Assembly: GCA_038248985.1 (NCBI GenBank)
Contig: JBBRWV010000001.1
Span: 3,091 to 67,090, forward strand
Length of the DNA stretch: 64,000 nucleotides
Direction of reading: 5' to 3'
From: Phycisphaerae bacterium
Lineage (GTDB): Bacteria; Planctomycetota; Phycisphaerae; WQYP01
Below, one piece after another: positions 1-64,000 of this stretch. Numbering within the stretch: position 1 is the first letter of the stretch; the number at the start of each line of letters is the position of its first letter. The notes beneath the pieces were generated by a model. That model was not told the origin of the DNA. It made no database searches and saw only the letters and a program-made list of their open reading frames with translations. The translations under genes and the position numbers were made by a program.

Positions 1-17
1 GCGGAAGGGGCGGGGCG

Positions 18-2426
18 GTGGTATCTTATGCGGGTATGCGTGCGGGAATGGACAGACTGAGCCTGTTTTTGCGGATGAATCCACTGGTGCCGGCGGTTGT
101 GGCGCTGGGGTCGGGGGTGGGTATAGGGGGGGTAGTGGGGGGGGTGAAGGGGGTGGAGGTGGGGGTCGCGCTGGGGGGCGCGGGGGTGTTGTGGGTGGGT
201 TGGGCGGTAGCGGAGGGGGTGCTGAGGGGGGTAAGGCAGGTGGTGGCGACTCATTTTTGTTTGCTCATGGGATTCATGTTTGCGGGGATCGGACTGTGGC
301 AAATGGACCAGCAACAAGGTGGGTGGACGGAGGTGGCGCGGTTCGTCCAAGGAGAAAATGCGACACCGATCAAGGCGCGGGTGGAGGTGGTCGTGCCGCC
401 GGAGGATGAAGCGGCGACGCATGGGAATATATACTGGGTGGGGAAGGTGCGGCGGGTGTGGACGAGCGCGGGGTGGGTGGAGAGTGAGGGGATGGTGCGG
501 GTGAAATCGGCAGCGGGGGTGAGCGTGGCGCGGGGGCAGGTATTGGAACTGCATGGTTGGGCGCACCGTCCGGCGGAGGCGCGGAATCCGGGGGCGTTTG
601 ATATGCGGAAGTATTTGGGTGCATCGCGGATTTTTGTGGAGATCAGCGCCAAGAAAGACAATGCGCTGACGCTGGTGGAGGAGACGAATGATGGGGGCGG
701 GGCGCGGTGGGTGGATCGGGCGCGGATGTTTGTGCGGGGGAAACTTTTAGAGCATACGGTGCGGGTGGATGGAATATCGGGGCGGGCGATGGTGGCGCTG
801 CTGCTGGGGTATCGCGATCCGTCGATTGCGGAAGTGGGGGAGTCGTTTACGAATGCGGGGGTGGCGCATCTGTTGGCGATTTCGGGAAGTCATGTGGTTT
901 TTCTGGCGGGGATTTTGTGGGGCGCGATGCGGGTGGTGCCGCTCGGGCCGCGGATGAAGCTGGTGTTGGTAGCGAGCGTGTTGCTGGGGTACGTGGCGCT
1001 GACGCCGTGCGGGCCGCCGGTGCTGCGGGCGGGGGTGGCGATGGGGATGATGGTGGCGGGTCGGCTGATGAATCGGCGGGCGAGTTTGCTGAACATGTTG
1101 GCGGCGGCGCTGGCGGTGGTGGTGATTCTGCGGCCGACGGATATGGGGGATGCGGGATGCCAGTTGAGTTTTGTGAGCACTGCGGGATTGATATTGCTGG
1201 GTGAGCGGTGCTATGCGTGGGGGACTTCGTGGTGGTGGCTGAGGCGGGAGGAGGAGATCGTGGCGATCAGCGGGCGGAGGTGGTGGCGCTGGCGGTTGGG
1301 GGCGATCAAGGTGTTGGTGGGGCTGCTGGTGGCTAATGGGATCGGGACTTTGACGGCGACGCCGCTGGTGCTGTGGCATTTCAATGCGTGGAATCCGCTG
1401 GCGGTCTTGACGGGGATGGTGGCGTTGCCGCTGGTGAGCATGACGATGGTGGCGTCGGTGGTGCAGTTGGTGGCGGCGTTGATTTCGGGGACGGTGGCGG
1501 GGTGGATTGCGCCGGTGACGACGGGGGTGGCGACGGTGATGGTGTGGGGAGTGGATTGGTTGTCGCGTGTGCCGGGGGCGGTGGTGGCGATGCGCGGGCC
1601 GCCGTGGTGGTGCGTGGGATTGTGCTATGGAATCATGCTGGTGTGGGTGGTGCGACGGTGGGCGGGGTGGTCGCGAGCGACGGTGAGCGTGCTGGGGATG
1701 ATGGTGGTGGTGAGCGTGGTGGGGTGGTATGCGTGGACGCTGCCGCGGGGGGAGTTGGAGTTGGAGGTACTGACGGTGGCGAAGGGGAGTGCGGTGGTGG
1801 TGCGGATGCCGGACGGTGGGGTGTGGGCGGTGAATTGCGGATCGCAGGAGGCGCCGGGGGTTTTGCGGAACGTGATGCGACCGGCGCTGCGGGTGATGGG
1901 CGTGGGGCGTTTGGAGGGGGTGGTGATTTCAAGTGCAGACAAGGTACATGCGAGCGATGCGGGGGACATGGTGGAGCGTTTCAGGCCGGGAAGGGTTTTT
2001 GTGAGCGAGCGGGTGGCGCGACATGCGGACTGGACGCTGCCGGGGACGGAAGTGATGGACGGGGCGCGGAAGGTGAGGGCGAAGGTGGAGACGCTGCGCG
2101 GGGGGGATGAGGTGCGGGTGGGGGAATGCGCGATGCGGGTGATGTGGCCGACGGGGGAGGTGGGGGAGGCATCGTTGATGCTGCGGCTGGAGTATCGGGG
2201 GAAGGTGATCTGGCTGGTGAATCCGAAGAGCGAGTTGGTGTGGCGGAGTTTGGGGGCGCGCGGGGCGATGAATGGGGAGGTGGTGGTTTTGCTGGGGCCG
2301 GGACGGGAGGGGAGTGAGGCGGAGATTGGGAAGATGGTGGGGGGTGAGGTGGTTTCGAGCGAAGAGAGGAGTTGGGTGCGGGTGCGGGTTGGGCGTGAGG
2401 GGGAGGTGAGGTTGGAGAGGCATTGA
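18..2426 (+). CDS. comEC: DNA internalization-related competence protein ComEC/Rec2 (competence channel domain + C-terminal metallo-beta-lactamase domain)
   Basis: Motifs GVAHLLAISGSHV and VLLGYVALT, a polytopic membrane core, and a C-terminal LEVLTVAKGSAVVVRMPDG...VNCG metallo-beta-lactamase-like region. The Gly-rich N-terminus is low complexity. Confidence 0.85.
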   Translation: MVSYAGMRAGMDRLSLFLRMNPLVPAVVALGSGVGIGGVVGGVKGVEVGVALGGAGVLWVGWAVAEGVLRGVRQVVATHFCLLMGFMFAGIGLWQMDQQQGGWTEVARFVQGENATPIKARVEVVVPPEDEAATHGNIYWVGKVRRVWTSAGWVESEGMVRVKSAAGVSVARGQVLELHGWAHRPAEARNPGAFDMRKYLGASRIFVEISAKKDNALTLVEETNDGGGARWVDRARMFVRGKLLEHTVRVDGISGRAMVALLLGYRDPSIAEVGESFTNAGVAHLLAISGSHVVFLAGILWGAMRVVPLGPRMKLVLVASVLLGYVALTPCGPPVLRAGVAMGMMVAGRLMNRRASLLNMLAAALAVVVILRPTDMGDAGCQLSFVSTAGLILLGERCYAWGTSWWWLRREEEIVAISGRRWWRWRLGAIKVLVGLLVANGIGTLTATPLVLWHFNAWNPLAVLTGMVALPLVSMTMVASVVQLVAALISGTVAGWIAPVTTGVATVMVWGVDWLSRVPGAVVAMRGPPWWCVGLCYGIMLVWVVRRWAGWSRATVSVLGMMVVVSVVGWYAWTLPRGELELEVLTVAKGSAVVVRMPDGGVWAVNCGSQEAPGVLRNVMRPALRVMGVGRLEGVVISSADKVHASDAGDMVERFRPGRVFVSERVARHADWTLPGTEVMDGARKVRAKVETLRGGDEVRVGECAMRVMWPTGEVGEASLMLRLEYRGKVIWLVNPKSELVWRSLGARGAMNGEVVVLLGPGREGSEAEIGKMVGGEVVSSEERSWVRVRVGREGEVRLERH

Positions 2427-2589
2427 AGGAATTGCCGAGGGTGGATTTCGGGCGAGGGTGGCTTGGGCGAATCGGTGGAGTTCGAGGCGTGGGGCGGGGG
2501 CGACGGTGAGGGCGATCATGCGTACTGCGGCTGCGCCGACGGCTACTTCGACGACGACGACGTCGCGGGCAGGATGCCCGCTGGGACTG

Positions 2590-3290
2590 CGGACAGTTTA
2601 GCCTAATTGTGCCTCGATTTTTAAGCGGGTATTGCACCTGCTATCGGGCAAATGGTACAACCAAAGCACGAAAGGGTCAGAAAATGAAAACTGGTTTTAT
2701 TTATTCGAGGATTTTGAGTGAGGGACAAAGGGACGGGACGGGATTAACCAGACAGACGGGAGCCGAGTTGGTGAATTACATCTTGTCACTCGGTCACGTT
2801 GTGGGCGGTACGCCAAAATTGCAGGACGTTGCCAGTGGTTATCACGGCGATAATCTTGTGGGGGATTTAGGGATATTTTTGGATGCAGTAGAATCGGGTC
2901 TGGTTAAATCTGGTGAAAGTTTTTTGGCAATTGAGGATTGGGATAGGCTAACCCGCTTGACTCCGTGGGATGCCATTCCCACTTTTCAATCTATCATAAA
3001 TCATAATGTTGACCTTTTGACATACATGGATGGCGAGGCAAGGTGGTATACGTTGGCAAGTCTTAAAGGCAATCCCAACCTACTTGATGAAGTTTTAGAC
3101 GGCATGAAGTCAGCACATTATTTTAGCAAGAAATTAGCAGCACGAATTAAGGGAATGTATAAACGGAAGATTGCGGAAAATGCAATTTATTCCGGTAGCG
3201 TCCCAAGTTGGATTGTTAAAAAATATGGAGCAATAAATCCTCGTTCGGGGAGATCGTCAATTATTGGATTTGAATTGGGTATAGGGGGCG
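2590..3290. mobile_element. Low-GC (~45%) inserted segment, possible remnant of a mobile element carrying a resolvase-like gene
   Basis: Composition drops abruptly to AT-rich between comEC and the GT2 gene (flanks ~65% GC). The ORF inside reads through the islet boundary into GC-rich DNA. Confidence 0.35.
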
Positions 3291-3346
3291 ATGCTTGGTG
3301 GGGTGACGGGGGATTGGGTTGTGGGGTATCATCGGGGAATGGATGA
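2684..3346 (+). CDS. Serine recombinase/resolvase-like protein, atypical N-terminal motif, probably 3'-truncated or degenerate
   Basis: MKTGFIYSRILSEGQ resembles resolvase YxRVSTxxQ, but the nucleophile position holds Leu. SGYHGDNLVGDLG...GESFLAIEDWDRLTRL matches the resolvase SG...RPG...GDxLVVxxLDRLxR core. An RBS-like AAAGGG lies upstream of ATG 2684. The C-terminal tail GDAWWGDGGLG is translated from GC-rich flank overlapping the next gene. Confidence 0.45.
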   Translation: MKTGFIYSRILSEGQRDGTGLTRQTGAELVNYILSLGHVVGGTPKLQDVASGYHGDNLVGDLGIFLDAVESGLVKSGESFLAIEDWDRLTRLTPWDAIPTFQSIINHNVDLLTYMDGEARWYTLASLKGNPNLLDEVLDGMKSAHYFSKKLAARIKGMYKRKIAENAIYSGSVPSWIVKKYGAINPRSGRSSIIGFELGIGGDAWWGDGGLGCGVSSGNG

Positions 3347-4172
3347 TCAACCGAAGTTTTTGGTGTCGGGCTGCGTGATCTGCAAGAACAATGCCGACAA
3401 GATTGCGCGGACTTTGGATTCGCTGAGGTGGTGCGACGAGATCGTGGTGGTGGATTCGGGATCGACGGATGGGACGGTGGGGGTGTGCGAGGGGCATGGG
3501 AGCGGGAAGGTGCGGGTGATTAAGAGTGGATGGCGGTGGTTCAATAAGCAGCGGGAGTATGCGGCGTCGGCGTGCCGGAACGCGTGGGTGCTGATGCTGG
3601 ATGCGGACGAGGAGTGCGGAGAGGAGTTGCGGGGGGAGATTTTGGGGTTGACGGAGGAGGCGCGGCGGGGGGTGGGTTTGTTCAAGATGCCACGGAAGAA
3701 TTTTGTGATGAAGCGTCATGTGCGGGTGTGGGGGCCGGATTTTCAGACGCGGTTGGTGCATAGGGAGCGGGTGGAGTGGGATGCGCGGAGTATTCCGGAG
3801 ATACGGAAGGTGAAGGCGGAATTTCGAGTGGGGAAGTTGAAGGGGGCGATTTTGCACAATCGATTGACGGAGTTGCAGGCGACGGATTTCAATGATGGGG
3901 TGAAGCAGGCGATGTACGCGGTGGAGCTGGCGGAGCATATGCGTTTGAAGGGGAAACGCGGCGGGTGGGTGAATCTGTTCTTCCGGCCGTGGATGACGTT
4001 TTTGAAATATTATGTTTTGCGCGGGGCGTTTCTGGAGGGGCGGTTTGGGCTGGCGATTGCGTATAAGACGACGATCATGGTGATGTTGAAGTACAGTGTT
4101 TTGTATGCGGAGGGGATGAAGGGGGGCGAGAACCAAGAAACAGGGAGCAAGGAGCAAAACGAGCACGGGTGA
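3339..4172 (+). CDS. Family 2 glycosyltransferase (LPS/cell-envelope polysaccharide biosynthesis type)
   Basis: N-terminus [23 protein letters not shown]...[13 protein letters not shown] is the GT2 signature, plus LMLDADE (DxD-like). The likely start is ATG 3339 (MDDQPKF). Confidence 0.8.
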
Positions 4173-4219
4173 GGGGTGAAGGGGCAGCGGTAAAAGTGGA
4201 AGCATCATTAATGCTGGGG

Positions 4220-4729
4220 TTGTCGCCGGTGATTTCGATCGAGCAGAAGACGGTGGGGAAGAATCCGCGTTCGACGGTGGGGACAATGACGGATATTTCC
4301 CCGTATTTGAATTTGCTGTATGCGACGTCGGCGGAGGCGCATTGCCCGCGTGGGTATTTGACGCTGGGGCAGTCGTCGACGATGTTGTCGGGCGGGGAGG
4401 CGCAGCGGATCAAGCTGGCGAATGAATTGTCGAAGCTGCGGCGGGGGCAGCATGCGCTGTACATTCTGGATGAGCCGACGACGGGGCTGCATCGGGCGGA
4501 TATTGCGAAGCTGCTGGAGTGTTTGGCGCGGTTGGAGGATGCGGGGCATTCGGTGCTGGTGATCGAGCATCACCTGGATGTGATCAAGACGGCGGATCAT
4601 ATTATTGATTTGGGGCCGGAGGGCGGGCATTCAGGCGGAGAGGTGATTGCGGAGGGCTCGCCGGAGGAGTTGAGCCGGAGCAAGCATTCGCATACGGGGC
4701 GGTATTTGCGGACGCATATGAAGGTGTGA
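4220..4729 (+). pseudogene. uvrA: Remnant of the excinuclease UvrA C-terminus, with an internal deletion and no N-terminal ~75% of the protein
   Basis: [31 protein letters not shown] matches the UvrA [21 protein letters not shown]..ELFA region, then jumps directly to [25 protein letters not shown]...[12 protein letters not shown]...[23 protein letters not shown]...TGRYL, the UvrA C-terminal ABC signature, Walker B and H-loop. The zinc finger and Walker A are missing. It sits directly after an intact GT2 gene. Confidence 0.6.
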
Positions 4730-4830
4730 GCGGAAGGGCGTACCCCCATTGGGGGTGGCGGGGCGAATGGTGGGTTGGCAATCAGAAAACCAATGCCTTA
4801 CTATCGGAGGGCACAAAGGAGTGATGCTAG

Positions 4831-5982
4831 ATGACACATATTGCGGGCGCAAAATCGGTGGAAGTTGCGGGGCCAGTGCCGCTGTTTGAGTTGGCGACGC
4901 AGTGGCAGTTGATCCGCAACGAGGTGGAGGGGGCGATCAAGGAAGTATTAGAAAGCCAGCAGTACACGTCGGGGGCGGTGTCGGGGCCGTTTGTGGGGCG
5001 GTTTGAGGAGCATTTGGGCAAGCAGTTGGGGGCGTATGTGGTGGCATTGTCCTCCGGGACGGATGCGATTTTGGCGGCGATGATGGCACTGAAGATTGGG
5101 GCGGGGGCGGAGGTGGTGACGACGCCGTTTTCGTTTTTTGCCACGGCGGGTTGCATTGCGCGGGCGGGGGCGAAGCCGGTGTTTGTGGATATAGATGCGG
5201 ATACCTTTTTGATGGATGTGCAGCGGGTGGAGGGCGCGATTACAGGGCAGACGCGGGCGATTGTGCCGGTGCATTTGTATGGGCAGATGCTGGATTCGGG
5301 GGCGCTTGCGGCCATTGCGTGCAAGCATGGGTTGGATGTGATCGAGGATGCGGCGCAGGCGATAGGATCGCGGGATGCTGCCGGGAAGCAGGTTGCGGAG
5401 AATGCGCGATGCGCGTGTTTGAGTTTTTATCCGACGAAGAACCTGGGGGCCGCCGGTGATGCGGGAGCGCTGGTGACGCGCGATGAGAAGTTGGCGATAC
5501 GGTTTCGACAGACGCGGCAGCATGGGGAGACGGCGCGGTATCACCATGAATTTGTGGGCGGAAATTTCCGCATGGATGCGATTCAGGCGGCGGTGCTCGA
5601 TGTGAAGTTGCGGCACCTGGAGAGTTGGACGAAGCGGCGGCGGGCGATTGCCGCGTATTACACGAAGCGGTTTGTGGGGACGGACGTGAAGCCGCCACGG
5701 GAGCTGCCGGGTGTTTATCACGTGTATCATCAATACGTGATTCGGGTGCCAGAGCGGGATGCGGTGCGCGACTACCTCACAAAGGAGGGGGTGGGCTGCA
5801 ACGTATTTTATCCCAAAGGGCTGCACTTGCAGGAGTGTTTTGCCGATCTGGGATATGCCAAAGGCGCGTTTCCGGTGACGGAGCGGGCATGCGAAGAAGT
5901 GCTGGCGTTGCCGGTGTTTCCGGAATTGACGGATCGACAGATGGAACGCGTAGCCGATACGATTTTGGCGTTTTATAAGTGA
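4831..5982 (+). CDS. DegT/DnrJ/EryC1/StrS family PLP-dependent sugar aminotransferase
   Basis: Full-length family architecture (383 aa). A PLP-lysine region (FYPTKNLGAAGDAGALVT) and conserved blocks QYTSGAVSGPF...ALSSGTDAI...VHLYGQ are present. Confidence 0.9.
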   Translation: MTHIAGAKSVEVAGPVPLFELATQWQLIRNEVEGAIKEVLESQQYTSGAVSGPFVGRFEEHLGKQLGAYVVALSSGTDAILAAMMALKIGAGAEVVTTPFSFFATAGCIARAGAKPVFVDIDADTFLMDVQRVEGAITGQTRAIVPVHLYGQMLDSGALAAIACKHGLDVIEDAAQAIGSRDAAGKQVAENARCACLSFYPTKNLGAAGDAGALVTRDEKLAIRFRQTRQHGETARYHHEFVGGNFRMDAIQAAVLDVKLRHLESWTKRRRAIAAYYTKRFVGTDVKPPRELPGVYHVYHQYVIRVPERDAVRDYLTKEGVGCNVFYPKGLHLQECFADLGYAKGAFPVTERACEEVLALPVFPELTDRQMERVADTILAFYK

Positions 5983-6116
5983 GCTGGCCGGCGAAGTTGG
6001 CGACCAGTCAGGAATTTTCAGACCGGAAATGTTTCTTGATCCTCCGCAGATAGACACATGCAGACACGGACGATTTTGTTTTTTTGATCGCTCTTTGTTG
6101 GATATTGAATTTGGAA

Positions 6117-7184
6117 ATGGACGCAGCGTATCGCAGGCCGCCGACCGTGGAATGGGTGGGGGATATCCAGGGCCACCTGGAAGTATTGGACCAACGGGTG
6201 TTGCCGGGCCGGGTCGAGGTCTTGCGCCTGAACACAGTGGAAGAGGTGTGGGATGCGATCAAAACATTGGCGGTGCGGGGCGCGCCGGCGATTGGGGTGG
6301 CGGCGGCATACGGAATGGTGATCGGGGCGCGGAAGGTGGGGCCTTCGTCCCAATCGGCGATGGTGATTGAAGTGCTGCAGGAATGCGGGGCATATTTGAA
6401 ATCAAGCCGGCCGACGGCGGTGAACCTGGAGTGGGCGGTCGACCAGATGGAGCGTGTGGCAATATCGGAGCGGGGAGTTGGAGCGCGACAACTGGTGCGG
6501 CGGCTCTTGGAAGAGGCGCGGGCGATCCATGCGGATGACCTGGAAAAGTGCCTGGCGATTGGCAAACATGGTGCGCGTTTTATCGAGGAGGGGTTTGGGG
6601 TACTGACACACTGCAATGCGGGAAGCTTGGCGACGTCAGACCATGGGACGGCGTTGTCGCTGATGTATGAGGCGCAGCGGCTGGGGCGGAAGTTTCAGGT
6701 GTTTGCCGATGAGACGCGGCCATTGCTGCAGGGGGCACGCCTGACCGCGTGGGAACTGTCGACGGCCGGCGTGGATACGACGCTGATTTGCGACAACATG
6801 GCGGGCTTGCTGATGAAGCAGGGAAAGATCCAGTTGGTGATTGTGGGGGCAGACCGTATCGCCGCCAATGGCGATACGGCCAACAAGATTGGCACGTATT
6901 CGGTGGCGACGCTGGCGAAGGCACATGGAATCCCCGTGGTGGTGGCCGCGCCCACGAACACGTTTGATTTATCGCTCACGCATGGGGGTTTAATTCCGAT
7001 CGAGGAACGGGCACCGGAGGAGGTGACGGGTTTCGGAGGCGTGCGGACAGCGCCGGCCGGGATGAAAGTCTACAATCCGTCATTTGATGTTACACTGGCG
7101 GGCTTGATTACGGCGATCGTGACCGAACGCGGGGTGATCAGCCCGGTGGAGGAACAGGGGATTCGCAGGAACGTCGAGGGGTGA
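6117..7184 (+). CDS. mtnA: S-methyl-5-thioribose-1-phosphate isomerase (MtnA) / eIF-2B alpha-beta-delta family
   Basis: LAVRGAPAIGVAAAYG, TRPLLQGARLTAWEL and VIVGADRIAANGDTANKIGTY are characteristic of MtnA/eIF2B-like isomerases. Confidence 0.8.
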   Translation: MDAAYRRPPTVEWVGDIQGHLEVLDQRVLPGRVEVLRLNTVEEVWDAIKTLAVRGAPAIGVAAAYGMVIGARKVGPSSQSAMVIEVLQECGAYLKSSRPTAVNLEWAVDQMERVAISERGVGARQLVRRLLEEARAIHADDLEKCLAIGKHGARFIEEGFGVLTHCNAGSLATSDHGTALSLMYEAQRLGRKFQVFADETRPLLQGARLTAWELSTAGVDTTLICDNMAGLLMKQGKIQLVIVGADRIAANGDTANKIGTYSVATLAKAHGIPVVVAAPTNTFDLSLTHGGLIPIEERAPEEVTGFGGVRTAPAGMKVYNPSFDVTLAGLITAIVTERGVISPVEEQGIRRNVEG

Positions 7185-7315
7185 GCGGACCAGGAGCGAT
7201 TCAGGACATAGCCTTATATACATGAAGCGCCGCGAGAAATGTTTGGCATGAACGATGCCGGACATTCTTGCTGAAAGCGCAGCGGTGGCGCAGCAGGATT
7301 TTGGCTTGGGCGCGG

Positions 7316-8284
7316 TTACTGCTTTTTCACCGTGGCCAGTTGCTGGGTGAGGAGCCGGGCCAACGATTCGACGATTTCCTGACGGTGTATGCCGGCGAGG
7401 GCGAGGGCGATCTGGGTTTCCATAAGGCCGAAGGGGATGCCGGTGTCATAGCGTTCGCCGATGACTTCGAAGCAGTAGTAACGCTTGAGTTGCTGGCGCA
7501 TCATTTCCTGGGCGGAGGTGAGTTGGATTTCGCCCTTCTCGCGCAGGTTGTCCTTGATCTGCTTTTCGATCGCGTCGAAGAGGGCCGGCGGGAAGACGTG
7601 CATGCCGAAGTGGCACAGGTACATGCCGGGGGCGACGCCGGGCGTGGCGAGATTTTGTCGGGCGAAGTCGATGGTTGGTTTTTCCTTGATGGTTTCGACA
7701 TCGTAGAGGCGGGGTTGGGAGGGGAGGGGTTTGCCTTTCATGGTGCCGAAGAGATGGAGGAGGTTTTCGGCGGTGGGTTTGACGGCCGAGACGGCATCTG
7801 CGCCGCTGGAGGCGAAGGAGTCAATGAGTTGTTTGGCGCAGCGGTCATTCTCGCCGGTGATGTAAATGTGATCGCCGAGCATGAGGAGGAACGGTTCATT
7901 GCCGATGAAGTTTTTGGCCTGGTAGACGGCGTGTCCGTAACCCTCAGGCGTGTGCTGGGTGACGAAGGTGAGCGATTTTTCCATTTTGGCGAGCTTTTCG
8001 GATTCCTTGAGGGCCCATTCCTTTCCCTTGAACGCCGGGAGGAGTTCGGCGGTCAGGCCGCGGAAGTAGTGTTTGAACTGCACTTCATCGCCGGGCGAGA
8101 CGACGATGCAGATTTCTTCGATGCCGGCGTCGAAGGCTTCTTCGCAGATAATCTGGATGACGGGCTTGGTGAGGCCGTCGCGATCCACCATGGGGAGGAG
8201 TTCTTTCTGGACGATCGAGGTCGCGGGGTACATGCGGGTGCCACGGCCAGCGGCGGTGATGACGGCTTTACGGACTATCGACAT
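7316..8284 (-). CDS. galU: UTP--glucose-1-phosphate uridylyltransferase
   Basis: N-terminus KAVITAAGRGTRMYPATSIVQKELLPMVD is the nucleotidyltransferase G-loop of GalU. Length 322 aa. Confidence 0.85.
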   Translation of the reverse strand: MSIVRKAVITAAGRGTRMYPATSIVQKELLPMVDRDGLTKPVIQIICEEAFDAGIEEICIVVSPGDEVQFKHYFRGLTAELLPAFKGKEWALKESEKLAKMEKSLTFVTQHTPEGYGHAVYQAKNFIGNEPFLLMLGDHIYITGENDRCAKQLIDSFASSGADAVSAVKPTAENLLHLFGTMKGKPLPSQPRLYDVETIKEKPTIDFARQNLATPGVAPGMYLCHFGMHVFPPALFDAIEKQIKDNLREKGEIQLTSAQEMMRQQLKRYYCFEVIGERYDTGIPFGLMETQIALALAGIHRQEIVESLARLLTQQLATVKKQ

Positions 8285-8329
8285 GATTGCTCCTTAGGGT
8301 TTTAACGAGACAGTTATTTCAAAAACGAT

Positions 8330-9547
8330 TCATCTTTCAATTTTGGGAGACGGAAGGAGGATGCGGTCGATGGCAGCGGCGACGAGGCCCAGGGCGCGGC
8401 GGCGCGGCGCCAAGGTGATGCGCACCTCGCCGAAGCGGGCCCACATGGAGGCGTCGCGGATGGCAGTGGTGATGCGGTCGGTGATCGGTGGGGGAAGTTC
8501 CGCGAGGAAACCCGTGAGGACAACGTCGCGAATGCCGACAAGGTTGAGGGCCGTGGCGATGATGGCCCCGGCGGCATCGAGCGTGGGGGTGAGCCATTTT
8601 TCCAGAGGGTTGTGTTCGAGGTGGTGAACGAGCGTGGGCCATGATTTCTTGGCCGAGTGATGGGTCTTGGCGAAGGACGCGAGGAGGCCGCGGCGCGACA
8701 GCAGGGTTTCGAGGCAGCCAGTGTTGCCGCAGCCGCACGGCCGACGGTTGCCGGGGATGCGCGAGTGGCCGATCTCGCCGGAGAGGGGAAGCGGCGAGAC
8801 ATAAAGATGCGAATTGGCGGCCAGCGCCCCGCCGACGCCAGCACCGAAATCAACGAGGAGAAAATCTTTGATGACCGGTTGGGCCCAGAGTTGGCCGAGG
8901 GCGAGAGCGCGGATTTCCTGGACGAAGCAGAGGGGGGTGGCGCGGGCGGCGGGCAGCGCTTCGTGGACGAGCGTGCCAAGATTGACGTTGTGCAACCAGG
9001 GGATGTTGGGCGAGAGCAGCGTCAGCCCGGTGGATTCGTCGAGGGCGCCGGGGACGGAGATCGCGATGGCGGCAGTATCCGGGTTGTGAAGCGAGCGGAC
9101 GGCCGACGCGAGGTCGCGGATGAAAGCCTCGCGGGAAGCGGGGGTCTTGAACGTGATCGGCCAAGAGCGTTCCGAAGTGGGTTCATTGGTGGCGGGATCT
9201 TTCTGTGGTCCGGCGATGGGCAGGGCTGAGAGACGCGTGTTGTGAACCCCAATCTGGAGTGCGAGGATGGATTCGCGCGTGCGGTTAAGACGCAGCGGCC
9301 GGGAAGGGCGCCCGGTGCGGTCACGCGGCGCAAAGTGGTCGGGGGTGTCGACGGCTGGTGGAGGCGAATCTTCCTCCTCAAGCAGTCCGTCGGCGAGAAG
9401 TTGTTCGGCAATCTTGCCGACGGTGGGGGCGGAAAGGCCGATGGATTTGGCGGCATCGGCGCGGGATGCCGGTCCGGCGGCGCGGAGGTAGTCAAAGACC
9501 GCGAGGCGGTTGGAGGCGCGGGCGTCATGGGGGAGGATGGTGGGCAT
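8330..9547 (-). CDS. ROK-family transcriptional regulator (NagC/XylR-like) with N-terminal HTH
   Basis: N-terminal HTH (NRLAVFDYLRAAGPASRADAAKSIGLSAPTVGKIAEQL), ROK sugar-kinase-like fold and a CGCGNTGCLETL zinc motif. Confidence 0.85.
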   Translation of the reverse strand: MPTILPHDARASNRLAVFDYLRAAGPASRADAAKSIGLSAPTVGKIAEQLLADGLLEEEDSPPPAVDTPDHFAPRDRTGRPSRPLRLNRTRESILALQIGVHNTRLSALPIAGPQKDPATNEPTSERSWPITFKTPASREAFIRDLASAVRSLHNPDTAAIAISVPGALDESTGLTLLSPNIPWLHNVNLGTLVHEALPAARATPLCFVQEIRALALGQLWAQPVIKDFLLVDFGAGVGGALAANSHLYVSPLPLSGEIGHSRIPGNRRPCGCGNTGCLETLLSRRGLLASFAKTHHSAKKSWPTLVHHLEHNPLEKWLTPTLDAAGAIIATALNLVGIRDVVLTGFLAELPPPITDRITTAIRDASMWARFGEVRITLAPRRRALGLVAAAIDRILLPSPKIER

Positions 9548-9570
9548 GGTGCTCCTGGCTGGGTATTAAT

Positions 9571-9594
9571 AAGCTAAGTTAATTAATTTAGCTT
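9571..9594. promoter_or_regulatory. 24-bp AT-rich imperfect palindrome (AAGCTAAGTTAATTAATTTAGCTT) immediately upstream of the ROK regulator start, a candidate operator
   Basis: Inverted repeat with 7/8 matching arm positions, centred on TTAATTAA. It lies 24-47 bp upstream of the ROK start codon in otherwise GC-rich DNA. Confidence 0.4.
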
Positions 9595-9718
9595 AGAAAG
9601 TCAAGCGGAGGCGAAATTGGGGAGGCACGAGAAAGGGGAAGGATAGGGGTTTCGCCGATGTGACGAGATGCTAAAATGGAGGCATAGCCACGGATCGTTT
9701 TTTTGAGGTAGAAGGAAA

Positions 9719-9937
9719 ATGCTCGAAGATATTGAAGAGTTGCTGAGTAAATTGCCGTTTGAGCCGTTCCGGATTGTCATTTCGAGCGGTGATAAATACG
9801 CGGTATCCAATCCCCATAATGTGGCGATTGGCAAATCGAAACTCTCATATTTTTTCCCCCGCTCGGATCATTGGGTATTTATCCGGCTCAATCAGATTAC
9901 GGCGATTGAGTCACTCAAATCAGCTTCCAAATCGTAA
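9719..9937 (+). CDS. Hypothetical small protein (72 aa) in a lower-GC islet
   Basis: Clean ORF with AT-richer codon usage than its neighbours. No family recognised. Confidence 0.4.
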   Translation: MLEDIEELLSKLPFEPFRIVISSGDKYAVSNPHNVAIGKSKLSYFFPRSDHWVFIRLNQITAIESLKSASKS

Positions 9938-9958
9938 ATTTTGGGGCAGGGGGCGAGA

Positions 9959-10615
9959 TTATTCTCCGGGCTCCTGGGGCCGGTCGGCGAAACTGGGAAT
10001 AAAGGTTTGCGGGACGATCACCGGCAGGATCTCGCGGAGCGGGTCGGACTGCTGAAGAAACGTCTTGAAACTCCACACGTCGCGTCCGAAATAAATCCAG
10101 AACTTGTGCGGAGCGGCCCCTTCCTTGAGCTTCTGAAAGGAACGCAGCTTCGTCGTTGAATCGATTTCAAATATGGCCACAGGAATGCGAGCGCGCGCCC
10201 AGATCACATCCACGCGGCCGGATACACGGGTCGGTGGGGCGGCGGATTCCAGAAGTGTGTCGGGGTCGTCAAACAGCGCCGCCGACTCGACCCACCCGCG
10301 GCAGTCAAACTGGGGCGCGAGCAGTGCAATCTGACGCTGCAGTTGATTGTGGTAGTCGATGCCCCGCAACTGCTGTTTGTGCAGATTCATGCCGATCACG
10401 CGGATGCGTGTGGAAAGGTCGGCGCGGGCGGAGTCGGAGAGCGTGAACTCTGGGGCCATGTTGGGGGTGCTTTCTTTGCGATTCGGGACCGGGACGGTTT
10501 TCCACTCGGCGATGAAAGGTTGGACGAAGGCGGAGACGTTGTCGTGGGTGAGGTCGGCTTCGTTGGCGAAGAGGCGTAGGCGGCGCAGAGATTCGCGGTA
10601 GTTTCGTGCGTCCAT
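9959..10615 (-). CDS. Hypothetical protein, 218 aa, with a possible PD-(D/E)xK-like nuclease motif
   Basis: The C-terminal half has GRVDVIWARARIPVAIFEIDSTTK, a hydrophobic strand carrying Asp followed by E-x-D...K, which is reminiscent of restriction-endonuclease-like folds. No confident family assignment. Confidence 0.5.
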   Translation of the reverse strand: MDARNYRESLRRLRLFANEADLTHDNVSAFVQPFIAEWKTVPVPNRKESTPNMAPEFTLSDSARADLSTRIRVIGMNLHKQQLRGIDYHNQLQRQIALLAPQFDCRGWVESAALFDDPDTLLESAAPPTRVSGRVDVIWARARIPVAIFEIDSTTKLRSFQKLKEGAAPHKFWIYFGRDVWSFKTFLQQSDPLREILPVIVPQTFIPSFADRPQEPGE

Positions 10616-10914
10616 ACGGGGATTATAGCGGAAGTTATGGCGGATGGGGAAAAGGCTGGCGCGGGGAAACTCATCGGGACAGTCGGGGGTGTGGACGGGG
10701 CCGAGGAAGTTTCATGGTCGTTCGGTCAGATCGGAATGGAATTTTGATATTATTTGCTGCAATCGGCGAACGCGGTCGCCGTTAATCATATAATGTGAAG
10801 TTGCTTTTGCGCACGCGAACAGATGGGGTACTAAGCCAGTGTGTTCGGCGCGCGGATCAGCAGCACATGTTCATAAAATTTGATGTGTCTAGAAAAGCGC
10901 AGAACAGGTGATTG

Positions 10915-13383
10915 ATGAAAACTGCCGTGGAGATCGTATCGACGAAGGCTGGACGCGCGAAGAGAGGGTCGATTGTCGGGCGATGTGCGATCGGGCTGGT
11001 GGTTGCGGCAATCGGGGGAAGGGCTTGGGCGGCACCGGAAGATAAATCCGCTGCCAGGGATGCATCTAAGGACGGCGCAGTCAGTGCGGGCTCAGTGAAC
11101 GGTGGCACGGCCAAGCCGGGCGACAAGAGCGCCACCACCAAGCCAGGTGGGCAGGCGACCGCCAGTTCCCTGATTGAAGACCGGGCGGCAAGGAAGCTGC
11201 TCGCCGCCGGTGACGCCCGCCTGGCGATGGATCAGTCGCGCGAGGCGCTGGAGCTCTTTCAACAGGTGGTGGAACGCTATCCGCGTTCCGTGGTCCGTTT
11301 TGAAGCGTTCATGCGGATGGGCAAGTATTACCTGGAAAAGGCGCACGATCCGACCAAGGCCCTGCCGTACTTTGAGCGGTCGGCGGTGGAACTGAACGAG
11401 GATACGGCGATTCGTGGCGAAGCCATGCTGATGGTGGGGCGGTCCTATTATGATCAGAGCAAATGGCAGCAGGCCTTTGCCAGTTTGCGGCTGGTGACGA
11501 TTCAGTATCCCGGCACCGAATTTTCCAACCAGGCTTATTTCTACATTGGCAACGCCCACTACAAGTTGGGGGCCTACAGTCGGGCCATCGAAGCGTTCGG
11601 CAAGGTTGGTACCGCCATCAGCGATACGGATCTGGGCAAGAAATATATGGAGATCGGCAAACGAATGTTCGTGCGCGTCTCTGATCTGGATCTGACGGCC
11701 CTGCAGGAAGGATCCGCAGTTACCGCGACGGTCACCAGTTCCTCGGGTGACTCCGAGACCGTCAAGCTGTCGCGCGTGGGCCCGCCGAACTCACCCAACT
11801 ATCTGGGCGAGCTGGACACCACGCTGGGGGAGGCGGTGAAGGAAGACGGGATGCTGCAGGTGCTGGGGTCGGACAAGGTGATGATCACGTATATGGATGC
11901 GCAGACGGCCTCGAAAGAACTGAATATCGCCCGCAAAACAGAACTGCAGGCCGTGCATAACGGCATCGCCGACTTCATGGATGGGGCGTTCCGCGATCCG
12001 CTCAAGACGGTGGTGGTGGGAAAAACCGCTTACCTGCGGGTGATCGATCTCGATCGCGATATTTCGCCCAAGCCTGACACTGTGCAGGTAAAGGTCGTGG
12101 CGAAACGGCTCGTGAAGAAGGCCTCCACCACCTTGCCCGTCGCAGCAGACGCTGCGGATGCGGCCAAGAAAGTCGAAGGGGCCGAAGTTCCCAAGAAGGA
12201 TGCGTCCGGTGCGGACATTCTTCAGGATGACGATGAACTTCCGGTGTACAAGGTGATAGATGAAGTCACGCTGACGCTGGGGGAGCGCCCGCGCGAAGGC
12301 GTCACGGACAGCGGGGCAATGGGTGCCGAAAAGCCGAAGTCGATGCACACCGGGGTCTTTGGCAACAGCGTGCCGATACTGCCGGGGACGGCGGTGGCGG
12401 GAGACGGGGTTCTTCAGGTGGAGTTTTTTGATCGCATTGAAGTGCAGTATATGGATGAGATCAATTCGTCGGGCAAGCCACGCGAAGTGATCGGGGTATG
12501 CACCGCCGTGGACGGGGCGCTGGCCGATGTGAAGGCTTCCGACCCGAATATCGACAATATTCAGCTGGAATTGCAGACCCGGCTGAAAAAGGCAGAAGCA
12601 CTGACGAACATCGGTCGGATCTACAAGCAATTGGGCTTGAAAGAGCAGGCGGTTCTGCATTTCCGCCAGGGGATCAGCGAGTGCGACGCCTTGGATGCGC
12701 GGGCCCGAAACCTGGGTGGCGAGGTGTTGGAGACCCTGTATGTGCGTTTGTGGAAACTTTACCTGGAATTGGACGAACTGGACCAGGCCGCCAAGATGTG
12801 TCTGCAACTGCAAAAGGATTTTCCCAACAGCCAGTTTGTAGATGAGGCGTTGCTGGGCCTGGGCGAGACGAGTCTGAAGAAGGGCGATGCCGAGAAGGCT
12901 ATTTCCATCTTCAAACGAGTGTTGGATTTGCCGGTCAGCGCGCGCAAGGCCGATGCTTTGTATCAAATCGGCCTCTGCCAAGAGCAGATGGCCCAGCCCA
13001 AGGCCGGCACCTCCGGCGATGCGGCCAAGCCCAACCAAAAGCTGATGGAGTCGGCCTTCCTGAGCTATCAGCAAGTATTCCAGAGATATCCGACCAGCGG
13101 CGTGGCGGGTGATGCCGTCGGAAAAATGGCCGACTATTATCTCGCCGCCAAAGACTACGATCGCGCCATATCCACCCTGCAACAAGCCCTCGATGAATAC
13201 CCTGACGCCCAGTTCACTGATCGCATTTTGTATGACTTTGGACGCAGCCTCTACCGCATGCAGCGGACGGACGAGGCCTTGGCCAAGTTCCGGCAGTTGC
13301 TCAGTGAATATCCCCAGAGCAAATGGGCCAGCAAGGTGAAACCCGTGATCGCGTCACTCGAAAAACGCGGCAAAGGTGATTAG
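10915..13383 (+). CDS. Secreted tetratricopeptide-repeat protein (823 aa) containing repeated beta-modules shared with the downstream giant protein
   Basis: Signal peptide (MMKTAVEIVSTKAGRAKRGSIVGRCAIGLVVAAIGGRAWAAPE). Multiple TPR-like helical repeats, e.g. ALELFQQVVERYP, AYFYIGNAHYKLGAYSRAIEAF and AISTLQQALDEYPD. Repeated modules such as DGMLQVLGSDKVMITYMDAQ and DGVLQVEFFDRIEVQYMDE. Confidence 0.75.
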   Translation: MKTAVEIVSTKAGRAKRGSIVGRCAIGLVVAAIGGRAWAAPEDKSAARDASKDGAVSAGSVNGGTAKPGDKSATTKPGGQATASSLIEDRAARKLLAAGDARLAMDQSREALELFQQVVERYPRSVVRFEAFMRMGKYYLEKAHDPTKALPYFERSAVELNEDTAIRGEAMLMVGRSYYDQSKWQQAFASLRLVTIQYPGTEFSNQAYFYIGNAHYKLGAYSRAIEAFGKVGTAISDTDLGKKYMEIGKRMFVRVSDLDLTALQEGSAVTATVTSSSGDSETVKLSRVGPPNSPNYLGELDTTLGEAVKEDGMLQVLGSDKVMITYMDAQTASKELNIARKTELQAVHNGIADFMDGAFRDPLKTVVVGKTAYLRVIDLDRDISPKPDTVQVKVVAKRLVKKASTTLPVAADAADAAKKVEGAEVPKKDASGADILQDDDELPVYKVIDEVTLTLGERPREGVTDSGAMGAEKPKSMHTGVFGNSVPILPGTAVAGDGVLQVEFFDRIEVQYMDEINSSGKPREVIGVCTAVDGALADVKASDPNIDNIQLELQTRLKKAEALTNIGRIYKQLGLKEQAVLHFRQGISECDALDARARNLGGEVLETLYVRLWKLYLELDELDQAAKMCLQLQKDFPNSQFVDEALLGLGETSLKKGDAEKAISIFKRVLDLPVSARKADALYQIGLCQEQMAQPKAGTSGDAAKPNQKLMESAFLSYQQVFQRYPTSGVAGDAVGKMADYYLAAKDYDRAISTLQQALDEYPDAQFTDRILYDFGRSLYRMQRTDEALAKFRQLLSEYPQSKWASKVKPVIASLEKRGKGD

Positions 13384-13474
13384 GTAAAGTCGCGGCCACC
13401 GGGTCGCGCACACACGGCATTCACATGTTTCCGATTTTCCGACTTACGATTTCCGAGTTGAAAGGCTAAACACG

Positions 13475-16400
13475 ATGGCCCGCAAAAATAAATTCATGAG
13501 CAAAATTACCGCATCGGCCCTCCTGGTCGCACTGATGACCGGCGGCGTCGTTTTGTATCCGGATTTGGTGACGGCCGCGCCGAAGGACGCCAAAACCGTG
13601 CAGACGTCCACCGCTGCCGTGGCCGCCATCAAGACGCTACTCACCCAGATTTCTCAGGCCACTGGCGAAGAATTACGGTCTCCGCTGCGCCTGAAATTGG
13701 TGGACGCATACATGGAGCACGGACGCCCGTTGGAAGCGGCGGCCGAGTTGCAGGTATGGTTGAAGAACAATTCGAAAGCCCCGGAACGCGAGAGGGCTCT
13801 GCTGACCTTGATCAACGCCCAGCGCCAAAGCAATGACTGGGACGGTGCTGCGAGTGTGAGCCGCACATTTATACGCGAATATCCCAAATCCGCATCGCTG
13901 GAGAGCACGTTTTCCGGGTTGGTCGAAATTGCGCGTTATGGGCAGGCCTCCCCCGTAAGCGAAGCCTCCGCCCTGGGCGACTGGGTCGCGGCCAATCCGA
14001 ACGATGCCGCGAACGCCGGACGCATGTTGCGCCAAGCACGTTTACAGGAACAGTCCGGCGCCGTCGCTGAAGCGATTGCCACCCTGCGAAAATTTACCGC
14101 CAAATATCCCAAGGATCCGGCGGCGGGCGATGCCAGTTGGCGCGCGATTTACCTAACCCACGATCGCCTCCGACGCTCCGCCGAAGCCTTTGAGGCCGGT
14201 AAGATTTTCCTGAACGCCAATCCGAAACGCCCCAACAGCAGCAAGGAATGGCAGTGGCTGGGCGACCTGGCCCGTTCCATGGACAATCACCAGGAAGCGA
14301 TTCAGGCCTTCAAGAAGGCTCTGGCGGCTGATCCGACCAATCGAGAGTTGATCAATCAGTTTCAAGATTCTCTATGGCGCACCGGAAATATCCCGGAAAT
14401 GTCCGCGCTCTCCGATTTCATGACCAAGAACCTTCCTTGGGATTCGCAGAATTGGAACCTGCGGCTTGCGCTGGCCAACAAGAGCCTGGACGCCGACGGA
14501 AAAAAGAACGGCCCAGCCGTTCAGGCGGAAATGCTCTCTCTGATCGATAAGGGAGTAAGGCCCGGAGATGCCGCAGGGATCTACGAGCGGGCCTCCCTGG
14601 CTTTGGGAATAGACCCCAAAGTGATCACGGAAACGCTCAAAGGAAAATATGCCCAGGCCAAAAGGGAAGGACGCCGCGAACTGGCGGAACGGATTACGGA
14701 ACTCCTGCGTCGCACGCAGGGGGCGACCATCACCCAGGCCTTTATTGAGACGGAGCTGAAAGAGAATCCGCTCAACAATGGCAACTTGGTGCGCACCTAC
14801 GTTGAGATGTCGGTGAATGATCAGATTTGGGAGACCAACGAAAAGAAACGCACGAAATATGAGCTCGATGGGACAATTAAGAAGATTGCCGAGATTATCA
14901 AACCCTACGCCTATTTGCCTGAATTGCGCAAAGGGATGGAACAGGCCGGGGACGCCCTCCAACGCACCAAGCAGAAAGAATTGACCGTGGTACTGCGGCA
15001 GCAAATCGAAATGCTGTCCCAGACCGAGCTGGCCATACAAGTGGATATCGCCTATCGCGAAGCCCGTCGCGATTGGAAAAAAGCGACCGATGCGCTGACT
15101 ATCCTTTTGAAAGAATCCAAAACCAATCCGGCAGTATTTACCACTCTGGGCCACGATACGATGTGGACCCTGCTGGAACGCACCCCGCCCGAGGGCGTTG
15201 ACAAGGTCCTCGCCTGGTGGGGTGCCCAGGCCGACAGTCGCCCGGATGACATCTGGTTCAACAACATGGTCGGCGACGCATTCCGCCGCTACAAAAAATT
15301 CCCCGAAGCCGTGGTCTTCTATGCCCGCGGCAGCACCGGCACCGTCACCATCGAAAACAGCCAGAACTACAGCCAGGCACTGGGGTCGTTGATTGATGTT
15401 TACAGTTACGAGCTCAAGAAAAATGATGAAGCCGAAAAACTAATCGTCAATTTTGACCGCAACGCAACGTCGTATTCACCCCAGGCACGGCAGGAACGTT
15501 ACCGCCAGTTCGGCGATTTCTACGGCCGCTTGAACGCCCGCGACAAACAAATCAACTACTACCGCAAGGCCGCCGAACTCGGCATGTCCAACACCGGCTA
15601 CGATTCCGTCAAGAACCTCATGATTGTGCTGCCGCCTGCCGAGAGTGTCGCCTACGGTCAGAAGCTGCTGGCCGATGCGGCCTACGACAAATGGTCTCCC
15701 GAAATCGGCCTCATGGTGGCGCACCGCCAGGCCACGGGCTTGAAAGACATGGCCGCCGCCGTCGATACGCTGGCCTTGGCCAATGAAAAGCGCCTGACCA
15801 CCGGCACCTTCGATATGGACAACTGGGGAACATTCCGCGAACTGGTGTCGATGGGCCTTGATCTGGCCGACCCCAAACGCGTGACCGATCCCAAACGCAA
15901 GGAAATGCTCACCGGCATCAAGCCGCTGGAACCCGCCAAGCTGGACCAGCTGCTCGCCCTGGGAATGCAGTGGCTCGGTTCACAGCAGATGCACGAAGTC
16001 GCGCGGGAAATCATCCGCCGGGCCGGCACCTCCGGGGAACGCGGTGCCCAACTGGATATTTTCTCGCAGATTCTGGCACGTACCAAGGCCAATGACGGGT
16101 GGCACTGGGATCGCAACATGGAAATCATCAATGACGAAGTCGCCCGCGGAAATGAGGGGACGGCGTCCACCATGCTCCGATTGCTGCTGAAACAATCCAG
16201 TGGCTACAACGAAGCCGCCCGCTCCGCCGCTCGTTCGCTGCTCCTCAACACCTATAAAAAATTCGGTGAGGATCTGCTGGCGGTCGATGACAAGTCTCCG
16301 ATCGCGCCGCTGCTGAAAGGCGCCAGCTACCTGCGGCTCGGCGAGGAAAAAACCGCCTGGGAGATGTACCAGAAAAACGCGGAACTTTTCGCCCAGAAAA

Positions 16401-19400
16401 TTGACGAAATTCCCAGCGAATACGTGCTTTATATCGGCAATGAACTGGCCACCGGTTCCGATGCCGACCGCGATGTCGCCGAGCAACTGTTGCGCACGTG
16501 GCTGGCCCGCGCCGACAAAATCCAGGGCTTGGAGGGCTCGGTGAAGGCGGCGGTTCAGCTCAAGCTCGCTGACGTCTTCTACTATGGACGCCGCTTTGAC
16601 GTTGCCCGCGCCGAGTACCAATCAGTCATGGACAAGTATCCCGAAACTGCCCAGGCCATCGAAGCGCAGTTCCGCATCGGCGAGTCCTTCATGTACCAGA
16701 AGAACTACGTGGAGGCGACGAAAGTCTTCGAAAAACTGCGGAAAAACAAGGATACCGACATCGCCATCCGCGCGACCTTCATGCAGGGCGTCCTGCAGTA
16801 TGAAACCAACGCCCGCGAAGAAGCCCGGGAAACGTTCAAGGCTGTGCTCGACCTCTCCCCCTCCGAAGAAATCGCCTCCAAAACCCTCTTCCAACTGGCC
16901 TTGATCTACGGCGACGACAACCGCTTCAAAGAAATGTTGGACATGCTCTCGGCCATCGGCAACTACGGCCGCGAAGCCAAACGCTGGCACTCCCCCGGCA
17001 AACCCCTGACCGTCCTCATTCACGATCCGGACATGGCCATCGTTCAGGACGCCCGCTCCGTCCCCGTGCTCGTGACCACGTCCAATGGCGATCGCGAGTT
17101 GATCACGCTCGTTTCCGGCGCCGCCGGCAAGGGCTTCTTTCAGGCCGATCTGCCGACGACCCTGGGTGCCAGCAAACCCAATGACGGAACCCTGCAATTG
17201 CTGGGTTCAGACATCATCACCTATGACTATCCCGACGATTTCAAGGCGAAATTCAAATATGTCCCGCCCCCGCAGGGAAATATCCGCATTGCTGCGGACG
17301 CGACGTTCGCGGTCTCCAACGCCCACATCCAGGAAGAGAGCAAAAGAAGCGCCCTGCAACGCGCCGACAAAGACGGCAAAATCCAACGCCTGTCCGATGA
17401 AGCCAAGGAGTTTCGTGCCAATAACGAAATCAAGCCGGGCAATCCTCTCTACGTCCGCATCGTCGATCCCGACCGCTCCACCAACGTCGGCGTCAATCGC
17501 GTCGAAGTCGTCGCCCGGGCCGGCACCGGCGATACCGTCCGCATGTGGGTAAATGAAACCTCCGCCAACACGGGCATCTTTGAAGGAATGATCAAGACGG
17601 CCGAACGCCCCGCCGAGGCCATCGCTTCCGATAGCTCGCTGGGCAAACTTCCCGGTCTTGCCACCGATAAGGACACTGCCAGTGCGTGGGAGTCGCAACA
17701 CGATGGTCAACCCGGCAAGTGGCTTGCCGCTGACCTCAAAGATGTTTTCTCCATCAAGCAGTTCGCGTTCTCCATGCCTGACGACAAGCAACTCGCTGCG
17801 GCGCGCTTTACCATTGAGTCGTCCAACAACGGTACGTTGTGGACGCCTGTGCTGACGCAGGACAAAGGCAAGATTGCCCACGGACTCACGCTGAATTACG
17901 GTCCGATGCGTCACAAGCACTACGCTTGGAGCAAGGAAAAGGCGAAGTTCGCTGATGCGAAGGCCCCCGAAGATCTCACTTCCTACATCAACACCGTGGC
18001 CACGGCCAAGGTCGCTTCGCTCGACGCCAGCGCCGTCAACACCATGGCCCTGCCCGCCGTCGGCACCGATACCGAAGCGGATGTGCATTCGTTGGTTGGT
18101 TATTTCTTCGTCAACAAAACCGGCGTTCAAACTTTCCACGCCATCACCGGCGATAACGGTTCCGCCGCCCTCGTGATCGACGGCCGCGTAATCGCCGCCG
18201 ACAAGAAAGGCTTCTCGGAATGGGGCGTTGGCGTCGAGTTGACCCGCGGCTGGCACCACTTCGCCGGATTCATCACGTTGCGCGGCGCCTATACCGATCG
18301 CAGCAAGCCCGCCGGTTTCCGTTGCACCCCCATCGACACCTGGGGCGTCGATCAGGCGATGCAATACGCAACAGCCCAGCGCGGCGGTGAGAATGAACCC
18401 ATGCCCGTGCCTTCACTCATTTCCGTGCCCGCCGAGGGAAAACTCAAAGTCGAGGGCGCAACCCTCACGGCTGATTTTTCCGCTGCCCCCATTCCCGGCC
18501 GTCTCTTTCGCGTCCGATTCGAAAAATACAGCGGCGATTTCGTCAGCGTTTCCAACCTGCAAGTCACCGGTGCCGACGGCAAACTCCTTCTGCCCGCCGA
18601 AGGCAGCGTGGTATCCCTCGCCGATGATGACGTACTGCAAGTATCTCCTGGCGAAGACATTTCCGTGAGCTATGCCGATCAGGTCAACACCCGCACCCCC
18701 GGCGAAGCCCGCGCTCTCTCTGGCAAGTTGAAGGCCACCTACTACAACGCCAAAATCGCCGCGATTGCCTACGAGGTAAAATCCACCACTGAAGGCGTGG
18801 AACGTCGCATCAAGGAACTTTACCGGATCGATCCCGGTGATCGCATCATCGCCCACATCACCGATTACGATGAAGACACCTCGCCGGAAATCAACAAGCT
18901 GCAATTCAAGGTACGTTCCGAAAGCGGCGCCGAAGTCGCTCTGGAAGCCACCGAAACCGATGCCACCTCCGGCATCTTCACCAAGGAAATTGAAACTGGC
19001 GAGGGCCTCGGAAAACTCTCCGTGAAACCCGGCGAACGCATCTACCTTATCTATACCGATCGGCAGAACACACAGCCCGGTTCGCGCACCGATCGCGTCG
19101 CTGAACTCTCCGTCGTCAAACCCACCGACGGCCTGGTGAACATCCTGCCCACGCGGGCCGAATTGCCCCCGCCGCCCAAAAAAGATGCCGCCCCCGTATT
19201 CGCCACTGGCGATGGCGTGACCATCGGCGAACCCCGCATAATCTATCTGAAGCCTGAACCCGGGAAGCCCGCGCGTGTGGTGCTCGCCGCCCCGCTCACT
19301 GTCGAAGTCATCGATCAGGATGCCGCCAAGGATTCCCACTCGACGGTGGTGGTGGAAATTACCACGTCTTCCGGCGCCAAATTGAAACTCCCGCTGGAAC

Positions 19401-20965
19401 TCTCAGACCAAACCAGCCAAGGCTCCTGGGGCCACGGTTCCGCCATGGCGGACGGTCGTTTCGTCGGCCAGGCCTTGCTCGTCCTCGGCAAGCCCGATGA
19501 AAACGGCAAGTCCAACACCTCCGTCTCCGTGGAACGTGCACGGCGCCTCCTGGGCGCATGGCGTTACAGCGATGGCGACAATGCCAATTCTGATGCCGGT
19601 TCCGTCAAGGCTCCCGTGCTGCCGATTCTCGGGTCCGACACGATCACTGCGGTCTACAACGATAAGCGTTCAACCAGCGGCGATAACCAGGAACGCAAGT
19701 CCGAAGGACGCATGGTCACCGATGCCACGCTCACGAATCTCGACCGTGGATTCCTCGAACCCGTGGCCACCATTCACCTCGGTGAAAAACTTTACCTCCG
19801 CGTCGAGGATGCCGATCGCGACACCACGGCCGAGCAGGACGAAGTCACCGTGACCCTTACCAGCAACGCCGGCGAGAAACTGGACATCACGTTGAAAGAA
19901 ACCCTGGGTCACTCCGGTACATTCACCGCCGAAGTGCCCACCCATCACGCCACCAAGCCCGACCCTGCCAATGGCACGCTGGATACCAATTTCGGCGACT
20001 CGCTTTCACTGGCCTACGTGGATGACTCGCACACCCAGTCGATGTCACCCATCGAACGCAAACTCAGCATCCAGGTCGCCCTCGGAGCCGATGCAGCGAT
20101 GGCCGCGTTCACCAAGCAGTTCGGCAGCGAGGAAATCGCCGTCGAAACCCAGTTCAAGCTCGCCGAATGCTATTTCGAGATTTTCAAGAGTCAGAATCAA
20201 ATCAAGGCCACCGCCGAGGCCCGCGTCGCCCTCGAATCCGGCCGCGCCATCCTCGCCACCGTCCGTGACAACTACCGCGGCTCCGGGTACGAAGCCCGCG
20301 TGCTCTACCTGCTCGGCGGCTTCCACCAGGAACTCAAGGAACTCGACCAGGCCATCGAATGTTACAACGGCATCATCCGCTCGCATTCCAACAACGCCTT
20401 CGCGCCTGATGCCCAGTACAAACTCGCCCAGTGCTTCGAAGACAAAAATGAGATGGATCGTGCCAGCGAAGAGTATGTGCGGCTGGCCTACACCTACCCC
20501 GATAATCCCCTCATCGCCAAGTGCATGGTCCGCCTGAACGACTACTTCTTCAAGATTAACAAGTTCCAGGTCGCCGCCAACATCTGCGGCCAATTTCTGG
20601 AGCAGTACGGCGAGCATGAACTGGCCCCCAAGATCGCCTTCCGCCAGGGTCAATGCTACTTCAAGGCTGCTGAAACCCCCGTCCGCGAAGGTGAGCCGAA
20701 AACCGATCCGAAGGCTAATTACTTCCTCGCCGCCAAGGCCTTCGATGTACTGGTGGAACGCTACACCGATAGCGACCTGCGTCCCGATGCCATGTTCTGG
20801 GCCGGTCGGGCGTATCATGAGGCCGGTGAGGAAGCCCTGGCGTATCGTCGTTACCGTCGCGTCACCTGGGACTTTCCAGATTCCGATGCCGCACGTTATG
20901 CTCGCGGTCAGTTGACGCTGCCGGCCATGCTCAACGCGGCCAAGGATGATTCCGGCAGCAAGTAA
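13475..20965 (+). CDS. Giant secreted protein (2496 aa): N- and C-terminal TPR arrays, central F5/8 type C (discoidin)-like and PA14-like carbohydrate-binding domains, plus repeated beta-modules
   Basis: Signal peptide (MARKNKFMSKITASALLVALMTGGVVLYPDLVTAAP). Discoidin-like block DKDTASAWESQHDGQPGKWLAADLKDVFSIKQFAFSMP...FTIESSNNGTLW. PA14-like block VGYFFVNKTGVQTFHAITGDNGSAALVIDGRVI...GWHHFAGFITLRGAY. TPR-like C-terminus, e.g. AQYKLAQCFEDKNEMDRASEEY. A recurring module ...G.F.......DG.L...GSD.I...Y.D occurs at least 5 times. Confidence 0.8.
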   Translation: MARKNKFMSKITASALLVALMTGGVVLYPDLVTAAPKDAKTVQTSTAAVAAIKTLLTQISQATGEELRSPLRLKLVDAYMEHGRPLEAAAELQVWLKNNSKAPERERALLTLINAQRQSNDWDGAASVSRTFIREYPKSASLESTFSGLVEIARYGQASPVSEASALGDWVAANPNDAANAGRMLRQARLQEQSGAVAEAIATLRKFTAKYPKDPAAGDASWRAIYLTHDRLRRSAEAFEAGKIFLNANPKRPNSSKEWQWLGDLARSMDNHQEAIQAFKKALAADPTNRELINQFQDSLWRTGNIPEMSALSDFMTKNLPWDSQNWNLRLALANKSLDADGKKNGPAVQAEMLSLIDKGVRPGDAAGIYERASLALGIDPKVITETLKGKYAQAKREGRRELAERITELLRRTQGATITQAFIETELKENPLNNGNLVRTYVEMSVNDQIWETNEKKRTKYELDGTIKKIAEIIKPYAYLPELRKGMEQAGDALQRTKQKELTVVLRQQIEMLSQTELAIQVDIAYREARRDWKKATDALTILLKESKTNPAVFTTLGHDTMWTLLERTPPEGVDKVLAWWGAQADSRPDDIWFNNMVGDAFRRYKKFPEAVVFYARGSTGTVTIENSQNYSQALGSLIDVYSYELKKNDEAEKLIVNFDRNATSYSPQARQERYRQFGDFYGRLNARDKQINYYRKAAELGMSNTGYDSVKNLMIVLPPAESVAYGQKLLADAAYDKWSPEIGLMVAHRQATGLKDMAAAVDTLALANEKRLTTGTFDMDNWGTFRELVSMGLDLADPKRVTDPKRKEMLTGIKPLEPAKLDQLLALGMQWLGSQQMHEVAREIIRRAGTSGERGAQLDIFSQILARTKANDGWHWDRNMEIINDEVARGNEGTASTMLRLLLKQSSGYNEAARSAARSLLLNTYKKFGEDLLAVDDKSPIAPLLKGASYLRLGEEKTAWEMYQKNAELFAQKIDEIPSEYVLYIGNELATGSDADRDVAEQLLRTWLARADKIQGLEGSVKAAVQLKLADVFYYGRRFDVARAEYQSVMDKYPETAQAIEAQFRIGESFMYQKNYVEATKVFEKLRKNKDTDIAIRATFMQGVLQYETNAREEARETFKAVLDLSPSEEIASKTLFQLALIYGDDNRFKEMLDMLSAIGNYGREAKRWHSPGKPLTVLIHDPDMAIVQDARSVPVLVTTSNGDRELITLVSGAAGKGFFQADLPTTLGASKPNDGTLQLLGSDIITYDYPDDFKAKFKYVPPPQGNIRIAADATFAVSNAHIQEESKRSALQRADKDGKIQRLSDEAKEFRANNEIKPGNPLYVRIVDPDRSTNVGVNRVEVVARAGTGDTVRMWVNETSANTGIFEGMIKTAERPAEAIASDSSLGKLPGLATDKDTASAWESQHDGQPGKWLAADLKDVFSIKQFAFSMPDDKQLAAARFTIESSNNGTLWTPVLTQDKGKIAHGLTLNYGPMRHKHYAWSKEKAKFADAKAPEDLTSYINTVATAKVASLDASAVNTMALPAVGTDTEADVHSLVGYFFVNKTGVQTFHAITGDNGSAALVIDGRVIAADKKGFSEWGVGVELTRGWHHFAGFITLRGAYTDRSKPAGFRCTPIDTWGVDQAMQYATAQRGGENEPMPVPSLISVPAEGKLKVEGATLTADFSAAPIPGRLFRVRFEKYSGDFVSVSNLQVTGADGKLLLPAEGSVVSLADDDVLQVSPGEDISVSYADQVNTRTPGEARALSGKLKATYYNAKIAAIAYEVKSTTEGVERRIKELYRIDPGDRIIAHITDYDEDTSPEINKLQFKVRSESGAEVALEATETDATSGIFTKEIETGEGLGKLSVKPGERIYLIYTDRQNTQPGSRTDRVAELSVVKPTDGLVNILPTRAELPPPPKKDAAPVFATGDGVTIGEPRIIYLKPEPGKPARVVLAAPLTVEVIDQDAAKDSHSTVVVEITTSSGAKLKLPLELSDQTSQGSWGHGSAMADGRFVGQALLVLGKPDENGKSNTSVSVERARRLLGAWRYSDGDNANSDAGSVKAPVLPILGSDTITAVYNDKRSTSGDNQERKSEGRMVTDATLTNLDRGFLEPVATIHLGEKLYLRVEDADRDTTAEQDEVTVTLTSNAGEKLDITLKETLGHSGTFTAEVPTHHATKPDPANGTLDTNFGDSLSLAYVDDSHTQSMSPIERKLSIQVALGADAAMAAFTKQFGSEEIAVETQFKLAECYFEIFKSQNQIKATAEARVALESGRAILATVRDNYRGSGYEARVLYLLGGFHQELKELDQAIECYNGIIRSHSNNAFAPDAQYKLAQCFEDKNEMDRASEEYVRLAYTYPDNPLIAKCMVRLNDYFFKINKFQVAANICGQFLEQYGEHELAPKIAFRQGQCYFKAAETPVREGEPKTDPKANYFLAAKAFDVLVERYTDSDLRPDAMFWAGRAYHEAGEEALAYRRYRRVTWDFPDSDAARYARGQLTLPAMLNAAKDDSGSK

Positions 20966-21011
20966 TAGTTTGGATTGAATATCGTTGTGAGTTTATTCGA
21001 GGTTTCCGACC

Positions 21012-21839
21012 ATGAGTTTTCTAATCACACTGGCGCAAGCGGCATCGACTGCGGCCACCCAAGCCGCCTCCAACCCCGCCACCGTCACCCAGACCACCGA
21101 AAACGCCAAGGCTTGGTATGAGTACGGCCTTATCGGCTGGTACTACAACGGTGGCTTCTTCATGATTCCACTCTTCCTTTGCCAGGTCATCGGATTGGCG
21201 ATCATCATTGAACGCATCCTCGCCTATCGCGCGATCTCCATCGATACCTCCGGCTTCCGCGCCAAAATCGCCGCGTTGCTCTCCGGCGGAAAGGTCGATG
21301 ACGCACTGGTGCTCTGCGACACCACCCCCGGCCCGGTCTCCGCGACCATCGCCGTCGGCCTCCGCCGTTTCAAACTCCTTCGCGTCCTCGGTAAACCCGC
21401 CGATCAAATCGAGTCTGAAGTGTCCAAGGCCGTCGATGATTTCGGCGTTCACATCATCGCGATTCTCGAGAAGCATCTCCCGCTCCTCGCGACTGTCACC
21501 GCCCTGGCCCCGCTCTTCGGCTTCATCGGCACCGTGTACGGCATGGTCGAAGCCTTCGATGCCATCACCCAGGCCGCTGGCTCCGGCAACATCATTCTGG
21601 TAACCGCGTCCGGCATCAAGGTGGCGTTGCTCACCACCGTCCTGGGCCTCTGCATCGCCATCCCCGCCCAGTTCTTCTACAACGCCTTCTCCAACCGTGT
21701 CAACGGCTTCGTCCTCGAAGTCGAAGAATCCGCGACGGAGCTGGTCCAGAACCTCGCACTCATGTCGGCTCTGGGCGATTCGGCGATCACGTCGAGCCCC
21801 GCCGACGCCAAGGCAGTTCTAGCGACCACCACGGCCTGA
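21012..21839 (+). CDS. exbB: MotA/TolQ/ExbB proton-channel family protein
   Basis: Three-TM topology with conserved C-terminal region LAPLFGFIGTVYGMVEAF...ALLTTVLGLCIAIPAQFFYN, typical of ExbB/TolQ. Confidence 0.9.
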   Translation: MSFLITLAQAASTAATQAASNPATVTQTTENAKAWYEYGLIGWYYNGGFFMIPLFLCQVIGLAIIIERILAYRAISIDTSGFRAKIAALLSGGKVDDALVLCDTTPGPVSATIAVGLRRFKLLRVLGKPADQIESEVSKAVDDFGVHIIAILEKHLPLLATVTALAPLFGFIGTVYGMVEAFDAITQAAGSGNIILVTASGIKVALLTTVLGLCIAIPAQFFYNAFSNRVNGFVLEVEESATELVQNLALMSALGDSAITSSPADAKAVLATTTA

Positions 21840-21879
21840 AGTGACCTCACACCGCCTGTAAAGAAAGTTTCTCCCCGCT

Positions 21880-22338
21880 ATGTCCATCCCGCGCAAGAAA
21901 AAATCTGCCGTTGAAATCCCGCTCACGTCCACCGCGGACGTGGCGTTTCTGCTGCTCGTGTTTTTCCTGGTGGCGGCCTCCAACGCGGTCGAAAAAGGTG
22001 TGCCGCTCGACCTGCCCAATACCAGCAAAACCCAGGAGAAAAAGAAGTCGGAAAACCTCGAGGTCGGCATCACTGTCGATGCGATCACCCTCGGCGGTGA
22101 GCCTCTGGCCAATGAAAATTCCCTCCAGGAAGTTCTGCGGGCCAAACTCGCCGGCGTTACCGAGCCCTCCCTCCGCGTCGTCGTCGTAACTGCCGCCGCC
22201 GCCGTGGATTACCAACGCTGGACCCGCTTCATCGCCGAAGTGGAAATGGCCGGCGGCATCCCCGCCCCACAGATCGAAGAAGAGGAAACGCGTCCCGCCT
22301 CTGGTAGCGGCCCGGTCGACGGGGGGGAGGCCAATTGA
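21880..22338 (+). CDS. exbD: ExbD/TolR biopolymer transport protein
   Basis: N-terminus EIPLTSTADVAFLLLVFFLV, the ExbD TM with conserved Asp, plus a periplasmic domain. The stop overlaps the start of the next exbD (ATGA at 22335-22338). Confidence 0.85.
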   Translation: MSIPRKKKSAVEIPLTSTADVAFLLLVFFLVAASNAVEKGVPLDLPNTSKTQEKKKSENLEVGITVDAITLGGEPLANENSLQEVLRAKLAGVTEPSLRVVVVTAAAAVDYQRWTRFIAEVEMAGGIPAPQIEEEETRPASGSGPVDGGEAN

Positions 22339-22751
22339 AGATCCAGCGCGCGCAAAGACTTAACGCCACGATCCCCCTCTGCAGCACTGCGGATATCGCC
22401 TTCCTGCTACTGATATTCTTCATCGTGCTCTCCAAGAACGCCAATGAATCCTCGCTCGAATGGCTCCCCGCCGAGTCTCCCCAACTCCTCGTCGACGCGG
22501 ACAACTCCGTCGTCACCGTCATCATCGATAAAAAATATGACGTCTTTGTTAACGGCCACGAGGTCGCGCCCTCCATGGTGAAATCCGTCGTACAGTCTTA
22601 TCTCGGCGACCGCGCGCCGGGCTTACGCAAAGTCCTTTTGAAAATTGATAAAGACGTGCCCGAGCGTGTCTTCGGCAAAGTATTGTTGGATATCGGCGAA
22701 GCCGGCGGTGACATCTTCCGCGCGCTCGATACCGTTTCTGAAAAGAAGTAA
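22335..22751 (+). CDS. exbD: ExbD/TolR biopolymer transport protein (second paralog)
   Basis: N-terminus ATIPLCSTADIAFLLLIFFIVL followed by a periplasmic domain. Translationally coupled to the upstream exbD. Confidence 0.85.
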   Translation: MKIQRAQRLNATIPLCSTADIAFLLLIFFIVLSKNANESSLEWLPAESPQLLVDADNSVVTVIIDKKYDVFVNGHEVAPSMVKSVVQSYLGDRAPGLRKVLLKIDKDVPERVFGKVLLDIGEAGGDIFRALDTVSEKK

Positions 22752-22790
22752 CGATTCGCCGCTCTGGCGGCTGCATTCAGGAGTTTCTAT

Positions 22791-23207
22791 ATGGCGACGA
22801 TCAGCAATCTGAAAACCGGCGTGAAGGGAACCGCCAAAGAGATCCAGGAATTCGTGGCCTCTCTCAAAGGCCGCACACCTGCTGAAGCCATGGGCGTCGT
22901 CGCCCAAAGTCACCTCCTGCAGGCCATTGTCATCTCCGTGCTCGTTCAGGGTGGCATCATGGGGCTATCCTGCGGCATCGCTTATTACAGAGGTGACCCT
23001 CCCGCGCCGGTGGCCCCCGTTATCGTGGCCCCCGCGCCGGCCAACCCCCGGCCCGCCCCCGTACCGGCCGCCACCAACACCGCAGCCACTTCCGCCCCCT
23101 CCGAAGACGCCATCAAGAAAGTCATGAACACCGACATCATCAAACCGGAAGACCAGACCAAAAAAGGCCCCCGCGATGTGGATGACATTCTCAACAACTT
23201 TCGCTGA
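22791..23207 (+). CDS. Membrane-anchored proline-rich protein: TonB/TolA-like N-terminal anchor plus rod, lacking a recognisable C-terminal TonB domain
   Basis: Single TM (LLQAIVISVLVQGGIMGLSCGIAYY) followed by the Pro/Ala-rich segment PPAPVAPVIVAPAPANPRPAPVPAAT and a short charged C-terminus. Position in the operon is that of tonB/tolA. Confidence 0.5.
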   Translation: MATISNLKTGVKGTAKEIQEFVASLKGRTPAEAMGVVAQSHLLQAIVISVLVQGGIMGLSCGIAYYRGDPPAPVAPVIVAPAPANPRPAPVPAATNTAATSAPSEDAIKKVMNTDIIKPEDQTKKGPRDVDDILNNFR

Positions 23208-23604
23208 ACGTGTCTCCCTCCGTGTCCCTTTCCTAACCTCCGACAGGAATTGAATTCTGGAAACGTCACCCTCCCAACCTCGCTTTACCTTCCGCAAGGC
23301 CAGCTCCCTCAAGCCGCCGACCGGTATCGGCCGCCTGTTCACCGGCATCAATAACGCCCTCGAACGTCTCTGGGAGATCAGCAAGCCCTACATCCTGGCC
23401 GTCATCGGTCCGGTCGTAAACCTGGTCACCAAGTCGTTCCGCCGCAATGACAAAGAATGGAACCCCGCCCGGTCCGATGCTTGGTACTATGGCAAACGCG
23501 ATGCCCGCTTCTATCACGGCCTCACCTGGTCCGCCCTCATCCAGGGACTCGTCCTCCTCTGGTTCACGGTCGGCATCGGCCTCACCGGCTGCAATGAATA
23601 CCTG

Positions 23605-24510
23605 ATGCCCGCTGGCGGCGGCACCACCGCCGCCATGGCCAAACAGATGATGAAGGTCAAAAAGGTCAAAATCGTCAAAAAAACCCGGCAGATCGTCAAC
23701 GTCAATTCCCCTATCATTTTTCAGCGGCCGGATATCGACAAAATGATGGAAGAAAAAGTCACCAAAGTTCTCGAGCAGGGCACCGCCAATCTCTACAAGC
23801 AAGGCATGATGGGTTCCGGCAGTGGCGACTCCGCCGGCTTCTCCAGCGGTCGTGGCGTCGGCGAGGTCGGCCTCATCCGCCTCAAGTATTCCGGCGGCGG
23901 AGATTGGGATTCCAACTTCGGCAAAGGTGCCGACAACAATATGCTCTTGGAATACCACCTGCTTTCCGAACAAAAAACCGCCAAGGAATCCAAAGCCATT
24001 CCCATCATTGGCTTCGACGGCCTCAATTCGTATAAGAAATATTACGCACCGCCCATGGTTTACCTTACCGGCTCAAAAGGCCTCGACCTCAGCGACAGAG
24101 AAATCACAACCATCCGCAAATACATCGAGGAAAACCACGGCATGATCTTCGCCGACGCCGCCTCGCCCGCCTGGGGCCGTTCCTTCCGCGAAAACATAAT
24201 GCCCCGGATTCTCCCCGACGTGAAAGCCGTCGCCATCCCCATCGATGACGAAATCTACACCGGGCCCTTCGCGCTCACCTCCATGCCCTACGCCTCGCCC
24301 CATGACCAACCCATGGTCATGCGCGGCTGGAAAATCAACGGCCGCTGGGTCGCCATTTATCACCCCGGCGATATCGGCGATTGCTGGAAAGACGGTCACG
24401 CCGGCGTCTCCGGCGAAACCGCCACCGCCGCCTATGCTCTGGGGGCCAATATCATCTTTTACGCCCATCGCACGTATAATGAATGGCGTACTGAAAATAA
24501 GGTTAAATAA
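23605..24510 (+). CDS. DUF4159-like domain protein. The ORF is open upstream to 23254 and encodes two predicted TM helices, so the start is probably upstream and non-ATG.
   Basis: Blocks IRLKYSGGGDWDSN, PPMVYLTGSKGLDLSDREITTIRKYIEENHGMIFADAA, INGRWVAIYHPGDIGDCWKD and ALGANIIFYAHR fit my recollection of DUF4159 conserved blocks. The frame upstream of ATG 23605 has no stop back to TGA 23251 and encodes ISKPYILAVIGPVVNLV and LTWSALIQGLVLLWFTVGIGL (TM-like). There is no ATG, GTG or TTG in that stretch; only ATT at 23254 and CTG at 23257. Confidence 0.6.
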   Translation: MPAGGGTTAAMAKQMMKVKKVKIVKKTRQIVNVNSPIIFQRPDIDKMMEEKVTKVLEQGTANLYKQGMMGSGSGDSAGFSSGRGVGEVGLIRLKYSGGGDWDSNFGKGADNNMLLEYHLLSEQKTAKESKAIPIIGFDGLNSYKKYYAPPMVYLTGSKGLDLSDREITTIRKYIEENHGMIFADAASPAWGRSFRENIMPRILPDVKAVAIPIDDEIYTGPFALTSMPYASPHDQPMVMRGWKINGRWVAIYHPGDIGDCWKDGHAGVSGETATAAYALGANIIFYAHRTYNEWRTENKVK

Positions 24511-24512
24511 GG

Positions 24513-26159
24513 ATGTCGATGCGTACTTTGCACCGGACAAGACGTTTTTCCCCCGCCCTGCCCGCACTCGCCTTGGCAGCACTCTGCGCCCTCTTCCCGG
24601 CGGCTCAGTCCCCTGCCCGCGCCGATGAACCCGGCCTGCTCTCCAAGGAACGCTGGACCAACCTCACCGAAATCCAGTTCGCCGAACTCAAGTCCGCCGA
24701 AGACACATTCCGTAAAAAAGCCTACACCGCCGCACGTAACGCCTATGAAAAATTCATGACCGTCAACAGCAAGTCCGATGTCGCCACCTATTGCCAGTTG
24801 ATGATGGGCGAATGCCTCCGCCTCAACGGCAAACCCAACGAAGCCATCTCCGACTTTCAGTTCGTCCGCGATCTCGCCGAAGATTCCGATGATGCCAAGT
24901 GGGCCTACCTCCGCATCGCCCAATCCCACCGCCAGGCCGGCAACGCCGAAAAAGCCGCCCTCATCTATAAGGAAATCTTCAAGGACAACGGCACCCACGT
25001 CACCGCCTTCGTTGCCGTCCTCGAACTCGTCGACGTGCTCGAGAGTCAAAACAAACTTCGTGACCGCGCTCCCTATCTCGACGACTTCGCTGAACGCTTT
25101 CTCAAAAAACGCTATGACGGCTGGGCGTATCAACGCGCCATCCACACCCTCGCCTATGAAAAATTGCTCGCCGGTTCGCCCGACGTCGCCTTCACCCTCC
25201 TCAAAACCGTCGAAAAATCCGCCGACGCCGAACGCACCGTTCTCAACATCGGCTCCAACGCCGTCCGCGATCTCAGCACCAAGGAAACCGTCAACCGTCG
25301 CGATGCCCTCGCCGAAGCCCTCACCAACATGGTCATGGCCTGGCTCCGCGAAAATAAGGACCGCACCAACCACCAGGATCTCACCCGCGGCGTCGTCTTC
25401 CTCTACATCAACATCGGCAAGGGCGAAGAGGGTGCCAAGCAGGCCCTCGCCGCGCGCAAAATCTACAGCGATGCCCGCTGGACTCTCGAACTCATGGTCG
25501 ACCTCTACCGCCACGATAAAAAAATGGACAAGGCCGTCGCCACCGCCTCCGAAGCCCGCCGCATCCACAAAGATGCCGACTGGACCCTCGACATGTACGC
25601 CGAACAACTCAAAGACAGCGGCGACCTCGGCCAGGCCGTCTCCGCCTGGGATCTCATGAAGGACCGCAGGCACGCCCTCTTCCGCAGTTCTGATGCCCTC
25701 CGCCACGCCGGAAAAATTACCGAGGCCATCGAACGGCGCCGCAAGATTTCCGAGCTTGACCCTACGGCTGGCTCCGAAGTCGCCATGTGGATCGGTGACG
25801 TGCTGGAGCAATCAGGCAAATACGATGAAGCCATCAAGGAATACCTGCTCGCCCAGAACGAACCGCGGAATCTCTACCAGATTGCCGAATGCAAATCCAA
25901 ACAGAAAAAATACAAGGAAGCCATCGAGCAATACTCCACCATCGCCGCCGCCTTTGAAAAAGAAACTCCCGAGGCCATGTATCGCATGGCCCTCGAGTAC
26001 GAAAAACTCTCCGACACCACCACCGCCATCAATTTCCTCCGCCGCATCTGCCGCACCTTCCCCAAGTCGCAGGCCGCCTCCAGCGCCCACGTCCGCCTGC
26101 AATCCAAATACAAAATCGATGAAACCCTCGGCGGTTCCGAAGGCGACAAGAAAGACTGA
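24513..26159 (+). CDS. Secreted TPR-like repeat protein (548 aa), in CpoB/YbgF-like position at the end of the exbBD cluster
   Basis: Signal peptide (MSMRTLHRTRRFSPALPALALAALCALFPAAQSPARA). TPR-like helical repeats throughout, e.g. AYLRIAQSHRQAGNAEKAALIYKEIF and EAIKEYLLAQNEPRNLYQIAECKSKQKKYKEAIEQY. Start is 3 bp after the DUF4159 stop. Confidence 0.75.
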   Translation: MSMRTLHRTRRFSPALPALALAALCALFPAAQSPARADEPGLLSKERWTNLTEIQFAELKSAEDTFRKKAYTAARNAYEKFMTVNSKSDVATYCQLMMGECLRLNGKPNEAISDFQFVRDLAEDSDDAKWAYLRIAQSHRQAGNAEKAALIYKEIFKDNGTHVTAFVAVLELVDVLESQNKLRDRAPYLDDFAERFLKKRYDGWAYQRAIHTLAYEKLLAGSPDVAFTLLKTVEKSADAERTVLNIGSNAVRDLSTKETVNRRDALAEALTNMVMAWLRENKDRTNHQDLTRGVVFLYINIGKGEEGAKQALAARKIYSDARWTLELMVDLYRHDKKMDKAVATASEARRIHKDADWTLDMYAEQLKDSGDLGQAVSAWDLMKDRRHALFRSSDALRHAGKITEAIERRRKISELDPTAGSEVAMWIGDVLEQSGKYDEAIKEYLLAQNEPRNLYQIAECKSKQKKYKEAIEQYSTIAAAFEKETPEAMYRMALEYEKLSDTTTAINFLRRICRTFPKSQAASSAHVRLQSKYKIDETLGGSEGDKKD

Positions 26160-26267
26160 TCGCCCCGCACCACGTGCCGAATTTATGCGCCTTTATCCCT
26201 GAATCTTCACGACATCTGTATTGGCCTTGCGCTATAATCTCCGGCATCCACGTCCGGAGGATATCTC

Positions 26268-26561
26268 ATGCTCACTCAGGAAGACCCCAGCGCCTCACGC
26301 CCCACGCGCCCCACCGCGCCGCGCGCCGCATGGGTCGCCCCCTTTCTGCTTCTCCTCCTCGTGCTCGTCCTCGTGCTGCGGCACGATTTCTGGAATTGGG
26401 ATACGCCCTACCCCCTCCTTTTCGGCTTCCTCCCCATCGGACTCTGGTGGCAGGCGCTCGTCTCCATCCTCGCCTCTATCATGATGGCCCTCTTCGTCCG
26501 CCTCGCCTGGCCTCATCACCTCGAAGAAGAACTGCAACCTCCGCCCGACCAGCATAAATAG
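26268..26561 (+). CDS. Small membrane protein of the DUF3311 type, usually paired with SSS transporters
   Basis: 97 aa with two hydrophobic helices (APFLLLLLVLVLVL; LVSILASIMMALFV). Sits immediately upstream of a sodium:solute symporter, as is typical for DUF3311. Confidence 0.55.
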   Translation: MLTQEDPSASRPTRPTAPRAAWVAPFLLLLLVLVLVLRHDFWNWDTPYPLLFGFLPIGLWWQALVSILASIMMALFVRLAWPHHLEEELQPPPDQHK

Positions 26562-26621
26562 CTCCCACTACGCCGTTCGTATTCGCCTCCCTTCCTCACT
26601 GAAATTGCCCGGAGCCTCCTC

Positions 26622-28532
26622 ATGGTCCCCGCGATCATTGTCTTCCTCTACCTTGCCGTCGTCCTCTACGTCGGCATCTTCGCTTTCCGTAAATCCAAAA
26701 AAGGCGCCGGTTCCGCCGAGGAATTCTTCGTCGCCAACCGCTCCCTCGGCACCTTCGTCTTCCTCCTCTCCCTCTTCGGCTCCAACATGACCTCCTTCGC
26801 TATCCTCGGCTCCTCCGGCCTCGCCTTCCGCAATGGCATTGGCGTATTCGGACTTATGGCCTCCATCTCCGGCATCGTCATCCCCCTGTCCATCTTCTTC
26901 GTCGGCACCCGCATCTGGGCCCACGGCAAAAAATTCGGACACATGACCCAGGTCCAACTCTTCCGCGACCGCTGGGAAATGGGCCACATCGGCACCGTCA
27001 TTTTCGCCCTCCAAGCCCTCATGCTCATTCCCTACATCATCATCGGCGTCATGGGCGGCGGAGAAACCCTCAACGGCGTCTCCGGAGGCACCGTCCCCTA
27101 CTGGCTCGGCGGCGGCGTCGTCGCCCTCGTCGTCATGTCCTACGTCTTCTTCGGCGGCATGCGCGGCACCGCGTGGGTTAACACCCTCCAAACCCTCATG
27201 TTCCTCGTCTTCGGCACCATCGCCTTCATCATCATCGCCCGCGGCATCGGCGGCTTGGGCGTCACCGTGCAATCCATGGCCGATACCCTCAAGCCCCAGC
27301 CCGCCGCCACGATGCAACCCTCCATGACCGAACGCTTCGCCGCATCCGCTCCCGCATCCACCGCTCTTTCCGCCGCCGCAACATCCCCACCGCGCTCCGC
27401 CATCGCCGCTGCCCCACGCACCGTTCCTCCGCCTGATGGCGCCGTCCTAATTCGCGGCAAAACCAACCCTGCGGATCCCCATGCACAAGATCGCATCGCC
27501 AAAGGTTACTGGGCGTCCTACGCCTTGATTCCCTTGTCTTCCATCATGTTTCCCCACATTGCCATTTTCTGCCTCACCGCCAAAAAACTCAGCAGCTTCC
27601 GCAAAACCGTCATCCTCTACCCCCTGTGCATTCTCGCCATCTGGTTTCCTGCGGTATTCCTCGGCGCGGTCGCTTCGTCCCAACCCGCAGTCATTGCGAA
27701 CCTCGCCATCGAATCCCAGGGATTCCCCGCCTTCCAAACCGCCAATCCGCCAGCCGCCGCCCTCATGCAAAAACTGGCCCACGGTGAAATCACAGCGAAA
27801 GACGCCGCCGCCAAGCCGCTCCTCGCCGGGCCGCTCAAAGGCGAAATGAAAAAACTCGCAAATTCCAACTCCGACGGCGTCATGCTCGACATGCTCCGAC
27901 TCTTCGCCCCCGGCGTTCTCGCCGGCATCCTCGGGGCCGCCATCATGGCCTGCGTCATGGCCTCCGACTCCCAGATCCTCGCTCTCTCCACGATGTGGGC
28001 CGAAGACGTCTACCGCTTCCACGGCGGCACCTCCGAAGCCAAACAGGTCTGGTCCGCCCGCGCCTTCGTCGTCATCATCACCATCATCGCCTACATCATC
28101 GCCCTCGCCGTCCACCAGTATTCCAACATCTTCGAACTCGCCATCCAGTACGCCTTCTCCGGCTACGCCTCCATGGCACCCATCATGCTCGCCGCCCTTT
28201 TCTGGAAACGCTCCACGAAGTGGGGCGCACTCGCCGCCACCCTCTGGATCGCCTTCTCCCTTCTCGGCATCACCATCATCCAGGCCTACACAGTCTCCGC
28301 CGCGCCGGTCGTCGCGACCCAACCCCCCAACATCATCTTCTCCCTCGGCAATCTCCCCATCCTCCTCCGCGAATACAACCGCGTTTCCTTCACCGAATTC
28401 CGCTTCCTCATTGTGCTCCCCATGTTCATTGGCTCCTGCCTCTGCGTCTACTTGGGCTCTATCCTCACCCAACCTCCGTCACTTGCCACAATCCACCGCT
28501 ACTTCCCGCGCAAATCTCCTCTCCTTCACTGA
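26622..28532 (+). CDS. Sodium:solute symporter (SSS) family transporter with an unusual ~70-aa low-complexity Ala/Pro/Ser-rich insertion
   Basis: The N-terminus FFVANRSLGTFVFLLSLFGSNMTSFAILGSSGLAFRNG matches SSS-family N-terminal conservation, with 13+ TM segments. The insertion PQPAATMQPSMTERFAASAPASTALSAAATSPPRSAIAAAPRTVPPPDG is mid-protein. Confidence 0.85.
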   Translation: MVPAIIVFLYLAVVLYVGIFAFRKSKKGAGSAEEFFVANRSLGTFVFLLSLFGSNMTSFAILGSSGLAFRNGIGVFGLMASISGIVIPLSIFFVGTRIWAHGKKFGHMTQVQLFRDRWEMGHIGTVIFALQALMLIPYIIIGVMGGGETLNGVSGGTVPYWLGGGVVALVVMSYVFFGGMRGTAWVNTLQTLMFLVFGTIAFIIIARGIGGLGVTVQSMADTLKPQPAATMQPSMTERFAASAPASTALSAAATSPPRSAIAAAPRTVPPPDGAVLIRGKTNPADPHAQDRIAKGYWASYALIPLSSIMFPHIAIFCLTAKKLSSFRKTVILYPLCILAIWFPAVFLGAVASSQPAVIANLAIESQGFPAFQTANPPAAALMQKLAHGEITAKDAAAKPLLAGPLKGEMKKLANSNSDGVMLDMLRLFAPGVLAGILGAAIMACVMASDSQILALSTMWAEDVYRFHGGTSEAKQVWSARAFVVIITIIAYIIALAVHQYSNIFELAIQYAFSGYASMAPIMLAALFWKRSTKWGALAATLWIAFSLLGITIIQAYTVSAAPVVATQPPNIIFSLGNLPILLREYNRVSFTEFRFLIVLPMFIGSCLCVYLGSILTQPPSLATIHRYFPRKSPLLH

Positions 28533-28558
28533 CCCCTAACCCCTGACTCTGGCCCCTT

Positions 28559-29863
28559 ATGTCGCTCAACATCACCATCCTCGCCGCCGGTGCCGCCGGC
28601 ATGTATTGCGGCTCCTGCCTGCGCGACAACGCCCTCGCCGCCTCACTCCTCCAACTCGGCCACCGCGTCACCCTCCTCCCCCTCTACACACCCCTCCGCA
28701 CTGATACCCCCGACGTCTCCAACCCCCACATCTTCTACGGCGGCATCAACGTCTACCTTCAACACGCCTCCAAACTCTTCCGCATCACCCCCCGCATCTT
28801 CGACTGGCTCTTCGACCGCCCCTTCCTCCTCACCATGGCCGGTTCCATGGGTGCCGGCACCCACCCCTCCAAACTCGCCTCCCTCACCCGCGACATCCTC
28901 CTCGGCTACAACGGCCCCACCCACAAAGAACTCCGCCGCCTCATCGCCTTTCTCGCCTCCGACATCCAACCCAACATCATCACCCTCCCCAATCTCATGT
29001 TTGCCGGCATGGCCCAGGCCTTCGTCGAAAAACTTCACTGCCCCGTCATCTGCGAACTCACCGGCGAAGATCTCTTCCTCGACGCCATGGCCGAATCCGA
29101 CCGCAACAACATCCGCGCCCTCATCCGCCAAACCACTCCCCACATCGCCCAGTTTGTCGCCACCTCCCACTACTACGCCCAAAAAATGTCCACCTACCTC
29201 GACCTCCCTCCCGAAAAAATCACCATCATCTACCCCGGCCTCCCCGGCGAAATGCTCGACACCCCCAAATCTCCCTCCTCACCCCTGAGTCCTCAACACT
29301 TGAATCTCACCTACCTCGCCCGCATCTGTCCCGAAAAAGGCCTCGACCAACTCGCCGACGCCTTCCTTCTCCTGCAAAAACTCCCCCACACCGATCACAT
29401 CCACCTCCACTACGCCGGCTACCTCGGCCCCGCCTACAAAGCCTGGCACCATGCCCTGCAACAGCGCCTGCACCACGCCGGCCTCGCCGCCCGCGTCCAT
29501 TACCACGGCACCGTCGACCTCGCCGGAAAAATATCCCTCCTCGATAACGCCCACCTCTTTTGCGTCCCCACTCACTATCCCGAATCCAAAGGCATCTTCG
29601 TCCTCGAAGCCCTCTCCCGCGGCGCCCCCGTCCTCGCCCCCAACCACGGCTCATTCCCCGAGATCGCCCAACTCACCAGCGCCCTCGACCTCACCCCGCC
29701 CCACAACCCCCAACTCCTCGCCGAAAAAATCCACTCCCTCCTTCACAATCCGCAGCGCCTCCAATCCCTCTCCCAGAACGCCCGCCCCTCCATCGAAACA
29801 CACTTTACCGCCCGACACATGGCCACCCAGTTCGCTAAACTCTGCATCCAACTGCAAAACTAA
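28559..29863 (+). CDS. Glycosyltransferase family 1 (GT4-like, group 1)
   Basis: C-terminal GT-B domain with LFCVPTHYPESKGIFVLEALSRGAPVLAPNHGSFPEI (E-x7-E-like motif region). Confidence 0.8.
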   Translation: MSLNITILAAGAAGMYCGSCLRDNALAASLLQLGHRVTLLPLYTPLRTDTPDVSNPHIFYGGINVYLQHASKLFRITPRIFDWLFDRPFLLTMAGSMGAGTHPSKLASLTRDILLGYNGPTHKELRRLIAFLASDIQPNIITLPNLMFAGMAQAFVEKLHCPVICELTGEDLFLDAMAESDRNNIRALIRQTTPHIAQFVATSHYYAQKMSTYLDLPPEKITIIYPGLPGEMLDTPKSPSSPLSPQHLNLTYLARICPEKGLDQLADAFLLLQKLPHTDHIHLHYAGYLGPAYKAWHHALQQRLHHAGLAARVHYHGTVDLAGKISLLDNAHLFCVPTHYPESKGIFVLEALSRGAPVLAPNHGSFPEIAQLTSALDLTPPHNPQLLAEKIHSLLHNPQRLQSLSQNARPSIETHFTARHMATQFAKLCIQLQN

Positions 29864-29881
29864 AACCCACTCAAACTCTCT

Positions 29882-30592
29882 TTGATAGAATCACACACTA
29901 TGCAAATCGAAATCACCAACCTCTCCAAGTCCTACCCGACCCCCACCAACCCCCTCGAAATCCTCCGCGACCTCACCCTCCTCATCCCCTCCGCACAATC
30001 CACCGCCATCCTCGGACCCTCCGGCTCCGGAAAATCCACCCTCCTCAACATCCTCGGCACCCTCGACACTCCCACCTCCGGCTCCGTCGCCTTCCTCCCC
30101 CGCGACCGCTCCTCCCCGCTTAGCCCCCTCACATTCGCCCCCGCCGCCCTCGCCCAATTTCGCGCTGCCTACATCGGCTTCGTCTTCCAGGACCACCACC
30201 TCCTTCCCCAGCTCAACGCCCTCGAAAATATCCTCCTCCCCAAACTCGCCCTCGGTGGGGGGGCTGCATCTTCCAAAGAATCCTCCGATCGCGCCGCCTG
30301 GCTCCTCGCCCGCATCGGCCTCGAATCCCGCCGCTCCCACCTCCCCACCCAACTCTCCGGCGGCGAACGTCAACGCATCGCCATCGCCCGCGCCCTCATG
30401 AACGCCCCCTTCCTCCTCCTCGCCGACGAACCCACCGGCAACCTCGACCCCCACACCGCCGACTCCATCATTTCCCTCCTCCTCTCCATCGCCACCGAAA
30501 CCGCCGCCACCCTCATCGCCGTCACCCACAACCCCGCCCTCGCCGAGCGCTTTCAAAAATCCTACACCATGCACAACGGCCAACTCGCCTGA
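29882..30592 (+). CDS. ABC transporter ATP-binding protein, LolD/MacB/FtsE-like
   Basis: Walker A GPSGSGKSTLLN, Q-loop, signature LSGGERQRIAIARAL, Walker B LLLADEPTGNLD and H-loop VTHN. The start could also be ATG 29900. Confidence 0.9.
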   Translation: MIESHTMQIEITNLSKSYPTPTNPLEILRDLTLLIPSAQSTAILGPSGSGKSTLLNILGTLDTPTSGSVAFLPRDRSSPLSPLTFAPAALAQFRAAYIGFVFQDHHLLPQLNALENILLPKLALGGGAASSKESSDRAAWLLARIGLESRRSHLPTQLSGGERQRIAIARALMNAPFLLLADEPTGNLDPHTADSIISLLLSIATETAATLIAVTHNPALAERFQKSYTMHNGQLA

Positions 30593-30650
30593 TAAAAACA
30601 AATCCCACGTTGTCCTTCCTTCCCCCTGCGTCAAACGTGAAGCTTGAAAC

Positions 30651-33600
30651 TTGAAACTTCGCACCCTCATCTTCCGCACCCTCGCCCACTACCGCGCCCT
30701 CAACGCCGCGCTCCTCCTCGCCATCGCACTCGCCACCGCCGTCCTCACCGGCTCCCTCCTCGTCGGTGATTCCGTCCGCCATTCCCTTCGCACCCTCGCC
30801 ACCCAACGTCTCGGCCCCGTCGAATCCGTCCTCCTCGCTCCCGATTTCGTCGACATCTCCCTCGTCGAACGCCTCAACGCCGATCCCGATTTCGTCGCCT
30901 TCTACGGCACCGCTCACGCCGGCATCACTCTCCAAGGCCGCATCGCCGATGTCGCCACCAATCTCTCCGCCTCCTCCGTTTCCGTTTTCGCAATCGATCA
31001 CCCCGACTCCCAAATCCCTGCCGGCAAAACCATTCTCAATAATTCCCTCGCCGACCTCCTCAACCCCGCCCCCGACGCCGCGCTCCACCTCACCATCCCC
31101 GCGCCCGTCAGCATCCCCCTCGACGCCACCCTCGCCCGCCGTTCGCGCTCGGACATCCTCGCCGCCGCCAACGTCTCTCTCGACCGCATTGTCTCTGGCC
31201 CCAGCTTCCTCTCCCTGTTCTCCCTCGCCCCCTCGCAACGCTCCCCGCGCAACCTCTGGCTGAACCTTCGCGATCTCCAATCCGCCATCGACCGCCCGCA
31301 CGCCGCGAATTTCTTCATCTTCACGCGCGACAAACCTTCCGCATTGCCACCTCCCACCCGATCCTCCTCCGACGCCCTCAAAAAACACTTCACCCTCGCC
31401 GACTACCATCTCGCCCTCCAGAAAAACCCCGCCACCGCGCAACTTGATCTCACCTCCACATCCACGTACCTCCGCCCCTCCGTCCTCACCGCCCTGCAAA
31501 AAATCGCCCCCCACGCCCAGCTCTTCTCCACCAACCTCCTCACCCAAGTCACCCTCGCGCCCCCCCCGTCTCAGCCCTCTGCCCCCACACCTCAGCCTCT
31601 CCATTACGTAATCGCCACCGCCACCAACGCGCCCCTCACCGGCAGCGGTGGGGGGGAGGGGGCGGCCCTCAACGACCACGAAGTGGCCATCAACCAGTGG
31701 ACCGCCGACCAGCTTCACGCCAAAGTCGGCGACACCCTCTCCTTCGCATTCCTGCGCCGCATCCCGGATGGTACCTTGCGGGAAATGCCCTCCTCCAAAT
31801 CCTTCACCATCGCCGCCATCCTCCCCCCCGATCATCCCCTCGCCACCGATCCCGCGCTTACCCCCAACTACCCCGGCCTGACCGATTCCGATTCCGTCGC
31901 CGATTGGTCCCCTCCCGAAGGCTTCCCCTTCAATCCCAAACTCGTCACCCCCGCCGATGAAGACTATTGGAAAGACCATCGGGCCGCCCCCAAAATCTTC
32001 CTCCCCCTCTCCGCCTCCAACCTCTGGGCCACCCCCCTGGGCACCATCACCTCTGCCCGCCTGCCGGTGGAAATCCCTCCCGAAAATCCCCAATCAGCAA
32101 TGGGCCATTGGCCGTCGGCAATATTGCAGGCCCTCAACCCCGCCGACTTCGGCTTCTCCTTCCAACCCCTCCGCAAGCAGCAACTCGCCGCCGCCTCCGG
32201 CTCCACCGATTTCTCCGCCCTCTTCCTCGGCTTCTCCTTCTTCCTCATCTTCTCCGCCCTCTGCCTCCTTGCCCTCCTCGCCAAACTCGCCGTCGAACAA
32301 CGCCTCCCCCAACTCGGCCTCCTCGCCTCCCTCGGCTTCTCTCCCCAAAAAATCACCCGCTCCCTCCTCGCGGAATTCCTCTCCCTCGCCCTCCTCGGCA
32401 CCCTCCTCGGCACACTCGCCGCCATCGTCTACACCGCCCTCATCATCCACCTCCTCACCACTTGGTGGCTCCCCGCCGTCGGCACCACCGCCCTGCACCT
32501 CCATCTCTCTTCTGCCTCCCTCCTCCAAGGCCCCGCCATCTCCCTCTTCATCACCGCCCTCACCCTCTTCCTCTCCCTCCGCAAATACGCCCACCGTTCC
32601 CCCATCTCCCTCCTCACCGGTACGCCTCCACAAAAAATCAGCACGCGCAAACCGCCTCTCGCTCCCCCCAAAAAAACCTTGAAAATTGTACCTTGTACCT
32701 TGAACCTTCGCCGCCTCGCCTCCCGCAACAACCGCCTCCACCCCACACGCTCCTTCCTCATCATCGCCCTCCTCGCCTCCGCCTCCTTTCTCCTCGTCCT
32801 CGTCGCCTCCATGAAGCAACTCCCACCTGCAGACCCCTCCCTCACCCCCTCCGGCACCGGCGGCTTCCGCCTCATCCTCACCGCCGACATCCCCCTCCTC
32901 GGCAATCTCAACACCCGCGAGGGCCGCCAACTTCTCGCCCTCAAAGACCCCCACAACCCCCTCCTCTCCCGCGCCCACTACACCAACCTCCGCGCCTCCC
33001 CTGGCCAGGACATCTCCTGCCTCAACATGACCCAACCCACCCAACCCGCCATCCTCGAATTTCCCCCCGGCATCCTGTCCCGATTTCTCATCTCCTCACC
33101 TCCCACACCTTTAGCAGAACTCCGCAATCTCTTAACCCCTCTCACCGGCCCTATCCCCGTCTTCGCCGACCAGGACACCGCCCAGTACATCCTCCACCTC
33201 CACTGCGGCGACTCTCTCCCCTTCACCGATCAATCCGGCCAACCCCGCACCCTCCAACTCGACGCCACGCTCAGCGGCTCCATTTTTCAATCCCAACTCC
33301 TCATGGACTCCGCCCATTTCTCCGCCCTCTTCCCCCTCCAAACCGGCTACTCCGTCGTCCTCATCGAATGTCCCGAGGAAGACGCACTCCCCCTGCAAAA
33401 ACTTCTCGAATTCGAACTCGCCGATTTCTCTGTCTCCGTCGAACCCACCACCGCCCGACTCGCCCGCTACAAAGAAGTCGCCAACACCTACCTCGCCACC
33501 TTCCAATCTCTCGGCAGCCTCGGTCTCCTCCTCGGCACCCTCGGCCTCGCCATCGTCCTCCTCCGCTCCACCCTCGAACGCCGCGCCGAACTCGCCCTCC

Positions 33601-33854
33601 TCCTCGCCCTCGGCTTCACCAAATCCTTCCTCACCCGCCTCCTCCTCCTCGAAAATGCCTCCCTGCTCCTCGTCGGCCTCACCCTCGGCACCCTCCCCGC
33701 CCTCTCCCTCGCCCTCTTCACCCCCCGCCCCCTCAACTTCCCCGCCCTCGCCCTCTCCTTCACCGCCATCCTCCTCGCCGGCCTCCTCTCTCTCCTCCTC
33801 GCTCTCCCCCTCGCCACCAAATCCCTCACCCCCGCCTCCCTCCGCAACCACTAA
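30651..33854 (+). CDS. Large ABC transporter permease with two FtsX-like domains (MacB/YbbP-type)
   Basis: Internally duplicated: N-terminus LKLRTLIFRTLAHYRALNAALLLAIALA and a mid-protein counterpart. The C-terminal FtsX helices end in ELALLLALGFTKSFLTRLLLLENASLLLVGLTLG. TTG start per ORF track. Confidence 0.85.
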   Translation: MKLRTLIFRTLAHYRALNAALLLAIALATAVLTGSLLVGDSVRHSLRTLATQRLGPVESVLLAPDFVDISLVERLNADPDFVAFYGTAHAGITLQGRIADVATNLSASSVSVFAIDHPDSQIPAGKTILNNSLADLLNPAPDAALHLTIPAPVSIPLDATLARRSRSDILAAANVSLDRIVSGPSFLSLFSLAPSQRSPRNLWLNLRDLQSAIDRPHAANFFIFTRDKPSALPPPTRSSSDALKKHFTLADYHLALQKNPATAQLDLTSTSTYLRPSVLTALQKIAPHAQLFSTNLLTQVTLAPPPSQPSAPTPQPLHYVIATATNAPLTGSGGGEGAALNDHEVAINQWTADQLHAKVGDTLSFAFLRRIPDGTLREMPSSKSFTIAAILPPDHPLATDPALTPNYPGLTDSDSVADWSPPEGFPFNPKLVTPADEDYWKDHRAAPKIFLPLSASNLWATPLGTITSARLPVEIPPENPQSAMGHWPSAILQALNPADFGFSFQPLRKQQLAAASGSTDFSALFLGFSFFLIFSALCLLALLAKLAVEQRLPQLGLLASLGFSPQKITRSLLAEFLSLALLGTLLGTLAAIVYTALIIHLLTTWWLPAVGTTALHLHLSSASLLQGPAISLFITALTLFLSLRKYAHRSPISLLTGTPPQKISTRKPPLAPPKKTLKIVPCTLNLRRLASRNNRLHPTRSFLIIALLASASFLLVLVASMKQLPPADPSLTPSGTGGFRLILTADIPLLGNLNTREGRQLLALKDPHNPLLSRAHYTNLRASPGQDISCLNMTQPTQPAILEFPPGILSRFLISSPPTPLAELRNLLTPLTGPIPVFADQDTAQYILHLHCGDSLPFTDQSGQPRTLQLDATLSGSIFQSQLLMDSAHFSALFPLQTGYSVVLIECPEEDALPLQKLLEFELADFSVSVEPTTARLARYKEVANTYLATFQSLGSLGLLLGTLGLAIVLLRSTLERRAELALLLALGFTKSFLTRLLLLENASLLLVGLTLGTLPALSLALFTPRPLNFPALALSFTAILLAGLLSLLLALPLATKSLTPASLRNH

Positions 33855-33917
33855 AATTCAGCAATGCGTCGCCTGATCTCACCGGCAAATGGAGAAAATT
33901 CATTGACGTCCGGGGTT

Positions 33918-33946
33918 TGTTCGGTACACTGAACAGCATACGAACA
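33918..33946. promoter_or_regulatory. Putative LexA (SOS) operator upstream of imuA: GAAC-N7-GAAC direct repeat overlapping a TGTTC-N8-GAACA palindrome
   Basis: tgTTCggtacactGAACAgcatacGAACaa lies 15-43 bp upstream of ATG 33961. RBS AAGGAA at 33950-33955. GTTC/GAAC-N7 repeats are the LexA box form used by alphaproteobacterial imuA-imuB-dnaE2 cassettes. Confidence 0.45.
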
Positions 33947-33960
33947 AACAAGGAATCCCC

Positions 33961-34733
33961 ATGCCTGTTCCCTCCGCCATCCTCCAAGATCCACGCTTCC
34001 AACTCATCACCGCTGACACCTTGCCCCCTGCGCTTATTGAAAATCCTCTCCACCCCCAACCCCGCCAAATTCACGAGTGGTTTCTGGAAAATAATCTCCC
34101 CACCTCACCCACCACCTCGCCTCCCACCTGGTTCCCCCCCTCCACCTCCTGGCCCTGGTGGCCCGCGAAGTATCTTTACCCCGCCCCGGACATATCCTCT
34201 GGATTGGCCGCAGATGTTGGCCCACCTTTCAAATGCTCTCCGATCCCGTGGCCCACAGCGCCCTGCTTCAACACAGCATCTTCCTTGACCCCGCCACCGA
34301 TGATGAACGCTTCTGGGCCATTGGCCAGGCCTTCCGCTGCCCCGGCGTCCGCGTCGTGGTCGCCGATGGAGCGAACCTTTCCCCCACCCTCAGCCGACGC
34401 CTCCAATTGGCCGCCGAAGCGGGTCACACCGTCGGATTATTGGCCCGCCCCTTGTGGGAACAAGATGTCCCCTCCTGGGCCCACGCACGCTGGCTCGCGA
34501 AACCCCAACCCTCCGGGCTTGCCTCTTCCCCGGGCGCATCTTCCTGGCAAATTGAACTCCTGTGCTGCAAAGGGCACCCAGCGGGCCACGACGCTTCGCC
34601 GCAATGGATATTGGATTGGAAATACGAGGTGTTCCGTGGAACAAATACTTTCCATCTTTCTACCCTCCTGGGATGTGGATCTGCATCAACGCAAATCCCC
34701 GCCCCCCAAAAATCCAGTCTTAAAATCGCGTAG
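33961..34733 (+). CDS. imuA: ImuA (SulA/RecA-like mutasome component), apparently frameshifted. The N-terminus is in frame 1 (33961 to ~34136) and the rest in frame 3 (to 34733), with a C7 homopolymer at 34134-34140.
   Basis: Frame 3 carries the ImuA hallmark VVVADGANLSPTLSRRLQLAAEAGHTVGLLARP and ILWIG...ERFWAIGQAFRCPG. The frame-1 start (ATG 33961, good RBS, SOS box) encodes TLPPALIENPLHPQPRQIHEWFLE, resembling the ImuA N-terminal region. Inserting one C into the C7 tract fuses both parts into a ~258-aa ImuA-sized protein. Confidence 0.7.
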
Positions 34734-36171
34734 GCCCGCCCTCCTTCTCGTCACCCCTCACTCACTACAGCAACGGGTGGCACGCTGCTGCCCGCTCGCC
34801 CGCCACGCCGGCATCACCCCCGGCATGAATCTGGCCGAAGCCCGCGCCCTCTGTCCCGTACATATCGCTCCTTTCGATCCCCCACGCAGCCGCAAAACCC
34901 TCGAACTTCTCGCCCAGTGGGCCCTCCGTTTCTCCCCCGTGGTCTCCGTTGATCCCACCCCCTGGGGCTACTACACCGACCCCTGCCCCGATGGACTCCT
35001 CCTCAATGTCACCGGTGAAGCCCCTCTCTTTGGAGGCGAACCCATCTTGCTCACCGAAATTCGCACGCAGTTGCAGCGCCTTGGCTTTGCCTCACGCCTC
35101 GCTGTCGCCCCCACCGTCGGAGCCGCCTGGGCCATCGCCCATTTCGGCCCTCATTCCACGTCCATCCTTTCTCATGAACACCTTCAAAATGCCCTTGCTC
35201 CTCTCCCCGTTGCTTCCTTGCGGATCACCCCCGAACTCTGCACGGCCATGCGCGATGTCGGCATCGAATACGTTCGTCACCTCCTCGCGATCCCCCGGCC
35301 AAATCTCCTGGTGCGCTATGGTAAAGAATTGCTCCTGCGCCTCGATCAAGCCTTTGGACGCACTCCCGAACTCGTCACCCCCATTCACCCCACCGCCCCC
35401 CTTCAGGCCTCCCGCGTGTTTGAGGGACCCGCCATACAAATCGAAGCCATCCTCTTAACCGTCCAAACATTGCTCGAAGATCTCACCCACCATCTCCTCC
35501 AACAAGAAAGCGGTGTGCGGGGCCTCCGCCTAGAATTGCTTCGCGCCCACGCCCCACCCGTCTTTCAGGAATGGATATTGGCACGCCCCAGCCGCGATAA
35601 AAAACATCTCTGGGAATTGCTACGCACCAAAGTCGAACGCCTGCACCTCGGGTACGGCGTCGAAGCCGTGAAGATGACCGCCTACTGGACGGAAGCCATC
35701 CCCCATCAACAACGGGATGCGTGGGAAACCGCAAATGACCATGACGAATCATTCGCCGCCTTGCTCGATACCCTCATCGGGCGCTGGGGTTCCAATCGCG
35801 TATTGTCCCCCCGCACCGTCGCCTCCCACACCCCCGAGGTCGCCCGCCAGTTTCGTCCCCTCACTGAAAAATCCGCCCCACCCGCCGACTTGGCCCTCCT
35901 CGATCGCCCCTCCGTCCTCTTTGATCCACCCGAACCCGCCGAGGCCTTTGCCCTCCAACCCGATCGTCCCCCCGTTTATCTCCGCTGGAAAGGCCAGGGC
36001 CATGAGCTCCTCACCGGCCAGGGCCCCGAACGCATTGTCACCGAATGGTGGGGTGCCCATCGTTCCAGCACCCGCGATTACTACAAAGTGCAAATCCTCG
36101 ATGGATCCTGGATCTGGACTTTTCAGGAAGTGGAAACCGGACGTTGGTTCATTCACGGTCTGTGGGCCTAG
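34720..36171 (+). CDS. imuB: ImuB (Y-family polymerase-like mutasome protein). The start codon is uncertain and overlaps the imuA stop.
   Basis: LLLVTPHSLQQRVARCCPLARHAGITPGMNLAEARALCP...LELLAQWALRFSPVVSVDP...LLNVTGEAPLFGG matches the ImuB/Y-family N-terminus. There is no canonical ATG/GTG/TTG in frame near the expected start, and the first in-frame GTG at ~34785 looks too late. Confidence 0.75.
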   Translation, partial: LKSRRPALLLVTPHSLQQRVARCCPLARHAGITPGMNLAEARALCPVHIAPFDPPRSRKTLELLAQWALRFSPVVSVDPTPWGYYTDPCPDGLLLNVTGEAPLFGGEPILLTEIRTQLQRLGFASRLAVAPTVGAAWAIAHFGPHSTSILSHEHLQNALAPLPVASLRITPELCTAMRDVGIEYVRHLLAIPRPNLLVRYGKELLLRLDQAFGRTPELVTPIHPTAPLQASRVFEGPAIQIEAILLTVQTLLEDLTHHLLQQESGVRGLRLELLRAHAPPVFQEWILARPSRDKKHLWELLRTKVERLHLGYGVEAVKMTAYWTEAIPHQQRDAWETANDHDESFAALLDTLIGRWGSNRVLSPRTVASHTPEVARQFRPLTEKSAPPADLALLDRPSVLFDPPEPAEAFALQPDRPPVYLRWKGQGHELLTGQGPERIVTEWWGAHRSSTRDYYKVQILDGSWIWTFQEVETGRWFIHGLWA

Positions 36172-36178
36172 GTGCAAT

Positions 36179-39100
36179 ATGCCCGAAATCCAGCATTCTA
36201 AAATCCTCCCCGACGTCACCTTCACCAAGCCTCCCCCCGCCGCCGTGCCCTATGCCGAACTCCAGGTGACCACCAACTTCTCCTTTCTCCGCGGCGGCAG
36301 CCATGCCGAAGAAATCATCGCCCGCGCCGGAGAACTCGGTTGTCGTGCTGTCGCCATCACCGATATCAACACCCTCGCCGGCATCGTCCGCGGAAAATCC
36401 GCCGCCCGCAAAGCCGAAATTCAATACATCGTCGGCTGCCACCTTCAAGTCCAAGCCGTCCTCGGAACCCTCACCTCCGTCCCCGCTTCCTTGCCCTATA
36501 TCTCTTTGCTCGTATATCCCACCGATAGAGACTCCTATGGGCGCCTCTGCCGATTGCTCACCTTTGGCAAACGCCGCGCCGCCAAAGGCCAGTGCCATTT
36601 GAATCTTCAGGATGTCGTCGATCACCACCAGGGATTGCTCGCCGTCGTCCTGCCACCCCCGCTTATTTCTGACGCCTTTCACGAAATCCTTCAGACCCTC
36701 CAACACATCTTTGACGACGACCGCCTCTCCCTGGCCGCCTCCTGTTCCTATGACGGACACCACCATCACCGCCTGGCCCAACTCTCTGCCCTCTCTCAAT
36801 TACTTTCCATCCCCTTGGTCGCGACCAACGACGTTCACTATCACATCCCCCAGCGCAAACCCTTACAGGATGTCCTCACCTGTATCCGCCTCGGATGCAC
36901 CCTTGACGAGGCCGGTTTCGCTTTGTTTGCCAATGCCGAGCGCCACGTCAAAGGCCCCGACGAAATGGCCCGCCTCTTTGCTCAATACCCCCACGCCATT
37001 CAGCGCACCATCCACATCGCCCAACGCGCCGCGGGCTTCTCCCTCGACCAGCTCAAATATGAATACCCCGCCGAGATTTGTCCCCCCGGAAAAACCTTCA
37101 TGCAGCATCTCCGCAACCTCACCTGGGAAGGTGCCGCTAAACACTACCCGGCCGGCCTCCCCGAGATCGTCCGCCAACGCGTTGAACATGAATTTGAACT
37201 GATCGAATCCCTCAACTACCCCGCCTATTTCTTGACCGTCAATGACCTCGTCGCGTTCGCTCGCTCCCGCGGAATTCTCTGCCAGGGCCGCGGTGCCGCC
37301 GCCAATTCCGCCGTCTGCTATTGCTTGGGCATCACCGCCGTTGACCCCGCCCGCTTCGATATGCTCATCGAACGATTCATCAGCAAGGAACGCAATGAAC
37401 CGCCCGACATCGATATCGACTTCGAACACGAACGCCGCGAAGAAGTCATTCAATATCTCTACCAGAAATATGGACGCGATCGCGCCGCTCTCACCGCCGA
37501 AGTCGTCACCTATCGCCGCCGCAGCGCCATCCGCGAAGTCGGTAAAGCCCTCGGCCTCTCCCTCGATTGCGTCGATCGCCTCGCCAAATCCGGCGACTGG
37601 TGGCAAGACGGCATCCTCGACGATGCTCAACTACACGCCCTGGGCTTTGACACCCAGAACCCCACCCTCCGCCAAACCGTACAACTCGCCAGCGAACTCG
37701 TCGGCTTCCCTCGCCATCTCTCACAACATGTTGGCGGATTTGTCATTAGCCAAAAACCCCTCTGCGAAATCGTCCCCATTGAAAACGCCGCCATGCCCGA
37801 CCGCACCATCATTGAATGGGACAAAGACGATATCGATGAAATGGGCATGCTCAAAATCGACGTCCTCGGCCTTGGAATGCTCACCTGTATCCGCAAAGCC
37901 ATTGACTTGGTCAACCAATCCGATCGCCGCGCCGGTGGCCCCGGCATCCTGCAATATCACTCCATCCCTCCCGAAGACCCCCTCGTCTATGACATGCTCT
38001 GCCGGGCCGATTCCGTCGGCGTCTTCCAAGTCGAATCCCGCGCCCAGATGACCATGCTCCCACGCCTTAAACCCTGCTGCTTCTACGACCTCGTTATCGA
38101 AGTCGCCATCGTTCAACCCGGACCCATTCACGGCGGCATGGTCCACCCCTACCTGCGTCGCCGCACCGGTGAAGAACCCGTCGTCTATCCCGATGAACGC
38201 ATCAAAGCCGTCCTCGGCAGAACCCTCGGCGTGCCCCTCTTTCAAGAACAGGCAATGCAAATGTGCATCGTCGCCGCCGGCTTCACCCCCGGCGAAGCCG
38301 ACCTCCTCCGCCGCGCCATGGCCGCCTGGAAACGCCAAGGCGATCTCATCCACCGCTTCGGTAAAAAAATGATCGCCGGCATGACCCACCACGGATACTC
38401 CCTCGAATTCGCCCAACGCTGCTTTCAGCAAATCCAGGGATTCAGCGAATACGGCTTCCCCGAATCCCATGCCGCCAGCTTTGCCTTGCTCGTCTACGTC
38501 TCTGCATGGCTGAAATGCCGACACCACGCCGCCTTCGCCGCCGCCCTCCTCAACAGTCAGCCCATGGGCTTCTATCAACCCGCCCAAATCGTCCGCGATG
38601 CCCAGGAACACGGCGTCACCGTCCGGCCCATTGATGTCAACCACAGCACCTGGGATTCCACCCTCGAATATGATGCCGCGGGAAAAAACCCCATCCTCCG
38701 TCTGGGCATGCGCCTCGTTCACACCTTGCGCCAAACCGAAGCCCAGAAAATTACGGCGGCGGTAGCGCGGGCCGGACCTCTGAAAAACATGCTTGATTTA
38801 TGGCGTTTCAGTGGTGCCCGCGTAGCCACTCTGCGCGCCCTCGCCTCCGCCGACGCTTTTGTCTCCATGAACCTGAATCGCCAAACGGCTCTCTGGTCGG
38901 TGGGCCAACTCAAGGATGCCCCCTTGCCCATGTTCGATGAAATGGACCCCCACGAGGACGCCGCGGAACTCCCCTTTATCCCCCCTCTCACCCGCGTCAT
39001 TCAAGACTATGGAGCCACCGGCTTGTCGCTGAAAGCCCATCCCCTCTCCTTTGCTCGCCCGCAACTGGATCTCCGCCATGTCACCCCCAACGGCGATCTC

Positions 39101-39415
39101 GCCGATGCCGCGCACTGCCCCCACGGACGAAGGCTCGTCGTCGCCGGCCTCGTCCTCGTCCGCCAGCGCCCCGCCACCGCCAGCGGCATCCTCTTCATGA
39201 CCATCGAAGACGAGACCGGCATCGCCAACCTCGTCATTCGCCCCGCCATCTACGACCGTTGGCGCCAATCAATTCGTCACGGCATCACCATCGCCGCCTG
39301 GGGAAAAGTGGAGCGCCAAGGTCAGGTAGTTCACCTCCTCGTCGAACGCGTAAACAATCTCGCGACCCTCATCCAAACCGACCCCCCAAAAATCCACACC
39401 CGCAACTTTCACTAA
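36179..39415 (+). CDS. dnaE2: Error-prone DNA polymerase DnaE2 (ImuC), PolIIIalpha family
   Basis: PHP-domain N-terminus YAELQVTTNFSFLRGGSHAEEIIARAGELGCRAVAITDINTLAGIVRG. PolIII alpha core LKIDVLGLGMLTCI, VGVFQVESRAQM and PGPIHGGMVHPYLRRR, plus a C-terminal OB fold. Length 1078 aa. ATG 36179 follows the imuB stop directly. Confidence 0.9.
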   Translation: MPEIQHSKILPDVTFTKPPPAAVPYAELQVTTNFSFLRGGSHAEEIIARAGELGCRAVAITDINTLAGIVRGKSAARKAEIQYIVGCHLQVQAVLGTLTSVPASLPYISLLVYPTDRDSYGRLCRLLTFGKRRAAKGQCHLNLQDVVDHHQGLLAVVLPPPLISDAFHEILQTLQHIFDDDRLSLAASCSYDGHHHHRLAQLSALSQLLSIPLVATNDVHYHIPQRKPLQDVLTCIRLGCTLDEAGFALFANAERHVKGPDEMARLFAQYPHAIQRTIHIAQRAAGFSLDQLKYEYPAEICPPGKTFMQHLRNLTWEGAAKHYPAGLPEIVRQRVEHEFELIESLNYPAYFLTVNDLVAFARSRGILCQGRGAAANSAVCYCLGITAVDPARFDMLIERFISKERNEPPDIDIDFEHERREEVIQYLYQKYGRDRAALTAEVVTYRRRSAIREVGKALGLSLDCVDRLAKSGDWWQDGILDDAQLHALGFDTQNPTLRQTVQLASELVGFPRHLSQHVGGFVISQKPLCEIVPIENAAMPDRTIIEWDKDDIDEMGMLKIDVLGLGMLTCIRKAIDLVNQSDRRAGGPGILQYHSIPPEDPLVYDMLCRADSVGVFQVESRAQMTMLPRLKPCCFYDLVIEVAIVQPGPIHGGMVHPYLRRRTGEEPVVYPDERIKAVLGRTLGVPLFQEQAMQMCIVAAGFTPGEADLLRRAMAAWKRQGDLIHRFGKKMIAGMTHHGYSLEFAQRCFQQIQGFSEYGFPESHAASFALLVYVSAWLKCRHHAAFAAALLNSQPMGFYQPAQIVRDAQEHGVTVRPIDVNHSTWDSTLEYDAAGKNPILRLGMRLVHTLRQTEAQKITAAVARAGPLKNMLDLWRFSGARVATLRALASADAFVSMNLNRQTALWSVGQLKDAPLPMFDEMDPHEDAAELPFIPPLTRVIQDYGATGLSLKAHPLSFARPQLDLRHVTPNGDLADAAHCPHGRRLVVAGLVLVRQRPATASGILFMTIEDETGIANLVIRPAIYDRWRQSIRHGITIAAWGKVERQGQVVHLLVERVNNLATLIQTDPPKIHTRNFH

Positions 39416-39828
39416 AAAAAAATATCCTTCTCCCGCAGCGCCCGCCCATTCGTATCGACCACGCTTGCGGGGTACTCCGTCGTCGTCGCCCCCCCCCGTA
39501 GGCTCGCCAATCTCCCGATTGGCCGTCATCGTCTCGTCGTCGTCGTCAGGCGACGGCGGTGCTGATGTCGGTGCTACGGACGGCCCAGCAGCAGAGTCGT
39601 CCGTTGAGGGAGACGTTCAAGACCCTGCCCTGCTGACGGTGAGCTGGGCGCGGAAGAATCCGGGAGTGCTGACCGATACGCTGGACAATACTGTTTAAGA
39701 GGGAGGGGCGGTAAACAGTTACGAATGTGTCCTGGAAGGGGGTGGGATTTGGCTTTCGTTTTGGGCGATCACTGGCCGATAGCTAGGCGTAGGTGCCCAC
39801 CAGGTACCTCTGGCCGATGTCATAACTC

Positions 39829-40464
39829 GTGAGCAGGAAGTTTGTCATGTCGATTTTTCTGGATCAGTTGCCGCTCAAGTCGGAGAATGCTCCTGAAACG
39901 CTGGGGGATGCGTTGGAGCAGATACGGGGGCAGATTCCGGAGGGGCGGGTGATCGTGAAGGTGGAGCTGGACGGAAGCGCGGTGGAGGGGCCGGCGCTGA
40001 CGGGGTCGCGTGGCACGACGCTGGCGGGGCGAGCGCTGTCGGTGTCGACGGCGAATCAGCAGGAATTGTCCTGGCAGATGCTGGGGAAACTGCATGCGTT
40101 GATACAGTGGTTGACGCCGCAGCATGGGGAGATTGCCAAGCTGCTGGAGACGGGCAAGACGGCGGCGGCGCTTGGGAAGTTGAGCAATGTGTTGTCGGCA
40201 TGGATGCAGATACAGCAAGCGTATGGCAACCTGGCGGAGATGCAGGGGATTGAGTTGGGGAAATTGATGGTGCGAGAGATTACGGCGGAGGCGGTGATCC
40301 AGGAGTTTGCGGGGCAGTTGCGGGAGATCCACACGGCGCTGCAGGCGCAGGATTTTGTGCTGTTGGGGGATATTTTGCAGTACGAGATGGATGGGGTGGT
40401 GGCGAACTGGACGGCGATTTTGGAGTCGACGCTGGCGGTGGTGGGGGTGCCGGTGGAAAAATAG
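39829..40464 (+). CDS. Hypothetical protein (211 aa, predicted all-helical)
   Basis: Clean ORF with native codon usage. No recognisable family. Confidence 0.5.
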   Translation: MSRKFVMSIFLDQLPLKSENAPETLGDALEQIRGQIPEGRVIVKVELDGSAVEGPALTGSRGTTLAGRALSVSTANQQELSWQMLGKLHALIQWLTPQHGEIAKLLETGKTAAALGKLSNVLSAWMQIQQAYGNLAEMQGIELGKLMVREITAEAVIQEFAGQLREIHTALQAQDFVLLGDILQYEMDGVVANWTAILESTLAVVGVPVEK

Positions 40465-40559
40465 GGGCGTGGGGGTGCTTTAGGGGAAGCGTTTTGGCTA
40501 CAATAGACGGTGTGTTTGCGGACAATTTGATCCGTTAGTTCCGTTTTGGAGCGAATTTC

Positions 40560-40868
40560 ATGCTGAAGTATACGCTGTTGGGACTGGTTGCAATGATGCT
40601 GGGGACGGCTTCCTTCGTGGCGACGGCCGCGGATGACAAGGCGACGACGACGTCGGGGCCGGCGACTTCGCAGGCGGCGAAGGTGGATGTGGGGAACACG
40701 AAATGTATTGTGATGGCAGAGGATGAGGCCGGGGACGGCACGGTGGAGTATCAAGGCAAACTGTATCACATCTGCTGCAAGAGCTGCGTGAAGACGTTCA
40801 ACAAGAATCCGGAAAAATATGTGAAAGCGCTGGAAGCGGGCCCGGCCAAATACGGGGTGACCAAGTAA
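40560..40868 (+). CDS. Secreted YHS/TRASH-like metal-binding domain protein
   Basis: Signal peptide (MLKYTLLGLVAMMLGTASFVATAA). CIVMAEDEAGDG...YQGKLYHICCKSCVKTFNKNPEKY fits the YHS-domain pattern C.V.......Y.G..Y.FC...C...F...PE.Y. Confidence 0.55.
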   Translation: MLKYTLLGLVAMMLGTASFVATAADDKATTTSGPATSQAAKVDVGNTKCIVMAEDEAGDGTVEYQGKLYHICCKSCVKTFNKNPEKYVKALEAGPAKYGVTK

Positions 40869-40883
40869 AGGGAGTGAGGGGGC

Positions 40884-41657
40884 TCAGGGGCTGGGAAGCA
40901 GGGCATCGTCTTCTTCTTCGGAAAAGAAGCGGAGATGGGAGTCGATCGTGCTGGGGGAGACGCTGACGTCGTTGACGACTTCAGTGGCACCTTCGCCGTC
41001 GTATTCATTGTGGTGATAGAGGTTGGGGTCCTGCTGTTCGGGGAGGGATTTTGTTTTGATGAATTCGGCATGTTGATCGGTGTAGAGGACGCACATGCCA
41101 GCGCCGGCCCAGTTGGCGGAGAAGGAGCGGCCTTGTGCGTAGTCGGCGCGATCACCGAGGTAGACGCGCATCTGATCGATATTGCCGGTGCGTTTGCGTT
41201 CGTGATCGTAGCTGAAGGAGCAGTGCCATTTGACCGAGGCGATGTTGGAGGAGTCGATGGTGGCGGGTGTGGTGAGGGTAATTGGGACGCCGCCGATGTC
41301 GGCGAGGATGGGCCAGCCATCGGCGTTGAAGGCGGTGGCGGGCGTATCGGTGGTGTTGGTATTGATGAAGAGTTTGGGGGGGAGGCTGTGGAGCTTGGCG
41401 AGGAGGGCGAGACCGCTGAAGGCGCGGCCGTCTTCGTTGCCATCGGCGAGGTCGGTGGAATGGCGGTTGTCCCATTCAGAGGAATAGGTGGCCATGGCGA
41501 TGCCAATGGCGTGGAGGTGGCCGAGGGTGGCGGTGCGTCGGGATTGTTCGCGGGCGCGGGAGAGGTAAGGGAGGAGGATCGCGATGAGGAGGGCGATGAT
41601 GGCGACGACGACGAGGAGTTCGATGAGAGTGAAGGCGCGAGGGCGACGGTTACGCAT
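40884..41657 (-). CDS. DUF1559 domain protein with prepilin-type N-terminal cleavage/methylation signal (type II pseudopilin-like)
   Basis: N-terminus MRNRRPRAFTLIELLVVVAIIALLIAILLPYLSRAREQSRRTATLGHLHAIGIAMATY is the classic prepilin peptidase motif plus DUF1559 start, a hallmark of Planctomycetes/Verrucomicrobia. Confidence 0.85.
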   Translation of the reverse strand: MRNRRPRAFTLIELLVVVAIIALLIAILLPYLSRAREQSRRTATLGHLHAIGIAMATYSSEWDNRHSTDLADGNEDGRAFSGLALLAKLHSLPPKLFINTNTTDTPATAFNADGWPILADIGGVPITLTTPATIDSSNIASVKWHCSFSYDHERKRTGNIDQMRVYLGDRADYAQGRSFSANWAGAGMCVLYTDQHAEFIKTKSLPEQQDPNLYHHNEYDGEGATEVVNDVSVSPSTIDSHLRFFSEEEDDALLPSP

Positions 41658-41945
41658 GGGGGCCTCGAATAAGGCGAATGGATCAACGGAACAGCCGGGA
41701 GTTTATCGCCAGTGAATTGTTAATGAAATAGATTTGCATGTAAATGTTGGTTGCATTCCCGGGCGGGGTTGCAACCAACGGTCGAGAACGGCGCGGGGGG
41801 CGCGACACGTAAACGAATGTATGGTGTAGCAATGAAGCGGACGAGGAGTTGCAGGCGCTTTCACACGGCGGATGCTTTGGGTACGATGTATCGCTTCGCG
41901 GCGGCAGGTATGTCACCGCACAATGGTTTTCGCACAGAGGCATGT

Positions 41946-43310
41946 ATGACGTCTTTCGGCAACGAACAGGATAAGAATCCCACCACCGCATCTTCGACCA
42001 CGGAGCCGCCGTCGATTGATCAGGAAGTGCAGCAGGCGATGGGGGGGATGTCGATCGAAGATCTGATGGAGAAATCGCTTTCTAAAGCGTCGACGAGTGC
42101 GCCGAACCAGCCGCGGCTGGATCCTTCGCGGCCGGTGCGCGGGGGCCGTCCCGGGGCGCGGCGGCAGCGTGAAGAGCATGTGAATCCGGACAACATCAAG
42201 CATGGCAAAGTGATCGCGATTCGCGAGGGCAACGCGTTTATCGACATTGGCGGCAAGAGCCAGGGGCTGTGTCCGCTCGATCAGTTCGATGTGGTGGTCG
42301 ATGGGGAAGAGCAGCGGGCGGTGGAGATCGGACAGGAGTTTGAATTTATCTTCAAGGGTTTTGATGCCCGCGAAGGTTTGGTGCTGCTGGCGCGCAAGGG
42401 CGCGGTGCAGCATGGGGCGTGGGAGACGCTGAACGTCGGCGACACGGTTGAGGCGCTGGTGACGGGCGTCAACAAGGGCGGGTTGGAACTGCGGGTGGGG
42501 AATTCGACGCGGGCATTCATGCCGGCGGGCCAAGTGGACGTGAAGTTTCATGCGGATCTGTCGGTATTTTTGAATCAGCGGTTTCCGTGCGAAGTGGTGA
42601 AGGTGGATCGCGAGAGCCACAATATTATTTTGTCGCGGCGTGAGATCATGGAAGCCGAGCAGGCGAAGGCGGCGGAGCAGACGTGGGAAGAACTGGCCGT
42701 GGGGCAGGTGCGCGAGGGGACGGTTCGGAGCGTGCAGGCGTACGGGGCGTTTGTGGATGTGGGCGGCGTGGACGGGTTGCTGCATGTGTCGGCAATGAGC
42801 CACCAGCGGGTGCCTGATCCCAAAAAAATATTGAAGGAGGGGGACAAGATCCAGGTGATGATTGTCGTTGTGGACAAGGATAAGAAGCGGATTTCCCTGT
42901 CGCTGAAGAGTTTGCAGAAGGATCCGTTTGAAGAAGTGTCGGCGCAGTTTGCGGTGGGCACGACGGTCACGGGGACGGTCAAGCGGCTGGTGGATTTTGG
43001 TGCATTCATTGAGCTTGCACCGGGCTGCGAGGGGCTGGCGCATGTGAGCCAGATTTCCATGAAGCGGATCAACAAGCCGTCGGATGTGCTCAAGGAAGGG
43101 GACACGGTTCAGGCGAAGGTGCTCGGTATCGATCAGGAGAAGCGGCGGATCAGCCTGTCGGTCTCCGAAGTGGAACGCGATGCGAAGATTGCCAGCGGGG
43201 AATTGAAGGTCGAAGAACCGAAGCCCGCGGCGGCGGGGTTGAATGTCGGCGGAGCAGCGGGTGCTAAAACGGTGCTGAAACCGAAGAAGAACCTGAAGGG
43301 CGGCCTGTAA
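41946..43310 (+). CDS. rpsA: 30S ribosomal protein S1
   Basis: Multiple S1 (OB-fold) repeats, e.g. GQVREGTVRSVQAYGAFVDVGGVDGLLHVSAMS and GTTVTGTVKRLVDFGAFIELAPGCEGLAHVSQIS. The start is likely ATG 41946 (MTSFG); the ORF track extends to 41751. Confidence 0.85.
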   Translation: MTSFGNEQDKNPTTASSTTEPPSIDQEVQQAMGGMSIEDLMEKSLSKASTSAPNQPRLDPSRPVRGGRPGARRQREEHVNPDNIKHGKVIAIREGNAFIDIGGKSQGLCPLDQFDVVVDGEEQRAVEIGQEFEFIFKGFDAREGLVLLARKGAVQHGAWETLNVGDTVEALVTGVNKGGLELRVGNSTRAFMPAGQVDVKFHADLSVFLNQRFPCEVVKVDRESHNIILSRREIMEAEQAKAAEQTWEELAVGQVREGTVRSVQAYGAFVDVGGVDGLLHVSAMSHQRVPDPKKILKEGDKIQVMIVVVDKDKKRISLSLKSLQKDPFEEVSAQFAVGTTVTGTVKRLVDFGAFIELAPGCEGLAHVSQISMKRINKPSDVLKEGDTVQAKVLGIDQEKRRISLSVSEVERDAKIASGELKVEEPKPAAAGLNVGGAAGAKTVLKPKKNLKGGL

Positions 43311-43352
43311 GGCGGCCCTTTCCCTGCACAGAGAATTGAAAAGAAATGCGAG

Positions 43353-43382
43353 AACGCCGGCTTAATCGCTGGCGTTTTTTTA
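43353..43382. terminator. Rho-independent terminator between convergent rpsA and the PP2C gene
   Basis: Hairpin AACGCCGGC-ttaatc-GCTGGCGTT followed by T8. Confidence 0.5.
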
Positions 43383-43405
43383 TTGGAGTGAGTGGCGTGG
43401 GGTGC

Positions 43406-44710
43406 TCAGCGACCGTCGCCGACGGTCCAAATGAGGGCGGTGTGGTCGTCGCGTTGGTGGAGGGAGCCTTCCTGCTTGTCGAGCTGCTCCACCATGGATT
43501 GGAAGCGGGACTTTGGCTTGGGGCCGGCGATCTTGGAAAACTCGGCGAGATAGCGTTCGTTGAAGAATCCGGCGGGGTCGGTGAAGGCGGACTCAAAGCC
43601 ATCGGAATACATCAGAACGCTGTCACCGGGCTGCAACTGATGTTTGGCGAGGGGGAATTTTTCATCGGGAAATACACCGAGGAGGGCGCCATCGACATCG
43701 AGTTCGGACGAGGTTCCGTTGGTGTTCAGCAGCATGGGGAGGGGATGGCCGGCGCGCGACCATTGGAGTTCGAGGGTGCGGATGTTGAGGATTCCATAGA
43801 CCATGGTGACGAATTGGCAGAAGGAAAGCTGCTGCGAGCAGAGTTCGTTGTTGAGGTGTTCGAGGGCTTCGTCGGGTAGGATGAGGCGGTAGCCGTGGGG
43901 GGTGATTTCCTTGGTTTGAAGGGTGCGTTTGATGAAGATGGTGAGGAGCGCGGCGGGCATGCCGTGACCGACGGCGTCGGCGATGAAGAAGCCGACGTGG
44001 TCTTCGTCGAGACGTGTGGCATCGTAGATGTCTCCGGAGACGTAGCTGGCGGGGCGGAAGAGAACGGAGAAGGAAGCGTTTTTGACATCAGGAAGTTTGC
44101 GGGGGAGGAAATCGACTTGCAGCCGCGCGGCGAGGCGCATTTCCTCATCCATCTGGGTCATTTGGGAATTGAGGCCATTGTCGAAGCGGCGGAGCAAAGT
44201 GTTTTCATGTTGGAGTTGATCAATGATGGGCCGGGCGGCGGCGAGGCCGGCGAGTCGGCCGAAGAGTTCATCGGAATGGCAGTTGAAGGGGACTGCCATG
44301 AGTCCGTCGGCGGAAGCCATGCGTCCGGCGATTTCCTGGTCGTGTTCGGAATAGGTCAAAACGATGGCGCCGATTTGGCGTTGGACGAGTTCGTCGAGGA
44401 CGTGGATGAGATCTTTCTGATGGCCGTTGAAGTAGGCCGGAGGGGCGAGAACAATGGCGGCGGCCAGGCTGTGACGGCCGATTGTTTCGATAGCTGAGGC
44501 CATGGGGGAGATGACGAATTTCCAGTCGGAGCGGGCCAACAGGGTAGCGAGACCGTGCGAATCGCCGGGCATTTGGTCTGCGACCAATAATATATGCTGT
44601 GGACCGTTAGCAACCATAGGCCTCTCGTGCGCGACGGGTAACAAAGCGCGCCACGTAATGTATTCGTCGCGTATCGTGAGATGCTTTAGGTGGAAGTGGG
44701 GTGCGGGCAC
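43406..44710 (-). CDS. PP2C-family (SpoIIE/RsbU-type) serine phosphatase with an N-terminal degenerate receiver-like domain
   Basis: The C-terminal PPM fold has ASYVSGDIYD, FFIADAVGHGMPAALL and MYSDGFESAF. The N-terminal REC-like domain (HILLVADQ...AAIVLAPP) lacks the canonical DD pair and the phospho-acceptor Asp. Confidence 0.8.
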   Translation of the reverse strand: MPAPHFHLKHLTIRDEYITWRALLPVAHERPMVANGPQHILLVADQMPGDSHGLATLLARSDWKFVISPMASAIETIGRHSLAAAIVLAPPAYFNGHQKDLIHVLDELVQRQIGAIVLTYSEHDQEIAGRMASADGLMAVPFNCHSDELFGRLAGLAAARPIIDQLQHENTLLRRFDNGLNSQMTQMDEEMRLAARLQVDFLPRKLPDVKNASFSVLFRPASYVSGDIYDATRLDEDHVGFFIADAVGHGMPAALLTIFIKRTLQTKEITPHGYRLILPDEALEHLNNELCSQQLSFCQFVTMVYGILNIRTLELQWSRAGHPLPMLLNTNGTSSELDVDGALLGVFPDEKFPLAKHQLQPGDSVLMYSDGFESAFTDPAGFFNERYLAEFSKIAGPKPKSRFQSMVEQLDKQEGSLHQRDDHTALIWTVGDGR

Positions 44711-44728
44711 ACTTAATCGGGGCTCGCG

Positions 44729-45217
44729 CTACTTTTTGGGCACCCATTTTTCGGGAAGGGTAATTGTGTCGCCACGGGTCAGGCCGAGGGTTTTGGCGGT
44801 TCCAGCGTTGAGTTCAATGGCGAATTTGACGGGTTGGGTAGGGGAGACGGAGGTCTCGTCGTTGGGCTTGAGGGGAAAAATATCGACGACTTTTCCGGCG
44901 GCATCGAGGTAGACAAGATCGAGTGGAATCTTGGTGTTTTTCATCCAGAAGGAGTAATAGCCGGCTGCATCGAAGATGAAAATCATGCCGTGATCGACGG
45001 CGAGTTTATCGCGATTCATGAGGCCTTGTTGACGCTTGTCGTCGGTGTCGGCGACTTCGATGATGAAGGCTTTTTCTTTGATGGTGAGGGTGATGGTGTC
45101 GAAGGTGGTGGCGGGTTGAGTGGTGTTGGCCGGGCAGGCGGTGAAGGCCGCGGTGATTATGAGGAGCGAGAGTGCGATAATCGCAAGATTTTTGGGGGCG
45201 GGTTTCATAGAGTGCAT
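44729..45217 (-). CDS. DUF192 (COG1430) domain lipoprotein
   Basis: RDKLAVDHGMIFIFD...SFWMKNTKIPLDLVYLDAAGKVV matches the DUF192 core. Lipobox-like AAFTAC after the signal peptide. The start is probably ATG 45217 or 45208. Confidence 0.75.
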   Translation of the reverse strand: MHSMKPAPKNLAIIALSLLIITAAFTACPANTTQPATTFDTITLTIKEKAFIIEVADTDDKRQQGLMNRDKLAVDHGMIFIFDAAGYYSFWMKNTKIPLDLVYLDAAGKVVDIFPLKPNDETSVSPTQPVKFAIELNAGTAKTLGLTRGDTITLPEKWVPKK

Positions 45218-45218
45218 C

Positions 45219-45869
45219 TTAACGCAGAAAGGTTTGAAGTTCATGCTCAAGGAGACTCATGGGAAGGCCCATGACGTTGGTAAATTCTCCGGCCAGAAGC
45301 GTGATGAACGGATCCGAGGAATGGGCGTCGTCCTGGATGCCGTAGGCACCGGCCTTGCCGCGCCAGAGATGGGAATCGAGATAGTTTTCCAGCCAGGCGG
45401 CGGTGGGGGGGGTGGCATAGCAGACCGAGGTGGCGGTCGCGAGACGTATGTGGTCTCCGCAAAGAAGCGCGATGCCGGTGATGACTTGGTGGGTTTGATC
45501 GAAGAGGCGGATGAGCATGTGGCGGGCGTGGGCGCGATTGCGCGGCTTGTTGAGCACGCGATTGTGGAGAGTCACGATGGTGTCGGCGCCGAGGATGATC
45601 GGCGCCAATTTATTTGAGGAATTTCGTGGAGCGGGAAGCGATTGAAGGTGTCGCTGAACGGCGGCGGCTTTGATGTACGCGAGCGTGGCGGGCCAGATGG
45701 CGATGGGCACATCACGGGGTCGCAGTGCGGGTTCCTTCGCGGGGCTGACTTGCACGGTGAAGGTGTAGCCGGCTTCACGCAGAAGTTGAGCGCGGCGGGG
45801 AGAGGCGGAGGCCAGAATCAGCGGGTGCGGCAGTTTCGCAGCGATCGCGGTTTTTCCGTGCATGCTCAT
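45219..45869 (-). CDS. maf: Maf-like nucleoside triphosphate pyrophosphatase (septum formation protein Maf)
   Basis: N-terminus PLILASASPRRAQLL and later ILGADTIV, GKAGAYGIQD are the Maf signature. The start at 45869 overlaps the upstream GT9 stop by 4 bp. Confidence 0.85.
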   Translation of the reverse strand: MSMHGKTAIAAKLPHPLILASASPRRAQLLREAGYTFTVQVSPAKEPALRPRDVPIAIWPATLAYIKAAAVQRHLQSLPAPRNSSNKLAPIILGADTIVTLHNRVLNKPRNRAHARHMLIRLFDQTHQVITGIALLCGDHIRLATATSVCYATPPTAAWLENYLDSHLWRGKAGAYGIQDDAHSSDPFITLLAGEFTNVMGLPMSLLEHELQTFLR

Positions 45870-46927
45870 GTGAAGCTCGCCACTTTTTTGGTCTTTTCCC
45901 AGACGAGTTCGACTGGGACGCCCTGCATGCAACTGTGGTGGTCGCATTCCTTGCGGCGGCAGGGATGGCAGGAAACATCGTGGCGCAGGACGTTTTCCAA
46001 CTGTTCATAGGGGCCGACGAACGCGGGAGATGTTGGGCCGTAGATGGAAACCGTGGGCTTGTTGAGGGCGACGGCGACGTGCAAAGGGCCGGAATCGTTG
46101 CCGATCACCAATTTAGCACGATCAAGCAAGGCGATCATTTCGGCAAGGCTGGTGGTGCCGGCGAGGTTGCGGAGATTCGTGGTTGTTGCCTGCTGGTTGG
46201 TCAGCGAAGCAACCATCTGATCGCAAAGTTTTTTTTCATCCGGGCTGCCGAGGAGCACGACGAGTTCGTTGCGTTCCAGGAGCCTGCGGGCGATGTCGGT
46301 GTAGCGTTCGATGGGCCAACGCTTGGTATCCCAGCGGGCGCCGGGGATGAGGATGACGGGACGGATGTTGCTGAGCAAAACTTTGGCGCGAGCGGCAGCC
46401 TCGGGTTGAAGGGGAATCATGGCTTGGGCGCGCAGGGTTGGGGTAATGCCCAGAGGACCGAGCAACGCCCGCATGCGATTCACGCTGACCATGCTCTTGC
46501 CGCCCTCGGGAAGTTTGACGGTATGGGTGTAGGCGAGCGTCGCGCCTTCACGGGCGGAAGCAAAGCCAATACGGGTTTTAGCGCCGGTGATGCGGGTGAA
46601 GAATCCGGAACGGAAGAGGCCCTGGGCGTCGATCACGCAATCATAATTGGCGGAGCGCAGCCGTTTGAGGAGATCGCGGAAGAGTTTGAATGCGGCGGGC
46701 TTGTACCACCAGGCCGACAGTTTTTTACGGTCGAAAGAAAGGAGGCGATGGAGGTGCTCATGGCCTTGCACGAGTGCGGTGAGCGAGGGGTGGATCATCC
46801 AGTCAATCTTGGCCTTGGGAAACTTGGCGTGCAGATCGGAGAGCATCGGCAGGGCCGTCGCGACATCGCCCAGCGAGGACGGTTTGATAATCAGAATATT
46901 GCGGGGATCATCGGCCATGTACGTCAC
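45866..46927 (-). CDS. Glycosyltransferase family 9 (LPS heptosyltransferase-like)
   Basis: ILIIKPSSLGDVATALPML is the GT9 N-terminal motif; the C-terminal domain has VIGNDSGPLHVAVALNKPTVSIYGPTSP. Confidence 0.8.
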   Translation of the reverse strand: MTYMADDPRNILIIKPSSLGDVATALPMLSDLHAKFPKAKIDWMIHPSLTALVQGHEHLHRLLSFDRKKLSAWWYKPAAFKLFRDLLKRLRSANYDCVIDAQGLFRSGFFTRITGAKTRIGFASAREGATLAYTHTVKLPEGGKSMVSVNRMRALLGPLGITPTLRAQAMIPLQPEAAARAKVLLSNIRPVILIPGARWDTKRWPIERYTDIARRLLERNELVVLLGSPDEKKLCDQMVASLTNQQATTTNLRNLAGTTSLAEMIALLDRAKLVIGNDSGPLHVAVALNKPTVSIYGPTSPAFVGPYEQLENVLRHDVSCHPCRRKECDHHSCMQGVPVELVWEKTKKVASFT

Positions 46928-48009
46928 TATCCATTCAGGCTGGCGGGTTCACAAGTGGTGTTGCAGATATCTTCTGCGTCGGGCACGGAAGGGACGCGGA
47001 CGCCGGGGCCGTCGTGGGCGTAGTGGCGGGCGAGAACTTCATCCCACTCACGCTGATTCTTGACGGCAATGAACTCCCGCCAGACAGCGGTGCCGGCGGG
47101 ATGGAGCTTGGCAAACTTGATGCCGATTTTCCGCATCTGACGCGAGGCCGTGGACTCGCCATAGATTTCCACCGCGAGGGCAAAGTGCTCGAGGAGCGCG
47201 TCGCGCTGCGCGTAAATGGTGGGCGGCGGCGGAAGGGAATCGCCACGCAACAGGGCGGCGAATTCGTTGAATATCCAAGGGTTGCCAATGGCGCCGCGGG
47301 CGATCCAGACGCCGTCGAGATTGGTGGTCTGGTACATGTGGAGAGCGTCCTCGGCGGTGAAGACATCGCCGGAGCCGAAGAGCGAACCCGTCCAACGTGA
47401 CGGGGCTTTGGCACGGAGGGTGGACAGGAAAGGACGGTTGGCGGTGCCGGTATATTTTTGTTCGACCGTGCGGCCGTGGACGGCGATGGCGGCGAAGTCC
47501 AACGCGCAGGCTTCCTGGAAGACGCGGTCGAAATGTTCCGCAGCGTGTGAGGATTCGTTGAGAGCGCGGCGCAGCTTTACGGAGAGTGGGTGGGCGCCAA
47601 TGACGTCACGGACTCGCCGCATGATGAGAATCGCGGTATCCGGATCGGAAAGCAGGTAGCCGCCGCGGCTCCGGCCCATGACCTTTTTGACGGGGCACGC
47701 GAAGTTGAGATCGATGACATCAAAGCCGAGATTGATGAGCACCTTGGCGGCGGCGGCGAGTTCGTGGGGTTCGGAGCCCATGAGTTGACCGGCGACGGGA
47801 TGGTCTGCGGGGCAGAGGATGGCGCCTTTTTCGAGGCCGCGACCGCCGCGCAGCAGGACTTGATCCAGCAAGGCTTCGGTGACGGCATAGGGGCAGCCAC
47901 GGCGGCGGGCGACGACGCGCATCGCCATATCGCTGTAACCGGCGAGACCGGCCTGCATCGCCGGGAGGGCGAGTGTGAACGGCCCTACGCGACAAGGACG
48001 CTCAACCAT
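46927..48009 (-). CDS. dus: tRNA-dihydrouridine synthase (Dus family)
   Basis: FTLALPAMQAGLAGYSDMAMR, DVIDLNFACPVKKV and AVHGRT are Dus TIM-barrel motifs. The likely start is MVERP (48009); the ORF is open to 48054. Confidence 0.85.
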   Translation of the reverse strand: MVERPCRVGPFTLALPAMQAGLAGYSDMAMRVVARRRGCPYAVTEALLDQVLLRGGRGLEKGAILCPADHPVAGQLMGSEPHELAAAAKVLINLGFDVIDLNFACPVKKVMGRSRGGYLLSDPDTAILIMRRVRDVIGAHPLSVKLRRALNESSHAAEHFDRVFQEACALDFAAIAVHGRTVEQKYTGTANRPFLSTLRAKAPSRWTGSLFGSGDVFTAEDALHMYQTTNLDGVWIARGAIGNPWIFNEFAALLRGDSLPPPPTIYAQRDALLEHFALAVEIYGESTASRQMRKIGIKFAKLHPAGTAVWREFIAVKNQREWDEVLARHYAHDGPGVRVPSVPDAEDICNTTCEPASLNG

Positions 48010-48204
48010 GGGGGAGATTGGTGACAAACAAAGCTCCGCGGCAACGCAACTCAATCAACGCATCATCGTGCGGGGGGATGGTTTGGCATTTTAACAAGGC
48101 GGGGCCGGGATTTCAGGAGAGCCTCCGTATAATTATGGAGTATTGCGGCATTATGGCAGAAGTGTCGCTAAAATAGTCAGAGACTTTTTACTGAGAGGAA
48201 GTAC

Positions 48205-49290
48205 ATGACACTTAAGCGGAAATTGGTGGTTTCAACTTTGCTGGCGGCTTTTTTGGCAGGGGCAGTAATGCAGATTGGGGTGTTGGCCAGGGATGAGGTG
48301 ACGACGAGCACGGCGCCGGCCAGTGGACCCACGAGCGCAGCAGCCAGCCAGCCGATTCGGGCCGTGGATGCAATCGTCAAAGATCTGCAGTCGGTATCAC
48401 GCGAGATCGTGTTGAATCTGGGGACGATGACCAGTCTAGTGGATGAAACCAAACGTGCGGCCCTTGCGCCGAAGGTCTCTCCATCGATGAAGAAGATGGT
48501 GGCGCTGCTGGAGGAGATTCAGGCGGCGACGGGGGACGATAGTGCGGAAGGACAGAAATGGCAGATTCTGGCGATGCTTTCATTGCTGGGCGATGCCGAT
48601 AGCGTCAAGATTTTGGCCGATAGTTCGGCGAGCAAAAATAAAGTCACGGCGTTGAATGCGAGCCTTGCATCCAGCTTGGCGGCGTACTGGAAAAATGCCA
48701 AGAATGAGGCTGAGCAAAAGAAGGTTTTGGAAACCTTCAGCAAGCTGGTCGCAGCAAATCCGGATAGCGAGGCGGTTTCTGAAACTTTGATGATGATGGG
48801 TAACCTGGGGCCCGCGTCACGGAGCATTAAGAACTCAATCAATACGTTGCTGGGAATTCCGGAGGAAGGGAAGCCTTTTGCGATCAGTGGTACGACCCTG
48901 GATGGCAAGGCCTTCAATACCGCGGACTACAAAGGGAAAGTAGTGCTGGTGGATTTCTGGGCCACATGGTGCGGCCCGTGCCTTGCGGAATTGCCGGAAC
49001 TCATCAAGTTTTACGAGAAGCACAAGGCCGAAGGTTTCGAAATTGTCGGGTTTCCGCTCGACCAGCCCACGGAGGAGTTGAAGAAGTTTTTGTCGGAGAA
49101 CAAGAAGGTGTCTTGGGTGCAGATTATTGACGTAAAGCAGACTCTCGGTAACAACAAATTTGGGATTCATGGAATTCCAACCATGTATTTGATTAATCAG
49201 GAGGGGACTCTGGTGACGACCGAGGCACGCGGCAAGTACGAAGAGTTGGTGACGAAGTTGCTCGCGAAGAAGGCGGGCGACAAGAAGTAA
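48205..49290 (+). CDS. TlpA/ResA-like thiol:disulfide oxidoreductase (thioredoxin fold) with an N-terminal ~230-aa helical extension and signal peptide
   Basis: The C-terminal domain has VVLVDFWATWCGPCLAELPEL (WCGPC active site). Confidence 0.8.
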   Translation: MTLKRKLVVSTLLAAFLAGAVMQIGVLARDEVTTSTAPASGPTSAAASQPIRAVDAIVKDLQSVSREIVLNLGTMTSLVDETKRAALAPKVSPSMKKMVALLEEIQAATGDDSAEGQKWQILAMLSLLGDADSVKILADSSASKNKVTALNASLASSLAAYWKNAKNEAEQKKVLETFSKLVAANPDSEAVSETLMMMGNLGPASRSIKNSINTLLGIPEEGKPFAISGTTLDGKAFNTADYKGKVVLVDFWATWCGPCLAELPELIKFYEKHKAEGFEIVGFPLDQPTEELKKFLSENKKVSWVQIIDVKQTLGNNKFGIHGIPTMYLINQEGTLVTTEARGKYEELVTKLLAKKAGDKK

Positions 49291-49317
49291 ACGGTTCTCG
49301 GCTGTAAAACAAGCAAA

Positions 49318-49345
49318 GCCCCGCTCTTGCGAGCGGGGCTTTTTC
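49318..49345. terminator. Bidirectional Rho-independent terminator between the convergent TlpA-like and aminopeptidase genes
   Basis: GCCCCGCTC-ttgc-GAGCGGGGC perfect 9-bp stem followed by T5. Reading the opposite strand, the preceding AAAG would give a partial U-tract. Confidence 0.7.
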
Positions 49346-49379
49346 GTGAGTAGTTAAGTGTTTTTGACGCGACCGCCGG

Positions 49380-50507
49380 TCAGTCGGGATTGGGCCAATC
49401 CGCTCGCGTAAAACGGCCGGCCTCCAGGATGACCTTTCCGTCGACTTCAATGCGGCTGCCCGGCGAACGCAGATCGCAGACCATATCCCAGTGCAATCCG
49501 GATTCGTTCTTGCCACCGGTTTCGGGGTAGGCCTGGCCCAGCGCGGCGTGGCATGTGCCGCCGATCTTTTCATCGAAGAGCGTGTTCTTGGTGTATTGCT
49601 GAATGCTGAAATTGGTGCCGATGGCGAATTCCCCGAGGATTTTGGCACCGTCATCCTGCTCGATCATGGAATGCAGGAAGTCTTCGCCCTTGCTGGCGCG
49701 GGCGCTGACGACTTTGCCGGCCTTGAAGACCAACTGGATATCGTGACACTCGCGACCGTGATGCACGGCTGGAAACGAATAGCGGATCGTGCCATCGACC
49801 GCGTCTTCAATGGGACCGGTAAAGACTTCGCCGTCGGGGAAATTTTCATGGCCGTCGCAATTGATCCAGCGGCGTCCCTGCACGCCGAGACGCAAATCCG
49901 TGTCTTTGCCGATCACGTGAACTTCCTTGGTGGTGTTCAGGAAATCGACGAGATGCTGCTGGCGTACGCTGATCTTTTTCCAGGCGGCGACGGGGTCGTC
50001 GAGATGGAGCAATCCCCCACGCAGCACGAAATGGGTATATTCCCGCAGGCTCATTTCGGCATCCTGGGCGGCGCTGGAGGTGGGGAACTGTGTGCCGACC
50101 CAGCGGAGTTCGCCGAGTGCGGCGCGTTCGAGGAATCGTTTGAGGTAGGGTTTTCGGGCCTGGCTGCTCAGGGCCTGCTTGCGGGGGTTTACATTCGTGA
50201 GGCTCTTGGTGTTCTCTGAACCCCAGAGGCCCAGGCTGACGTCGATTTGCTCCACGGAATACTGCTGAATGGGCGAGTAGAACTTGAGCTGCTCATCCGA
50301 GGCGTGCTGGAAGAATGCATCGGTCATGGCATCGCTGGTGAGTTGCACAAACGGGTGTCCGCCGGCTTTGATGACTTGCTCATAGAGGGCATCGACCAGG
50401 GGAAGCGTGATGACATCGCCGGAGATGCGGCAGAGGTCATCTTTTTTGACGGCTGTCGAATACGTGACGAGCAGTTGTGCGAGTTTATCGAGGCGTTGAT
50501 CACGCAT
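49380..50507 (-). CDS. M29 family aminopeptidase (AmpS/PepS, aminopeptidase T-like)
   Basis: Length and blocks (GKDTDLRLGVQGRRWINCDGHENFPDGEVFTGP; FAIGTN...GGTCHAALG...HWDMV) match thermophilic metalloprotease M29. Confidence 0.85.
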   Translation of the reverse strand: MRDQRLDKLAQLLVTYSTAVKKDDLCRISGDVITLPLVDALYEQVIKAGGHPFVQLTSDAMTDAFFQHASDEQLKFYSPIQQYSVEQIDVSLGLWGSENTKSLTNVNPRKQALSSQARKPYLKRFLERAALGELRWVGTQFPTSSAAQDAEMSLREYTHFVLRGGLLHLDDPVAAWKKISVRQQHLVDFLNTTKEVHVIGKDTDLRLGVQGRRWINCDGHENFPDGEVFTGPIEDAVDGTIRYSFPAVHHGRECHDIQLVFKAGKVVSARASKGEDFLHSMIEQDDGAKILGEFAIGTNFSIQQYTKNTLFDEKIGGTCHAALGQAYPETGGKNESGLHWDMVCDLRSPGSRIEVDGKVILEAGRFTRADWPNPD

Positions 50508-50578
50508 GAAGTTCCTTTGCGGTGTGTTGTGGGGACATAATCACAATGGTTTGGAATGAGATTTTTTCGGGCTGTTCG

Positions 50579-51595
50579 TCAATGTACGCCCGCTTCGGCG
50601 AGCCAACGCTCGGCATCGATCGCGGCTTTGCACCCCATGCCGGCGGCGCTGATCGCTTGGCGGTAAATAGAGTCCGAGACATCTCCCGCGGCAAAGACGC
50701 CTTGCACGCTGGTCATGCTGCGGAAGCCATCGACTAATTTGATGTAGCCTTTGTCATCGAGGGCGAGTTGGCCGTCGAGAAACTTCGTGTTGGGCGTGTG
50801 GCCGATGGCCGCAAACATGCCCCGAGCGGGAATCGTTTGGATTTCCTGAGTTATGAGATTCTTCACGCGAACCGCGGTCACCCCCTCATTGTCGCTGCCG
50901 ACGACTTCATCGACGGCGCTGTTCCAGACCGGATTGATCTTGGGGTTGGAAAGGGTGCGCTCAGCCATGATTTTGCTGGCACGCAGCGTATCGCGACGGT
51001 GGACCAGGTGAACCTTGCTGGCGAACTTCGTGAGATAGCTGGCTTCCTCGCAGGCCGAGTCTCCGCCGCCGACAACGACGAGAGGCACATCGCGGAACCG
51101 GGGAAGCGCTCCATCGCAGACGGCGCAGGCGGAAACACCGAAATTCTTATATTTTTCCTCGCTGGGCAGTCCCAGGTAATTGGCCGACGCCCCCGTAGAG
51201 ATGATGATGACGTGGGCTTCCGTAACGGTGGCGTCGTCGCCGCTGATTTCGCTGTTGTGCCATATTTTGAAAGGTTTCGTGGAAAGGTCGACCTTGGATA
51301 CGAAGTGGTTGATGACGCGCGTGCCGAAGCGCTCGGCCTGTTTCTGCATGACATCCATCAGCTTCTGCCCATGGATGCCGTCGATGAAGCCCGGATAATT
51401 TTCGACTTCGGTGGTGAACATGAGTTGGCCGCCGGGCATGCGGTCATTATTGAATCCGTCGCCCGCCAGCACGAGAGGGTCCAGGTTGGCGCGGGCGGCG
51501 TAAATGGCCGCGGTCCACCCGGCGGGACCGGAGCCGATGATGACAACTTTTTCAATCGTGCGGGGGGATGCTTGGGGAGTGGTGGGTGTGGACAT
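50579..51595 (-). CDS. trxB: Thioredoxin-disulfide reductase
   Basis: FAD GxGxxG ([14 protein letters not shown]), redox-active CAVCD, NADPH site VVVGGGDSA, and C-terminal GVFAAGDV. The start is ATG at 51595 (MSTPTT). Confidence 0.9.
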
Positions 51596-51755
51596 GATGG
51601 GATGCGTCCTTTCGTGGGGGAAGGAGGAAACGAGGAATGTGGAATTATAGGGACGAATTGCCCATTTGCGAGAGGTCTGGGGAAAGCCCGGTGGGTTTCG
51701 GGTCGACAGGGACGAAATCTTGGATAACATCCTACAGTTTCATACAGGTGAACCC

Positions 51756-53045
51756 ATGCGGATGAAAAATAAAGCAATGCTGATTGGGACCGTGCTGGCG
51801 GCCGTCTCTTCAACGGCGTTCGGCGAAGATACGCCCAACGGATCAAAACCTTCCCCGTCTTCTTCGTCGTGGATGGAAATCATCGACTTCAATCAGCTAT
51901 TGGAGTCGAACAACCTGAACCATTGGCTCATCTTGCTGGTGGCAATCGTCCTGGGCATTACTTTGGGAAAAGTCGTTTCCTTTGTTTTGGAGCGACTGAC
52001 TGTGCGATTGAACATAACAGGATGGTCAGCATATTCCCATGTGTTCTCCGGAATGATCGGACCGGTGACGCTGGCATCTTTCACTGCGGGGCTGGGATTT
52101 GGCCTGGCGCAGATTTCGATGAGTCCTGCGCTCCGCCAGTTTTGCGGCAGCTTGCTGCTGCTGTTCTCCACCGTCGCAGGATTCTGGTATGCGTTCAATC
52201 TTGTGGGCGCTATTGAGGTCGGTCTGCAGCGATTTGCCAAGCGGACGGAAACGCAGTTGGATGATCAACTCGTGCCGGTGATCCGCAAGGCCCTGCGCAT
52301 ATTCATCGTGGTGATTGGCTCTCTTTTCATCCTGCAGAATATTTTCGATCGAGACATTGGCGCGTGGCTTGCCGGGCTTGGAATTGCCGGCCTGGCGGTT
52401 TCGCTGGCTGCCCAGGACTCGCTGAAAAACCTGTTCGGCACCTTCACGATCCTGTTCGATCAACCGTTCTCCATCGGCCAGCGCATTAGGTTTGATAAGT
52501 TTGATGGTACCATTGAAGGGATCGGCTTCCGGTCCACGCGCATTCGCACGCTGGAAGGTCACCAGGTGACGATCCCCAACAGTAATATCGTCAACAGCCC
52601 GGTGGAAAACGTGGCGCTGCGGCAGTCGCTGCGGCGAATATTCAGCCTCTCCATTACATATGACACGCCCGTAGCGCAGGTCCGCCAGGCTGTGCAAATT
52701 GCTCGCGATCTACTGGCGTCTCCGGAATTTCGCGGACCTGTGCATGATCCCGATACGGCGGCGAATGCCGATCCACCGCGAGTTTATTTCGATGAATTCA
52801 GAGCGGATAGCCTGAATATCAAGGTACATTACTGGTATCGCCCGGTGGATTGGTGGGCGTACATGGATCATGCCGAGCGTTTCAATCTGGCCTTGATGGA
52901 AGCGTTTGAAAAAGCGGGAATTGAGTTTGCCTTCCCCACGCAGACGCTTTTTCTGGCGGGCGACCCCAAGCGGGCGTTGCCCTTGACCACCGCCACGCCG
53001 CCGCCTTCGCACATCGAGCACGCGTCGCCGGAAACTCCCCTGTAG
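51756..53045 (+). CDS. Mechanosensitive ion channel family protein (MscS-like) with signal peptide and periplasmic N-terminal region
   Basis: TM3-beta domain signature GIAGLAVSLAAQDSLKNLFGTFTILFDQPFSIGQRIRFDKFDGTIEGIGFRSTRIRTLEGHQVTIPNS. Confidence 0.85.
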   Translation: MRMKNKAMLIGTVLAAVSSTAFGEDTPNGSKPSPSSSSWMEIIDFNQLLESNNLNHWLILLVAIVLGITLGKVVSFVLERLTVRLNITGWSAYSHVFSGMIGPVTLASFTAGLGFGLAQISMSPALRQFCGSLLLLFSTVAGFWYAFNLVGAIEVGLQRFAKRTETQLDDQLVPVIRKALRIFIVVIGSLFILQNIFDRDIGAWLAGLGIAGLAVSLAAQDSLKNLFGTFTILFDQPFSIGQRIRFDKFDGTIEGIGFRSTRIRTLEGHQVTIPNSNIVNSPVENVALRQSLRRIFSLSITYDTPVAQVRQAVQIARDLLASPEFRGPVHDPDTAANADPPRVYFDEFRADSLNIKVHYWYRPVDWWAYMDHAERFNLALMEAFEKAGIEFAFPTQTLFLAGDPKRALPLTTATPPPSHIEHASPETPL

Positions 53046-53048
53046 CGC

Positions 53049-53855
53049 TCACACCATGTCCTCCCAGGCTCGGGGATCGACGTGGGCATGAAACCGGCCG
53101 TTTCGTTCATCGACATGAATGCTCACGCCGTACGCGGCAGACAAATTTGCGTCCGTCAGTACCGCGTCAGGCGCGCCACTGGCCACGACGTGCCCACTCA
53201 GCGAAAGTAACAACACGCTGGCGGTCCTCGGCAGCAGTTCTTCGAGGTGATGGGTCACGATGACGATCGCGGGTGAATCTGCCAATTCCTGCAAGCGCGC
53301 CAGCGTGGCCAACACGGCTTCGCGGCCGGGCAAATCAAGCCCGGCGGTCGGCTCATCCAGCAGCAGTAACTCCGGTTTGCGCACCAGCGCCCGCGCGATC
53401 AACGCACGCATGCGTTGGCCGGTGGATAGCGTGGCGTGCAACTGGACGGCGCGGTCGGACAATCCGACATGCGCCAGCATCTCTCGGGCATGCGCCCACT
53501 GCATCTCGGTAGGGTGAACGTACCCAATGGTTAGCGTGGAAAAATAACCCGAGACGACCATATCCAGTGCGGTCATGCTTTTGTCGAAGGGGTAGACCGT
53601 GTTGGCTTCTACGATGCCCACACGTTGGCGAAGCGGTGCAACAGCCGCCTCGCCCAGTGTTGCCCCGAATAGTTGGACCGTGCCGCGCTGGGGCCACAGG
53701 TAACCGGTGGCCAGGCGTAGCAGCGTCGACTTTCCGCATCCGTTGGCCCCCAGAACTGCGGCGATCTGACGCGGTTGCACCGCCCAATCGAGATCGTGCA
53801 GAATCTCTTGCGTGCCGCGCGAAAAATAGACGTTTTGGAAGCGGAGAACCGCCAT
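53049..53855 (-). CDS. ABC transporter ATP-binding protein (ModF/YlmA-like) with no adjacent permease
   Basis: Walker A GANGCGKSTLL, signature LSTGQRMRALIARAL, Walker B LLLLDEPTAGLD and H-loop VTHH. Confidence 0.85.
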   Translation of the reverse strand: MAVLRFQNVYFSRGTQEILHDLDWAVQPRQIAAVLGANGCGKSTLLRLATGYLWPQRGTVQLFGATLGEAAVAPLRQRVGIVEANTVYPFDKSMTALDMVVSGYFSTLTIGYVHPTEMQWAHAREMLAHVGLSDRAVQLHATLSTGQRMRALIARALVRKPELLLLDEPTAGLDLPGREAVLATLARLQELADSPAIVIVTHHLEELLPRTASVLLLSLSGHVVASGAPDAVLTDANLSAAYGVSIHVDERNGRFHAHVDPRAWEDMV

Positions 53856-53856
53856 C

Positions 53857-54759
53857 TCAATGCCCCGAACGAAACGGCTTCTCTAGGCCATGAACAAGTT
53901 TGGCGGCACGTAAAGTATTGCGCAGCAGCATCGCGACCGTCATTGGGCCGACACCGCCGGGCACGGGCGTAATGTGGCTGGCGACTTTGGCGACCTCTTC
54001 AAAGTCCACATCGCCGACGGTTTTTTCGGTGACCTTGCCAAAGGCATCGGTGATCTTCACGCGGTTGATGCCGACATCAATGATCACGGCACCCGGCTTG
54101 ATGTGGTTGGCCCGAAGCAGGCCCGGCTTGCCCACGGCAACGATGACCACATCCGCGTTGCGACATGCCGCGGGCGTGTCCTTGGTGTGGATGTGGCACA
54201 GAGTCACCGTGGCGTTGCGCTCCGTCAGCAGCAGGGCCAGCGGACGGCCAACGATGCGCGAGGCCCCTACGACGGTCACATCCGCGCCCGTTAAATCGAA
54301 CCCTGTCGAATCGATCAACTCCACCACCGCCAATGCCGTACACGGTGCGATGATGGTATGCCCATACACAACGTGCCCGATATTGGCCGGGTTCACGCCT
54401 TCGACATCCTTGAGAATGTCAATCTGGTATTGGGCCTGCTGGAGGTCCAAACCGGCGGGTAATGGCGAATGCAAAAAAATGCCCGTGACGGATATGTCGG
54501 CGTTCAAGGAATGAATGGTGGACCAGAGGTGCTGTTCCGTCGTATGTGCGGGAAGCGTCCGCAACTCATATTGGATTCCAACCGCCGCACAGGTTTTGGT
54601 TTGATTCTCCGCATACACCTTCGCCGCAGGATTATCGCCCACGAGGATGGCCACGAGGCGCACGCGCTTTCCCGTGGATTTCAGCGCGGCAACTTCCCCG
54701 GCAACTTTTTCACGCGTTTTGGCAGCCAGTGCTTTTCCATCAATCAGTTGGGCGGGCAT
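53857..54759 (-). CDS. folD: Bifunctional methylenetetrahydrofolate dehydrogenase/cyclohydrolase
   Basis: LVAILVGDNPAAKVY, HSPLP and VVGASRIVGRPLALLL (NADP site) are FolD hallmarks. Confidence 0.9.
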   Translation of the reverse strand: MPAQLIDGKALAAKTREKVAGEVAALKSTGKRVRLVAILVGDNPAAKVYAENQTKTCAAVGIQYELRTLPAHTTEQHLWSTIHSLNADISVTGIFLHSPLPAGLDLQQAQYQIDILKDVEGVNPANIGHVVYGHTIIAPCTALAVVELIDSTGFDLTGADVTVVGASRIVGRPLALLLTERNATVTLCHIHTKDTPAACRNADVVIVAVGKPGLLRANHIKPGAVIIDVGINRVKITDAFGKVTEKTVGDVDFEEVAKVASHITPVPGGVGPMTVAMLLRNTLRAAKLVHGLEKPFRSGH

Positions 54760-54791
54760 ACGAAATTCCTATGTGTTGTAAAACTACACAA

Positions 54792-56027
54792 TCAGGCCGT
54801 TTGAATCTCGATTTTGCACACGCGCCGTTTGCCCACTTGAAGGATCTCGCCGCCGCGTATGTCGACGGTCGTCTTGGGGTCGGTGATTTTATTACCCGCA
54901 AACGTGACGCCGCCACCTTCCACCAGTTGCCGCGCCTGGCTCGTGCTGGGTGCGAAACCGACTTCCTTGATCAAGGTGAGCAGACCAATCTTTCCCTCCT
55001 TGAGCAAGTCCGGCTTGAGGGTCTTTATTTCGGTATCGGCCAATACCTGCCCTTCGGCAAAACGCCTCCGAAAATCGTCGGCCGCTTTTTCCGCATCGGC
55101 GGGAGAATGGTACTGCTCCACAATCGTTCGCCCGAGAATTTCCTTGGCGACACGCGGATGCGTTTGCACGGGATCGATGAGCGAACGAATGCGATCCTCA
55201 GGAAGCGGCGTCGTCATCGTGAACCAGTTGGGCATCAGCGTGTCAGGAATCGACATGGTCTTACCGAACTGTTCGGACGGGCTGTCGGTGACGCCCACGT
55301 AATTCCCCAGCGATTTCGACATCTTTTGCACGCCGTCGGTCCCCACGAGTATGGGCATGACGATGGCGATCTGCGGCGGCTGCCCTTCGGATTCCTGCAG
55401 GTCGCGCCCGACCAGATTATTGAATGTTTGATCGGTCCCGCCGAGCTCCACATCGGCCTTGATCATGACGCTGTCCCAGCCTTGCATTAGCGGGTACATG
55501 AACTCGTGAATGTAGATGGCCTCGCCGGCCTTGTGTCGCTCCTGAAACGTGTCACGCTCCAGCATTCGCGCGACGGTCATTTTCTGCAACAATTTCAACG
55601 CGTCAGTGAAGGACATGGCGTGCAGCCATTCCGAGTTGTAGCGGATTTCGAGCTTTTTCGGATTCAAATCGAGAATCTTCCCCGCCTGCGAAAAATAGGT
55701 TTCGGCATTCGTTTTGACCTGCTCCGCCGAGAGCACCGGCCGCGTGAGTCTCTTGCCCGTAGGGTCGCCGATCATCGCGGTGGCATCACCAATGATGAGG
55801 ACCGCTTTATGGCCCAGATCTTGAAACTGACGCATCTTTTTCAATACGACCGCGTGTCCCAGGTGCAGATCCGGCGCGGTTGGATCCATCCCCAGCTTGA
55901 TCCGCAATTGGCGTCCCGTCTTCGCGGCATGTTCCAGACGCTGCTTGAGTTCGGCGGCAGAATAAACATGATCCGTGCCGTGCATGAGCAGTTCCAATTG
56001 TTGATCGATCGTCAGCGTGGTCGGCAT
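54792..56027 (-). CDS. tyrS: Tyrosine--tRNA ligase with C-terminal S4 domain
   Basis: HIGH motif (DLHLGHAV), KMSKS motif (QKMSKSLGN) and C-terminal S4 RNA-binding domain. Confidence 0.9.
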   Translation of the reverse strand: MPTTLTIDQQLELLMHGTDHVYSAAELKQRLEHAAKTGRQLRIKLGMDPTAPDLHLGHAVVLKKMRQFQDLGHKAVLIIGDATAMIGDPTGKRLTRPVLSAEQVKTNAETYFSQAGKILDLNPKKLEIRYNSEWLHAMSFTDALKLLQKMTVARMLERDTFQERHKAGEAIYIHEFMYPLMQGWDSVMIKADVELGGTDQTFNNLVGRDLQESEGQPPQIAIVMPILVGTDGVQKMSKSLGNYVGVTDSPSEQFGKTMSIPDTLMPNWFTMTTPLPEDRIRSLIDPVQTHPRVAKEILGRTIVEQYHSPADAEKAADDFRRRFAEGQVLADTEIKTLKPDLLKEGKIGLLTLIKEVGFAPSTSQARQLVEGGGVTFAGNKITDPKTTVDIRGGEILQVGKRRVCKIEIQTA

Positions 56028-56159
56028 TCCGCGATTCCTGTTCCTGAGAAATGGGAGAAAACCTCTATTGTAGGTGGGCGGCGCGCAGGGTCAAACGGCC
56101 GCCGCGTGTGGCGACACACAGGCCGGTCGTTGTATACTCTGGCGGCACATTTTTAGGAG

Positions 56160-56939
56160 TTGGCAATGGCACTGCGGGTGACGGTCTGGCACGAGTACCT
56201 TCATGAAAAATTGATTGATTCGGTAGGCAAAATTTACCCCCAGGGAATGCACGCGGTAATGGCGGATGCCATTCGGCAGCACCTCGGCGCATCGGCGGTC
56301 GTGCGCACGGCCACGCTGGAAGAACCCGAGCACGGGCTGACCGACGAAGTATTGAACAATACGGATGTGCTGACATGGTGGGGTCACAAGGCGCATGGGG
56401 ATGTGCAGGATGCGATCGTGGAGAAAGTGTACAAACGCGTTCTGCAAGGCATGGGCCTGGTGGTTCTGCACTCGGCCCATTATTCCAAAATCTTCCGCAA
56501 GTTGATGGGAACAGGCTGCGGACTGCGATGGCGCGAAGCTGGAGAGTTAGAGCGTCTCTGGGTGGTGAATCCCGCCCATGAGATCGTCGATGGCGTACCA
56601 GCCCATTGGGAGATTCCGCATGAAGAAATGTACGGCGAGCAGTTTGATATTCCCACGCCCGATGAGCTCGTCATGGTGAGCTGGTTTGAAGGCGGCAACG
56701 TGTTTCGCTCCTGCTGCACCTGGACGCGGGGCAAAGGGAGAGTAGTCTATTTCCGCCCCGGGCATGAGATGTTTCCCACCTACTTCCAGCCGGAAGTCCG
56801 GCGCGTGCTTGCCAACTCGGTCCAATGGGCCGGCCCACGCAACAGCCATCGCTACGAAGGCGGAGCGCCCAATGAAGTGGTGCCGCTCAGTCCCATCGCC
56901 GCCACACATGTGGTCGAAGCGGCCCTCCATCGGAAGTGA
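56160..56939 (+). CDS. ThuA-like protein (trehalose utilisation, class I glutamine amidotransferase-like fold)
   Basis: Length and blocks ([34 protein letters not shown]) match the ThuA family. Confidence 0.7.
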
Positions 56940-56993
56940 TGTATCTGGGATGCTTTCCTTGCCCCGGACGCTTGAATTGTTACACTCGGCTTT

Positions 56994-57770
56994 ATGACGC
57001 AAAGTGATTCCTTGAAAAGTGTTTGCCCTATGGCTACGGTTGACGGAGTTCCGGCGGAGCGCATGCCGCGGCATATTGCCATCATCATGGATGGCAACGG
57101 TCGCTGGGCACGCCAGCGCGGGCTTCCCCGTTTCGCCGGACATCGGGCCGGGGCGCGGGTCGTCACGCAGGTGACGGAGCTTTGCTCCAACCTCGGCATC
57201 GGCCAACTGACGCTCTATTCCTTCTCGACGGAAAACTGGTCGCGGCCCGCCGAGGAAGTGGCGATGTTGATGGATCTTTATGTCGAATATATGCGCGATC
57301 AGCGGCGGCTGATGATGGACAACAACATCCGCTTCGCCCAGATCGGCCGCCGCGAAGGCCTGCCCTCCCAGGTCATCGAGGAAATGGATATTTCGCGCGA
57401 TACGACCCGCAACAATACCGGTATGACGCTCTGCTTGGCGGTGAATTACGGCTCGCGCAGCGAAATCACCGATGCGGTCAAGCAACTTGCTCAGGACGTT
57501 CAAGCCGGCAAAATCGCCCCCGACGCCATTACCGAACAAGACATTTCGCTTCGCCTGTTTACCGCCGGCATGCCGGATCCCGACCTGCTCATTCGCACCG
57601 CAGGTGAAATGCGTATCAGTAATTATCTGCTCTGGCAGATCAGCTACACGGAGTTTTACGTCACCCCTGCCTACTGGCCCGACTTCACGGAGGACGAGTT
57701 GCACAAGGCCATTCGCGACTTCGCCGGCCGCAACCGGCGTTTCGGCGGCCTGGACGACTCCAATCGATAG
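56994..57770 (+). CDS. uppS: Isoprenyl transferase (undecaprenyl-diphosphate synthase)
   Basis: HIAIIMDGNGRWA, LTLYSFSTENWSRP and RISNYLLWQISYTEFY are cis-prenyltransferase signatures. Confidence 0.9.
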   Translation: MTQSDSLKSVCPMATVDGVPAERMPRHIAIIMDGNGRWARQRGLPRFAGHRAGARVVTQVTELCSNLGIGQLTLYSFSTENWSRPAEEVAMLMDLYVEYMRDQRRLMMDNNIRFAQIGRREGLPSQVIEEMDISRDTTRNNTGMTLCLAVNYGSRSEITDAVKQLAQDVQAGKIAPDAITEQDISLRLFTAGMPDPDLLIRTAGEMRISNYLLWQISYTEFYVTPAYWPDFTEDELHKAIRDFAGRNRRFGGLDDSNR

Positions 57771-57852
57771 CCCGGAATCCATCCGCCGTACTCCCCGCAA
57801 AAAAAGTTGCCGGGTGGGTGTAGCCCGAATAGGGCTCTGGTACACTTCGGCC

Positions 57853-58815
57853 ATGAGGAAACGAAACATGAGTCGGCAGTGGATTGGGTTATGCTTGGTG
57901 CTGTGCGCCGCCGTGGTGGGGGGGTGCAGTGATGAACCCGCTCCCGCCCCGCGCGCAACCTCCTCGCCGCCACTCGTATCGCATGTCGTGATTATTTCCA
58001 TCGATGGCTGCCGGCCCGACATTATGCTGCGTGCTAACACGCCGAACATCCGCGAACTGATGAACCGCGGAAGTTATTCCATGTGGGCACGCACGACCGA
58101 AGTCTCCATCACGCTTCCATCGCACACCACCATGGCCACCGGCGTGCGCCCCGAGAAGCACGGCGTGACCTGGAACGGGGATTTGGCGCCGGAGAATCAA
58201 ACCTACCCCGCCGTTCCAACCATTTTTGAAGTCGGAAAAAAAAGCGGTATGAGTACCGCCATGGTGGCCGGAAAAAGCAAATTCGTTACGCTTGCCCGGC
58301 CCGGAAGCATCGATTTCATCGCCGTCTCCGGCAATGGCGTGGACGTGGATATCCCCGGCTCGGCGATCCTGATCCTGTTGCGGTACCAACCCAATATCGT
58401 GTTGGTACACATGCCCTGGCCCGACAGTGTCGGCCACCAGTACGGCTGGGGAACGCCCGAACAGGTGAACGCCATCGAGTTTTCTGATCAATGCGTCGGC
58501 AAGGTCATGCAGGGCATCCGCGATGCGGGCATGGAAGACAAAACGCTGGTCCTCCTCACCGCCGATCATGGAGGTGCCGGACTTAGCCATGGTGCCAACG
58601 ATCCACGCTCGCGCCACATCCCCTGGATCGCCGTCGGCCCCGGCGTCAGGGCCAATTACGACCTGACGCGCTTTCAGGACCTGACGATCAACACCGAAGA
58701 CACGTTCTCCACCGCCTGCTATTTTCTCGGCCTTCCCCTGCCTGGCTACCTTGACGGCAAACCGATTTATCAAATCATCGAAGAGGCTGAACTCGTCGCC
58801 CCGGTCGCCAATTAA
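57853..58815 (+). CDS. Type I phosphodiesterase / nucleotide pyrophosphatase (alkaline-phosphatase superfamily) lipoprotein
   Basis: Lipobox VVGGCS; metal site VIISIDGCRPD, TLPSHTTMATG and LTADHGG. Confidence 0.8.
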   Translation: MRKRNMSRQWIGLCLVLCAAVVGGCSDEPAPAPRATSSPPLVSHVVIISIDGCRPDIMLRANTPNIRELMNRGSYSMWARTTEVSITLPSHTTMATGVRPEKHGVTWNGDLAPENQTYPAVPTIFEVGKKSGMSTAMVAGKSKFVTLARPGSIDFIAVSGNGVDVDIPGSAILILLRYQPNIVLVHMPWPDSVGHQYGWGTPEQVNAIEFSDQCVGKVMQGIRDAGMEDKTLVLLTADHGGAGLSHGANDPRSRHIPWIAVGPGVRANYDLTRFQDLTINTEDTFSTACYFLGLPLPGYLDGKPIYQIIEEAELVAPVAN

Positions 58816-58923
58816 GCCCTGCCCAAATAAATCCTGCCCAGAATGTAAAAAATCCCCGAAAATGGAGACACCATTTCCGGGGATTTATTTTCCTATGGAC
58901 AACCCGACGCGCGGTCAGATTGC

Positions 58924-60207
58924 TCAATCTGCGGGCGTGACGGTGGCCTTGCCGCCCGCAACGCAAATGCTTTCGATCCGCAATTCCTGATGCTGCCCTT
59001 CCACAAACACCGGTTCAATCTCCACGGTGTGTTCCTTCGTGGCGTCCAGACCGATCGCGATCTCCTGCGTGTGGTGACGGGAGCCGCCGAAGTTCCGCGC
59101 GGAAGCATCAAAGATATCCGTCGTTTTGCCCTTCACCATGCGGGTGACTGCTACGCCATCAATGTAGACCCGGTACGTGCCTGAGTCAAGTGTTTCTTCG
59201 CCGAAGAGCATCAAGACACTTCCGTTGAACTTGGCCTTGATGCGCGCCGCCGTTACGGGCGTGGAAGTTTCTTTGCCGTCTGCACCCTTGACGTTGACGT
59301 AATTCTTGGCGACTACCACATCGTCCAGCCAGCGCGACATCACGGCATCATGAAACGCCGCACCTAGGCTCGGCTTACCGATGGACCATCCGCCCGGCAG
59401 TTTGCCCTTCTCATACAGCGAGGAAATCCGCACCCGCGATGCATGCGTGTAGGTATCCGCATTGAGCATTTTTTCCGGGGCTGCCGGCACCATCTTCTGC
59501 GCGACGCCTTCCTCAAAGCCATTCCATGCGGCCTCGGCAAAAAGCTTGTAGCCTTCATCGCCGGGATGCACCGGATCCGTGTCCCACAATTCGTCAGCCT
59601 TGACCTTTCCTTCCTTGATGCGTTGCTGCACCAGCGTGACCGCATCACCCACCGGCGTGCCGTAGGCCTTGCCAATGGCCAGGTTAATCGCATGCCGCGG
59701 CATCCCCTTCGTGTCCGTCGCCGAAGCATTCCACTTGAACGGGAAAAGCACCTGCACGACGGGGACTTTCGCTTCCGCCACCAGCCGCCGGATGATCGCC
59801 TCGTAGGAAGCGGAGTGATCCGCATTGTTGGAGGTGATGTCATCGTTGGCGGTGAAATCCACAAAAACCAAGTCAGGCTTGCGCCGCAGCACATCCCGAT
59901 CGAGGCGGAAAACGCCGAGCTGCGAGCCTGGGCCGCCGATCGCCGCATCGTAGAACTTGAAGCTGGATTTGGGGTATTTGTCCTGCAGGCGATCCGCCAT
60001 CACGGCACGATACGATGTCGTGCTGGGATCGGTCGCATTGGCACCCCAGGTCAGCGAAGCACCAAAAAATACCACCGTGAGGCGCTCGCCCTTCTGCGCC
60101 CGCGCATCGAAGTTGGCGAAGCTGGTGTCCGCGCCGGCTTTACTGATACAGGTGAGGAGCATGAGCATGAACATCCATGTGAGAGTAGTGTGGGAGCGTG
60201 TCTTCAT
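58924..60207 (-). CDS. Secreted SGNH/GDSL-family hydrolase with C-terminal beta-rich domain
   Basis: Signal peptide (MKTRSHTTLTWMFMLMLLTCISKAGA). Block I VVFFGASLTWG (GDSL-type Ser), FTANDD and DPVHPGDEGY (the DxxH block). Confidence 0.75.
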   Translation of the reverse strand: MKTRSHTTLTWMFMLMLLTCISKAGADTSFANFDARAQKGERLTVVFFGASLTWGANATDPSTTSYRAVMADRLQDKYPKSSFKFYDAAIGGPGSQLGVFRLDRDVLRRKPDLVFVDFTANDDITSNNADHSASYEAIIRRLVAEAKVPVVQVLFPFKWNASATDTKGMPRHAINLAIGKAYGTPVGDAVTLVQQRIKEGKVKADELWDTDPVHPGDEGYKLFAEAAWNGFEEGVAQKMVPAAPEKMLNADTYTHASRVRISSLYEKGKLPGGWSIGKPSLGAAFHDAVMSRWLDDVVVAKNYVNVKGADGKETSTPVTAARIKAKFNGSVLMLFGEETLDSGTYRVYIDGVAVTRMVKGKTTDIFDASARNFGGSRHHTQEIAIGLDATKEHTVEIEPVFVEGQHQELRIESICVAGGKATVTPAD

Positions 60208-60304
60208 AGTATGAGTTTCCTTCCTTTGCCTCAATTCTGACGCCGCCACGTATACGACGCGGCGTTCCAGAAAAATTTCCAATCATCGATAAAACAATCC
60301 TATA

Positions 60305-63300
60305 TCAAAATCCCAAGTTGCCCCACAGATGAGGTTCCAAACGCGATTCCACGGATTCATCCGACGTGCCCGTCGCCGTGGGGTTCGCCCAGTACATCCG
60401 CTGTTTCACCTGGTTGCCGTCATCGCTGGTGAGAATGCCCCAATCCAGCTTCAAACGCATTCCCGCTTTTGGCTTAAGACCGATCTCCGACAATGGAATG
60501 GCCGCTTCCACGGTAAATCCGTCCGCCCCGCTGATGGCGATGTTGGCATCTTCCAGCCTCACCACTCGGGCAAACTTGTTCTCTCCGCCCGTGGGTGTAT
60601 ACGCACGCCACGCCTCCTCAGGCTTGACGTTGTCCGCCACCTGCTGATACAGAACGGCGACCGGCTTATCCTTGACGGAGGTAATCAGTATGCGGATATC
60701 GCCTTTCGCTGGCTTGTTGCGCTTGGGATCCGCCGCCGGGTCCGTGCTCAGCAGCAAATCCACCGCAGCACCCGTCTTGAACAGCCGCTGGAATTCTCCG
60801 CCGGCATTCTTGATCGGCAATTGGCCCTTGCCGTTCCAGCAGACATACAAATTGACGGCATCATAAGCGAGCGTGAAATTGATCTCCTGTTGCTGGCCCA
60901 TCGCCGCCGAGGGCTTGCCCCACTCTTCCTTGCGCCGCAGACCGTCGATGGTCGGCGGTTCGTCCAGCAGCGAGGCCTGCACAAACAGCGCCCGGCTTTC
61001 CACCATGCGCTTCGCCCGCCGTGCTTCCCAATCCAGAGTCTGAGCGAGGTCCTCCGCGGTCAGCGTGAACTCCGCGGAGAGCCGGCGTATCTGATCAATC
61101 CCGCGCACTTCCACAATCGTCGCATGGTTGAAACCCATCACCGCGTAGTATTTTTTGTCCACATCGTTCCGGGTGAAGAACCCGTGGAAATGCTCCTGGC
61201 TCAGCGTGATGGGGTCCAGCCTCATACCCGGTGCCGCCTGCGGAAAGCTCAGGAACCGCGCCCGCGAATCTCCCTTGTGCAGCGTCAGCATCCCCGCCAG
61301 GAATCCATCCGCTGACCAGATACGCCACGCGCCCGTATTGGAATGCACCACCACAAACTCCCCCAACTCCCCGGTGGACGTCTCGTGCCCGACCACGCCA
61401 AACTCATTGGTCACATTCCCCGGCCACCACGGCGCAATGTACAGCCCGGAAACGCCCGGACTGCTGGACGGATAGCCCCACAGCTTCTTCCCTTGCGGAT
61501 CCAGCCCGAAATTCTCGTCACGCTGGGTCTCCGGAGCATTGCTGTGCAGCGACAGGACGTTCCCATTGTTGAGCTTGAGTGTCGCACCCGGCTGGGGGGT
61601 GGTAAAGGCTGTTCGCTGATACACCGGCGTACCGTTCGGCAGAATCTCCTTCACCGAGTAATAAGCGCCGCGCGCCAGGAATCCCAATTTCTCATCCGGG
61701 TACCCAATGTTCGACTGCTCCCCGAAGCTCGCTATCGACCCCACCGCCACGCGCGGCTCAAACTGCACCTCTTCGTACTGCGGCTTGCCATCCCCGTTAC
61801 GATCCGCCCAGATGAAACGGAAATCCTTGGGGGCTCGCCCGTCCAGCGGCGTGATAATCGCCGACGCACGCAACGGCCAGTATCCGTCCGCATCGCCAAA
61901 CGCCGCCACCGGCCGCGCCGTCCCCTTCGCATCGTCCTTCAGGTAGATCACCGCCAGGTCCTGTCGATCACTGTTCCCCGTGGGCGCAGTCACCAGGTAG
62001 TCATGCCCGCCGATTTGACGATCCACGACGTCGCCCTGAAATCCCTCCGCCAGCTTGTTGCGGATGTGCGAAGTATTGGTCTTCGCATCAAACTCAAATT
62101 CGATCGGTCCCAGGTACATGCGGTTGGCATAAATGCGGCTCAATGTGCCCCCGCCTCCATACGCCGTGTTGCCCAGAATTTCTTTGACCAAGGCTCCCGT
62201 CTTGATGTTGTATTGCAGAATGCGCCGCGGATAGTAATCGCTTTCAACGACCCACAAGCTGCCGTCTTTGTCCGCGCACATCGTGTTGACGTTGCCGAAT
62301 TTTTCCGGATCCCACATGCCCGGGCTTATTCCACCTCCCTTGCCAAAAGTCCGCACAAACTTGCCCGACGAATCATACATCTCCACAATGCGGGCCTTCG
62401 GATCACCCTTCTCACCCCAGGTGAAAATATACATCGAACCATCCGGCCCCAGCGCCGCCCGTGACGGGCGGATATTCGGCACAATCGTCGCGGCTTCACC
62501 GGTGGTGGTGTTGATCTTTACCATGCCCGAATGGTTTTCGTTGATGGAGTACAGGTCGCCATTGGCGCTGGTTCCCATGCCGACCCAACCCAGGGCCAGA
62601 GGAAATTCCTTGACCAGTTTGCAGGTCTGCGCGTCGCGCACTTCCAGTCGCTTGAATTCCAACGAATCCCGCTTCGGATCACCGCCCACCGCTTGCAACG
62701 GGCTAACCCCCATTATCCGACACCACCGTGTGTCCAACTTCATGATCGCCGACTGCGACAAGTGCGTTCCGTGCTCGACGATCCCGTCCATCCGCCGGCA
62801 GGCACCATCCAGCGAGTTATACCATTGCTCCACCACCCGCAGCCGTATCGCCTTAGTCACCACATGCCCCGGCTGATCGTCCGGACGCATTTCCACATAG
62901 CCATCCATATATCGGGCCTGGTAATTGTCCCCGGGATGGTAGTCCGCCTTGCGCCGCTCCTGCTTGTAGGAAGCAACCTTCTTCCAATTCGCCCCATCCA
63001 ACGTCACCGGCCCATCCCCCACCCACGCATCAATCTCCGTCAACGCCCCATCAATTTCCTTGATCGCCAACCCATCGACGCGCTCCGGCTTGTCCCACTC
63101 CATCACGTATATGCCCGGATTTTCCATCCCGAGCGATTCCTTCCGCTGCGCATCCCACTCCCCGAACTCATTGACCTTCCCCGAGTTCACCCGAATCTTC
63201 GCCGTCGGTGCCAGATCCTTGAACCGCCGGTTTAGCAGCCGCAACCCATCCAGCCTCCCAAACCACTTATCTTCATCAAACTCATCGAAGTTCGACGTAA

Positions 63301-64000
63301 ACTGGATGCGAAACGCACGCGTCATCGTGTTCTCCGGCACCGTCAGCGTCTTCCAACGACCGTCCGGAAGTTTATCCTCAATCGCAATCCAGTCGGATTC
63401 CTTCTCCGCGTCCGGCGGATATGTTGCCCCCGGTTTCAACACGCTCATCTTAAATTTCAAACCTTTGGTGTGCGGAAAAACCACCGACCCGATCGGCACC
63501 GGCTTGATAAAGCTGATGATCGAATATTGGCGCGGGCCCGGCCCAAAAGAAGATTCCAGATACAGGTTCCCCGTCCCCTGCGGCTTGCTCGATCGGGGAT
63601 CCATCTTTTCCCCCGGCGGGTTCCCACCCATCCGAATAACCGAAAGCAACTCGCTCCCGGACTTCGGCGTGCAGTTGGCAAAATCCACATTGTTCCCGCC
63701 CGACGGATTGTCAAACAGCGGCTCCCCGCCAAACGATAAAAACACGTAATCCTTGTTCGCCGCCATCGCCGTCAGATTTCCGCGTCGTCCCGGCGGCCCG
63801 TTCGACGTTCCGATCTGTATCGGCTCGCGCGTCGCCGGATCCATCCGGTAAATCTTGTGATCGCTCGCATGGATGAACAGCGCCTCGCTGGATGCCGCCA
63901 TCAGGCTTACCCCCGTCCACGCGCCAAAACCGTGCTTCGCCCAGTTCTTCTTCCCCTTCAAATCGCAGTCAATCAGCGACACCCCCGCCTCGGCCATCGA
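60305..64000 (-). CDS. Large hypothetical protein (at least 1230 aa, N-terminus beyond the window edge) with beta-propeller-like repeats and a C-terminal carbohydrate-binding-like (CBM9/DOMON-like) domain
   Basis: Repeats such as DGSMYIFTWGE and DGSLWVVESDYYPRRILQY (NHL/YVTN-like). C-terminus DGLRRKEEWGKPS...LYVCWNG. The ORF is still open at position 64000. Confidence 0.55.
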   Translation of the reverse strand, partial: SMAEAGVSLIDCDLKGKKNWAKHGFGAWTGVSLMAASSEALFIHASDHKIYRMDPATREPIQIGTSNGPPGRRGNLTAMAANKDYVFLSFGGEPLFDNPSGGNNVDFANCTPKSGSELLSVIRMGGNPPGEKMDPRSSKPQGTGNLYLESSFGPGPRQYSIISFIKPVPIGSVVFPHTKGLKFKMSVLKPGATYPPDAEKESDWIAIEDKLPDGRWKTLTVPENTMTRAFRIQFTSNFDEFDEDKWFGRLDGLRLLNRRFKDLAPTAKIRVNSGKVNEFGEWDAQRKESLGMENPGIYVMEWDKPERVDGLAIKEIDGALTEIDAWVGDGPVTLDGANWKKVASYKQERRKADYHPGDNYQARYMDGYVEMRPDDQPGHVVTKAIRLRVVEQWYNSLDGACRRMDGIVEHGTHLSQSAIMKLDTRWCRIMGVSPLQAVGGDPKRDSLEFKRLEVRDAQTCKLVKEFPLALGWVGMGTSANGDLYSINENHSGMVKINTTTGEAATIVPNIRPSRAALGPDGSMYIFTWGEKGDPKARIVEMYDSSGKFVRTFGKGGGISPGMWDPEKFGNVNTMCADKDGSLWVVESDYYPRRILQYNIKTGALVKEILGNTAYGGGGTLSRIYANRMYLGPIEFEFDAKTNTSHIRNKLAEGFQGDVVDRQIGGHDYLVTAPTGNSDRQDLAVIYLKDDAKGTARPVAAFGDADGYWPLRASAIITPLDGRAPKDFRFIWADRNGDGKPQYEEVQFEPRVAVGSIASFGEQSNIGYPDEKLGFLARGAYYSVKEILPNGTPVYQRTAFTTPQPGATLKLNNGNVLSLHSNAPETQRDENFGLDPQGKKLWGYPSSSPGVSGLYIAPWWPGNVTNEFGVVGHETSTGELGEFVVVHSNTGAWRIWSADGFLAGMLTLHKGDSRARFLSFPQAAPGMRLDPITLSQEHFHGFFTRNDVDKKYYAVMGFNHATIVEVRGIDQIRRLSAEFTLTAEDLAQTLDWEARRAKRMVESRALFVQASLLDEPPTIDGLRRKEEWGKPSAAMGQQQEINFTLAYDAVNLYVCWNGKGQLPIKNAGGEFQRLFKTGAAVDLLLSTDPAADPKRNKPAKGDIRILITSVKDKPVAVLYQQVADNVKPEEAWRAYTPTGGENKFARVVRLEDANIAISGADGFTVEAAIPLSEIGLKPKAGMRLKLDWGILTSDDGNQVKQRMYWANPTATGTSDESVESRLEPHLWGNLGF

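Follow-up and report, generated by a model that had tools for sequence, protein, structure and literature searches.

A 691-bp low-GC islet between comEC and a glycosyltransferase gene in a Phycisphaerae bacterium is probably the relic of a mobile element with a large serine recombinase gene

Large serine recombinases have the domain architecture PF00239 (Resolvase), PF07508 (Recombinase) and PF13408 (Zn_ribbon_recom). The YbcK-like group among them occurs in lambdoid phages, where its members are annotated as YbcK or 'large serine recombinase', and on plasmids; it includes E. coli YbcK of prophage DLP12 and the 'recombinase family protein' of Pseudomonas, Serratia and Pantoea plasmids. The structurally characterised serine integrases (SPbeta SprA/YokA, PhiC31, A118, TP901-1 and Bxb1-type) are complete, active enzymes that work with attP/attB sites and a directionality factor. 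Small serine recombinases (gamma-delta/Tn3 resolvase, Sin, Hin/Gin; PF00239) are about 180-200 aa long and end in a helix-turn-helix domain. Mutation of the nucleophile abolishes cleavage in serine recombinases. Deletion remnants of prophages and islands, such as grounded integrase pseudogenes next to host genes, are of foreign composition and carry at their edge an integrase-type gene that is truncated and inactivated by point mutations and whose further decay differs between strains.

Here we compare with these systems an islet of low GC content in the DNA of a Phycisphaerae bacterium. The whole stretch analysed, 64,000 nucleotides (64 kb) in length, is called the window. An earlier note, made from the letters of the window alone, had described a resolvase-like ORF in this segment and had read it either as a decayed or truncated remnant of a mobile element or as a domesticated, catalytically inactive recombinase fold. 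The features of the locus are as follows.

18-2426, + strand: comEC, the left neighbour, encoding 802 aa, with 50% G on the coding strand (PF03772 and PF13567).
2564-2580, + strand: GC-rich hairpin GCGGGCA-GGA-TGCCCGC, read from the sequence, 13 bp 5' of the left edge of the islet.
2593-3283, + strand: low-GC islet of foreign composition, 691 bp, as given by the change-point, the lowest-GC window and third-position GC.
2593-2683, + strand: 91-bp leader 5' of the recombinase ATG, within the low-GC segment and of islet composition.
2684-3283, + strand: codons 1-200 of a truncated large serine recombinase gene, from phmmer, hhalign, tblastn, AlphaFold and Foldseek.
2714-2716, + strand: codon 11, TTG (Leu), at the catalytic-serine position, from the alignment column, with the codon read from the sequence.
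3063-3065, + strand: AAA run that is AA (1-bp deletion) in contig L008 of another metagenome, from blastn and a global alignment against 2927-4321.
3284-3346, + strand: read-through tail of 20 residues and a stop in G-rich host DNA, after the GC rise at 3283; no relative aligns further.
3339-4172, + strand: GT2, a family-2 glycosyltransferase gene of host composition, the right neighbour (PF00535, 3.6e-16).

The islet has a composition foreign to its surroundings. Its boundaries at 2593 and 3283 were obtained from a two-boundary likelihood segmentation of 1500-4500 and separate a GC content of 0.431 inside from 0.629 outside. Among all 691-bp windows across the 64 kb (mean GC 0.594, sd 0.031) the islet has the lowest GC, about 5.3 sd under the mean, and is the only one with GC < 0.50. 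In a 200-bp profile GC changes from 0.65-0.71 in comEC to 0.40-0.50 at about 2600-3300 and to ~0.6 after that. The base composition of the islet is A.285, C.157, G.272 and T.287. Third-position GC of the islet ORF is 0.40 versus 0.77-0.81 in comEC, GT2 and the next ORF, and its third-position GC skew is +0.28 versus +0.69 to +0.81 in the neighbouring genes, GT2 having values of 0.77 and +0.69. The 500-bp bin that contains the islet is a 2.6-sd outlier from an otherwise smooth local skew ramp. Both the low-GC segment claimed earlier and the anomaly expected of it in a composition scan are therefore present. A low cytosine content of the islet caused by heavy C-to-T decay was also considered and rejected, as the changes needed would create stops and the ORF has none.

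The window as a whole displays an extreme sawtooth of GC skew, which is most pronounced at third codon positions. Between 1 and 34 kb the + strand skew declines in a straight line from +0.50 to -0.55, with a slope of -0.0325 per kb (r=-0.97). A step to about -0.3 follows at 34-39 kb, and at about 39550-39700 the skew is reset, jumping to +0.35 within ~300 bp in the intergenic region after dnaE2. A second ramp at 40000-64000 falls to -0.28 (slope -0.025 per kb, r=-0.95). The flat -0.3 step coincides with a block at 33961-39415, in which a 736-aa ORF precedes and overlaps the ORF at 35717-39415 (+), a putative error-prone DnaE2-type polymerase as judged from its N-terminal sequence. Third-position skew changes from +0.81 (comEC, 50% G) to -0.84 across the window independently of gene orientation, with first and second codon positions and AT skew moving in the same sense. 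No DnaA-box cluster was found at the skew jump. The shape of the skew recalls the 'N-domain' profiles of mammalian replication domains, and no report of such a sawtooth in bacteria was found in the literature. Related Phycisphaerae contigs with ComEC or GT2 homologues, which come from other samples and assemblers (L004-L007, L009 and L010), have very strong GC skew as well; two maintain a constant +0.3 to +0.5 over 11-12 kb despite mixed gene orientation and others ramp or step (L006 from -0.02 to +0.52 over 8 kb, L004 from +0.33 to -0.37). Strong skew is thus a feature of the clade and not an artefact of one contig.

The genes on either side of the islet are those named in the earlier note. 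The left neighbour matches the ComEC families PF03772 (1.2e-46) and PF13567 (DUF4131) and aligns over 89-99% of its length with Phycisphaerae ComEC proteins of 800-810 aa; judged by sequence, comEC is apparently intact. The ComEC protein of the window and its ~800-aa Phycisphaerae homologues gave no Pfam match for the C-terminal metallo-beta-lactamase domain, which the same search found in ComEC proteins of Gemmataceae and other planctomycetes. The hairpin at 2564-2580 may represent the comEC terminator and was not called by a terminator scan because no T-run follows it. On the right, the GT2 start at ATG 3339, 56 bp past the truncation point of the recombinase gene, is fixed by a 98%-identical homologue of 277 aa, and the next-nearest homologues are Phycisphaerae proteins of 61-63% identity. 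The 91-bp leader may be the original end of the element or a promoter region; no repeat, RNA family or tRNA was found in 2593-2683. Around the islet, a search for direct or inverted repeats, as had been proposed, returned only short chance matches, no tRNA or Rfam family was found at or near it, and a promoter and terminator scan gave nothing above shuffle expectation.

Sequence comparison and predicted structure both identify the islet ORF as a homologue of the catalytic domain found in the YbcK-like group of large serine recombinases. The frame extends over 2609-3346 and, from the likely ATG at 2684, encodes 220 aa. Codons 1-200 (2684-3283) contain 0 stops, whereas each of the other five frames has 9-17 and shuffled sequences have 13.6 on average (P ~1e-6); the segment therefore is, or recently was, coding. 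It encodes the catalytic domain followed by helix E, and of the recombinase domain it retains just the beginning (P174, W176, up to about residue 200). The motifs YSRILSEGQ and GESFLAIEDWDRLTRL are present as originally quoted. A phmmer search of 1.84 billion cluster representatives identified 2139 proteins with E<=1e-3, of which 109 reach E<=1e-10; the top match other than the ORF itself has an E-value of 3e-17 and 33-42% identity. Nearly all matches are 500-600 aa long, and their alignment is confined to the N-terminal ~180 residues. A Pfam scan covered ten relatives, namely eight phmmer matches and, found via tblastn, E. coli YbcK and a Pseudomonas plasmid recombinase; 10/10 carry PF00239, PF07508 and PF13408. 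Comparison of the ORF with an alignment of the relatives only (hhalign) placed ORF residues 1-180 on family columns 6-186 of 540 with a probability of 99.94% and an E-value of 2.8e-37, and the family profile in turn matches the PDB integrases SPbeta, A118, PhiC31 and TP901-1 at up to 3e-34. An AlphaFold2 model based on a 150-sequence alignment, and dependent on that homologue alignment, reached a pLDDT of 86.8 (>93 for residues 1-165) and contains the predicted mixed alpha/beta catalytic fold and long helix E. When the model was compared with the PDB by Foldseek, each of the 31 top-ranking matches was a serine recombinase; those to structurally characterised serine integrases have E-values of 6e-6 to 8e-4 and a probability of 1.00.

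The recombinase homology is visible only through exhaustive phmmer searches, profile comparison or fold. Direct scans of the ORF against Pfam-A, NCBIfam and PHROG gave no usable match, with PF00239 unmatched even at E<=1. Likewise, phmmer against PDB sequences yielded only chance allophycocyanin matches, a word-indexed search of 5.8 billion proteins returned the ORF itself as the sole hit and AlphaFold on the single sequence produced an unusable model (pLDDT 38). As the direct family scans are empty, the HMMER check against PF00239 that had been suggested for this ORF would wrongly have led to rejection of the recombinase idea. PF00239 homology follows by transitivity, because the phmmer relatives (3e-17) carry PF00239 over the same residues, and hhalign agrees. 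With the predicted serine-recombinase fold, these results uphold the serine-recombinase reading of the earlier note.

The catalytic serine is replaced by leucine. In the motif Y7-S8-R9-I10-L11, Leu11 lies two residues past the conserved Arg at the position equivalent to Ser10 of gamma-delta resolvase. This column holds Ser in 144/144 relatives that have a residue there and Leu in the query only, so that the leucine noticed at the nucleophile position is a true departure from the family. The TTG codon differs from TCG by one C-to-T transition. Active-site residues R9, D87, R88 and R91 (R8, D67, R68 and R71 of gamma-delta resolvase) are kept, and their columns are 100% conserved in the relatives. 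Across the 37 columns that are at least 80% conserved, the ORF has 10 changes compared to a mean of 2.8 (sd 2.4) in relatives, a number that is ~3 sd above the family mean and is reached by 1 of 144 relatives. Rare or absent substitutions include G78E, never seen in the family, G108N and E147F. The excess points to relaxed constraint, though divergence of the lineage might account for it instead.

The gene breaks off at the compositional boundary. When 149 full-length relatives were searched against the window by tblastn, 133 matches were obtained, on the + strand and within 2684-3283, and the furthest alignment end is base 3283, identical to the independently derived GC change-point. The median length of the relatives is 535 aa and homology ends at codon 200; therefore ~335 codons are gone, and with them the recombinase domain, zinc ribbon and coiled coil. 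No other recombinase fragment (PF07508, PF13408 or coiled coil) was found in the 64 kb by tblastn with the same 149 relatives. Alternatively, a rearrangement might have split the gene and left its 3' part beyond the window. Past 3283 the frame reads through 63 nt of host DNA up to TGA 3344-3346, overlapping the GT2 start by 8 nt, and the description of the 3' end as running into host DNA and into the next gene was accurate. Residues 199-220 have a pLDDT < 50. Assignment of residues 201-220 to the domain was tried and rejected: MAFFT scattered them over G, W and C columns, and tblastn, hhalign and pLDDT all end the homology at or before residue 200.

Independent assemblies contain the same junctions. 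A contig from the Logan assembly of SRR19962012 (L001) is 100% identical to the window over 100-3439 and spans both junctions. A second contig from another metagenome (L008, JGI 3300009083, 1394 bp) is 99.0% identical to 2927-4321 and holds the 3' half of the islet with an identical right junction to host DNA. The islet is consequently not an assembly chimera. The A lost at 3063-3065 is the sole difference of L008 within the islet; it shifts the frame at about codon 127-128, with a stop a few codons on, and in L008 the called gene stops at base 171. The reading frame is thus not maintained, as seen in one short metagenomic contig at a 3-base homopolymer. Substitutions between the window and L008 number 0 in 357 bp of islet and 13 in 1038 bp of flank (p ~0.02, hypergeometric estimate).

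Further differences and a second broken gene are found to the right of the islet. In GT2, 5/7 differences between the window and L008 are amino acid-changing, and three of them give Gly in L008 (AGG->GGG, TGG->GGG, GAA->GGA). Although small in number, these differences fit a continuing, protein-altering drive toward G on the + strand. Directly after GT2, a 186-aa ORF at 4169-4729 (+) represents an internally deleted UvrA fragment. Two of its stretches match UvrA equivalog models, the best to 820-941 of 943, with 246 bits against a cut-off of 1147, and its start is also present in L008. Two gene relics so close together (within 1 kb) suggest that this stretch is deletion-prone.

Relatives at the level of the locus are scarce. 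The only close relative, L008 (99%), also holds the islet. The nearest ComEC relatives are 36-47% identical, and in five of them lutABC is conserved upstream and the downstream genes vary; in two GT2 relatives (61-63% identity) the genes upstream are different ones. A search of genome contigs with ComEC found no relative. Two metagenome scans with exact 24-mers from the 5' end of the islet and the 3' end of comEC, aimed at the left junction and at codon 11 in the sister population, gave no match. Phage genomes searched by blastn likewise gave no match, no close relative was found in viral contigs, and the cluster names of the nearest recombinases pointed to no donor taxon. Besides the ORF itself, no protein >42% identical to it was found among 15 billion.

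Together, these observations make it very probable that the islet is what remains, without function, of a mobile element acquired by horizontal transfer, and that it comprises the edge of the element and codons 1-200 of its large serine recombinase gene. Of the two readings first offered, that of a decayed or truncated remnant is favored by the homology, the cut at codon 200 on a composition boundary, the lost nucleophile and the frameshift in the sister population. An element carrying a YbcK-like large serine recombinase gene at its edge would have entered the comEC-GT2 interval 13 bp past the hairpin. A deletion would then have taken everything from within the recombinase gene to 56 bp before the GT2 start; deletions extending further would have destroyed GT2. 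A TCG->TTG transition would have removed the nucleophile, and a frameshift would have been gained later in one population. The frame would still be open only because the event is recent, ending at the first stop in host DNA. A recent arrival is indicated because the islet has not acquired the strong local mutational bias of the host. Integration and later deletion are what we infer from this arrangement; neither an empty site nor attachment sites or repeats at the flanks were detected. Attachment sites of serine integrases leave just a 2-bp overlap and are unrecognisable without the partner site. Without the nucleophile and every DNA-binding module, the product cannot act as a recombinase and, as predicted from its sequence, can neither cleave nor bind DNA in that role. 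The remnant is at most a passive source of sequence upstream of GT2.

The open 220-codon frame and the retained R9, D87, R88 and R91 also resemble a recently domesticated protein. The ORF might then encode a non-catalytic protein of ~200 aa, for example one that regulates as a dimer or inhibits related recombinases, or the segment might be kept as a promoter or translational-coupling remnant for GT2. Such a role would agree with 0 stops where 13.6 are expected, with 27/37 conserved columns kept including the four Arg and Asp residues, with a fold that is predicted with confidence, with the 8-nt overlap between the ORF stop and the GT2 ATG and with the absence of substitutions in 357 bp of islet between populations that differ at 13 positions in 1038 bp of flank. 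Against it, the frame of the sister population is shifted at about codon 127-128, and the number of changes at conserved positions is ~3 sd above the family mean. In addition, nothing >42% identical exists among the 15 billion proteins searched, so that there is no conserved family of such short proteins, and the C-terminal 20 residues are accidental host read-through with pLDDT <50. Domestication, the second reading of the earlier note, is consistent with the open frame and the kept Arg and Asp residues, and the frameshifted allele and the excess of conserved-site changes speak against it; we consider it improbable. If true, it would represent a natural case of the serine-recombinase fold in non-catalytic use.

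A native gene with an unusual composition, or a chimera in which the assembly joined reads of another organism, would accord with the lack of flanking repeats and of an empty-site comparison and with the empty direct Pfam, NCBIfam and PHROG scans. These explanations are very unlikely given that L001 covers both junctions at 100% and L008, from another sample, the right junction at 99%, that the gene family is typical of phages and plasmids (YbcK in lambdoid phages, plasmid recombinases) and that the islet departs from the smooth host trend in both GC and skew. The chance that the ORF is a still-active recombinase, using another nucleophile such as Ser12, which adjoins the lost one among otherwise intact catalytic residues, or DNA-binding domains from another protein, is practically negligible, as position 12 is Ser or Thr in 131/144 relatives beside an invariant Ser11 and hence no substitute nucleophile, and as the DNA-binding part (PF07508, PF13408 and coiled coil) is absent with no second fragment in the window.

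As a relic, the islet is one more mobile-element fossil, a divergent and broken member of a well-known kind, and its correct annotation is a pseudogene fragment rather than 'hypothetical protein' or 'resolvase'. It illustrates that a decayed domain can evade Pfam, NCBIfam and PHROG and yet be unambiguous by exhaustive search, profile comparison and fold. The coincidence of the end of homology with the composition change-point at base 3283 gives the presumed deletion breakpoint at single-base resolution. The islet is also an internal clock: the mutational bias of the host, which locally favors G over C to an extreme degree, is not yet visible in it, and its arrival is thus recent relative to the process that shaped the neighbouring genes.

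Among known systems, the ORF is closest in sequence to the YbcK-like group, with which its residues 1-180 align at 28-42% identity and share the motifs YxRxS(S/T)xxQ, GxSxxRQ, DxGxS, LGxFL, ExxDRLxR and PxW. It differs from this group in having only the first 200 of ~535 codons, without recombinase domain, zinc ribbon and coiled coil, in the Ser to Leu change of the nucleophile, in 'SAHYFS' in place of 'RAHEES' and in having no relative >42% identical. With the structurally characterised serine integrases the ORF shares the predicted catalytic fold, whereas the islet shows none of their completeness, activity, attP/attB sites or directionality factor. The fold, the Arg/Asp/Arg/Arg residues and a length of ~180-200 aa are also common to small serine recombinases; these keep the serine and end in a helix-turn-helix domain, while the ORF ends in host read-through and by sequence belongs to the large-recombinase branch and not the small one, with no PF00239 match at E<=1. 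Compared to deletion remnants of prophages and islands, the islet is unusually small (691 bp) and without cargo or a detectable attachment-site scar, but it resembles them in its foreign composition and in the integrase-type gene at its edge, which is truncated and inactivated by point mutations and whose further decay differs between strains.

Follow-up and report, generated by a model that had tools for sequence, protein, structure and literature searches.

A conserved operon of ExbB/ExbD-type motor, DUF4159 and secreted TPR genes: a candidate envelope machine of Planctomycetota and Verrucomicrobiota

Introduction

What does a motor of the ExbB/ExbD type act upon when neither TonB nor the Tol-Pal proteins are encoded beside it? 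The question is raised by an operon in a 64-kb window (the whole stretch of DNA that was analysed) from a Phycisphaerae bacterium. Two TPR genes come first, the second of them for a protein of 2496 aa; genes for ExbB, a pair of ExbD paralogues, a small protein with a TM helix and Pro-rich linker, and a DUF4159 protein follow, and another TPR gene comes last. Loci of the form TPR-tolQ-tolR-tolR-"vWA transducer" have been described in PVC bacteria by Williams-Jones et al. (MBE 2025, PMC12204202), who proposed PMF-driven force transduction through a TMH-tethered alpha/beta "vWA" transducer; the Tichowtungia locus is an example. An earlier sequence-only reading of the present DNA went too far in calling its machine undescribed: the operon is not wholly so, similar PVC layouts being already, if only recently, in print. 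It differs from those loci in its transducer domain, which is DUF4159 (GATase1/ThuA-like) and unrelated in sequence to their vWA. ExbBD-type motors driving non-TonB, TMH-tethered alpha/beta proteins beside TPR genes in PVC bacteria (PMC12204202) provide a precedent for the machine proposed below.

Organization of the operon

The operon extends from position 10912 to 26159 and consists of eight co-directional genes, g1 to g8 (Table 1). All eight consecutive open reading frames are present where the sequence-only reading placed them, and Pfam recognizes a family in each of them except g6. With the corrected start of g7 given below, the intergenic gaps are 91, 46, 40, -4, 39, 49 and 2 bp. Two details of the earlier gene calls needed correction. 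The overlap of the exbD genes, given as ATGA, reads TTGA, the TTG start of g5 overlapping the TGA stop of g4; the same 4-nt overlap is found in four related loci (L002, L004, L005 and L088). The start of g7 had been set at ATG 23605, the first ATG, GTG or TTG in a frame that is open from 23254. It is replaced here by CTG 23257, which lines up with Met1 of the homologues and has AGGA 8 nt upstream; 415-aa homologues cover 100% of the extended translation. As a separate matter, the window as a whole shows an extreme saw-tooth GC skew.

Table 1. Features of the operon, with positions in the window
Feature	Position	Strand	Product	Evidence
g1	10912..13383	+	823-aa secreted TPR protein	Pfam TPR_6 + YfiO
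g2	13475..20965	+	2496-aa secreted giant	Pfam TPR + F5_F8_type_C
g2 glycan-binding module (aa ~1382-1700)	17618..18574	+		Pfam, AF2, Foldseek, homologues
g3	21012..21839	+	275-aa ExbB/TolQ-type proton-channel subunit	MotA_ExbB PF01618, 85.9 bits
g4	21880..22338	+	152-aa ExbD/TolR paralogue 1	PF02472, 70.1 bits
g5	22335..22751	+	138-aa ExbD/TolR paralogue 2	PF02472, 49.2 bits
g6	22791..23207	+	138-aa protein of TonB-like topology	no family match
g7	23257..24510	+	417-aa membrane-anchored DUF4159 protein, CTG start	Pfam DUF4159, 86.8 bits
g8	24513..26159	+	548-aa secreted TPR protein, last operon gene	Pfam TPR_6 + TPR_12

An intact motor without its usual partners

The catalytic residues of the motor are intact. 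When g3 is aligned to E. coli TolQ, the threonine of the GTVxG motif, the second TM threonine (in TM3) and the AIPA motif are all kept; the TM aspartate of g4 aligns with D25 of E. coli ExbD, and the TM motif of g5, STADIAFLLL, retains its Asp. From these residues, the motor looks functional. The best solved relatives of g3 are E. coli TolQ and, next, ExbB, and the NCBIfam tolQ model likewise scores higher than exbB (96 against 68 bits), with both values under the respective equivalog cut-offs.

The partners expected of such a motor are missing. Neither TonB_C, TonB-dependent transporter, TolB nor Pal domains were found in the cluster, in the 64-kb window or among the annotated neighbours of four diverse relatives, and the operon itself includes no gene for an outer-membrane component. 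Domain searches thus agree with the sequence-only reading that a TonB C-terminal domain and a nearby TonB-dependent transporter are lacking.

Two anchored candidate transducers

Downstream of the motor, g6 starts with a basic N-terminus, predicted to be cytoplasmic, and continues with a single TM helix, a Pro/Ala-rich linker and a short conserved C-terminal peptide. It matches no Pfam or NCBIfam model, and the C-terminal domains of TonB and TolA are both missing. The gap between g5 and g7 holds an ORF of about 150-200 codons in essentially every related locus. Alignment of 73 sequences reveals a conserved segment, LxxFLxxLKGKSPxEMLG, leading into the TM helix, and the C-terminal motif ...LG(V/I)xE..K.A.P..NPLE..D.(F/L)L.(G/D)L(E/K). 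Both g6 and g7 lack the conserved SHLS/His signature of TonB; a pre-TM His is seen in the two proteins of the window, but neither family conserves it.

The g7 family is large (271 clusters at 50% identity, E<=1e-30). In g7 itself, the juxtamembrane motif NP..D.AWYYG, on the predicted cytoplasmic side, precedes a TM helix, after which come an invariant GC.E.Y.MPAGGG, predicted to be periplasmic, a K-rich basic box, a linker rich in Gly and the C-terminal DUF4159 alpha/beta domain. The last is modelled by AF2 with a pLDDT of 80-97. Among solved structures it comes closest to 4i66 (Hoch_4089), with a TM-score of 0.80 on normalisation to target length, ahead of weak GATase and ThuA-like matches; vWA is not among the structure matches to this domain. 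The basic box after the TM helix, by the positive-inside rule alone, would suggest a cytoplasmic DUF4159 domain. The number of TM helices in longer, 5-TM homologues and the basic loop before their last TM helix point instead to a periplasmic one, and we infer that orientation.

Secreted TPR proteins and a glycan-binding module

The first protein, g1, is a shorter paralogue of g2. It carries TPR blocks at its N- and C-terminal ends and, as repeat mapping shows, two copies between them of a beta repeat of about 90 aa (aa 244-336 and 365-520); its N-terminus, read from the sequence, is signal-peptide-like (...GLVVAAIGGRAWA/AP). Many related loci have partial g1-like ORFs at their 5' edge. In g2, TPR arrays occupy the N-terminal, middle and C-terminal parts, and a central stalk is built of at least five beta repeats. 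The YbgF/CpoB repeat model TIGR02795 scores 118 bits for g1 and up to 152 bits among the operon TPR proteins against a cut-off of 90.1, a score summed over many generic TPR_6 repeats; g1 also scores 90.6 bits with BamD. The TIGR02795 score of g8, 76 bits, is under the cut-off, and the g8 equivalent in locus L088 has no Pfam match.

The sequence-only reading had assigned discoidin and PA14 domains to the giant protein, and a discoidin/CBM32 domain and a PA14-like one are indeed present. Discoidin is found directly by Pfam (F5_F8_type_C, aa 1389-1474). PA14 is not found in g2 by Pfam, even at E<=1, and is instead recognized by fold and through homologues: P0129 and P0132 carry a Pfam PA14 domain at a position colinear with the g2 module, and an AF2 model of aa 1375-1700 matches CBM32/discoidin and PA14 structures, the PA14 part having a pLDDT of only about 61-67. 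Foldseek retrieves CBM32, galactose oxidase and F-lectin domains along with the PA14 domains of MpAFP, Flo1 and GH31 (E 1e-5 to 1e-3). The PA14-like domain is inserted within the discoidin/CBM32 domain, and the whole module in turn interrupts the second beta repeat, whose halves lie at aa 1319-1381 and 1715-1738. Not all orthologues have the module; P0127 has a short segment at this place, and a Haloferula protein has no listed F5_F8 domain.

Conservation of gene order

Among 379 matched GTDB species, 80 loci at species level (43 from Planctomycetota and 35 from Verrucomicrobiota) show the same gene order, with unrelated flanks. The sequence-only reading had hinged on the DUF4159 and TPR genes being conserved together with exbBD, and so they are. 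In 60 of 62 loci g3-g4-g5 is found upstream of g7; in 61 of 70 the gene directly after g7 is g8, which in 6 more lies downstream without being adjacent. A g2 homologue (2300-2900 aa) is the immediate upstream neighbour of exbB in 40 of the 52 testable loci, and in 5 more the spacing differs. Exceptions include L036, L044, L045, L049 and L071, where g2 is not next to the motor, and L044, L071 and L079, where g8 is not. The order also holds in metagenome relatives, in Haloferula, in a Phycisphaera MAG and in a divergent lineage with a 7.7-Mb genome, the flanks differing in each. Shared as it is by 80 genomes at species level whose flanks are unrelated, the arrangement is, on the evidence of gene order, far beyond chance, and the view of g1-g8 as one conserved module is supported.

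Alternative explanations

Since clusters of exbB-exbD-exbD set apart from tonB are common, the operon could belong to an ordinary Ton system, with TonB and receptors encoded elsewhere and the TPR, g6 and DUF4159 genes as merely syntenic accessories. The g3-g5 motor could still serve a TonB encoded at some other place in the genome, and TonB is reported in Verrucomicrobia (PMC12204202). Against this, two phyla keep the eight-gene order, with gaps of 2-91 bp and the 4-nt overlap of the exbD genes, and g6 and g7 have invariant juxtamembrane motifs; both points argue for physical partnership. Moreover, no TonB-dependent transporter lies near the operon in five annotated contexts. Earlier surveys cited in PMC12204202 give TonB in several phyla, Verrucomicrobia included; Planctomycetes, in which the operon is likewise universal among the matches, are not on their list. 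We regard an ordinary Ton system as improbable. The sequence-only reading had also noted an echo of the Agl-Glt apparatus for gliding and adhesion. An apparatus of this type would be in keeping with the TolQR-like motor and its pair of dissimilar TolR-like subunits, with the TPR proteins and with a PA14 domain of the adhesin type, and gliding has been speculated for the related vWA loci (PMC12204202). Profile searches lend the echo no support, however, with no Glt homologues found (NCBIfam GltC 22.5 bits against a cut-off of 450, Tgl 20.9 against 225). The operon occurs in many planktonic lineages, most of which, to our knowledge, have not been reported to glide; such an apparatus is very improbable.

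Two further readings deserve somewhat more credence. The operon could be a true replacement for Tol-Pal in Pal-less lineages, in which the motor, g6 as a TolA-like tether, g7 and CpoB-like TPR proteins connect outer membrane and wall and aid division constriction. The leaning of g3 towards TolQ in both profile score and solved relatives, the TPR proteins above the TIGR02795 cut-off that also match BamD, and a closing TPR gene like cpoB fit this reading, as does an operon that is very broadly conserved, apparently single-copy and independent of its flanking genes. The likeness to tolQ-tolR-tolA-tolB-pal-cpoB that had been drawn earlier stands for gene position only, since no TolA C-terminal domain, TolB beta-propeller or OmpA-like peptidoglycan-binding lipoprotein is detected by Pfam or NCBIfam. 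The equivalog models fall far under their cut-offs (tolQ 96/221, tolR 38/127, full-length CpoB 69/383 bits), TIGR02795 only sums generic TPR_6 repeats, and the CBM32/PA14 module is foreign to Tol-Pal. The accompanying claim that PVC bacteria lack Tol-Pal was too broad: the PMC12204202 catalogue has tolQ-tolR-tolA-tolB-pal in Chlamydia and tolB-pal in Lentisphaerae and Kiritimatiella, and its supplement records pal as absent only for Planctomycetes. Outright replacement is thus unlikely, if less so than the other alternatives. The motor could instead energise the capture of polysaccharides or glycoproteins and their import to the periplasm without a TonB-dependent transporter. It would then stand for selfish uptake in PVC bacteria and be related in function to Akkermansia MUL1. 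The carbohydrate-binding folds of g2 suit this role; Verrucomicrobiota accumulate periplasmic glycans, in A. muciniphila in a mul-dependent way (PMC13174399), the MUL1 locus has ExbB/ExbD beside uncharacterised proteins (PMC13174399 and supplement), and mul1A mutants do not use mucin (PMC12570417). In Fibrobacter, growth on cellulose induces TPR-TPR-ExbB-ExbD-ExbD-TonB genes (PMC6851124). Yet CAZymes, sulfatases and transporters are not consistent neighbours of the operon, which encodes no outer-membrane pore and seems single-copy and invariant where uptake loci are usually multiple and variable, and some orthologues lack the CBM module. MUL1 itself differs in gene order, with Mul1A and Mul1B annotated only as hypothetical and not as DUF4159 or TPR proteins, and is a functional analogue at most. 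Nutrient acquisition is accordingly doubtful.

A proposed envelope machine

The operon probably encodes one envelope machine of Planctomycetota and Verrucomicrobiota, in which a PMF-driven motor acts via two anchored, non-TonB proteins on a TPR/glycan-binding scaffold. A g3 pentamer around a g4/g5 ExbD heterodimer would form a 5:2 motor driven by the proton-motive force. Both g6 and g7, predicted to be inner-membrane proteins with the N-terminus inside and their bulk in the periplasm, would dock on this motor in place of TonB or TolA: the first as a Pro/Ala-rich tether whose terminal peptide may be a TPR ligand, the second through the strongly conserved motifs either side of its last TM helix, followed by the basic box, flexible Gly-rich linker and DUF4159 head. 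Together they would transmit conformational work to a scaffold, in the periplasm or close to the outer membrane, that consists of the secreted CpoB/BamD-type TPR proteins g1, g2 and g8, with g2 presenting its CBM32+PA14 module on a stalk of Ig-like beta repeats.

If this machine model is right, surface adhesion or motility would be an improbable role and some other role a doubtful one, while energised glycan capture or import into the periplasm without a TonB-dependent transporter would be possible. Tentatively favoured over these is a housekeeping envelope function, Tol-Pal-like in that it would serve outer-membrane/wall linkage or remodelling.

Layout and conservation of the operon

The eight plus-strand genes g1 to g8 form one unit. 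The sequence-only reading had described a co-directional cluster, and that cluster is real and strongly conserved, with the same gene order across related genomes. Once the start of g7 is corrected (see below), the intergenic gaps from g1 to g8 are 91, 46, 40, -4, 39, 49 and 2 bp; the overlap of g4 with g5, read earlier as ATGA, is TTGA in the sequence. Scans for promoters and terminators within the cluster returned the same counts as shuffled sequence.

Features of the operon and of the region around the switch in strand composition (window coordinates; families of g1 to g8 from Pfam and NCBIfam)
Feature	Position	Strand	Product	Family or remark
g1	10912-13383	+	823 aa	TPR_6; YfiO/BamD-like
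g2	13475-20965	+	2496 aa	three TPR array sites; F5_F8_type_C at aa 1389-1474
g3	21012-21839	+	275 aa	MotA_ExbB
g4	21880-22338	+	152 aa	ExbD
g5	22335-22751	+	138 aa	ExbD
g6	22791-23207	+	138 aa	none
g7	23257-24510	+	417 aa	DUF4159
g8	24513-26159	+	548 aa	TPR
Cassette resembling imuA-imuB-dnaE2 mutagenesis type	34158-39415	+		ends at skew switch
RecA/SulA-like ORF of cassette	34158-34733	+		from translation only
Y-family-polymerase-like ORF of cassette	within 33961-36171	+		from translation only
DNA polymerase III alpha homologue of cassette, after the two ORFs above		+	1232 aa	PHP, pol3_alpha, finger, HHH_6 and OB domains
Small ORF right of skew switch	39847-40462	+		overlapping minus-strand frame scanned, without Pfam match
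Small ORF right of skew switch	40561-40867	+		signal peptide; Cys-rich YHICC.SC, putative YHS/TRASH-like metal-binding resemblance

Exact-protein look-ups recovered the eight-gene order in the closest metagenomic relatives (loci L002 and L003), in a Haloferula genome (L004) and in a Phycisphaera MAG (L005, L006), and the genes that flank the operon differ among these three sets. The closest relatives, all metagenome contigs, are 55-60% identical, while all named homologues are about 37-43% identical. A g7 profile scanned over one genome per GTDB species showed that a g7 relative is encoded in 379 species, and the best 80 loci among them fall in Planctomycetota (43), Verrucomicrobiota (35), one MAG labelled Omnitrophota and one unclassified genome.

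Gene order was scored by searching the window proteins against the ORFs of these best 80 loci. The order g3-g4-g5 upstream of g7 is kept in 60 of the 62 loci with enough sequence, and g8 lies immediately downstream of g7 in 61 of 70, with 6 more in which it lies farther downstream. A g2 homologue of 2300-2900 aa sits immediately upstream of g3 in 40 of 52 loci and at other spacing in 5, and the gap between g5 and g7 holds an ORF of about 150-200 codons in essentially all loci. A few loci (L036, L044, L045, L049, L071 and L079) carry the core of motor, g6 and g7 without an adjoining g2 and/or g8. An exhaustive profile search at E<=1e-30 resolved the g7 family into 271 clusters at 50% identity; protein P0328, among the more divergent representatives, is likewise encoded within the same operon, read from a 0.98-Mb contig of a genome whose longest contig is 7.7 Mb.

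An ExbBD-type motor and its putative transducers

The product of g3 scores 85.9 bits against PF01618 (cut-off 22.9) and aligns to E. coli TolQ across residues 59-240. In alignments to TolQ and ExbB structures it retains the threonine of GTVxG, the second transmembrane (TM) threonine and the AIPA motif. The two ExbD-type products score 70.1 bits (g4) and 49.2 bits (g5) against PF02472; the TM aspartate of g4 matches D25 of E. coli ExbD, and g5 has the same STAD(I/V)AFLLL motif, its Asp visible. By NCBIfam the closest families are TolQ and TolR, at scores under membership level: g3 reaches 96 bits with the tolQ equivalog model TIGR02796 (cut-off 221) and 68 bits with that of exbB, also well below cut-off, and the ExbD-type genes reach 38.3 and 18.4 bits with the tolR model TIGR02801 (cut-off 127.3).

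Downstream of the motor genes, g6 matches nothing in Pfam or NCBIfam and has no TonB or TolA C-terminal domain. In an alignment of 73 sequences its N-terminus is basic and cytoplasmic, with a conserved LxxFLxxLKGKSPxEMLG segment, and is followed by one TM helix, a Pro/Ala/Thr-rich linker of 30-80 aa and a conserved C-terminal peptide of about 25 aa, ...LG(V/I)xE..K.A.P..NPLE..D.(F/L)L.(G/D)L(E/K). Because the alignment shows a single-TM layout, a linker and a short conserved tail, g6 has a TonB-like topology without the TonB or TolA C-terminal domain. The window copy has SH before the TM helix, a His that is not conserved; homologues have SSQL, SDL or SNL.

The start of g7 had been placed at ATG 23605, its first canonical start, in a frame that is open from 23254. 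That start is replaced here by CTG 23257, as the closest homologues (415 aa, 59-61% identity) span the entire extended translation and the CTG aligns with their Met1; an AGGA stands 8 nt upstream (window 23245-23259). The gene thus appears to start at CTG 23257, and therefore to follow g6 after 49 bp and to encode 417 aa with a membrane anchor at the N-terminus. Gene callers that require ATG, GTG or TTG shorten g7 to 301 aa, as in the public call P0001 and in L001.

An alignment of 36 homologues shows invariant or near-invariant motifs on both flanks of the last TM helix of g7, NP..D.AWYYG on the cytoplasmic side and GC.E.Y.MPAGGG on the far side. Past the latter come a K-rich box, a Gly-rich linker and a highly conserved C-terminal domain with YHPGDIGD.W.DGH. 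Longer homologues, in which a basic loop precedes the last of five TM helices, would place this domain in the periplasm. The window protein has FYHG before the TM helix, but the His is not conserved and the family consensus there is KLNQS.

The AlphaFold2 (AF2) model of g7 has a helix at 84-109 and low-confidence stretches at 110-200, and its alpha/beta domain, at 205-418, is modelled with confidence (pLDDT 80-97). The protein scores 86.8 bits against PF13709, DUF4159 (cut-off 25.9), and the best solved match to its head is 4i66 (Hoch_4089 of Haliangium ochraceum; Foldseek E 2.8e-10, TM-score 0.80 normalised to the 4i66 chain length). Weak GATase and ThuA-like matches follow, and no vWA domain is found among the top fold matches. 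The C-terminal domain of g7 is thus a member of the same family as 4i66, an uncharacterised structural-genomics entry, whereas the membrane anchor, the conserved juxtamembrane motifs and the motor context set the g7 subfamily apart within DUF4159 at large. This subfamily, of a domain with a solved structure, is a candidate force-transducer head.

The TPR proteins and a predicted glycan-binding module

The N-termini of g1, g2 and g8 look like signal peptides on inspection. The products of g1 and g2 are paralogues that share a plan of TPR, then beta repeats, then TPR, and repeat mapping finds two copies of the roughly 90-aa beta repeat in g1 and at least 5 in g2. The domain model TIGR02795 (YbgF; cut-off 90.1) gives 118 bits for g1 and 152 bits for g2, each summed over 5 repeats, and 76 bits for g8; with the full-length CpoB model NF008068 (cut-off 383) the scores are 69 and 52 bits. 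Searches for g2 homologues were swamped by generic TPR words and returned 13 proteins. One repeat region of g2 (aa 2035-2191) also scores 50.5 bits with the anammox S-layer glycoprotein model NF052345, far under its cut-off.

The second beta repeat of g2 is interrupted by an inserted module, its halves lying at aa 1319-1381 and 1715-1738. The ends of this module fold as a discoidin/CBM32 domain (AF2, pLDDT 80-90) and its middle as a PA14-like domain (pLDDT about 61-67), and Foldseek matches CBM32, galactose oxidase and F-lectin as well as the PA14 domains of MpAFP, Flo1 and GH31. A PA14 domain had already been claimed for g2. Pfam gives none, even for the isolated fragment at E<=1, but the predicted fold supports one indirectly, as does a Pfam PA14 at the colinear position in the g2 homologues P0129 and P0132. 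The region at aa 1173-2186 (window 16991-20032) is thus triply nested, PA14-like inside CBM32/discoidin inside the beta repeat. The CBM32/PA14 module does not occur in every g2 orthologue.

Relation to Ton, Tol-Pal and Agl-Glt

Neither Pfam nor NCBIfam finds TonB_C, TolA_C, TolB, Pal/OmpA, Plug or TonB_dep_Rec in g1 to g8, and these domains are equally absent from the remaining large window ORFs that were scanned and from the annotated neighbours of the related loci L002, L004, L005 and L088. The other large ORFs of the window have ordinary chromosomal functions (among them ComEC, glycosyltransferases, an SSF transporter, an ABC/FtsX pair, an imuA-imuB-dnaE2-like cassette, ribosomal protein S1, FolD and TyrRS). 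Earlier surveys, as quoted in the text of PMC12204202, list TonB in several phyla with Planctomycetes not among them, and the catalogue of the same paper has no Pal entry for this phylum.

With the TonB-ExbB-ExbD system the operon shares the ExbB and ExbD families, with their conserved proton-path residues, and in g6 a TonB-like topology with a Pro-rich linker. It differs in having two ExbD paralogues, in lacking the TonB C-terminal domain and the SHLS motif, and in the absence of a TonB-dependent transporter from the cluster, the window and the related loci. With Tol-Pal/CpoB it shares an ExbB homologue closest to TolQ, repeats of the TPR_6/YbgF type and the order motor, tether, periplasmic protein, TPR. 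It nevertheless has no TolA_C, TolB or Pal, only the repeat-summed YbgF domain model passes its cut-off, and where TolA would stand g6 combines a TM helix with a Pro/Ala linker and ends in no more than a tail without any domain match. The Tol-Pal analogy that had been drawn from gene order is positional only. So is the one to the Agl-Glt apparatus; GltC (NF033756) reaches 22.5 bits where its cut-off is 450, and Tgl 20.9 bits against 225. From each of Ton, Tol-Pal, Agl-Glt and the two systems considered next, the vWA-transducer family and MUL1, the operon misses at least one defining feature.

A sibling of the vWA force transducer loci

Williams-Jones et al. (Mol Biol Evol 2025, PMC12204202) described 'vWA force transducer' loci of the PVC superphylum, with Tichowtungia aerotolerans as the type locus, and these loci, as the text of that paper sets them out, are the closest published description to the operon. 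The sequence of the Tichowtungia transducer T1, rebuilt from the supplement, is an exact match to protein P0136. The type locus (L087; CP047593.1, 3743679-3765109) runs TPR ... TPR, a 262-aa gene, ExbB, ExbD, ExbD, T1 and the second transducer T2. Besides the motor and the transducers, its contents include a 781-aa vWA paralogue (P0234), two TPR proteins of about 900 aa and, upstream of exbB, secreted proteins of 110 and 262 aa, and so exceeds the core of motor plus transducers given in the text of PMC12204202.

The likeness of plan is extensive. Both have one or more TPR genes upstream, then a gene of the tolQ/exbB kind and a pair of differing tolR/exbD-like genes, so that g2-g3-g4-g5 precede g6 and g7 as the TPR and motor genes precede the transducers. 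Both continue with two proteins that are anchored at the N-terminus and carry C-terminal alpha/beta domains beyond disordered linkers, and neither has TonB or TolA; by AF2, g7 shares with the Tichowtungia transducers the N-terminal TM helix, the disordered linker and the globular C-terminal domain. A K-rich box lies past the TM helix in each, MPVKVQNLQKK in T1, VKVQKVIKKK in the g7 family consensus and MMKVKKVKIVKK in the window g7.

The heads are nonetheless different, DUF4159 with a GATase1/ThuA-like fold (best match 4i66) in g7 and vWA in Tichowtungia. Homology of g7 to the vWA transducers was considered and rejected on the results of Pfam, hhalign, phmmer and the fold search: T1 carries no DUF4159 and g7 no vWA in Pfam, the hhalign probability for T1 against g7 is 0.8%, and a phmmer search with T1 comes up empty both in the window and in 87 loci. 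The conserved SHLS/His motif in the TM helix of vWA-transducer loci is found in neither g6 nor g7, where the His is unconserved. The anchored pair are paralogues in Tichowtungia but unlike each other in the operon (a stub and a DUF4159 protein), which in addition has the 2500-aa TPR/CBM protein and the terminal TPR gene. The motors are related only distantly, at 65.6 bits for ExbB and about 20 bits for ExbD.

Because the architecture is the same, yet T1 and g7 share no recognisable sequence similarity, the head is not vWA and the motors are distant, the operon is a sibling variant of the Williams-Jones class as that text delineates it; the Planctomycetes and Verrucomicrobia examples mentioned there may include it. 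For both, the proposed principle is a 5:2 motor that is driven by the proton-motive force (PMF) and acts on a non-TonB transducer. The sequence-only idea, an envelope machine powered by the PMF and working without TonB, is reasonable, but it is not wholly new, the same principle having been proposed in print for a related type of locus.

Akkermansia MUL1 and a Fibrobacter cluster

The nearest experimentally studied analogue is mucin utilisation locus 1 (MUL1) of Akkermansia muciniphila, compared here by gene annotation only. Davey et al. (2023), as cited in PMC12570417 and PMC13174399, described ExbB/ExbD with Mul1A and Mul1B, and the accounts in those two papers make MUL1 genetically required for the import and use of mucin glycoprotein. 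Like the operon, this verrucomicrobial locus joins ExbB/ExbD to uncharacterised envelope proteins. In the RefSeq product table, however, it has six genes in an order unlike that of the operon, none annotated as DUF4159 or TPR: Amuc_0543 (Mul1B), Amuc_0544 (Mul1A) and Amuc_0545 are hypothetical, Amuc_0546 is ExbD, Amuc_0547 hypothetical and Amuc_0548 ExbB, followed by endonuclease III. Orthology by way of an eight-gene locus, Amuc_0543-0550, paired with g1 to g8 is not borne out by this six-gene table, with its different order and its lack of DUF4159 or TPR annotations. A minus-strand reading as ExbB-x-ExbD-x-Mul1A-Mul1B, which would mimic g3 to g8, is unsupported and improbable.

PMC13174399 reports a lack of MUL1 conservation among aquatic Akkermansiaceae, and according to a 2026 ISME J paper MUL1-type ExbBD loci could not be predicted in these bacteria. 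In contrast to MUL1, the present operon is common in them; it may be a stronger candidate for the way they handle glycans, or could at the least confound surveys of that kind. The ExbBD-TPR-DUF4159 operon is carried by loci in the series L016-L085, from aquatic Akkermansiaceae and Verrucomicrobiales MAGs. Some lake MAGs (L057, L058, L034, L045 and L031) bear species titles that look like nearest-name assignments, among them Akkermansia muciniphila, Prosthecobacter debontii and Planctomicrobium piriforme. The sole locus labelled A. muciniphila, L058, has the ORF-length pattern of L057, labelled P. debontii, and its label is distrusted for that reason.

A further parallel is the cluster FSU_2396-2403 of Fibrobacter succinogenes, which encodes OmpA, TPR, TPR, ExbB, ExbD, ExbD and TonB (PMC6851124). 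As in the operon, two TPR genes stand upstream of exbB-exbD-exbD, and in Fibrobacter the TPR proteins share an envelope complex with PA14 'fibro-slime' proteins and with others that act on glycans (PMC6851124). Unlike the operon, this cluster ends in a canonical TonB-family protein, includes an OmpA gene, has no DUF4159 and belongs to another phylum.

Strand composition of the window

The GC skew of the window is an extreme saw-tooth (1-64000) with steps near 34000 and 39500-40000. Measured in 1-2-kb windows, it starts on the left at +0.50 and falls almost linearly until it reaches -0.57 at 32-34 kb, steps at about 34 kb to -0.3 across 34-39 kb, jumps to +0.35 at about 39.5-40 kb and then declines to -0.28 at 64 kb. 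It is borne by third codon positions and tracks the plus strand rather than gene orientation, the plus-strand GC3 skew being +0.80 at the left end and about -0.85 to -0.87 near 30-34 kb. An independent Logan assembly (L001) differs from the window at 1 base in 9465, and the operon-bearing relatives L002, L004 and L005 have flat skew (|skew| <0.21). The shape is like that of the replication 'N-domains' of mammalian genomes, and the amplitude is far above any bacterial replication skew that we know of.

The jump at about 39.5 kb is intergenic, just past the dnaE2-like gene. The sequence at 39380-39620 switches sharply in strand composition, with C-rich runs (gacccccc..., ccccccccc) and an A9 run to the left of about 39540 and G-rich sequence (ggcgacggcggtgctg...) to the right. 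Two largely co-oriented gene blocks converge on this switch, mainly plus to its left and mainly minus from about 40.9 kb. Rfam and tRNA scans of the 64-kb window found nothing.

Proposed mechanism and role

A PMF-driven motor acting through g6 and g7 on a TPR scaffold is the best-supported reading of the operon, whose domains, intact motor residues, synteny, conserved juxtamembrane motifs and folds are shown here. The motor would be of the ExbB5-ExbD2 type, a stoichiometry suggested by analogy with the solved ExbBD and TolQR complexes, and its ExbD pair would be a heterodimer of g4 and g5. Its output would be taken by g6 and g7 instead of TonB or TolA and handed to TPR proteins of the CpoB/BamD type that would form a periplasmic scaffold, and one of these, g2, would display the predicted glycan-binding module. 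We infer that g6 and g7 dock on the motor, and the localisation of the parts is likewise a prediction. TPR domains of co-chaperones bind short C-terminal peptides, and by analogy the g6-type tether, with its conserved terminal peptide, is a possible TPR ligand.

What such a machine is for may be read in two ways. A housekeeping envelope function is favoured by the invariance of the operon, its apparent single copy and its unrelated flanks, as well as by the TolQ-like motor and the CpoB-type repeats; a role in glycan acquisition is favoured by the CBM32/PA14 module and by the verrucomicrobial precedent of ExbBD-linked mucin import. Planctomycetota and Verrucomicrobiota take large polymers into the periplasm. 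The most far-reaching proposal would make the operon an ancestral, near-universal PMF-driven trans-envelope machine of these two phyla, a third branch next to Ton and Tol that has a transducer with a DUF4159 head and a tether with a peptide tail in place of TonB/TolA, and that powers macromolecular glycan uptake into an enlarged periplasm; we regard this as unlikely on present evidence.

At least 379 species-level genomes carry this compact, strictly syntenic candidate, and its clear parts could be deleted or tagged with existing genetic systems. The operon also adds to the proteins that may be driven by 5:2 ExbBD-type motors. Energisation of the outer membrane in Planctomycetota and many Verrucomicrobiota is poorly understood, and the operon is a candidate for that role; if the far-reaching proposal were true, it would be the energiser of transporter-independent 'selfish' uptake in Planctomycetota and Verrucomicrobiota.

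Follow-up and report, generated by a model that had tools for sequence, protein, structure and literature searches.

Two neighbouring genes of a Phycisphaerae bacterium, p1 and p2, encode proteins in which Ig-like domains stand between TPR arrays, two copies in p1 and five in p2, and both genes are linked to ExbB/ExbD-type genes. Sequence comparison and a structure model indicate that the block recurring in the two proteins is the C-terminal half of a seven-stranded Ig-like beta-sandwich of ~115 residues, the closest solved relative of which is the archaeal surface-lattice protein NmSLP (Nmar_1547; PDB 8c8k/8c8m; von Kügelgen et al., Nature 2024, PMC11153153). All coordinates below refer to the window, that is, the whole stretch of 64,000 nucleotides that was analysed.

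Repeat units of p1 and p2

The two genes and their domains are located as follows.

10912..13383, + strand: p1, 823 aa (ORF, translation)
11638..11994, + strand: p1 Ig-like domain 1, aa 243-361 (family HMM positions 3-124, 90.2 bits)
12001..12549, + strand: p1 Ig-like domain 2, aa 364-546 (HMM 3-38, 20.9 bits, and 52-122, 33.5 bits)
13475..20965, + strand: p2, 2496 aa (ORF, translation)
16976..17332, + strand: p2 Ig-like domain 1, aa 1168-1286 (HMM 2-124, 86.9 bits)
17423..17644, + strand: p2 Ig-like domain 2, N-terminal part, strands A to C', aa 1317-1390 (HMM 4-78, 50.7 bits)
17645..18619, + strand: ~325-aa insertion in the C'-E loop of p2 Ig-like domain 2 (PF00754)
18620..18775, + strand: p2 Ig-like domain 2, C-terminal part, strands E, F and G, aa 1716-~1767 (HMM 72-102)
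18821..19156, + strand: p2 Ig-like domain 3, aa 1783-1894 (HMM 4-122, 87.0 bits)
19289..19735, + strand: p2 Ig-like domain 4, aa 1939-2087 (HMM 10-50, 12.8 bits, and 69-117, 14.3 bits)
19760..20119, + strand: p2 Ig-like domain 5, aa 2096-2215 (copy used for the structure model)

In p1 a signal-peptide-like N-terminus is followed by an N-terminal TPR region, the two Ig-like domains and a C-terminal TPR region, while p2 has a signal-peptide-like N-terminus, a helical/TPR region of ~1150 aa, the five Ig-like domains and again a C-terminal TPR region. The TPR matches (TPR_6/TPR_2/YfiO and TIGR02795 in p1) fall at aa ~58-231 and 561-810 of p1, and at aa 177-358, 1029-1161 and 2243-2470 of p2. The N-terminus of p1, as read from the translation, is hydrophobic and ends in AWA/AP, and signal-peptide-like N-termini were recognised by eye in p1, p2, P0003 and the 2690-aa p2 orthologue at locus L001.

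The original prediction described a recurring block in both proteins, and the block does recur, twice in p1 and five times in p2. All six strings quoted for it are in place, at aa 312-331 (11845-11904) and 498-516 (12403-12459) of p1, and at aa 1237-1255 (17183-17239), 1853-1865 (19031-19069), 2046-2064 (19610-19666) and 2166-2186 (19970-20032) of p2. The length of 40-60 aa given for the unit, however, is low by about half, as the block takes in only strands C' to F, the C-terminal half, and the whole unit has ~115 aa. This whole unit starts with 'G..lyvrV.D.D.d....d.v.V.v.s..Gd.e.l.L.ET' and ends with one more strand past 'Y.D', and the median start-to-start distance in tandem arrays of other proteins is 122 aa. 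Identity among the copies is low (17-35%). With regard to significance, an HMM built from three p2 copies only gave 82.8 bits on p1, whereas 1000 residue shuffles of p1 reached 6.7 bits at most; one p1 copy used as query gave 51.5 bits on p2, against a maximum of 4.3 bits over 300 shuffles; and the central regions of p1 and p2 matched in BLASTP with E values of 2e-12 to 2e-10.

The first Ig-like domain of p1 is compact and complete, contains the quoted string DGMLQVLGSDKVMITYMDAQ and has 35.6% identity to the first one of p2. Three copies carry insertions in enlarged loops, one of these insertions being an F5/8 type C domain. In p1 Ig-like domain 2, which is also found by the HMM from p2 copies only, the core comprises aa 364-398 and 477-546, and ~78 aa of Ala/Lys/Asp-rich sequence are added in the B-C and C-C' loops. 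In p2 Ig-like domain 4, which contains APVLPILGSDTITAVYNDK, the C-C' and C'-E loops are enlarged. Moreover, p2 Ig-like domain 2 is split into two parts; its N-terminal part lies outside the seed alignment, yet the seed HMM detects it at iE 2.6e-11, and its C-terminal part gives 13.3 bits (iE 2.5e-6) with the family HMM. The same split is present in the orthologues P0001 and P0002 and in the 2690-aa p2 orthologue. A sixth p2 copy considered at aa 1715-1740 was rejected, this stretch being the C-terminal part of the split domain.

The insertion in p2 Ig-like domain 2 holds an F5/8 type C (discoidin) domain at aa 1389-1465, with its C-terminal strands at ~1658-1700. The match to PF00754 is above the gathering threshold of 28.2 bits with the whole protein (31.3 bits) as well as with the excised insert (36.1 bits) and spans profile positions 10-83 of 127, and the rest of the domain was placed ~200 aa downstream by alignment with orthologue P0001, in which the two halves are just 20 aa apart. 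The discoidin domain of p2 is itself split by ~200 residues (aa ~1460-1657, window ~17852-18445), and the long insertion is retained in the 2690-aa orthologue. A PDB sequence search with the insertion of p2 Ig-like domain 2 returned no match, and a PA14-like module considered for the ~200-aa stretch found no support in Pfam or in that search.

The two genes are paralogous, as had been proposed, and the alignment between them is colinear through the TPR and Ig parts: p1 116-329 aligns with p2 1048-1254 (E=1e-17; TPR and first copy), and p1 314-803 with p2 2048-2470 (E=6e-14; last copies and C-terminal TPR). Judging from these alignments, p1 looks like a shortened p2, in which the TPR block with the first Ig-like domain and the last Ig-like domain with the C-terminal TPR are shared.

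Fold and family of the Ig-like domain

The suggestion that a beta-rich domain lies between the TPR arrays was borne out by the domain hits and by an AF2 model. For p2 2095-2216 the model is a beta-sandwich predicted with high confidence (pLDDT 91.6, pTM 0.80), with strands at model residues 11-17, 29-36, 41-48, 55-64, 75-77, 82-89 and 99-107. It was obtained from a segment extended over the last strand and an alignment of 50 sequences; an earlier model of a 95-aa segment with a 5-sequence alignment had a pLDDT of 67.6, and Foldseek gave only E=0.027. The 50-sequence profile matches NmSLP (8c8k_A) with E=1.1e-24 (89.6 bits), most strongly in Ig domain 9, at residues 1518-1609 (iE 4.7e-13), and in further stretches of other domains; using window-only sequences the match has E=0.0016. 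Superposition favours NmSLP (TM 0.75) over the comparison with DUF4785/macroglobulin MG (TM 0.45), and the DUF4785 central domain (Legionella lpg0956, PDB 4kh9) and macroglobulin MG are all under the family thresholds. Identity to the solved NmSLP domain is ~19%, and the motifs D-x-D-x-[DN] after strand A, E-T-G..G-x-F and G-D...Y-x-D are aligned residue by residue in NmSLP 1517-1595. NmSLP is built of ten Ig-like domains and forms a lattice that is sensitive to EGTA (PMC11153153), and ion sites at the corresponding motifs are not given in the portions of that text drawn on here. Unlike NmSLP, which is archaeal and has no TPR, p1 and p2 are bacterial, carry just two and five Ig copies between TPR arrays and are linked to ExbB/ExbD.

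An HMM built from the repeats found thousands of homologues. A word-indexed search was nearly empty (no match with the 5-sequence profile and, with the 50-sequence profile, a single fragment of 157 aa) because family members have diverged too far to share 5-mers, and an exhaustive HMMER search was therefore needed, which gave 4090 family representatives at E<=1e-3, 1557 at 1e-10 and 487 at 1e-30. At 50% identity the family comprises 4090 clusters or more. The family signature is pG..l.vrV.D.D.[DN]....D.v.V.V....GD.E.l.L.ETG..sG.F.G.i.T.......DG.L.V..GD.i...Y.D, followed by ~10 residues and the final strand, and G9, D18, F56, Y87 and D89 are conserved at >=90% across the family. Of the best 150 representatives, 68 resemble p2, with 4-6 copies and a median length of 2496 aa, and in the remaining 82 the copies number 5-43 (median 11). 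Many members are giant tandem-repeat proteins with the surface-type modules IPTL-CTERM, DUF11, PKD and Big_5, and in those sampled the copies bear no Pfam or NCBIfam domain annotation. Relatives of the Ig-like domain occur mostly in surface or S-layer proteins.

The novelty claimed for the domain stands only partly: no Pfam-A family covers the repeat, but there is a match, below the cut-off, to the NCBIfam model of a Kuenenia S-layer glycoprotein. Over the repeat, Pfam-A gave nothing above threshold in p1 and p2, in proteins with 10-18 copies and in 50 members scanned singly. The sub-threshold matches of p1 and p2 reach 22.6 bits for DUF4785_2nd (cut-off 30) and 13.5 bits for SpaA, the faint E values being 1e-4 to 7e-3 for DUF4785_2nd, 0.08 for SpaA and 0.005 for MG2, and 4 of the 50 single members also have a faint DUF4785_2nd match. 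Nothing beyond these faint matches speaks for the view that the similarity is due to chance or composition, or that the block is a known Pfam domain such as Big or Cadherin-like. Big and Cadherin matched none of the window proteins, the 10-18-copy proteins or the 50 single members, and the score of the p2-copy HMM on p1 is far above that of the shuffles, besides the thousands of homologues; this view is refuted, and we give it a negligible probability.

The NCBIfam model is that of the Kustd1514 family S-layer glycoprotein from anammox Planctomycetes (NF052345; PMC5088730). The segment p2 aa 2035-2191 aligns with its positions 1002-1158 (E=5.6e-14), and multi-copy family members match it in the same region, ~965-1305. 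Since p2 reaches 50.5 bits in three stretches against a cut-off of 1400, it is no member of that family, and p1 has no match; the domain type alone is common to p2 and Kustd1514. For the latter, unlike for p1 and p2, TPR or linkage to ExbBD is not described.

The conserved gene cluster and its likeness to known systems

Downstream of p2 the window contains the following genes.

21012..21839, + strand: MotA/TolQ/ExbB-type proton channel gene, 47 bp past p2 (PF01618, 2.5e-24)
21880..22338, + strand: ExbD/TolR-type gene (PF02472, 2.3e-19)
22335..22751, + strand: ExbD/TolR-type gene (PF02472, 7.1e-13)
22791..23207, + strand: 138-aa protein with a transmembrane helix and a Pro/Ala-rich stretch (sequence reading)
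23605..24510, + strand: DUF4159 protein (PF13709, 1.9e-24)
24513..26159, + strand: third TPR protein, 548 aa, TPR548 (TPR matches)

The 138-aa protein has one His-containing transmembrane helix, followed by the Pro/Ala-rich stretch, and neither a Pfam match nor a vWA domain; its topology suggests a TonB/TolA-like protein. The exact SHLS motif of TonB/TolA was rejected for it, as the spacing is wrong and only the His in the helix and the Pro-rich tail are common. At locus L054, where the gene order matches the window and the DUF4159 protein has 36% identity, an analogous 129-aa protein with a transmembrane helix and an acidic, Pro-rich stretch is found at the corresponding position.

A cluster of TPR, TPR-Ig, giant TPR-Ig, ExbB, ExbD and ExbD genes is present in ~20 Planctomycetota/Verrucomicrobiota genomes. 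Synteny with ExbB/ExbD was found among loci L001-L020, L023 and L054; ExbB follows the giant gene in ~16 related loci, the ExbD/TolR-type pair is kept in related loci, and in three Luteolibacter loci (L016-L018) there is no ExbB match in ~2 kb downstream of the giant gene. In the window p1 and p2 head the conserved cluster and are followed, in this order, by ExbB/TolQ-like, two ExbD/TolR-like, small transmembrane/Pro-rich protein, DUF4159 and third TPR protein. In most related genomes, unlike in the window, the third TPR gene is ahead of p1, and in L001-L020 the TPR548 homologue is directly upstream of the p1 homologue. The PVC-like relatives of p2 have at most ~35% identity to it, and copy order and discoidin position are kept among orthologues of only 23-35% identity.

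[quoted passage not shown] As described there, that cluster, like the window, comprises in this order a TPR gene, an ExbB/TolQ-like gene, two different ExbD/TolR-like genes and a small protein with a transmembrane helix and a Pro-rich part. The transducer described there consists of a transmembrane helix with the SHLS motif, a Pro-rich linker and a C-terminal vWA domain, whereas the protein after the motor genes in the window has no vWA match and is followed by a separate DUF4159 protein. The sections of that paper on this cluster describe no Ig-like repeats, paralogous pair or discoidin insertion.

The TPR units of p1 and p2 are of the TPR_6/YbgF/BamD type, as in CpoB/YbgF (TolA-binding, Tol-Pal) and BamD/YfiO, and their genes are linked to TolQ/TolR-type genes, as is the case with CpoB of Tol-Pal. 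With the YbgF/CpoB-type TPR model TIGR02795 (cut-off 90.1 bits), p1 scores 118.4 and p2 152.7 bits, both summed over 5-6 stretches. The full-length CpoB model PRK10803 gives 69.1 and 51.8 bits, far under its cut-off of 383, and the likeness is therefore one at the level of the TPR repeat and not orthology. Furthermore, CpoB is a protein of ~260 aa that lacks Ig domains and has a coiled coil at its N-terminus, in contrast to the 823 and 2496 aa of p1 and p2 with their Ig arrays. Myxobacterial Glt gliding TPR proteins, PorW and BatC were also considered and gave only weak generic TPR matches far under the cut-offs.

Proposed role of the TPR-Ig proteins

We infer that the likeliest role of p1 and p2 is that of a periplasmic spacer or scaffold of a Tol/Ton-like machine. 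After Sec export, the Ig arrays would act as semi-rigid periplasmic spacers, in which five domains at ~4-5 nm each would reach ~20 nm. Partner proteins would dock on the TPR arrays at either end, by analogy to CpoB binding TolA, and the discoidin module could bind a glycan, e.g. peptidoglycan or an envelope polysaccharide, so that the proton-driven ExbB/ExbD motor would be coupled to a distant envelope layer. According to Ig topology the A-B, C-C' and E-F loops with acidic residues are at the same end of the sandwich, which makes Ca2+ binding by these conserved residues plausible, and this could stiffen the array. The full explanation, i.e. an NmSLP-type Ig family spliced between TPR arrays together with this motor-coupling mechanism, has in our estimate a somewhat better than even chance of being right.

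Given that the relatives are mostly surface or S-layer proteins, p1 and p2 may also be exposed on the surface. They could be exported there as an S-layer-like lattice or adhesin, with ExbB/ExbD powering secretion, anchoring or gliding-type movement; among relatives with a structure or a name, S-layer proteins (N. maritimus, Kuenenia) come closest, many giant family members carry surface-type modules, discoidin modules typically bind glycans or lipids outside the cell, and a gliding role of the neighbouring transducer is a speculation found in PMC12204202. However, p1 and p2 lack a C-terminal sorting or anchor signal and an outer-membrane-secretion domain, the cluster has no secretion-system genes, both ends are CpoB/BamD-type TPR arrays characteristic of periplasmic adaptors, and the Ig copies number two and five, compared with 5-43 (median 11) for proteins of the tandem-repeat class, and we regard this explanation as unlikely. 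A slightly lower probability still is assigned to the Ig copies being passive linkers of no specific role, duplicated and kept only to separate two independent TPR modules, the link to ExbB/ExbD being operon hitch-hiking. The low identity between copies, the large insertions accepted in loops and the variation of detected copies among orthologues (4-6) agree with it, but copy order and discoidin position are kept in spite of the low orthologue identity, the signature residues are conserved family-wide, and the gene order with exbB/exbD holds in two phyla.

Going beyond the periplasmic spacer or scaffold, p1, p2, TPR548, DUF4159, the TonB/TolA-like protein and ExbB/ExbD might form an undescribed envelope machine of Planctomycetota/Verrucomicrobiota type, with recruited S-layer-type Ig arrays as a Ca2+-stiffened, glycan-anchored periplasmic strut or lattice that passes proton-motive force across the unusually wide periplasm of such bacteria. 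We consider this improbable as a whole; if true, its uses could include envelope remodelling, uptake of macromolecules and surface movement.

Current understanding is not overturned by these results, and there is nothing unusual about the fold or the type of repeat. The results concern a very large Ig-like family still without a Pfam model, and an alignment anchored on a solved structure would allow the annotation of thousands of proteins now named 'large repetitive' or 'hypothetical'. In addition, they give content to the 'uncharacterized TPR gene' of the PVC cluster as described in PMC12204202, i.e. TPR arrays parted by an S-layer-type Ig rod, with a nested discoidin module and a shorter paralogue alongside, an architecture which suggests testable ideas on reach, anchoring and Ca2+ dependence. 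The results also show a domain type of archaeal and planctomycetal S-layers put to use again in another architectural setting.

The repeated unit in p1 and p2

The repeat lies in the products of two adjacent genes for TPR proteins, p1 and p2:

10912-13383, + strand: p1, 823 aa
13475-20965, + strand: p2, 2496 aa

The translations of both, read by eye, begin with a hydrophobic, signal-peptide-like N-terminus ending in A-x-A/AP. TPR units of the TPR_6/YbgF/BamD type were found with Pfam and NCBIfam at aa ~58-231 and 561-810 of p1 and at aa 177-358, 1029-1161 and 2243-2470 of p2, and the central parts of the two proteins gave no significant Pfam match except an F5/8 type C domain in p2 (aa 1389-1465). 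Long antisense ORFs of 308-464 aa overlap the two genes (11791-13185, 17207-18364 and 18413-19339, all on the - strand); most likely these are not genes but frames of the GC-rich coding DNA in which stop codons are rare.

In a two-protein BLASTP comparison the central regions of p1 and p2 matched each other with E values from 2e-12 to 2e-10, and an HMM built from four compact copies recovered all the remaining copies without their positions being supplied, three of them as two collinear model halves with extra sequence in between. The final family HMM gave the following map.

Copies of the repeat (Ig-like domains, numbered within each protein), in window positions
11638-11994: p1 Ig1, aa 243-361
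12001-12549: p1 Ig2, aa 364-398 and 477-546
16976-17332: p2 Ig1, aa 1168-1286
17423-17644 and 18620-18775: p2 Ig2, aa 1317-1390 and 1716-~1767
18821-19156: p2 Ig3, aa 1783-1894
19289-19735: p2 Ig4, aa 1939-1976 and 2041-2087
19760-20119: p2 Ig5, aa 2096-2215

The copy numbers agree with the original prediction of at least two in p1 and at least five in p2, and all six of the sequence strings quoted there were found in place. The block it described is real, but its length of 40-60 aa covers only the second half of a unit of ~115 aa; relatives with tandem arrays have a median distance of 122 aa between the starts of successive copies. Significance, which the prediction had made a condition of its claim, was assessed with leave-one-protein-out controls, in which copies from one protein were scored on the other and compared with shuffles: an HMM of the p2 copies alone gave 82.8 bits on p1 (maximum of 1000 shuffles, 6.7 bits), and a single p1 copy gave 51.5 bits on p2 (maximum of 300 shuffles, 4.3 bits). 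The repeats in p1 and p2 are real and statistically solid.

The two proteins, proposed earlier to be paralogous, indeed align in two collinear blocks, p1 116-329 with p2 1048-1254 (TPR and first Ig domain, E=1e-17) and p1 314-803 with p2 2048-2470 (end of Ig4, Ig5 and C-terminal TPR, E=6e-14), and therefore p1 is a shortened paralogue of p2, lacking the helical region at the N-terminus (~1000 aa) as well as three internal Ig domains.

An Ig-like domain of the NmSLP type

Five sequences from the window, covering 95 aa, at first gave a mediocre AlphaFold2 model (pLDDT 67.6). When the segment was lengthened over the strand after 'Y.D' and a 50-sequence alignment of the family was used, p2 2095-2216 gave a confident model with seven main strands (pLDDT 91.6, pTM 0.80). 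A Foldseek search with this model found the S-layer protein of Nitrosopumilus maritimus (NmSLP, PDB 8c8k; E=1.6e-6, TM 0.75), and the next distinct protein was 4kh9 (DUF4785; 6e-3, TM 0.45). The family profile matched 8c8k_A with E=1.1e-24, the best stretch being residues 1518-1609 (iE 4.7e-13), and several other domains contained weaker ones; even a profile made from window sequences alone reached E=0.0016, and in that alignment the motifs D-x-D-x-N, ETxxxTGxFxG and GDxVxxxYxD coincide at each residue. The published structure of NmSLP has ten Ig-like domains, the ninth comprising residues up to 1616, one of the domains is nested inside another, and treatment with EGTA abolishes the lattice (PMC11153153). 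These results show that the repeat of p1 and p2 is an NmSLP-type Ig-like domain. In addition, p2 matched the NCBIfam whole-protein model of the Kuenenia S-layer glycoprotein Kustd1514 (5.6e-14, 50.5 bits); the domain type is common to both, but p2 is not a member of that family, because its score is far under the 1400-bit cut-off.

No Pfam-A family reached threshold over the repeat in p1 and p2, in four relatives in which 5 to 18 copies were detected, or in 50 family members scanned singly, the last of which also gave no Big or Cadherin match; a faint DUF4785_2nd match appeared in only four of the 50 (best E=0.007). The claim of a novel, uncharacterised domain therefore holds in that no Pfam model exists, but not for the fold, which is known and has a solved homologue. 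Relatives are named 'large repetitive protein', 'hypothetical protein' or 'Ig-like domain-containing protein' in their sources, the last owing to a Big_5 domain, which is unrelated. When 1.84 billion cluster representatives were searched exhaustively with HMMER and a 12-sequence profile, 4090 proteins passed E<=1e-3, among them 1557 that passed E<=1e-10 and 487 that passed E<=1e-30. Among the 150 best matches, 68 have a p2-like C-terminal TPR region (median length 2496 aa, 4-6 detected copies) and 82 do not (median 11 copies, range 5 to 43). The architecture in which p1 and p2 carry the repeat is uncommon. Across the family the consensus reads pG..l.vrV.D.D.[DN]....D.v.V.V....GD.E.l.L.ETG..sG.F.G.i.T.......DG.L.V..GD.i...Y.D, followed by ~10 residues and the last strand, with an invariant G9 and with D18, F56, Y87 and D89 conserved in at least 90%.

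Enlarged loops and a nested discoidin domain

Three of the Ig-like domains have enlarged loops, the largest being the C'-E loop of p2 Ig2 (~325 aa), and this split pattern is kept in orthologues of only 23-35% identity. The insertion in p2 Ig2 was identified as an F5/8 type C domain (36.1 bits; cut-off 28.2), and comparison with the p2 orthologue P0001 revealed that this domain is itself interrupted by ~200 residues:

~17852-18445: inner ~200-aa segment inside the F5/8 type C domain, p2 aa ~1460-1657

This segment is missing in P0001, is kept in the 2690-aa p2 orthologue on the related locus L001, and had no match in sequence searches of Pfam or the PDB. Thus p2 Ig2 is a three-level nested architecture. 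In the metagenomic p2 orthologue P0002, Ig1 runs straight into the middle of Ig2 (aa 467-582, HMM 1-78 followed by HMM 25-60), which points to a deletion in frame between two repeats or to their collapse in the assembly.

Conserved linkage to ExbB/ExbD genes and a possible role

Downstream of p2, the following genes are present:

21012-21839, + strand: MotA/TolQ/ExbB
21880-22338, + strand: first ExbD/TolR
22335-22751, + strand: second ExbD/TolR
22791-23207, + strand: 138-aa protein, directly after the two ExbD genes
23605-24510, + strand: DUF4159 protein
24513-26159, + strand: TPR548, third TPR protein, 548 aa

The 138-aa protein has one transmembrane helix containing His (AQSHLLQAIVISVLVQGG) and then a Pro/Ala-rich stretch (PPAPVAPVIVAPAPANPRPAPVPA), a topology like that of TonB/TolA; no C-terminal domain could be recognised in it, and the SHLS motif is not matched with exact spacing. 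A word-index search returned only three close relatives, all at most 35% identical. When species-representative genomes were scanned, p1 homologues of full length (~28-31% identity) turned up in ~20 metagenome-assembled genomes labelled Planctomycetota (Pirellulales, Planctomycetaceae, Phycisphaerae) and Luteolibacter. In six-frame analysis, with split domains counted twice as HMM stretches, the order is nearly everywhere a ~600-aa TPR548 homologue, a p1-like protein (2-3 stretches), a p2-like protein (~2570-2730 aa, 4-5 stretches), ExbB, ExbD and ExbD. The gene order of the window itself recurs on the metagenomic contig L054, with the motor genes, a 129-aa TMH/acidic-Pro-rich protein of similar build at the place of the 138-aa protein, DUF4159 (36% identical) and the TPR548 homologue (the last two at 16193-18063). 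The DUF4159 protein and TPR548 are part of the conserved cluster, and the position of the TPR548 homologue varies by lineage, after DUF4159 in the window and L054 and before p1 in the Planctomycetota/Luteolibacter genomes (L001-L020). In three Luteolibacter loci (L016, L017 and L018, ~19900-22100) no ExbB/ExbD homologue (E<1e-5) was found in the ~2 kb of sequence available downstream of the p2-like gene, in contrast to the Planctomycetota loci, and the motor genes there may be further away or too divergent. These comparisons show that the linkage of p1/p2 to ExbB/ExbD is conserved. For the PVC group, a 2025 survey of Tol/Ton-type force transducers (PMC12204202) notes an 'uncharacterized TPR gene' upstream of a tolQ-like gene, of two tolR-like genes that differ from each other, and of a gene for a TMH/Pro-rich/vWA transducer whose function is unknown. 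The window cluster fits this arrangement as far as the transducer, at whose position it has the 138-aa TMH/Pro-rich protein without vWA, followed by DUF4159.

Further out, the surroundings are those of an ordinary chromosome (ComEC, glycosyltransferases, DegT, MtnA, ROK, sodium:solute symporter, ABC/FtsX). Across the whole window (1-64000) the GC skew forms an extreme sawtooth that depends on position rather than on the direction of the genes. Measured in 1-kb windows, it starts at +0.50 at the left end, declines smoothly until it reaches -0.57 at 32-33 kb, jumps up to +0.35 at 40 kb and then drops once more, to -0.28; the extremes are at 1-2000 and 28000-34000, and the steps at ~34000 and ~39500-40000. 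At third codon positions, genes of the + strand range from +0.81 (ComEC-like gene) to -0.87 (ABC/FtsX genes), and the ROK gene on the - strand (8330-9547) follows the positional trend. Amino-acid composition changes in parallel: Gly and Val are abundant at the left end, Leu, Pro and Ser at 28-34 kb. Nothing comparable was seen in the syntenic loci of ~20 related genomes (|skew| <= 0.17).

As the main alternative to a periplasmic role, p1 and p2 could be surface-exposed and build a lattice or adhesin in the manner of their S-layer relatives, but the TPR arrays at their ends, the lack of a sorting signal and the low copy number in both proteins argue against this. We favour export of p1 and p2 to the periplasm, where the Ig arrays would act as semi-rigid spacers. 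An Ig domain is roughly 4-5 nm long, and five would span ~20 nm. The conserved acidic residues are in the A-B, C-C' and E-F loops, which a seven-strand Ig topology would bring together at one end of the sandwich, adjacent to the domain that follows; judged from this topology, they may bind Ca2+ and stiffen the array. By analogy with CpoB, which binds TolA, the CpoB/BamD-type TPR arrays at both ends would dock partners, and the discoidin insertion of p2 would bind glycan.

Follow-up and report, generated by a model that had tools for sequence, protein, structure and literature searches.

A family of short membrane-anchored proteins encoded beside ExbB/ExbD-type motors in Planctomycetota and Verrucomicrobiota

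A 138-aa protein encoded after an exbB-exbD-exbD gene series in the DNA of a Phycisphaerae bacterium is, in our assessment, a new and unnamed member-type among the motor-associated envelope couplers. Its gene lies in a stretch of 64,000 nucleotides from a single contig, which was analysed as a whole and is called the window here. The protein is TonB-like in position, topology and spacer; at most it works like TonB, and it is not a member of the TonB/TolA family. The best explanation of the data is that it is a fixed subunit of an envelope module specific to Planctomycetota and Verrucomicrobiota.

In Ton, Tol, Agl-Glt and related systems, a proton motor of the inner membrane is coupled to the outer envelope, in all cases known to us through an anchor-spacer protein ending in a globular domain. 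The family of the small protein keeps the anchor and the spacer and ends in a peptide motif, in hundreds of planctomycetotal and verrucomicrobiotal lineages. If this is true, such motors have a broader range of ways to engage their targets. The seven-gene envelope module flagged by this family is itself uncharacterised and occurs in a superphylum in which the biology of the cell envelope is under debate. Genetic testing is feasible since one of the genomes bearing the module belongs to the cultured genus Haloferula.

Results

The small gene is under purifying selection and encodes a predicted bitopic membrane protein

The small gene is preceded by an AGGAG sequence (22779-22783) located 7 nt before its ATG and is separated by 39 nt from the second gene of an ExbD pair, itself preceded by a MotA_ExbB gene (Table 1). 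Its GC content by codon position is 0.62/0.48/0.74. Compared with two orthologues of 49-50% identity, which share its syntenic slot, the gene shows pN/pS values of 0.39-0.46 overall, with synonymous sites near saturation, and its lowest values (0.25-0.32) are found in the last 35 codons. The gene is confirmed to be real and under purifying selection. The original prediction had left room for an ORF arising as an artefact of Pro-rich and GC-rich sequence, and one could also think of a decayed or truncated canonical TonB or TolA. The region is about 58-60% GC and contains several overlapping alternative-frame ORFs, as such readings would have it. However, the orthologues keep the frame at the pN/pS values given above, the AGGAG site is a good one, hundreds of relatives (381 clusters, see below) share its short length along with both conserved motifs, and TonB_C is present in none of the members seen. 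Decay or a spurious ORF is refuted by this conservation, and we leave it practically no probability.

As proposed from the sequence, the protein combines a single transmembrane (TM) segment, a Pro-rich spacer and a short tail, judged by hydropathy, by an AF2 model and by the segment GDPPAPVAPVIVAPAPANPRPAPVPAAT, which holds 10 Pro in 28 residues. The tail had been estimated at about 50 further residues after this segment; it is short as claimed, with a count of 43. The top 19-residue hydropathy window covers residues 46-64 (Kyte-Doolittle 1.98). The AF2 model, obtained from a 62-sequence alignment with a mean pLDDT of 75, places helices at residues 4-25 and 30-38 and a TM helix at residues 41-67 (pLDDT 90-97), and leaves residues 68-104 extended with no strand in the spacer, followed by just three short helices. 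We thus predict that the protein crosses the inner membrane once, with a cytoplasmic N-terminus; this orientation is argued from the charge balance of residues 1-41 (5 K/R vs 3 D/E before the TM) and from relatives whose N-terminal extensions, GYF_2 or zinc ribbon, are cytosolic modules.

Table 1. Coordinates in the window of the small gene, the segments of its product and the neighbouring genes
Feature	Coordinates	Strand	Description
Small protein gene	22791..23207	+	ATG start, 138 aa, stop codon 23205-23207; member of an unnamed PVC family
Small protein, residues 1-41	22791..22913	+	Predicted cytoplasmic region, two helices; carries the most conserved family motif, window form EIQEFVASLKGRTPAEAMGVVAQSHL
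Small protein, residues 42-66	22914..22988	+	Single transmembrane helix (predicted)
Small protein, residues 67-103	22989..23099	+	Pro/Ala/Thr-rich extended spacer; composition kept, sequence not conserved
Small protein, residues 104-138	23100..23204	+	Conserved C-terminal tail SEDAIKKVMNTDIIKPEDQTKKGPRDVDDILNNFR, the window lineage's form of the family C-terminal motif
TPR protein upstream of the giant gene	10912..13383	+	823 aa (Pfam); syntenic in closest relatives
Giant protein	13475..20965	+	2496 aa, secreted; TPR blocks at both ends and an F5/8 type C domain (Pfam); first core gene
ExbB/TolQ-type proton-channel subunit	21012..21839	+	275 aa; PF01618 2.5e-24
ExbD/TolR paralogue 1	21880..22338	+	152 aa; PF02472 2.3e-19; TM Asp in TSTADVAF
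ExbD/TolR paralogue 2	22335..22751	+	138 aa; PF02472 7.1e-13; TM Asp in STADIAF; 4-nt overlap with paralogue 1
DUF4159 protein, membrane-anchored	23254..24510	+	About 418 aa; PF13709 1.9e-24
TPR protein	24513..26159	+	548 aa, secreted; last conserved module gene; many TPR Pfam matches

The small protein carries no TonB_C or TolA domain

Searches of the small protein against Pfam and NCBIfam (E<=1 in both cases) detected no TonB_C, TolA or other curated domain, a PDB profile search at E<=10 returned no TonB or TolA, and Foldseek of the model against the PDB gave nothing below E=9.7. The absence of TonB_C and of a domain III of TolA, which the original prediction had claimed, is thus borne out by every one of these searches. 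When 62 family members were scanned against Pfam and NCBIfam, TonB_C was found in none of them (E<=0.01), and nor was the C-terminal domain of TolA. Two of the 62 matched tolA_full (E about 6e-3) through low-complexity sequence only, and the weak NCBIfam matches of some members to GltJ, TolA, VirB10, FtsN and GspB were confined to low-complexity or GYF parts and fell far below the cutoffs. The PADLOC matches of the small protein to C3a123 (E 1.6e-3) and of ExbB to ZorA (E 4.4e-3), together with PDB profile matches to designed dTor proteins and to FliL, were judged to be chance or generic.

The small protein belongs to a widely conserved family with two motifs

A word-indexed search with the small protein alone found 5 relatives; three of these (31-50% identity) could be traced to contigs, and all three occupy the same gene slot. 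In single-sequence search the protein looked like an orphan, until a profile search of 1.84 billion representatives gave 381 representative clusters at E<=1e-3, with 247 at E<=1e-10. At 50% identity, the family therefore comprises 381 clusters or more. Another 120 members were listed by a second profile search, all of them devoid of Pfam domains, and the named members among the listed matches are all annotated as 'hypothetical protein'. The hosts of the listed members are Phycisphaera, Pirellulales, other Planctomycetes and Verrucomicrobiales. Judged by these sequence comparisons, the small proteins form an unnamed and uncurated family that is widely conserved in Planctomycetota and Verrucomicrobiota.

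Family features were derived from alignment A3 and a survey of 248 members, with domain scans on the 62 members mentioned above. Lengths range from 111 to 250 aa among the 150 best profile matches listed of the 381 clusters, and all of the roughly 250 members seen are short. The extra length of the longer members is N-terminal and cytoplasmic, consisting of GYF_2 (relatives P0019 and P0151, above the Pfam cutoff) or of an MJ0042-type zinc ribbon (P0086, above the TIGR02098 cutoff); these modules are confined to a few relatives and absent from the window protein. No fusion to a C-terminal domain was observed among the listed family members. The description of the small protein as one part of a 'split' protein is hence at odds with a family whose members are uniformly short and extended at the N-terminus only.

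The best-conserved element of the family is a cytoplasmic juxtamembrane motif of about 30 aa, ELReFxxxLKGRSPxEmLGxVAxSxL, with E17, F21, G27, P30, E32, G35, A38, S40 and L42 as invariant or nearly invariant alignment columns, and the window protein carries this motif in full. It is followed, in the 248 members, by a basic boundary residue and a TM of 22 hydrophobic positions that usually ends in T..PY, then by linkers that cannot be aligned. In these linkers, Ala/Ser/Thr make up about 50% of the residues, Pro 15-19% and hydrophobic residues <=10%, and the median length is about 54 aa. The proteins end in a second motif of about 30 aa, LGiGEtKxAxPxxNPLExxxDDLLkxL, which is in register from the C-terminus across the 248 members, with hydrophobic residues at -2, -5, -6 and -13, acidic residues at -7, -8 and -12, and Pro at -14. 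The window protein and its closest relatives have a variant tail, VMNTDxxKPEDQxxKGPRDVxDLL, which diverges from the main family motif.

With its best-conserved part on the predicted cytoplasmic side, and with GYF_2 and zinc-ribbon fusions at the N-terminus of some members, the small protein might be a stator subunit for regulation or assembly that faces the cytoplasm, in which the N-terminal motif, with or without GYF or zinc ribbon, would sense cytosolic signals and the periplasmic tail would be secondary, for instance a spacer or a localisation tag. GltJ, a TonB-like protein linked to a motor, sets a precedent for switching from the cytosolic side (PMC11135422). However, the C-terminal motif is strongly conserved too, and in the window lineage no part of the gene has a lower pN/pS, so an incidental tail is hard to credit, and we find this reading unlikely.

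The small gene occupies a fixed slot in a seven-gene module

The module genes follow each other on one strand in the order giant TPR/F5_F8_type_C protein, ExbB, ExbD1, ExbD2, small protein, DUF4159 protein and a TPR protein of ~550 aa. In order to follow this arrangement, we used 8 loci from look-ups and a genome scan and 58 further loci from a metagenome scan. The genome scan was seeded with a 9-sequence alignment and led to 3 named loci; scanning genomes with the DUF4159 protein alone returned no loci. Neighbours were classed by phmmer against the module proteins of three lineages, and loci with enough flank serve as the denominators. ExbD2 was found directly upstream of the small gene in 46/47 loci, ExbB upstream in 27/32 and the giant protein upstream in 24/28, while downstream we found DUF4159 in 33/36 and the TPR protein in 24/26. 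The small gene was said to sit where tonB or tolA sits in exbBD/tolQR operons, and the comparison of orthologous clusters supports such a position after exbB-exbD-exbD, since the same slot and a near-invariant gene order are retained. The 8 loci include an Opitutia MAG, two Planctomycetaceae MAGs and the Verrucomicrobium genome GCA_040366745.1, whose DUF4159 protein is identical to NCBI's Haloferula helveola HAHE_31820.

The TM Asp is kept in both ExbD paralogues of the window. The best NCBIfam match of ExbB is tolQ (96 bits, under the cutoff of 221), and the 548-aa TPR protein matches the YbgF/CpoB model TIGR02795 with 76 bits, under the cutoff of 90.1. Orthologues of the giant protein are 2369-2502 aa long and encoded at the same position; those of the 823-aa TPR protein measure 840, 856 and 730 aa in L001, L004 and L069, respectively. 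The module encodes three secreted TPR proteins. No TolB, Pal/OmpA-like gene or TonB-dependent receptor is part of the conserved module, and Rfam gave no match in the window.

The exceptions to the gene order are informative. At locus L057, the ExbD-ExbD-small trio stands alone between unrelated SSF and MMPL genes of the other strand, ExbB is not adjacent, and the 6 kb fetched downstream contain no DUF4159 gene. At L053, ExbD-ExbD-small-DUF4159-TPR are kept without ExbB or the giant gene. Because the trio persists in both cases, the ExbD pair appears to be the tightest partner of the small protein. In the cultured-type Verrucomicrobium genome (L069), the start and stop of the small gene overlap both neighbours.

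The DUF4159 neighbour has its own anchor

The DUF4159 gene probably starts at ATT 23254 (or CTG 23257). Its frame is open from 23254, and the first residues of the translation match up with the initial Met of orthologues of 415 aa, which have ATG at the equivalent codon. The public gene call starts at ATG 23605 and yields a 301-aa product (P0156) from which the anchor is lost. In the AF2 model of the full-length protein, a hydrophobic helix (84-110) is followed by a low-confidence, disordered stretch (111-200) and then by an alpha/beta domain. The best PDB match of this domain is 4i66, a DUF4159 protein from structural genomics (E 2.6e-10, target TM-score 0.79), and the next ones are glutamine-amidotransferase domains; no vWA protein appears among the 50 fold matches listed. 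Our literature search on DUF4159, alone or with ExbD, retrieved no functional study or relevant report.

The original prediction had gone further in suggesting that the DUF4159 protein supplies the effector domain in trans, which would make the pair a split TonB or TolA with the small protein as anchor and rod. DUF4159 is indeed adjacent in 33 of the 36 loci, often overlapping the end of the small gene, and both proteins have disordered periplasmic linkers. On the other hand, with an anchor helix of its own and a disordered stretch of about 90 residues leading up to the domain, the DUF4159 protein needs no anchor from the small protein. In addition, fusions of the small protein to DUF4159 were absent from the 150 best profile matches, from the 120 best alignment matches and from 120 DUF4159 relatives, L057 keeps ExbD-ExbD-small without DUF4159 in the 6 kb downstream, and the fold is a glutamine-amidotransferase-like alpha/beta fold (4i66) rather than a TonB_C-like one. 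The C-terminal peptide of the small protein is itself conserved, which makes the protein more than a simple rod. We therefore do not favour a TonB split in two and completed by DUF4159, and rate its probability as low.

Discussion

A possible tether with a C-terminal docking peptide

We propose that the small protein is a tether on the stator whose C-terminal peptide docks to a partner in the periplasm, allowing coupling without a globular transducer domain, a mechanism for and against which the chances look evenly balanced. The core of the module would be a channel of the ExbB pentamer type with a heterodimeric ExbD1/ExbD2 stator, to which the small protein could dock through the cytoplasmic helix-turn-helix motif before the TM and through the TM itself. 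The disordered periplasmic tail, of 51-111 residues, would span the periplasm. An extended polyproline-like chain rises about 0.3 nm per residue, and in this form a linker of about 54 residues would reach roughly 15 nm. The acidic and hydrophobic peptide of ~30 residues at the C-terminus may then serve as a short linear docking motif for a periplasmic or outer-membrane partner from the module. Short acidic peptides, often located at a C-terminus, are common ligands of TPR domains; for this reason the three TPR proteins are our first candidates as partner, with the DUF4159 domain second. Proton-driven movement of the stator might be coupled to this partner or gated by it. By analogy, the tether mechanism finds support in GltJ of M. 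xanthus and in the motor-adjacent transducers proposed for PVC bacteria, both compared below. Against it stand the absence of the SHLS His, the lack of a conserved motor-box-like strand at the family level and the divergence of the window tail from the main motif. The tether model and regulation from the cytoplasm are not mutually exclusive.

On a wider and more tentative view, which we consider rather doubtful but not far-fetched, the family would represent a third kind of periplasmic coupler for ExbB/ExbD-type 5:2 motors, in which the globular domain is replaced by a C-terminal linear motif captured by TPR proteins, and the module would act as an envelope machine driven by protons and restricted to PVC bacteria, possibly as a stand-in for Tol-Pal in Planctomycetes. 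Planctomycetes are reported to lack Pal in the supplementary information of PMC12204202.

Comparison with known couplers

TonB_C (PF03544) binds the TonB box by beta-strand addition, and the His of the SHLS motif mediates the binding of TonB and TolA to their motors. The small protein resembles TonB in that its gene lies beside exbB and exbD, that an N-in single-pass anchor is predicted and that a Pro-rich, non-helical spacer follows, long enough for part of the periplasm. It differs in ending in a peptide motif of ~30 aa instead of TonB_C and in having the conserved cytoplasmic motif of ~30 aa, which TonB and TolA lack. The TonB/TolA-type N-terminal architecture ascribed to it by the original prediction thus applies to the topology and the spacer and fails in the detail: besides the extra cytoplasmic motif, S40-H41-L42 of the window protein ('SHLL') is found on the cytoplasmic border, ahead of the basic residue and the 22-residue hydrophobic core and hence outside the TM, and relatives have G/K/D/R/S/P/N in place of its His. 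As the family does not conserve an SHLS-type His, any contact of the small protein with the stator must use a different interface. The window protein has PVAPVIVAP at 10-17 residues after the TM; across the 248 members, hydrophobic content is <=10% at offsets 37-70 and no conserved hydrophobic strand resembling a motor box was found after the TM.

The operon logic parallels that of Tol, with a channel, a stator, an anchor-plus-spacer protein, a periplasmic alpha/beta protein and a TPR protein, and the ExbB, ExbD and TPR proteins of the module score best against tolQ, tolR and YbgF/CpoB, all below the cutoffs. Unlike TolA, the small protein has no domain III (PF06519). Furthermore, the module contains neither tolB, the slot of the beta-propeller being taken by DUF4159, nor pal, whereas it does contain two ExbD paralogues and a TPR protein of 2500 aa.

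In M. xanthus, the TonB-like protein GltJ is associated with the motor; it has ZnR and GYF modules in a cytosolic region of 377 residues, then one TM and a flexible periplasmic region, and it ends in a TonB-C domain (PMC11135422). Like GltJ and GltG of the Agl-Glt gliding system, the small protein is predicted to be a bitopic partner of a motor, its N-terminus lying in the cytosol and a flexible region following the single TM on the periplasmic side, and some family members bear the same kinds of N-terminal module (GYF_2, MJ0042-type zinc ribbon). In contrast, the small protein lacks TonB-C, and most members of its family have neither this domain nor a cytosolic region of 377 residues. The NCBIfam GltJ matches in the family are weak (best E 8.6e-4, cutoff 450 bits) and limited to GYF or low-complexity parts.

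A further comparison is with the TM-anchored vWA 'monomeric force transducers' described in PVC bacteria by Williams-Jones et al. 2025 (PMC12204202). These were proposed as non-TonB transducers encoded beside TPR, tolQ-like and two tolR-like genes, and were reported to have SHLS/His35 in the TM, a disordered linker and a globular C-terminal vWA domain (PMC12204202). The small protein is not mentioned in the main text or in the supplement passages of that article. The DUF4159 neighbour was considered as a vWA transducer and rejected, since BLASTP against the Tichowtungia protein gave E 0.15 and the fold is DUF4159/glutamine-amidotransferase-like. The two Tichowtungia transducers have tails of the EDLLKNN type, ending in ...TMEDLLKNNDLGD and ...TMEDILKNNDLSDD, which resemble DVDDILNNFR of the small protein and also DDLLKDLK; this likeness extends over only about 6 residues and could be due to chance, and we take it as a lead and not as evidence. 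Although the small protein is set apart from the vWA transducers by having no globular C-terminal domain and no conserved His, both occur in the same taxa and in the same type of gene neighbourhood, and both share the concept of a transducer other than TonB.

Reading frame of the small gene and start of the DUF4159 gene

The gene of the 138-aa bitopic membrane protein, which directly follows two ExbD genes, is crossed by alternative-frame ORFs of 66-139 aa such as are typical of GC-rich DNA, and all the homologues found for this region match the annotated frame. The downstream DUF4159 gene appears to start at ATT 23254 or CTG 23257. ATG stands at the aligned codon in DUF4159 orthologues, an AGGA lies upstream of this putative start in the window, and from 23254 to 23604, ahead of 23605, the DUF4159 frame contains neither ATG, GTG nor TTG. 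From the product found in public gene calls (P0156, 301 aa), both the N-terminal part and the membrane anchor are missing.

An alignment of 40 DUF4159 relatives revealed an invariant Cys and a block GC.E.Y.MPAGGG just C-terminal to the anchor helix, followed by a basic KVxKVxKK stretch and a Gly-rich one. In the window protein (23254-24510) the block corresponds to C113-G123 (LTGC-NEYLMPAGGG). Its LTGC is lipobox-like, yet located about 110 residues from the N-terminus.

Genes around the module and its broken-up forms

The positions of the giant TPR protein and of the 823-aa TPR protein are kept in relatives, with lengths there of 2369-2502 and 730-856 aa, respectively. The DUF3311-like/SSF symporter pair is syntenic in two relatives' loci (L001 and L004), where the symporter orthologues have 584 aa versus 636 aa in the window, whose symporter seems to carry an additional Ala/Pro/Ser-rich insertion (residues ~235-300). 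In some marine lineages (loci L057 and L053), the module is split apart.

Coordinates of the features discussed
Feature	Locus	Position	Strand	Remark
Alternative-frame ORF	window	22927-23127	+	overlaps small gene
Alternative-frame ORF	window	22965-23384	-	overlaps small gene
Alternative-frame ORF	window	22985-23269	-	overlaps small gene
823-aa TPR protein	window	10912-13383		gene precedes giant protein gene
2496-aa secreted protein	window	13475-20965		TPR blocks at both ends, F5/8 type C domain, long beta-rich middle regions
DUF3311-like small membrane protein + SSF sodium:solute symporter	window	26268-28532		gene pair after module
Stand-alone ExbD-ExbD-small trio	L057	5087-6453		flanking SSF and MMPL genes on opposite strand
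Broken-up module	L053	4843-6462		without ExbB and giant TPR gene upstream

Comparison with known systems

In a minority of the small-protein family, a GYF_2 domain (GYF-like in P0019, P0151 and P0148) or an MJ0042-type zinc ribbon (P0086) is found at the N-terminus. Both types of cytosolic module also occur on the M. xanthus gliding protein GltJ, where they work as a switch (PMC11135422). At the other end of the protein, the C-terminal DVDDILNNFR / DDLLKxL of the family is similar to the tails of Tichowtungia aerotolerans vWA 'transducers' 1 and 2, which end in ...TMEDLLKNNDLGD and ...TMEDILKNNDLSDD (supplement of PMC12204202); the likeness may reflect either a common docking tail or coincidence.
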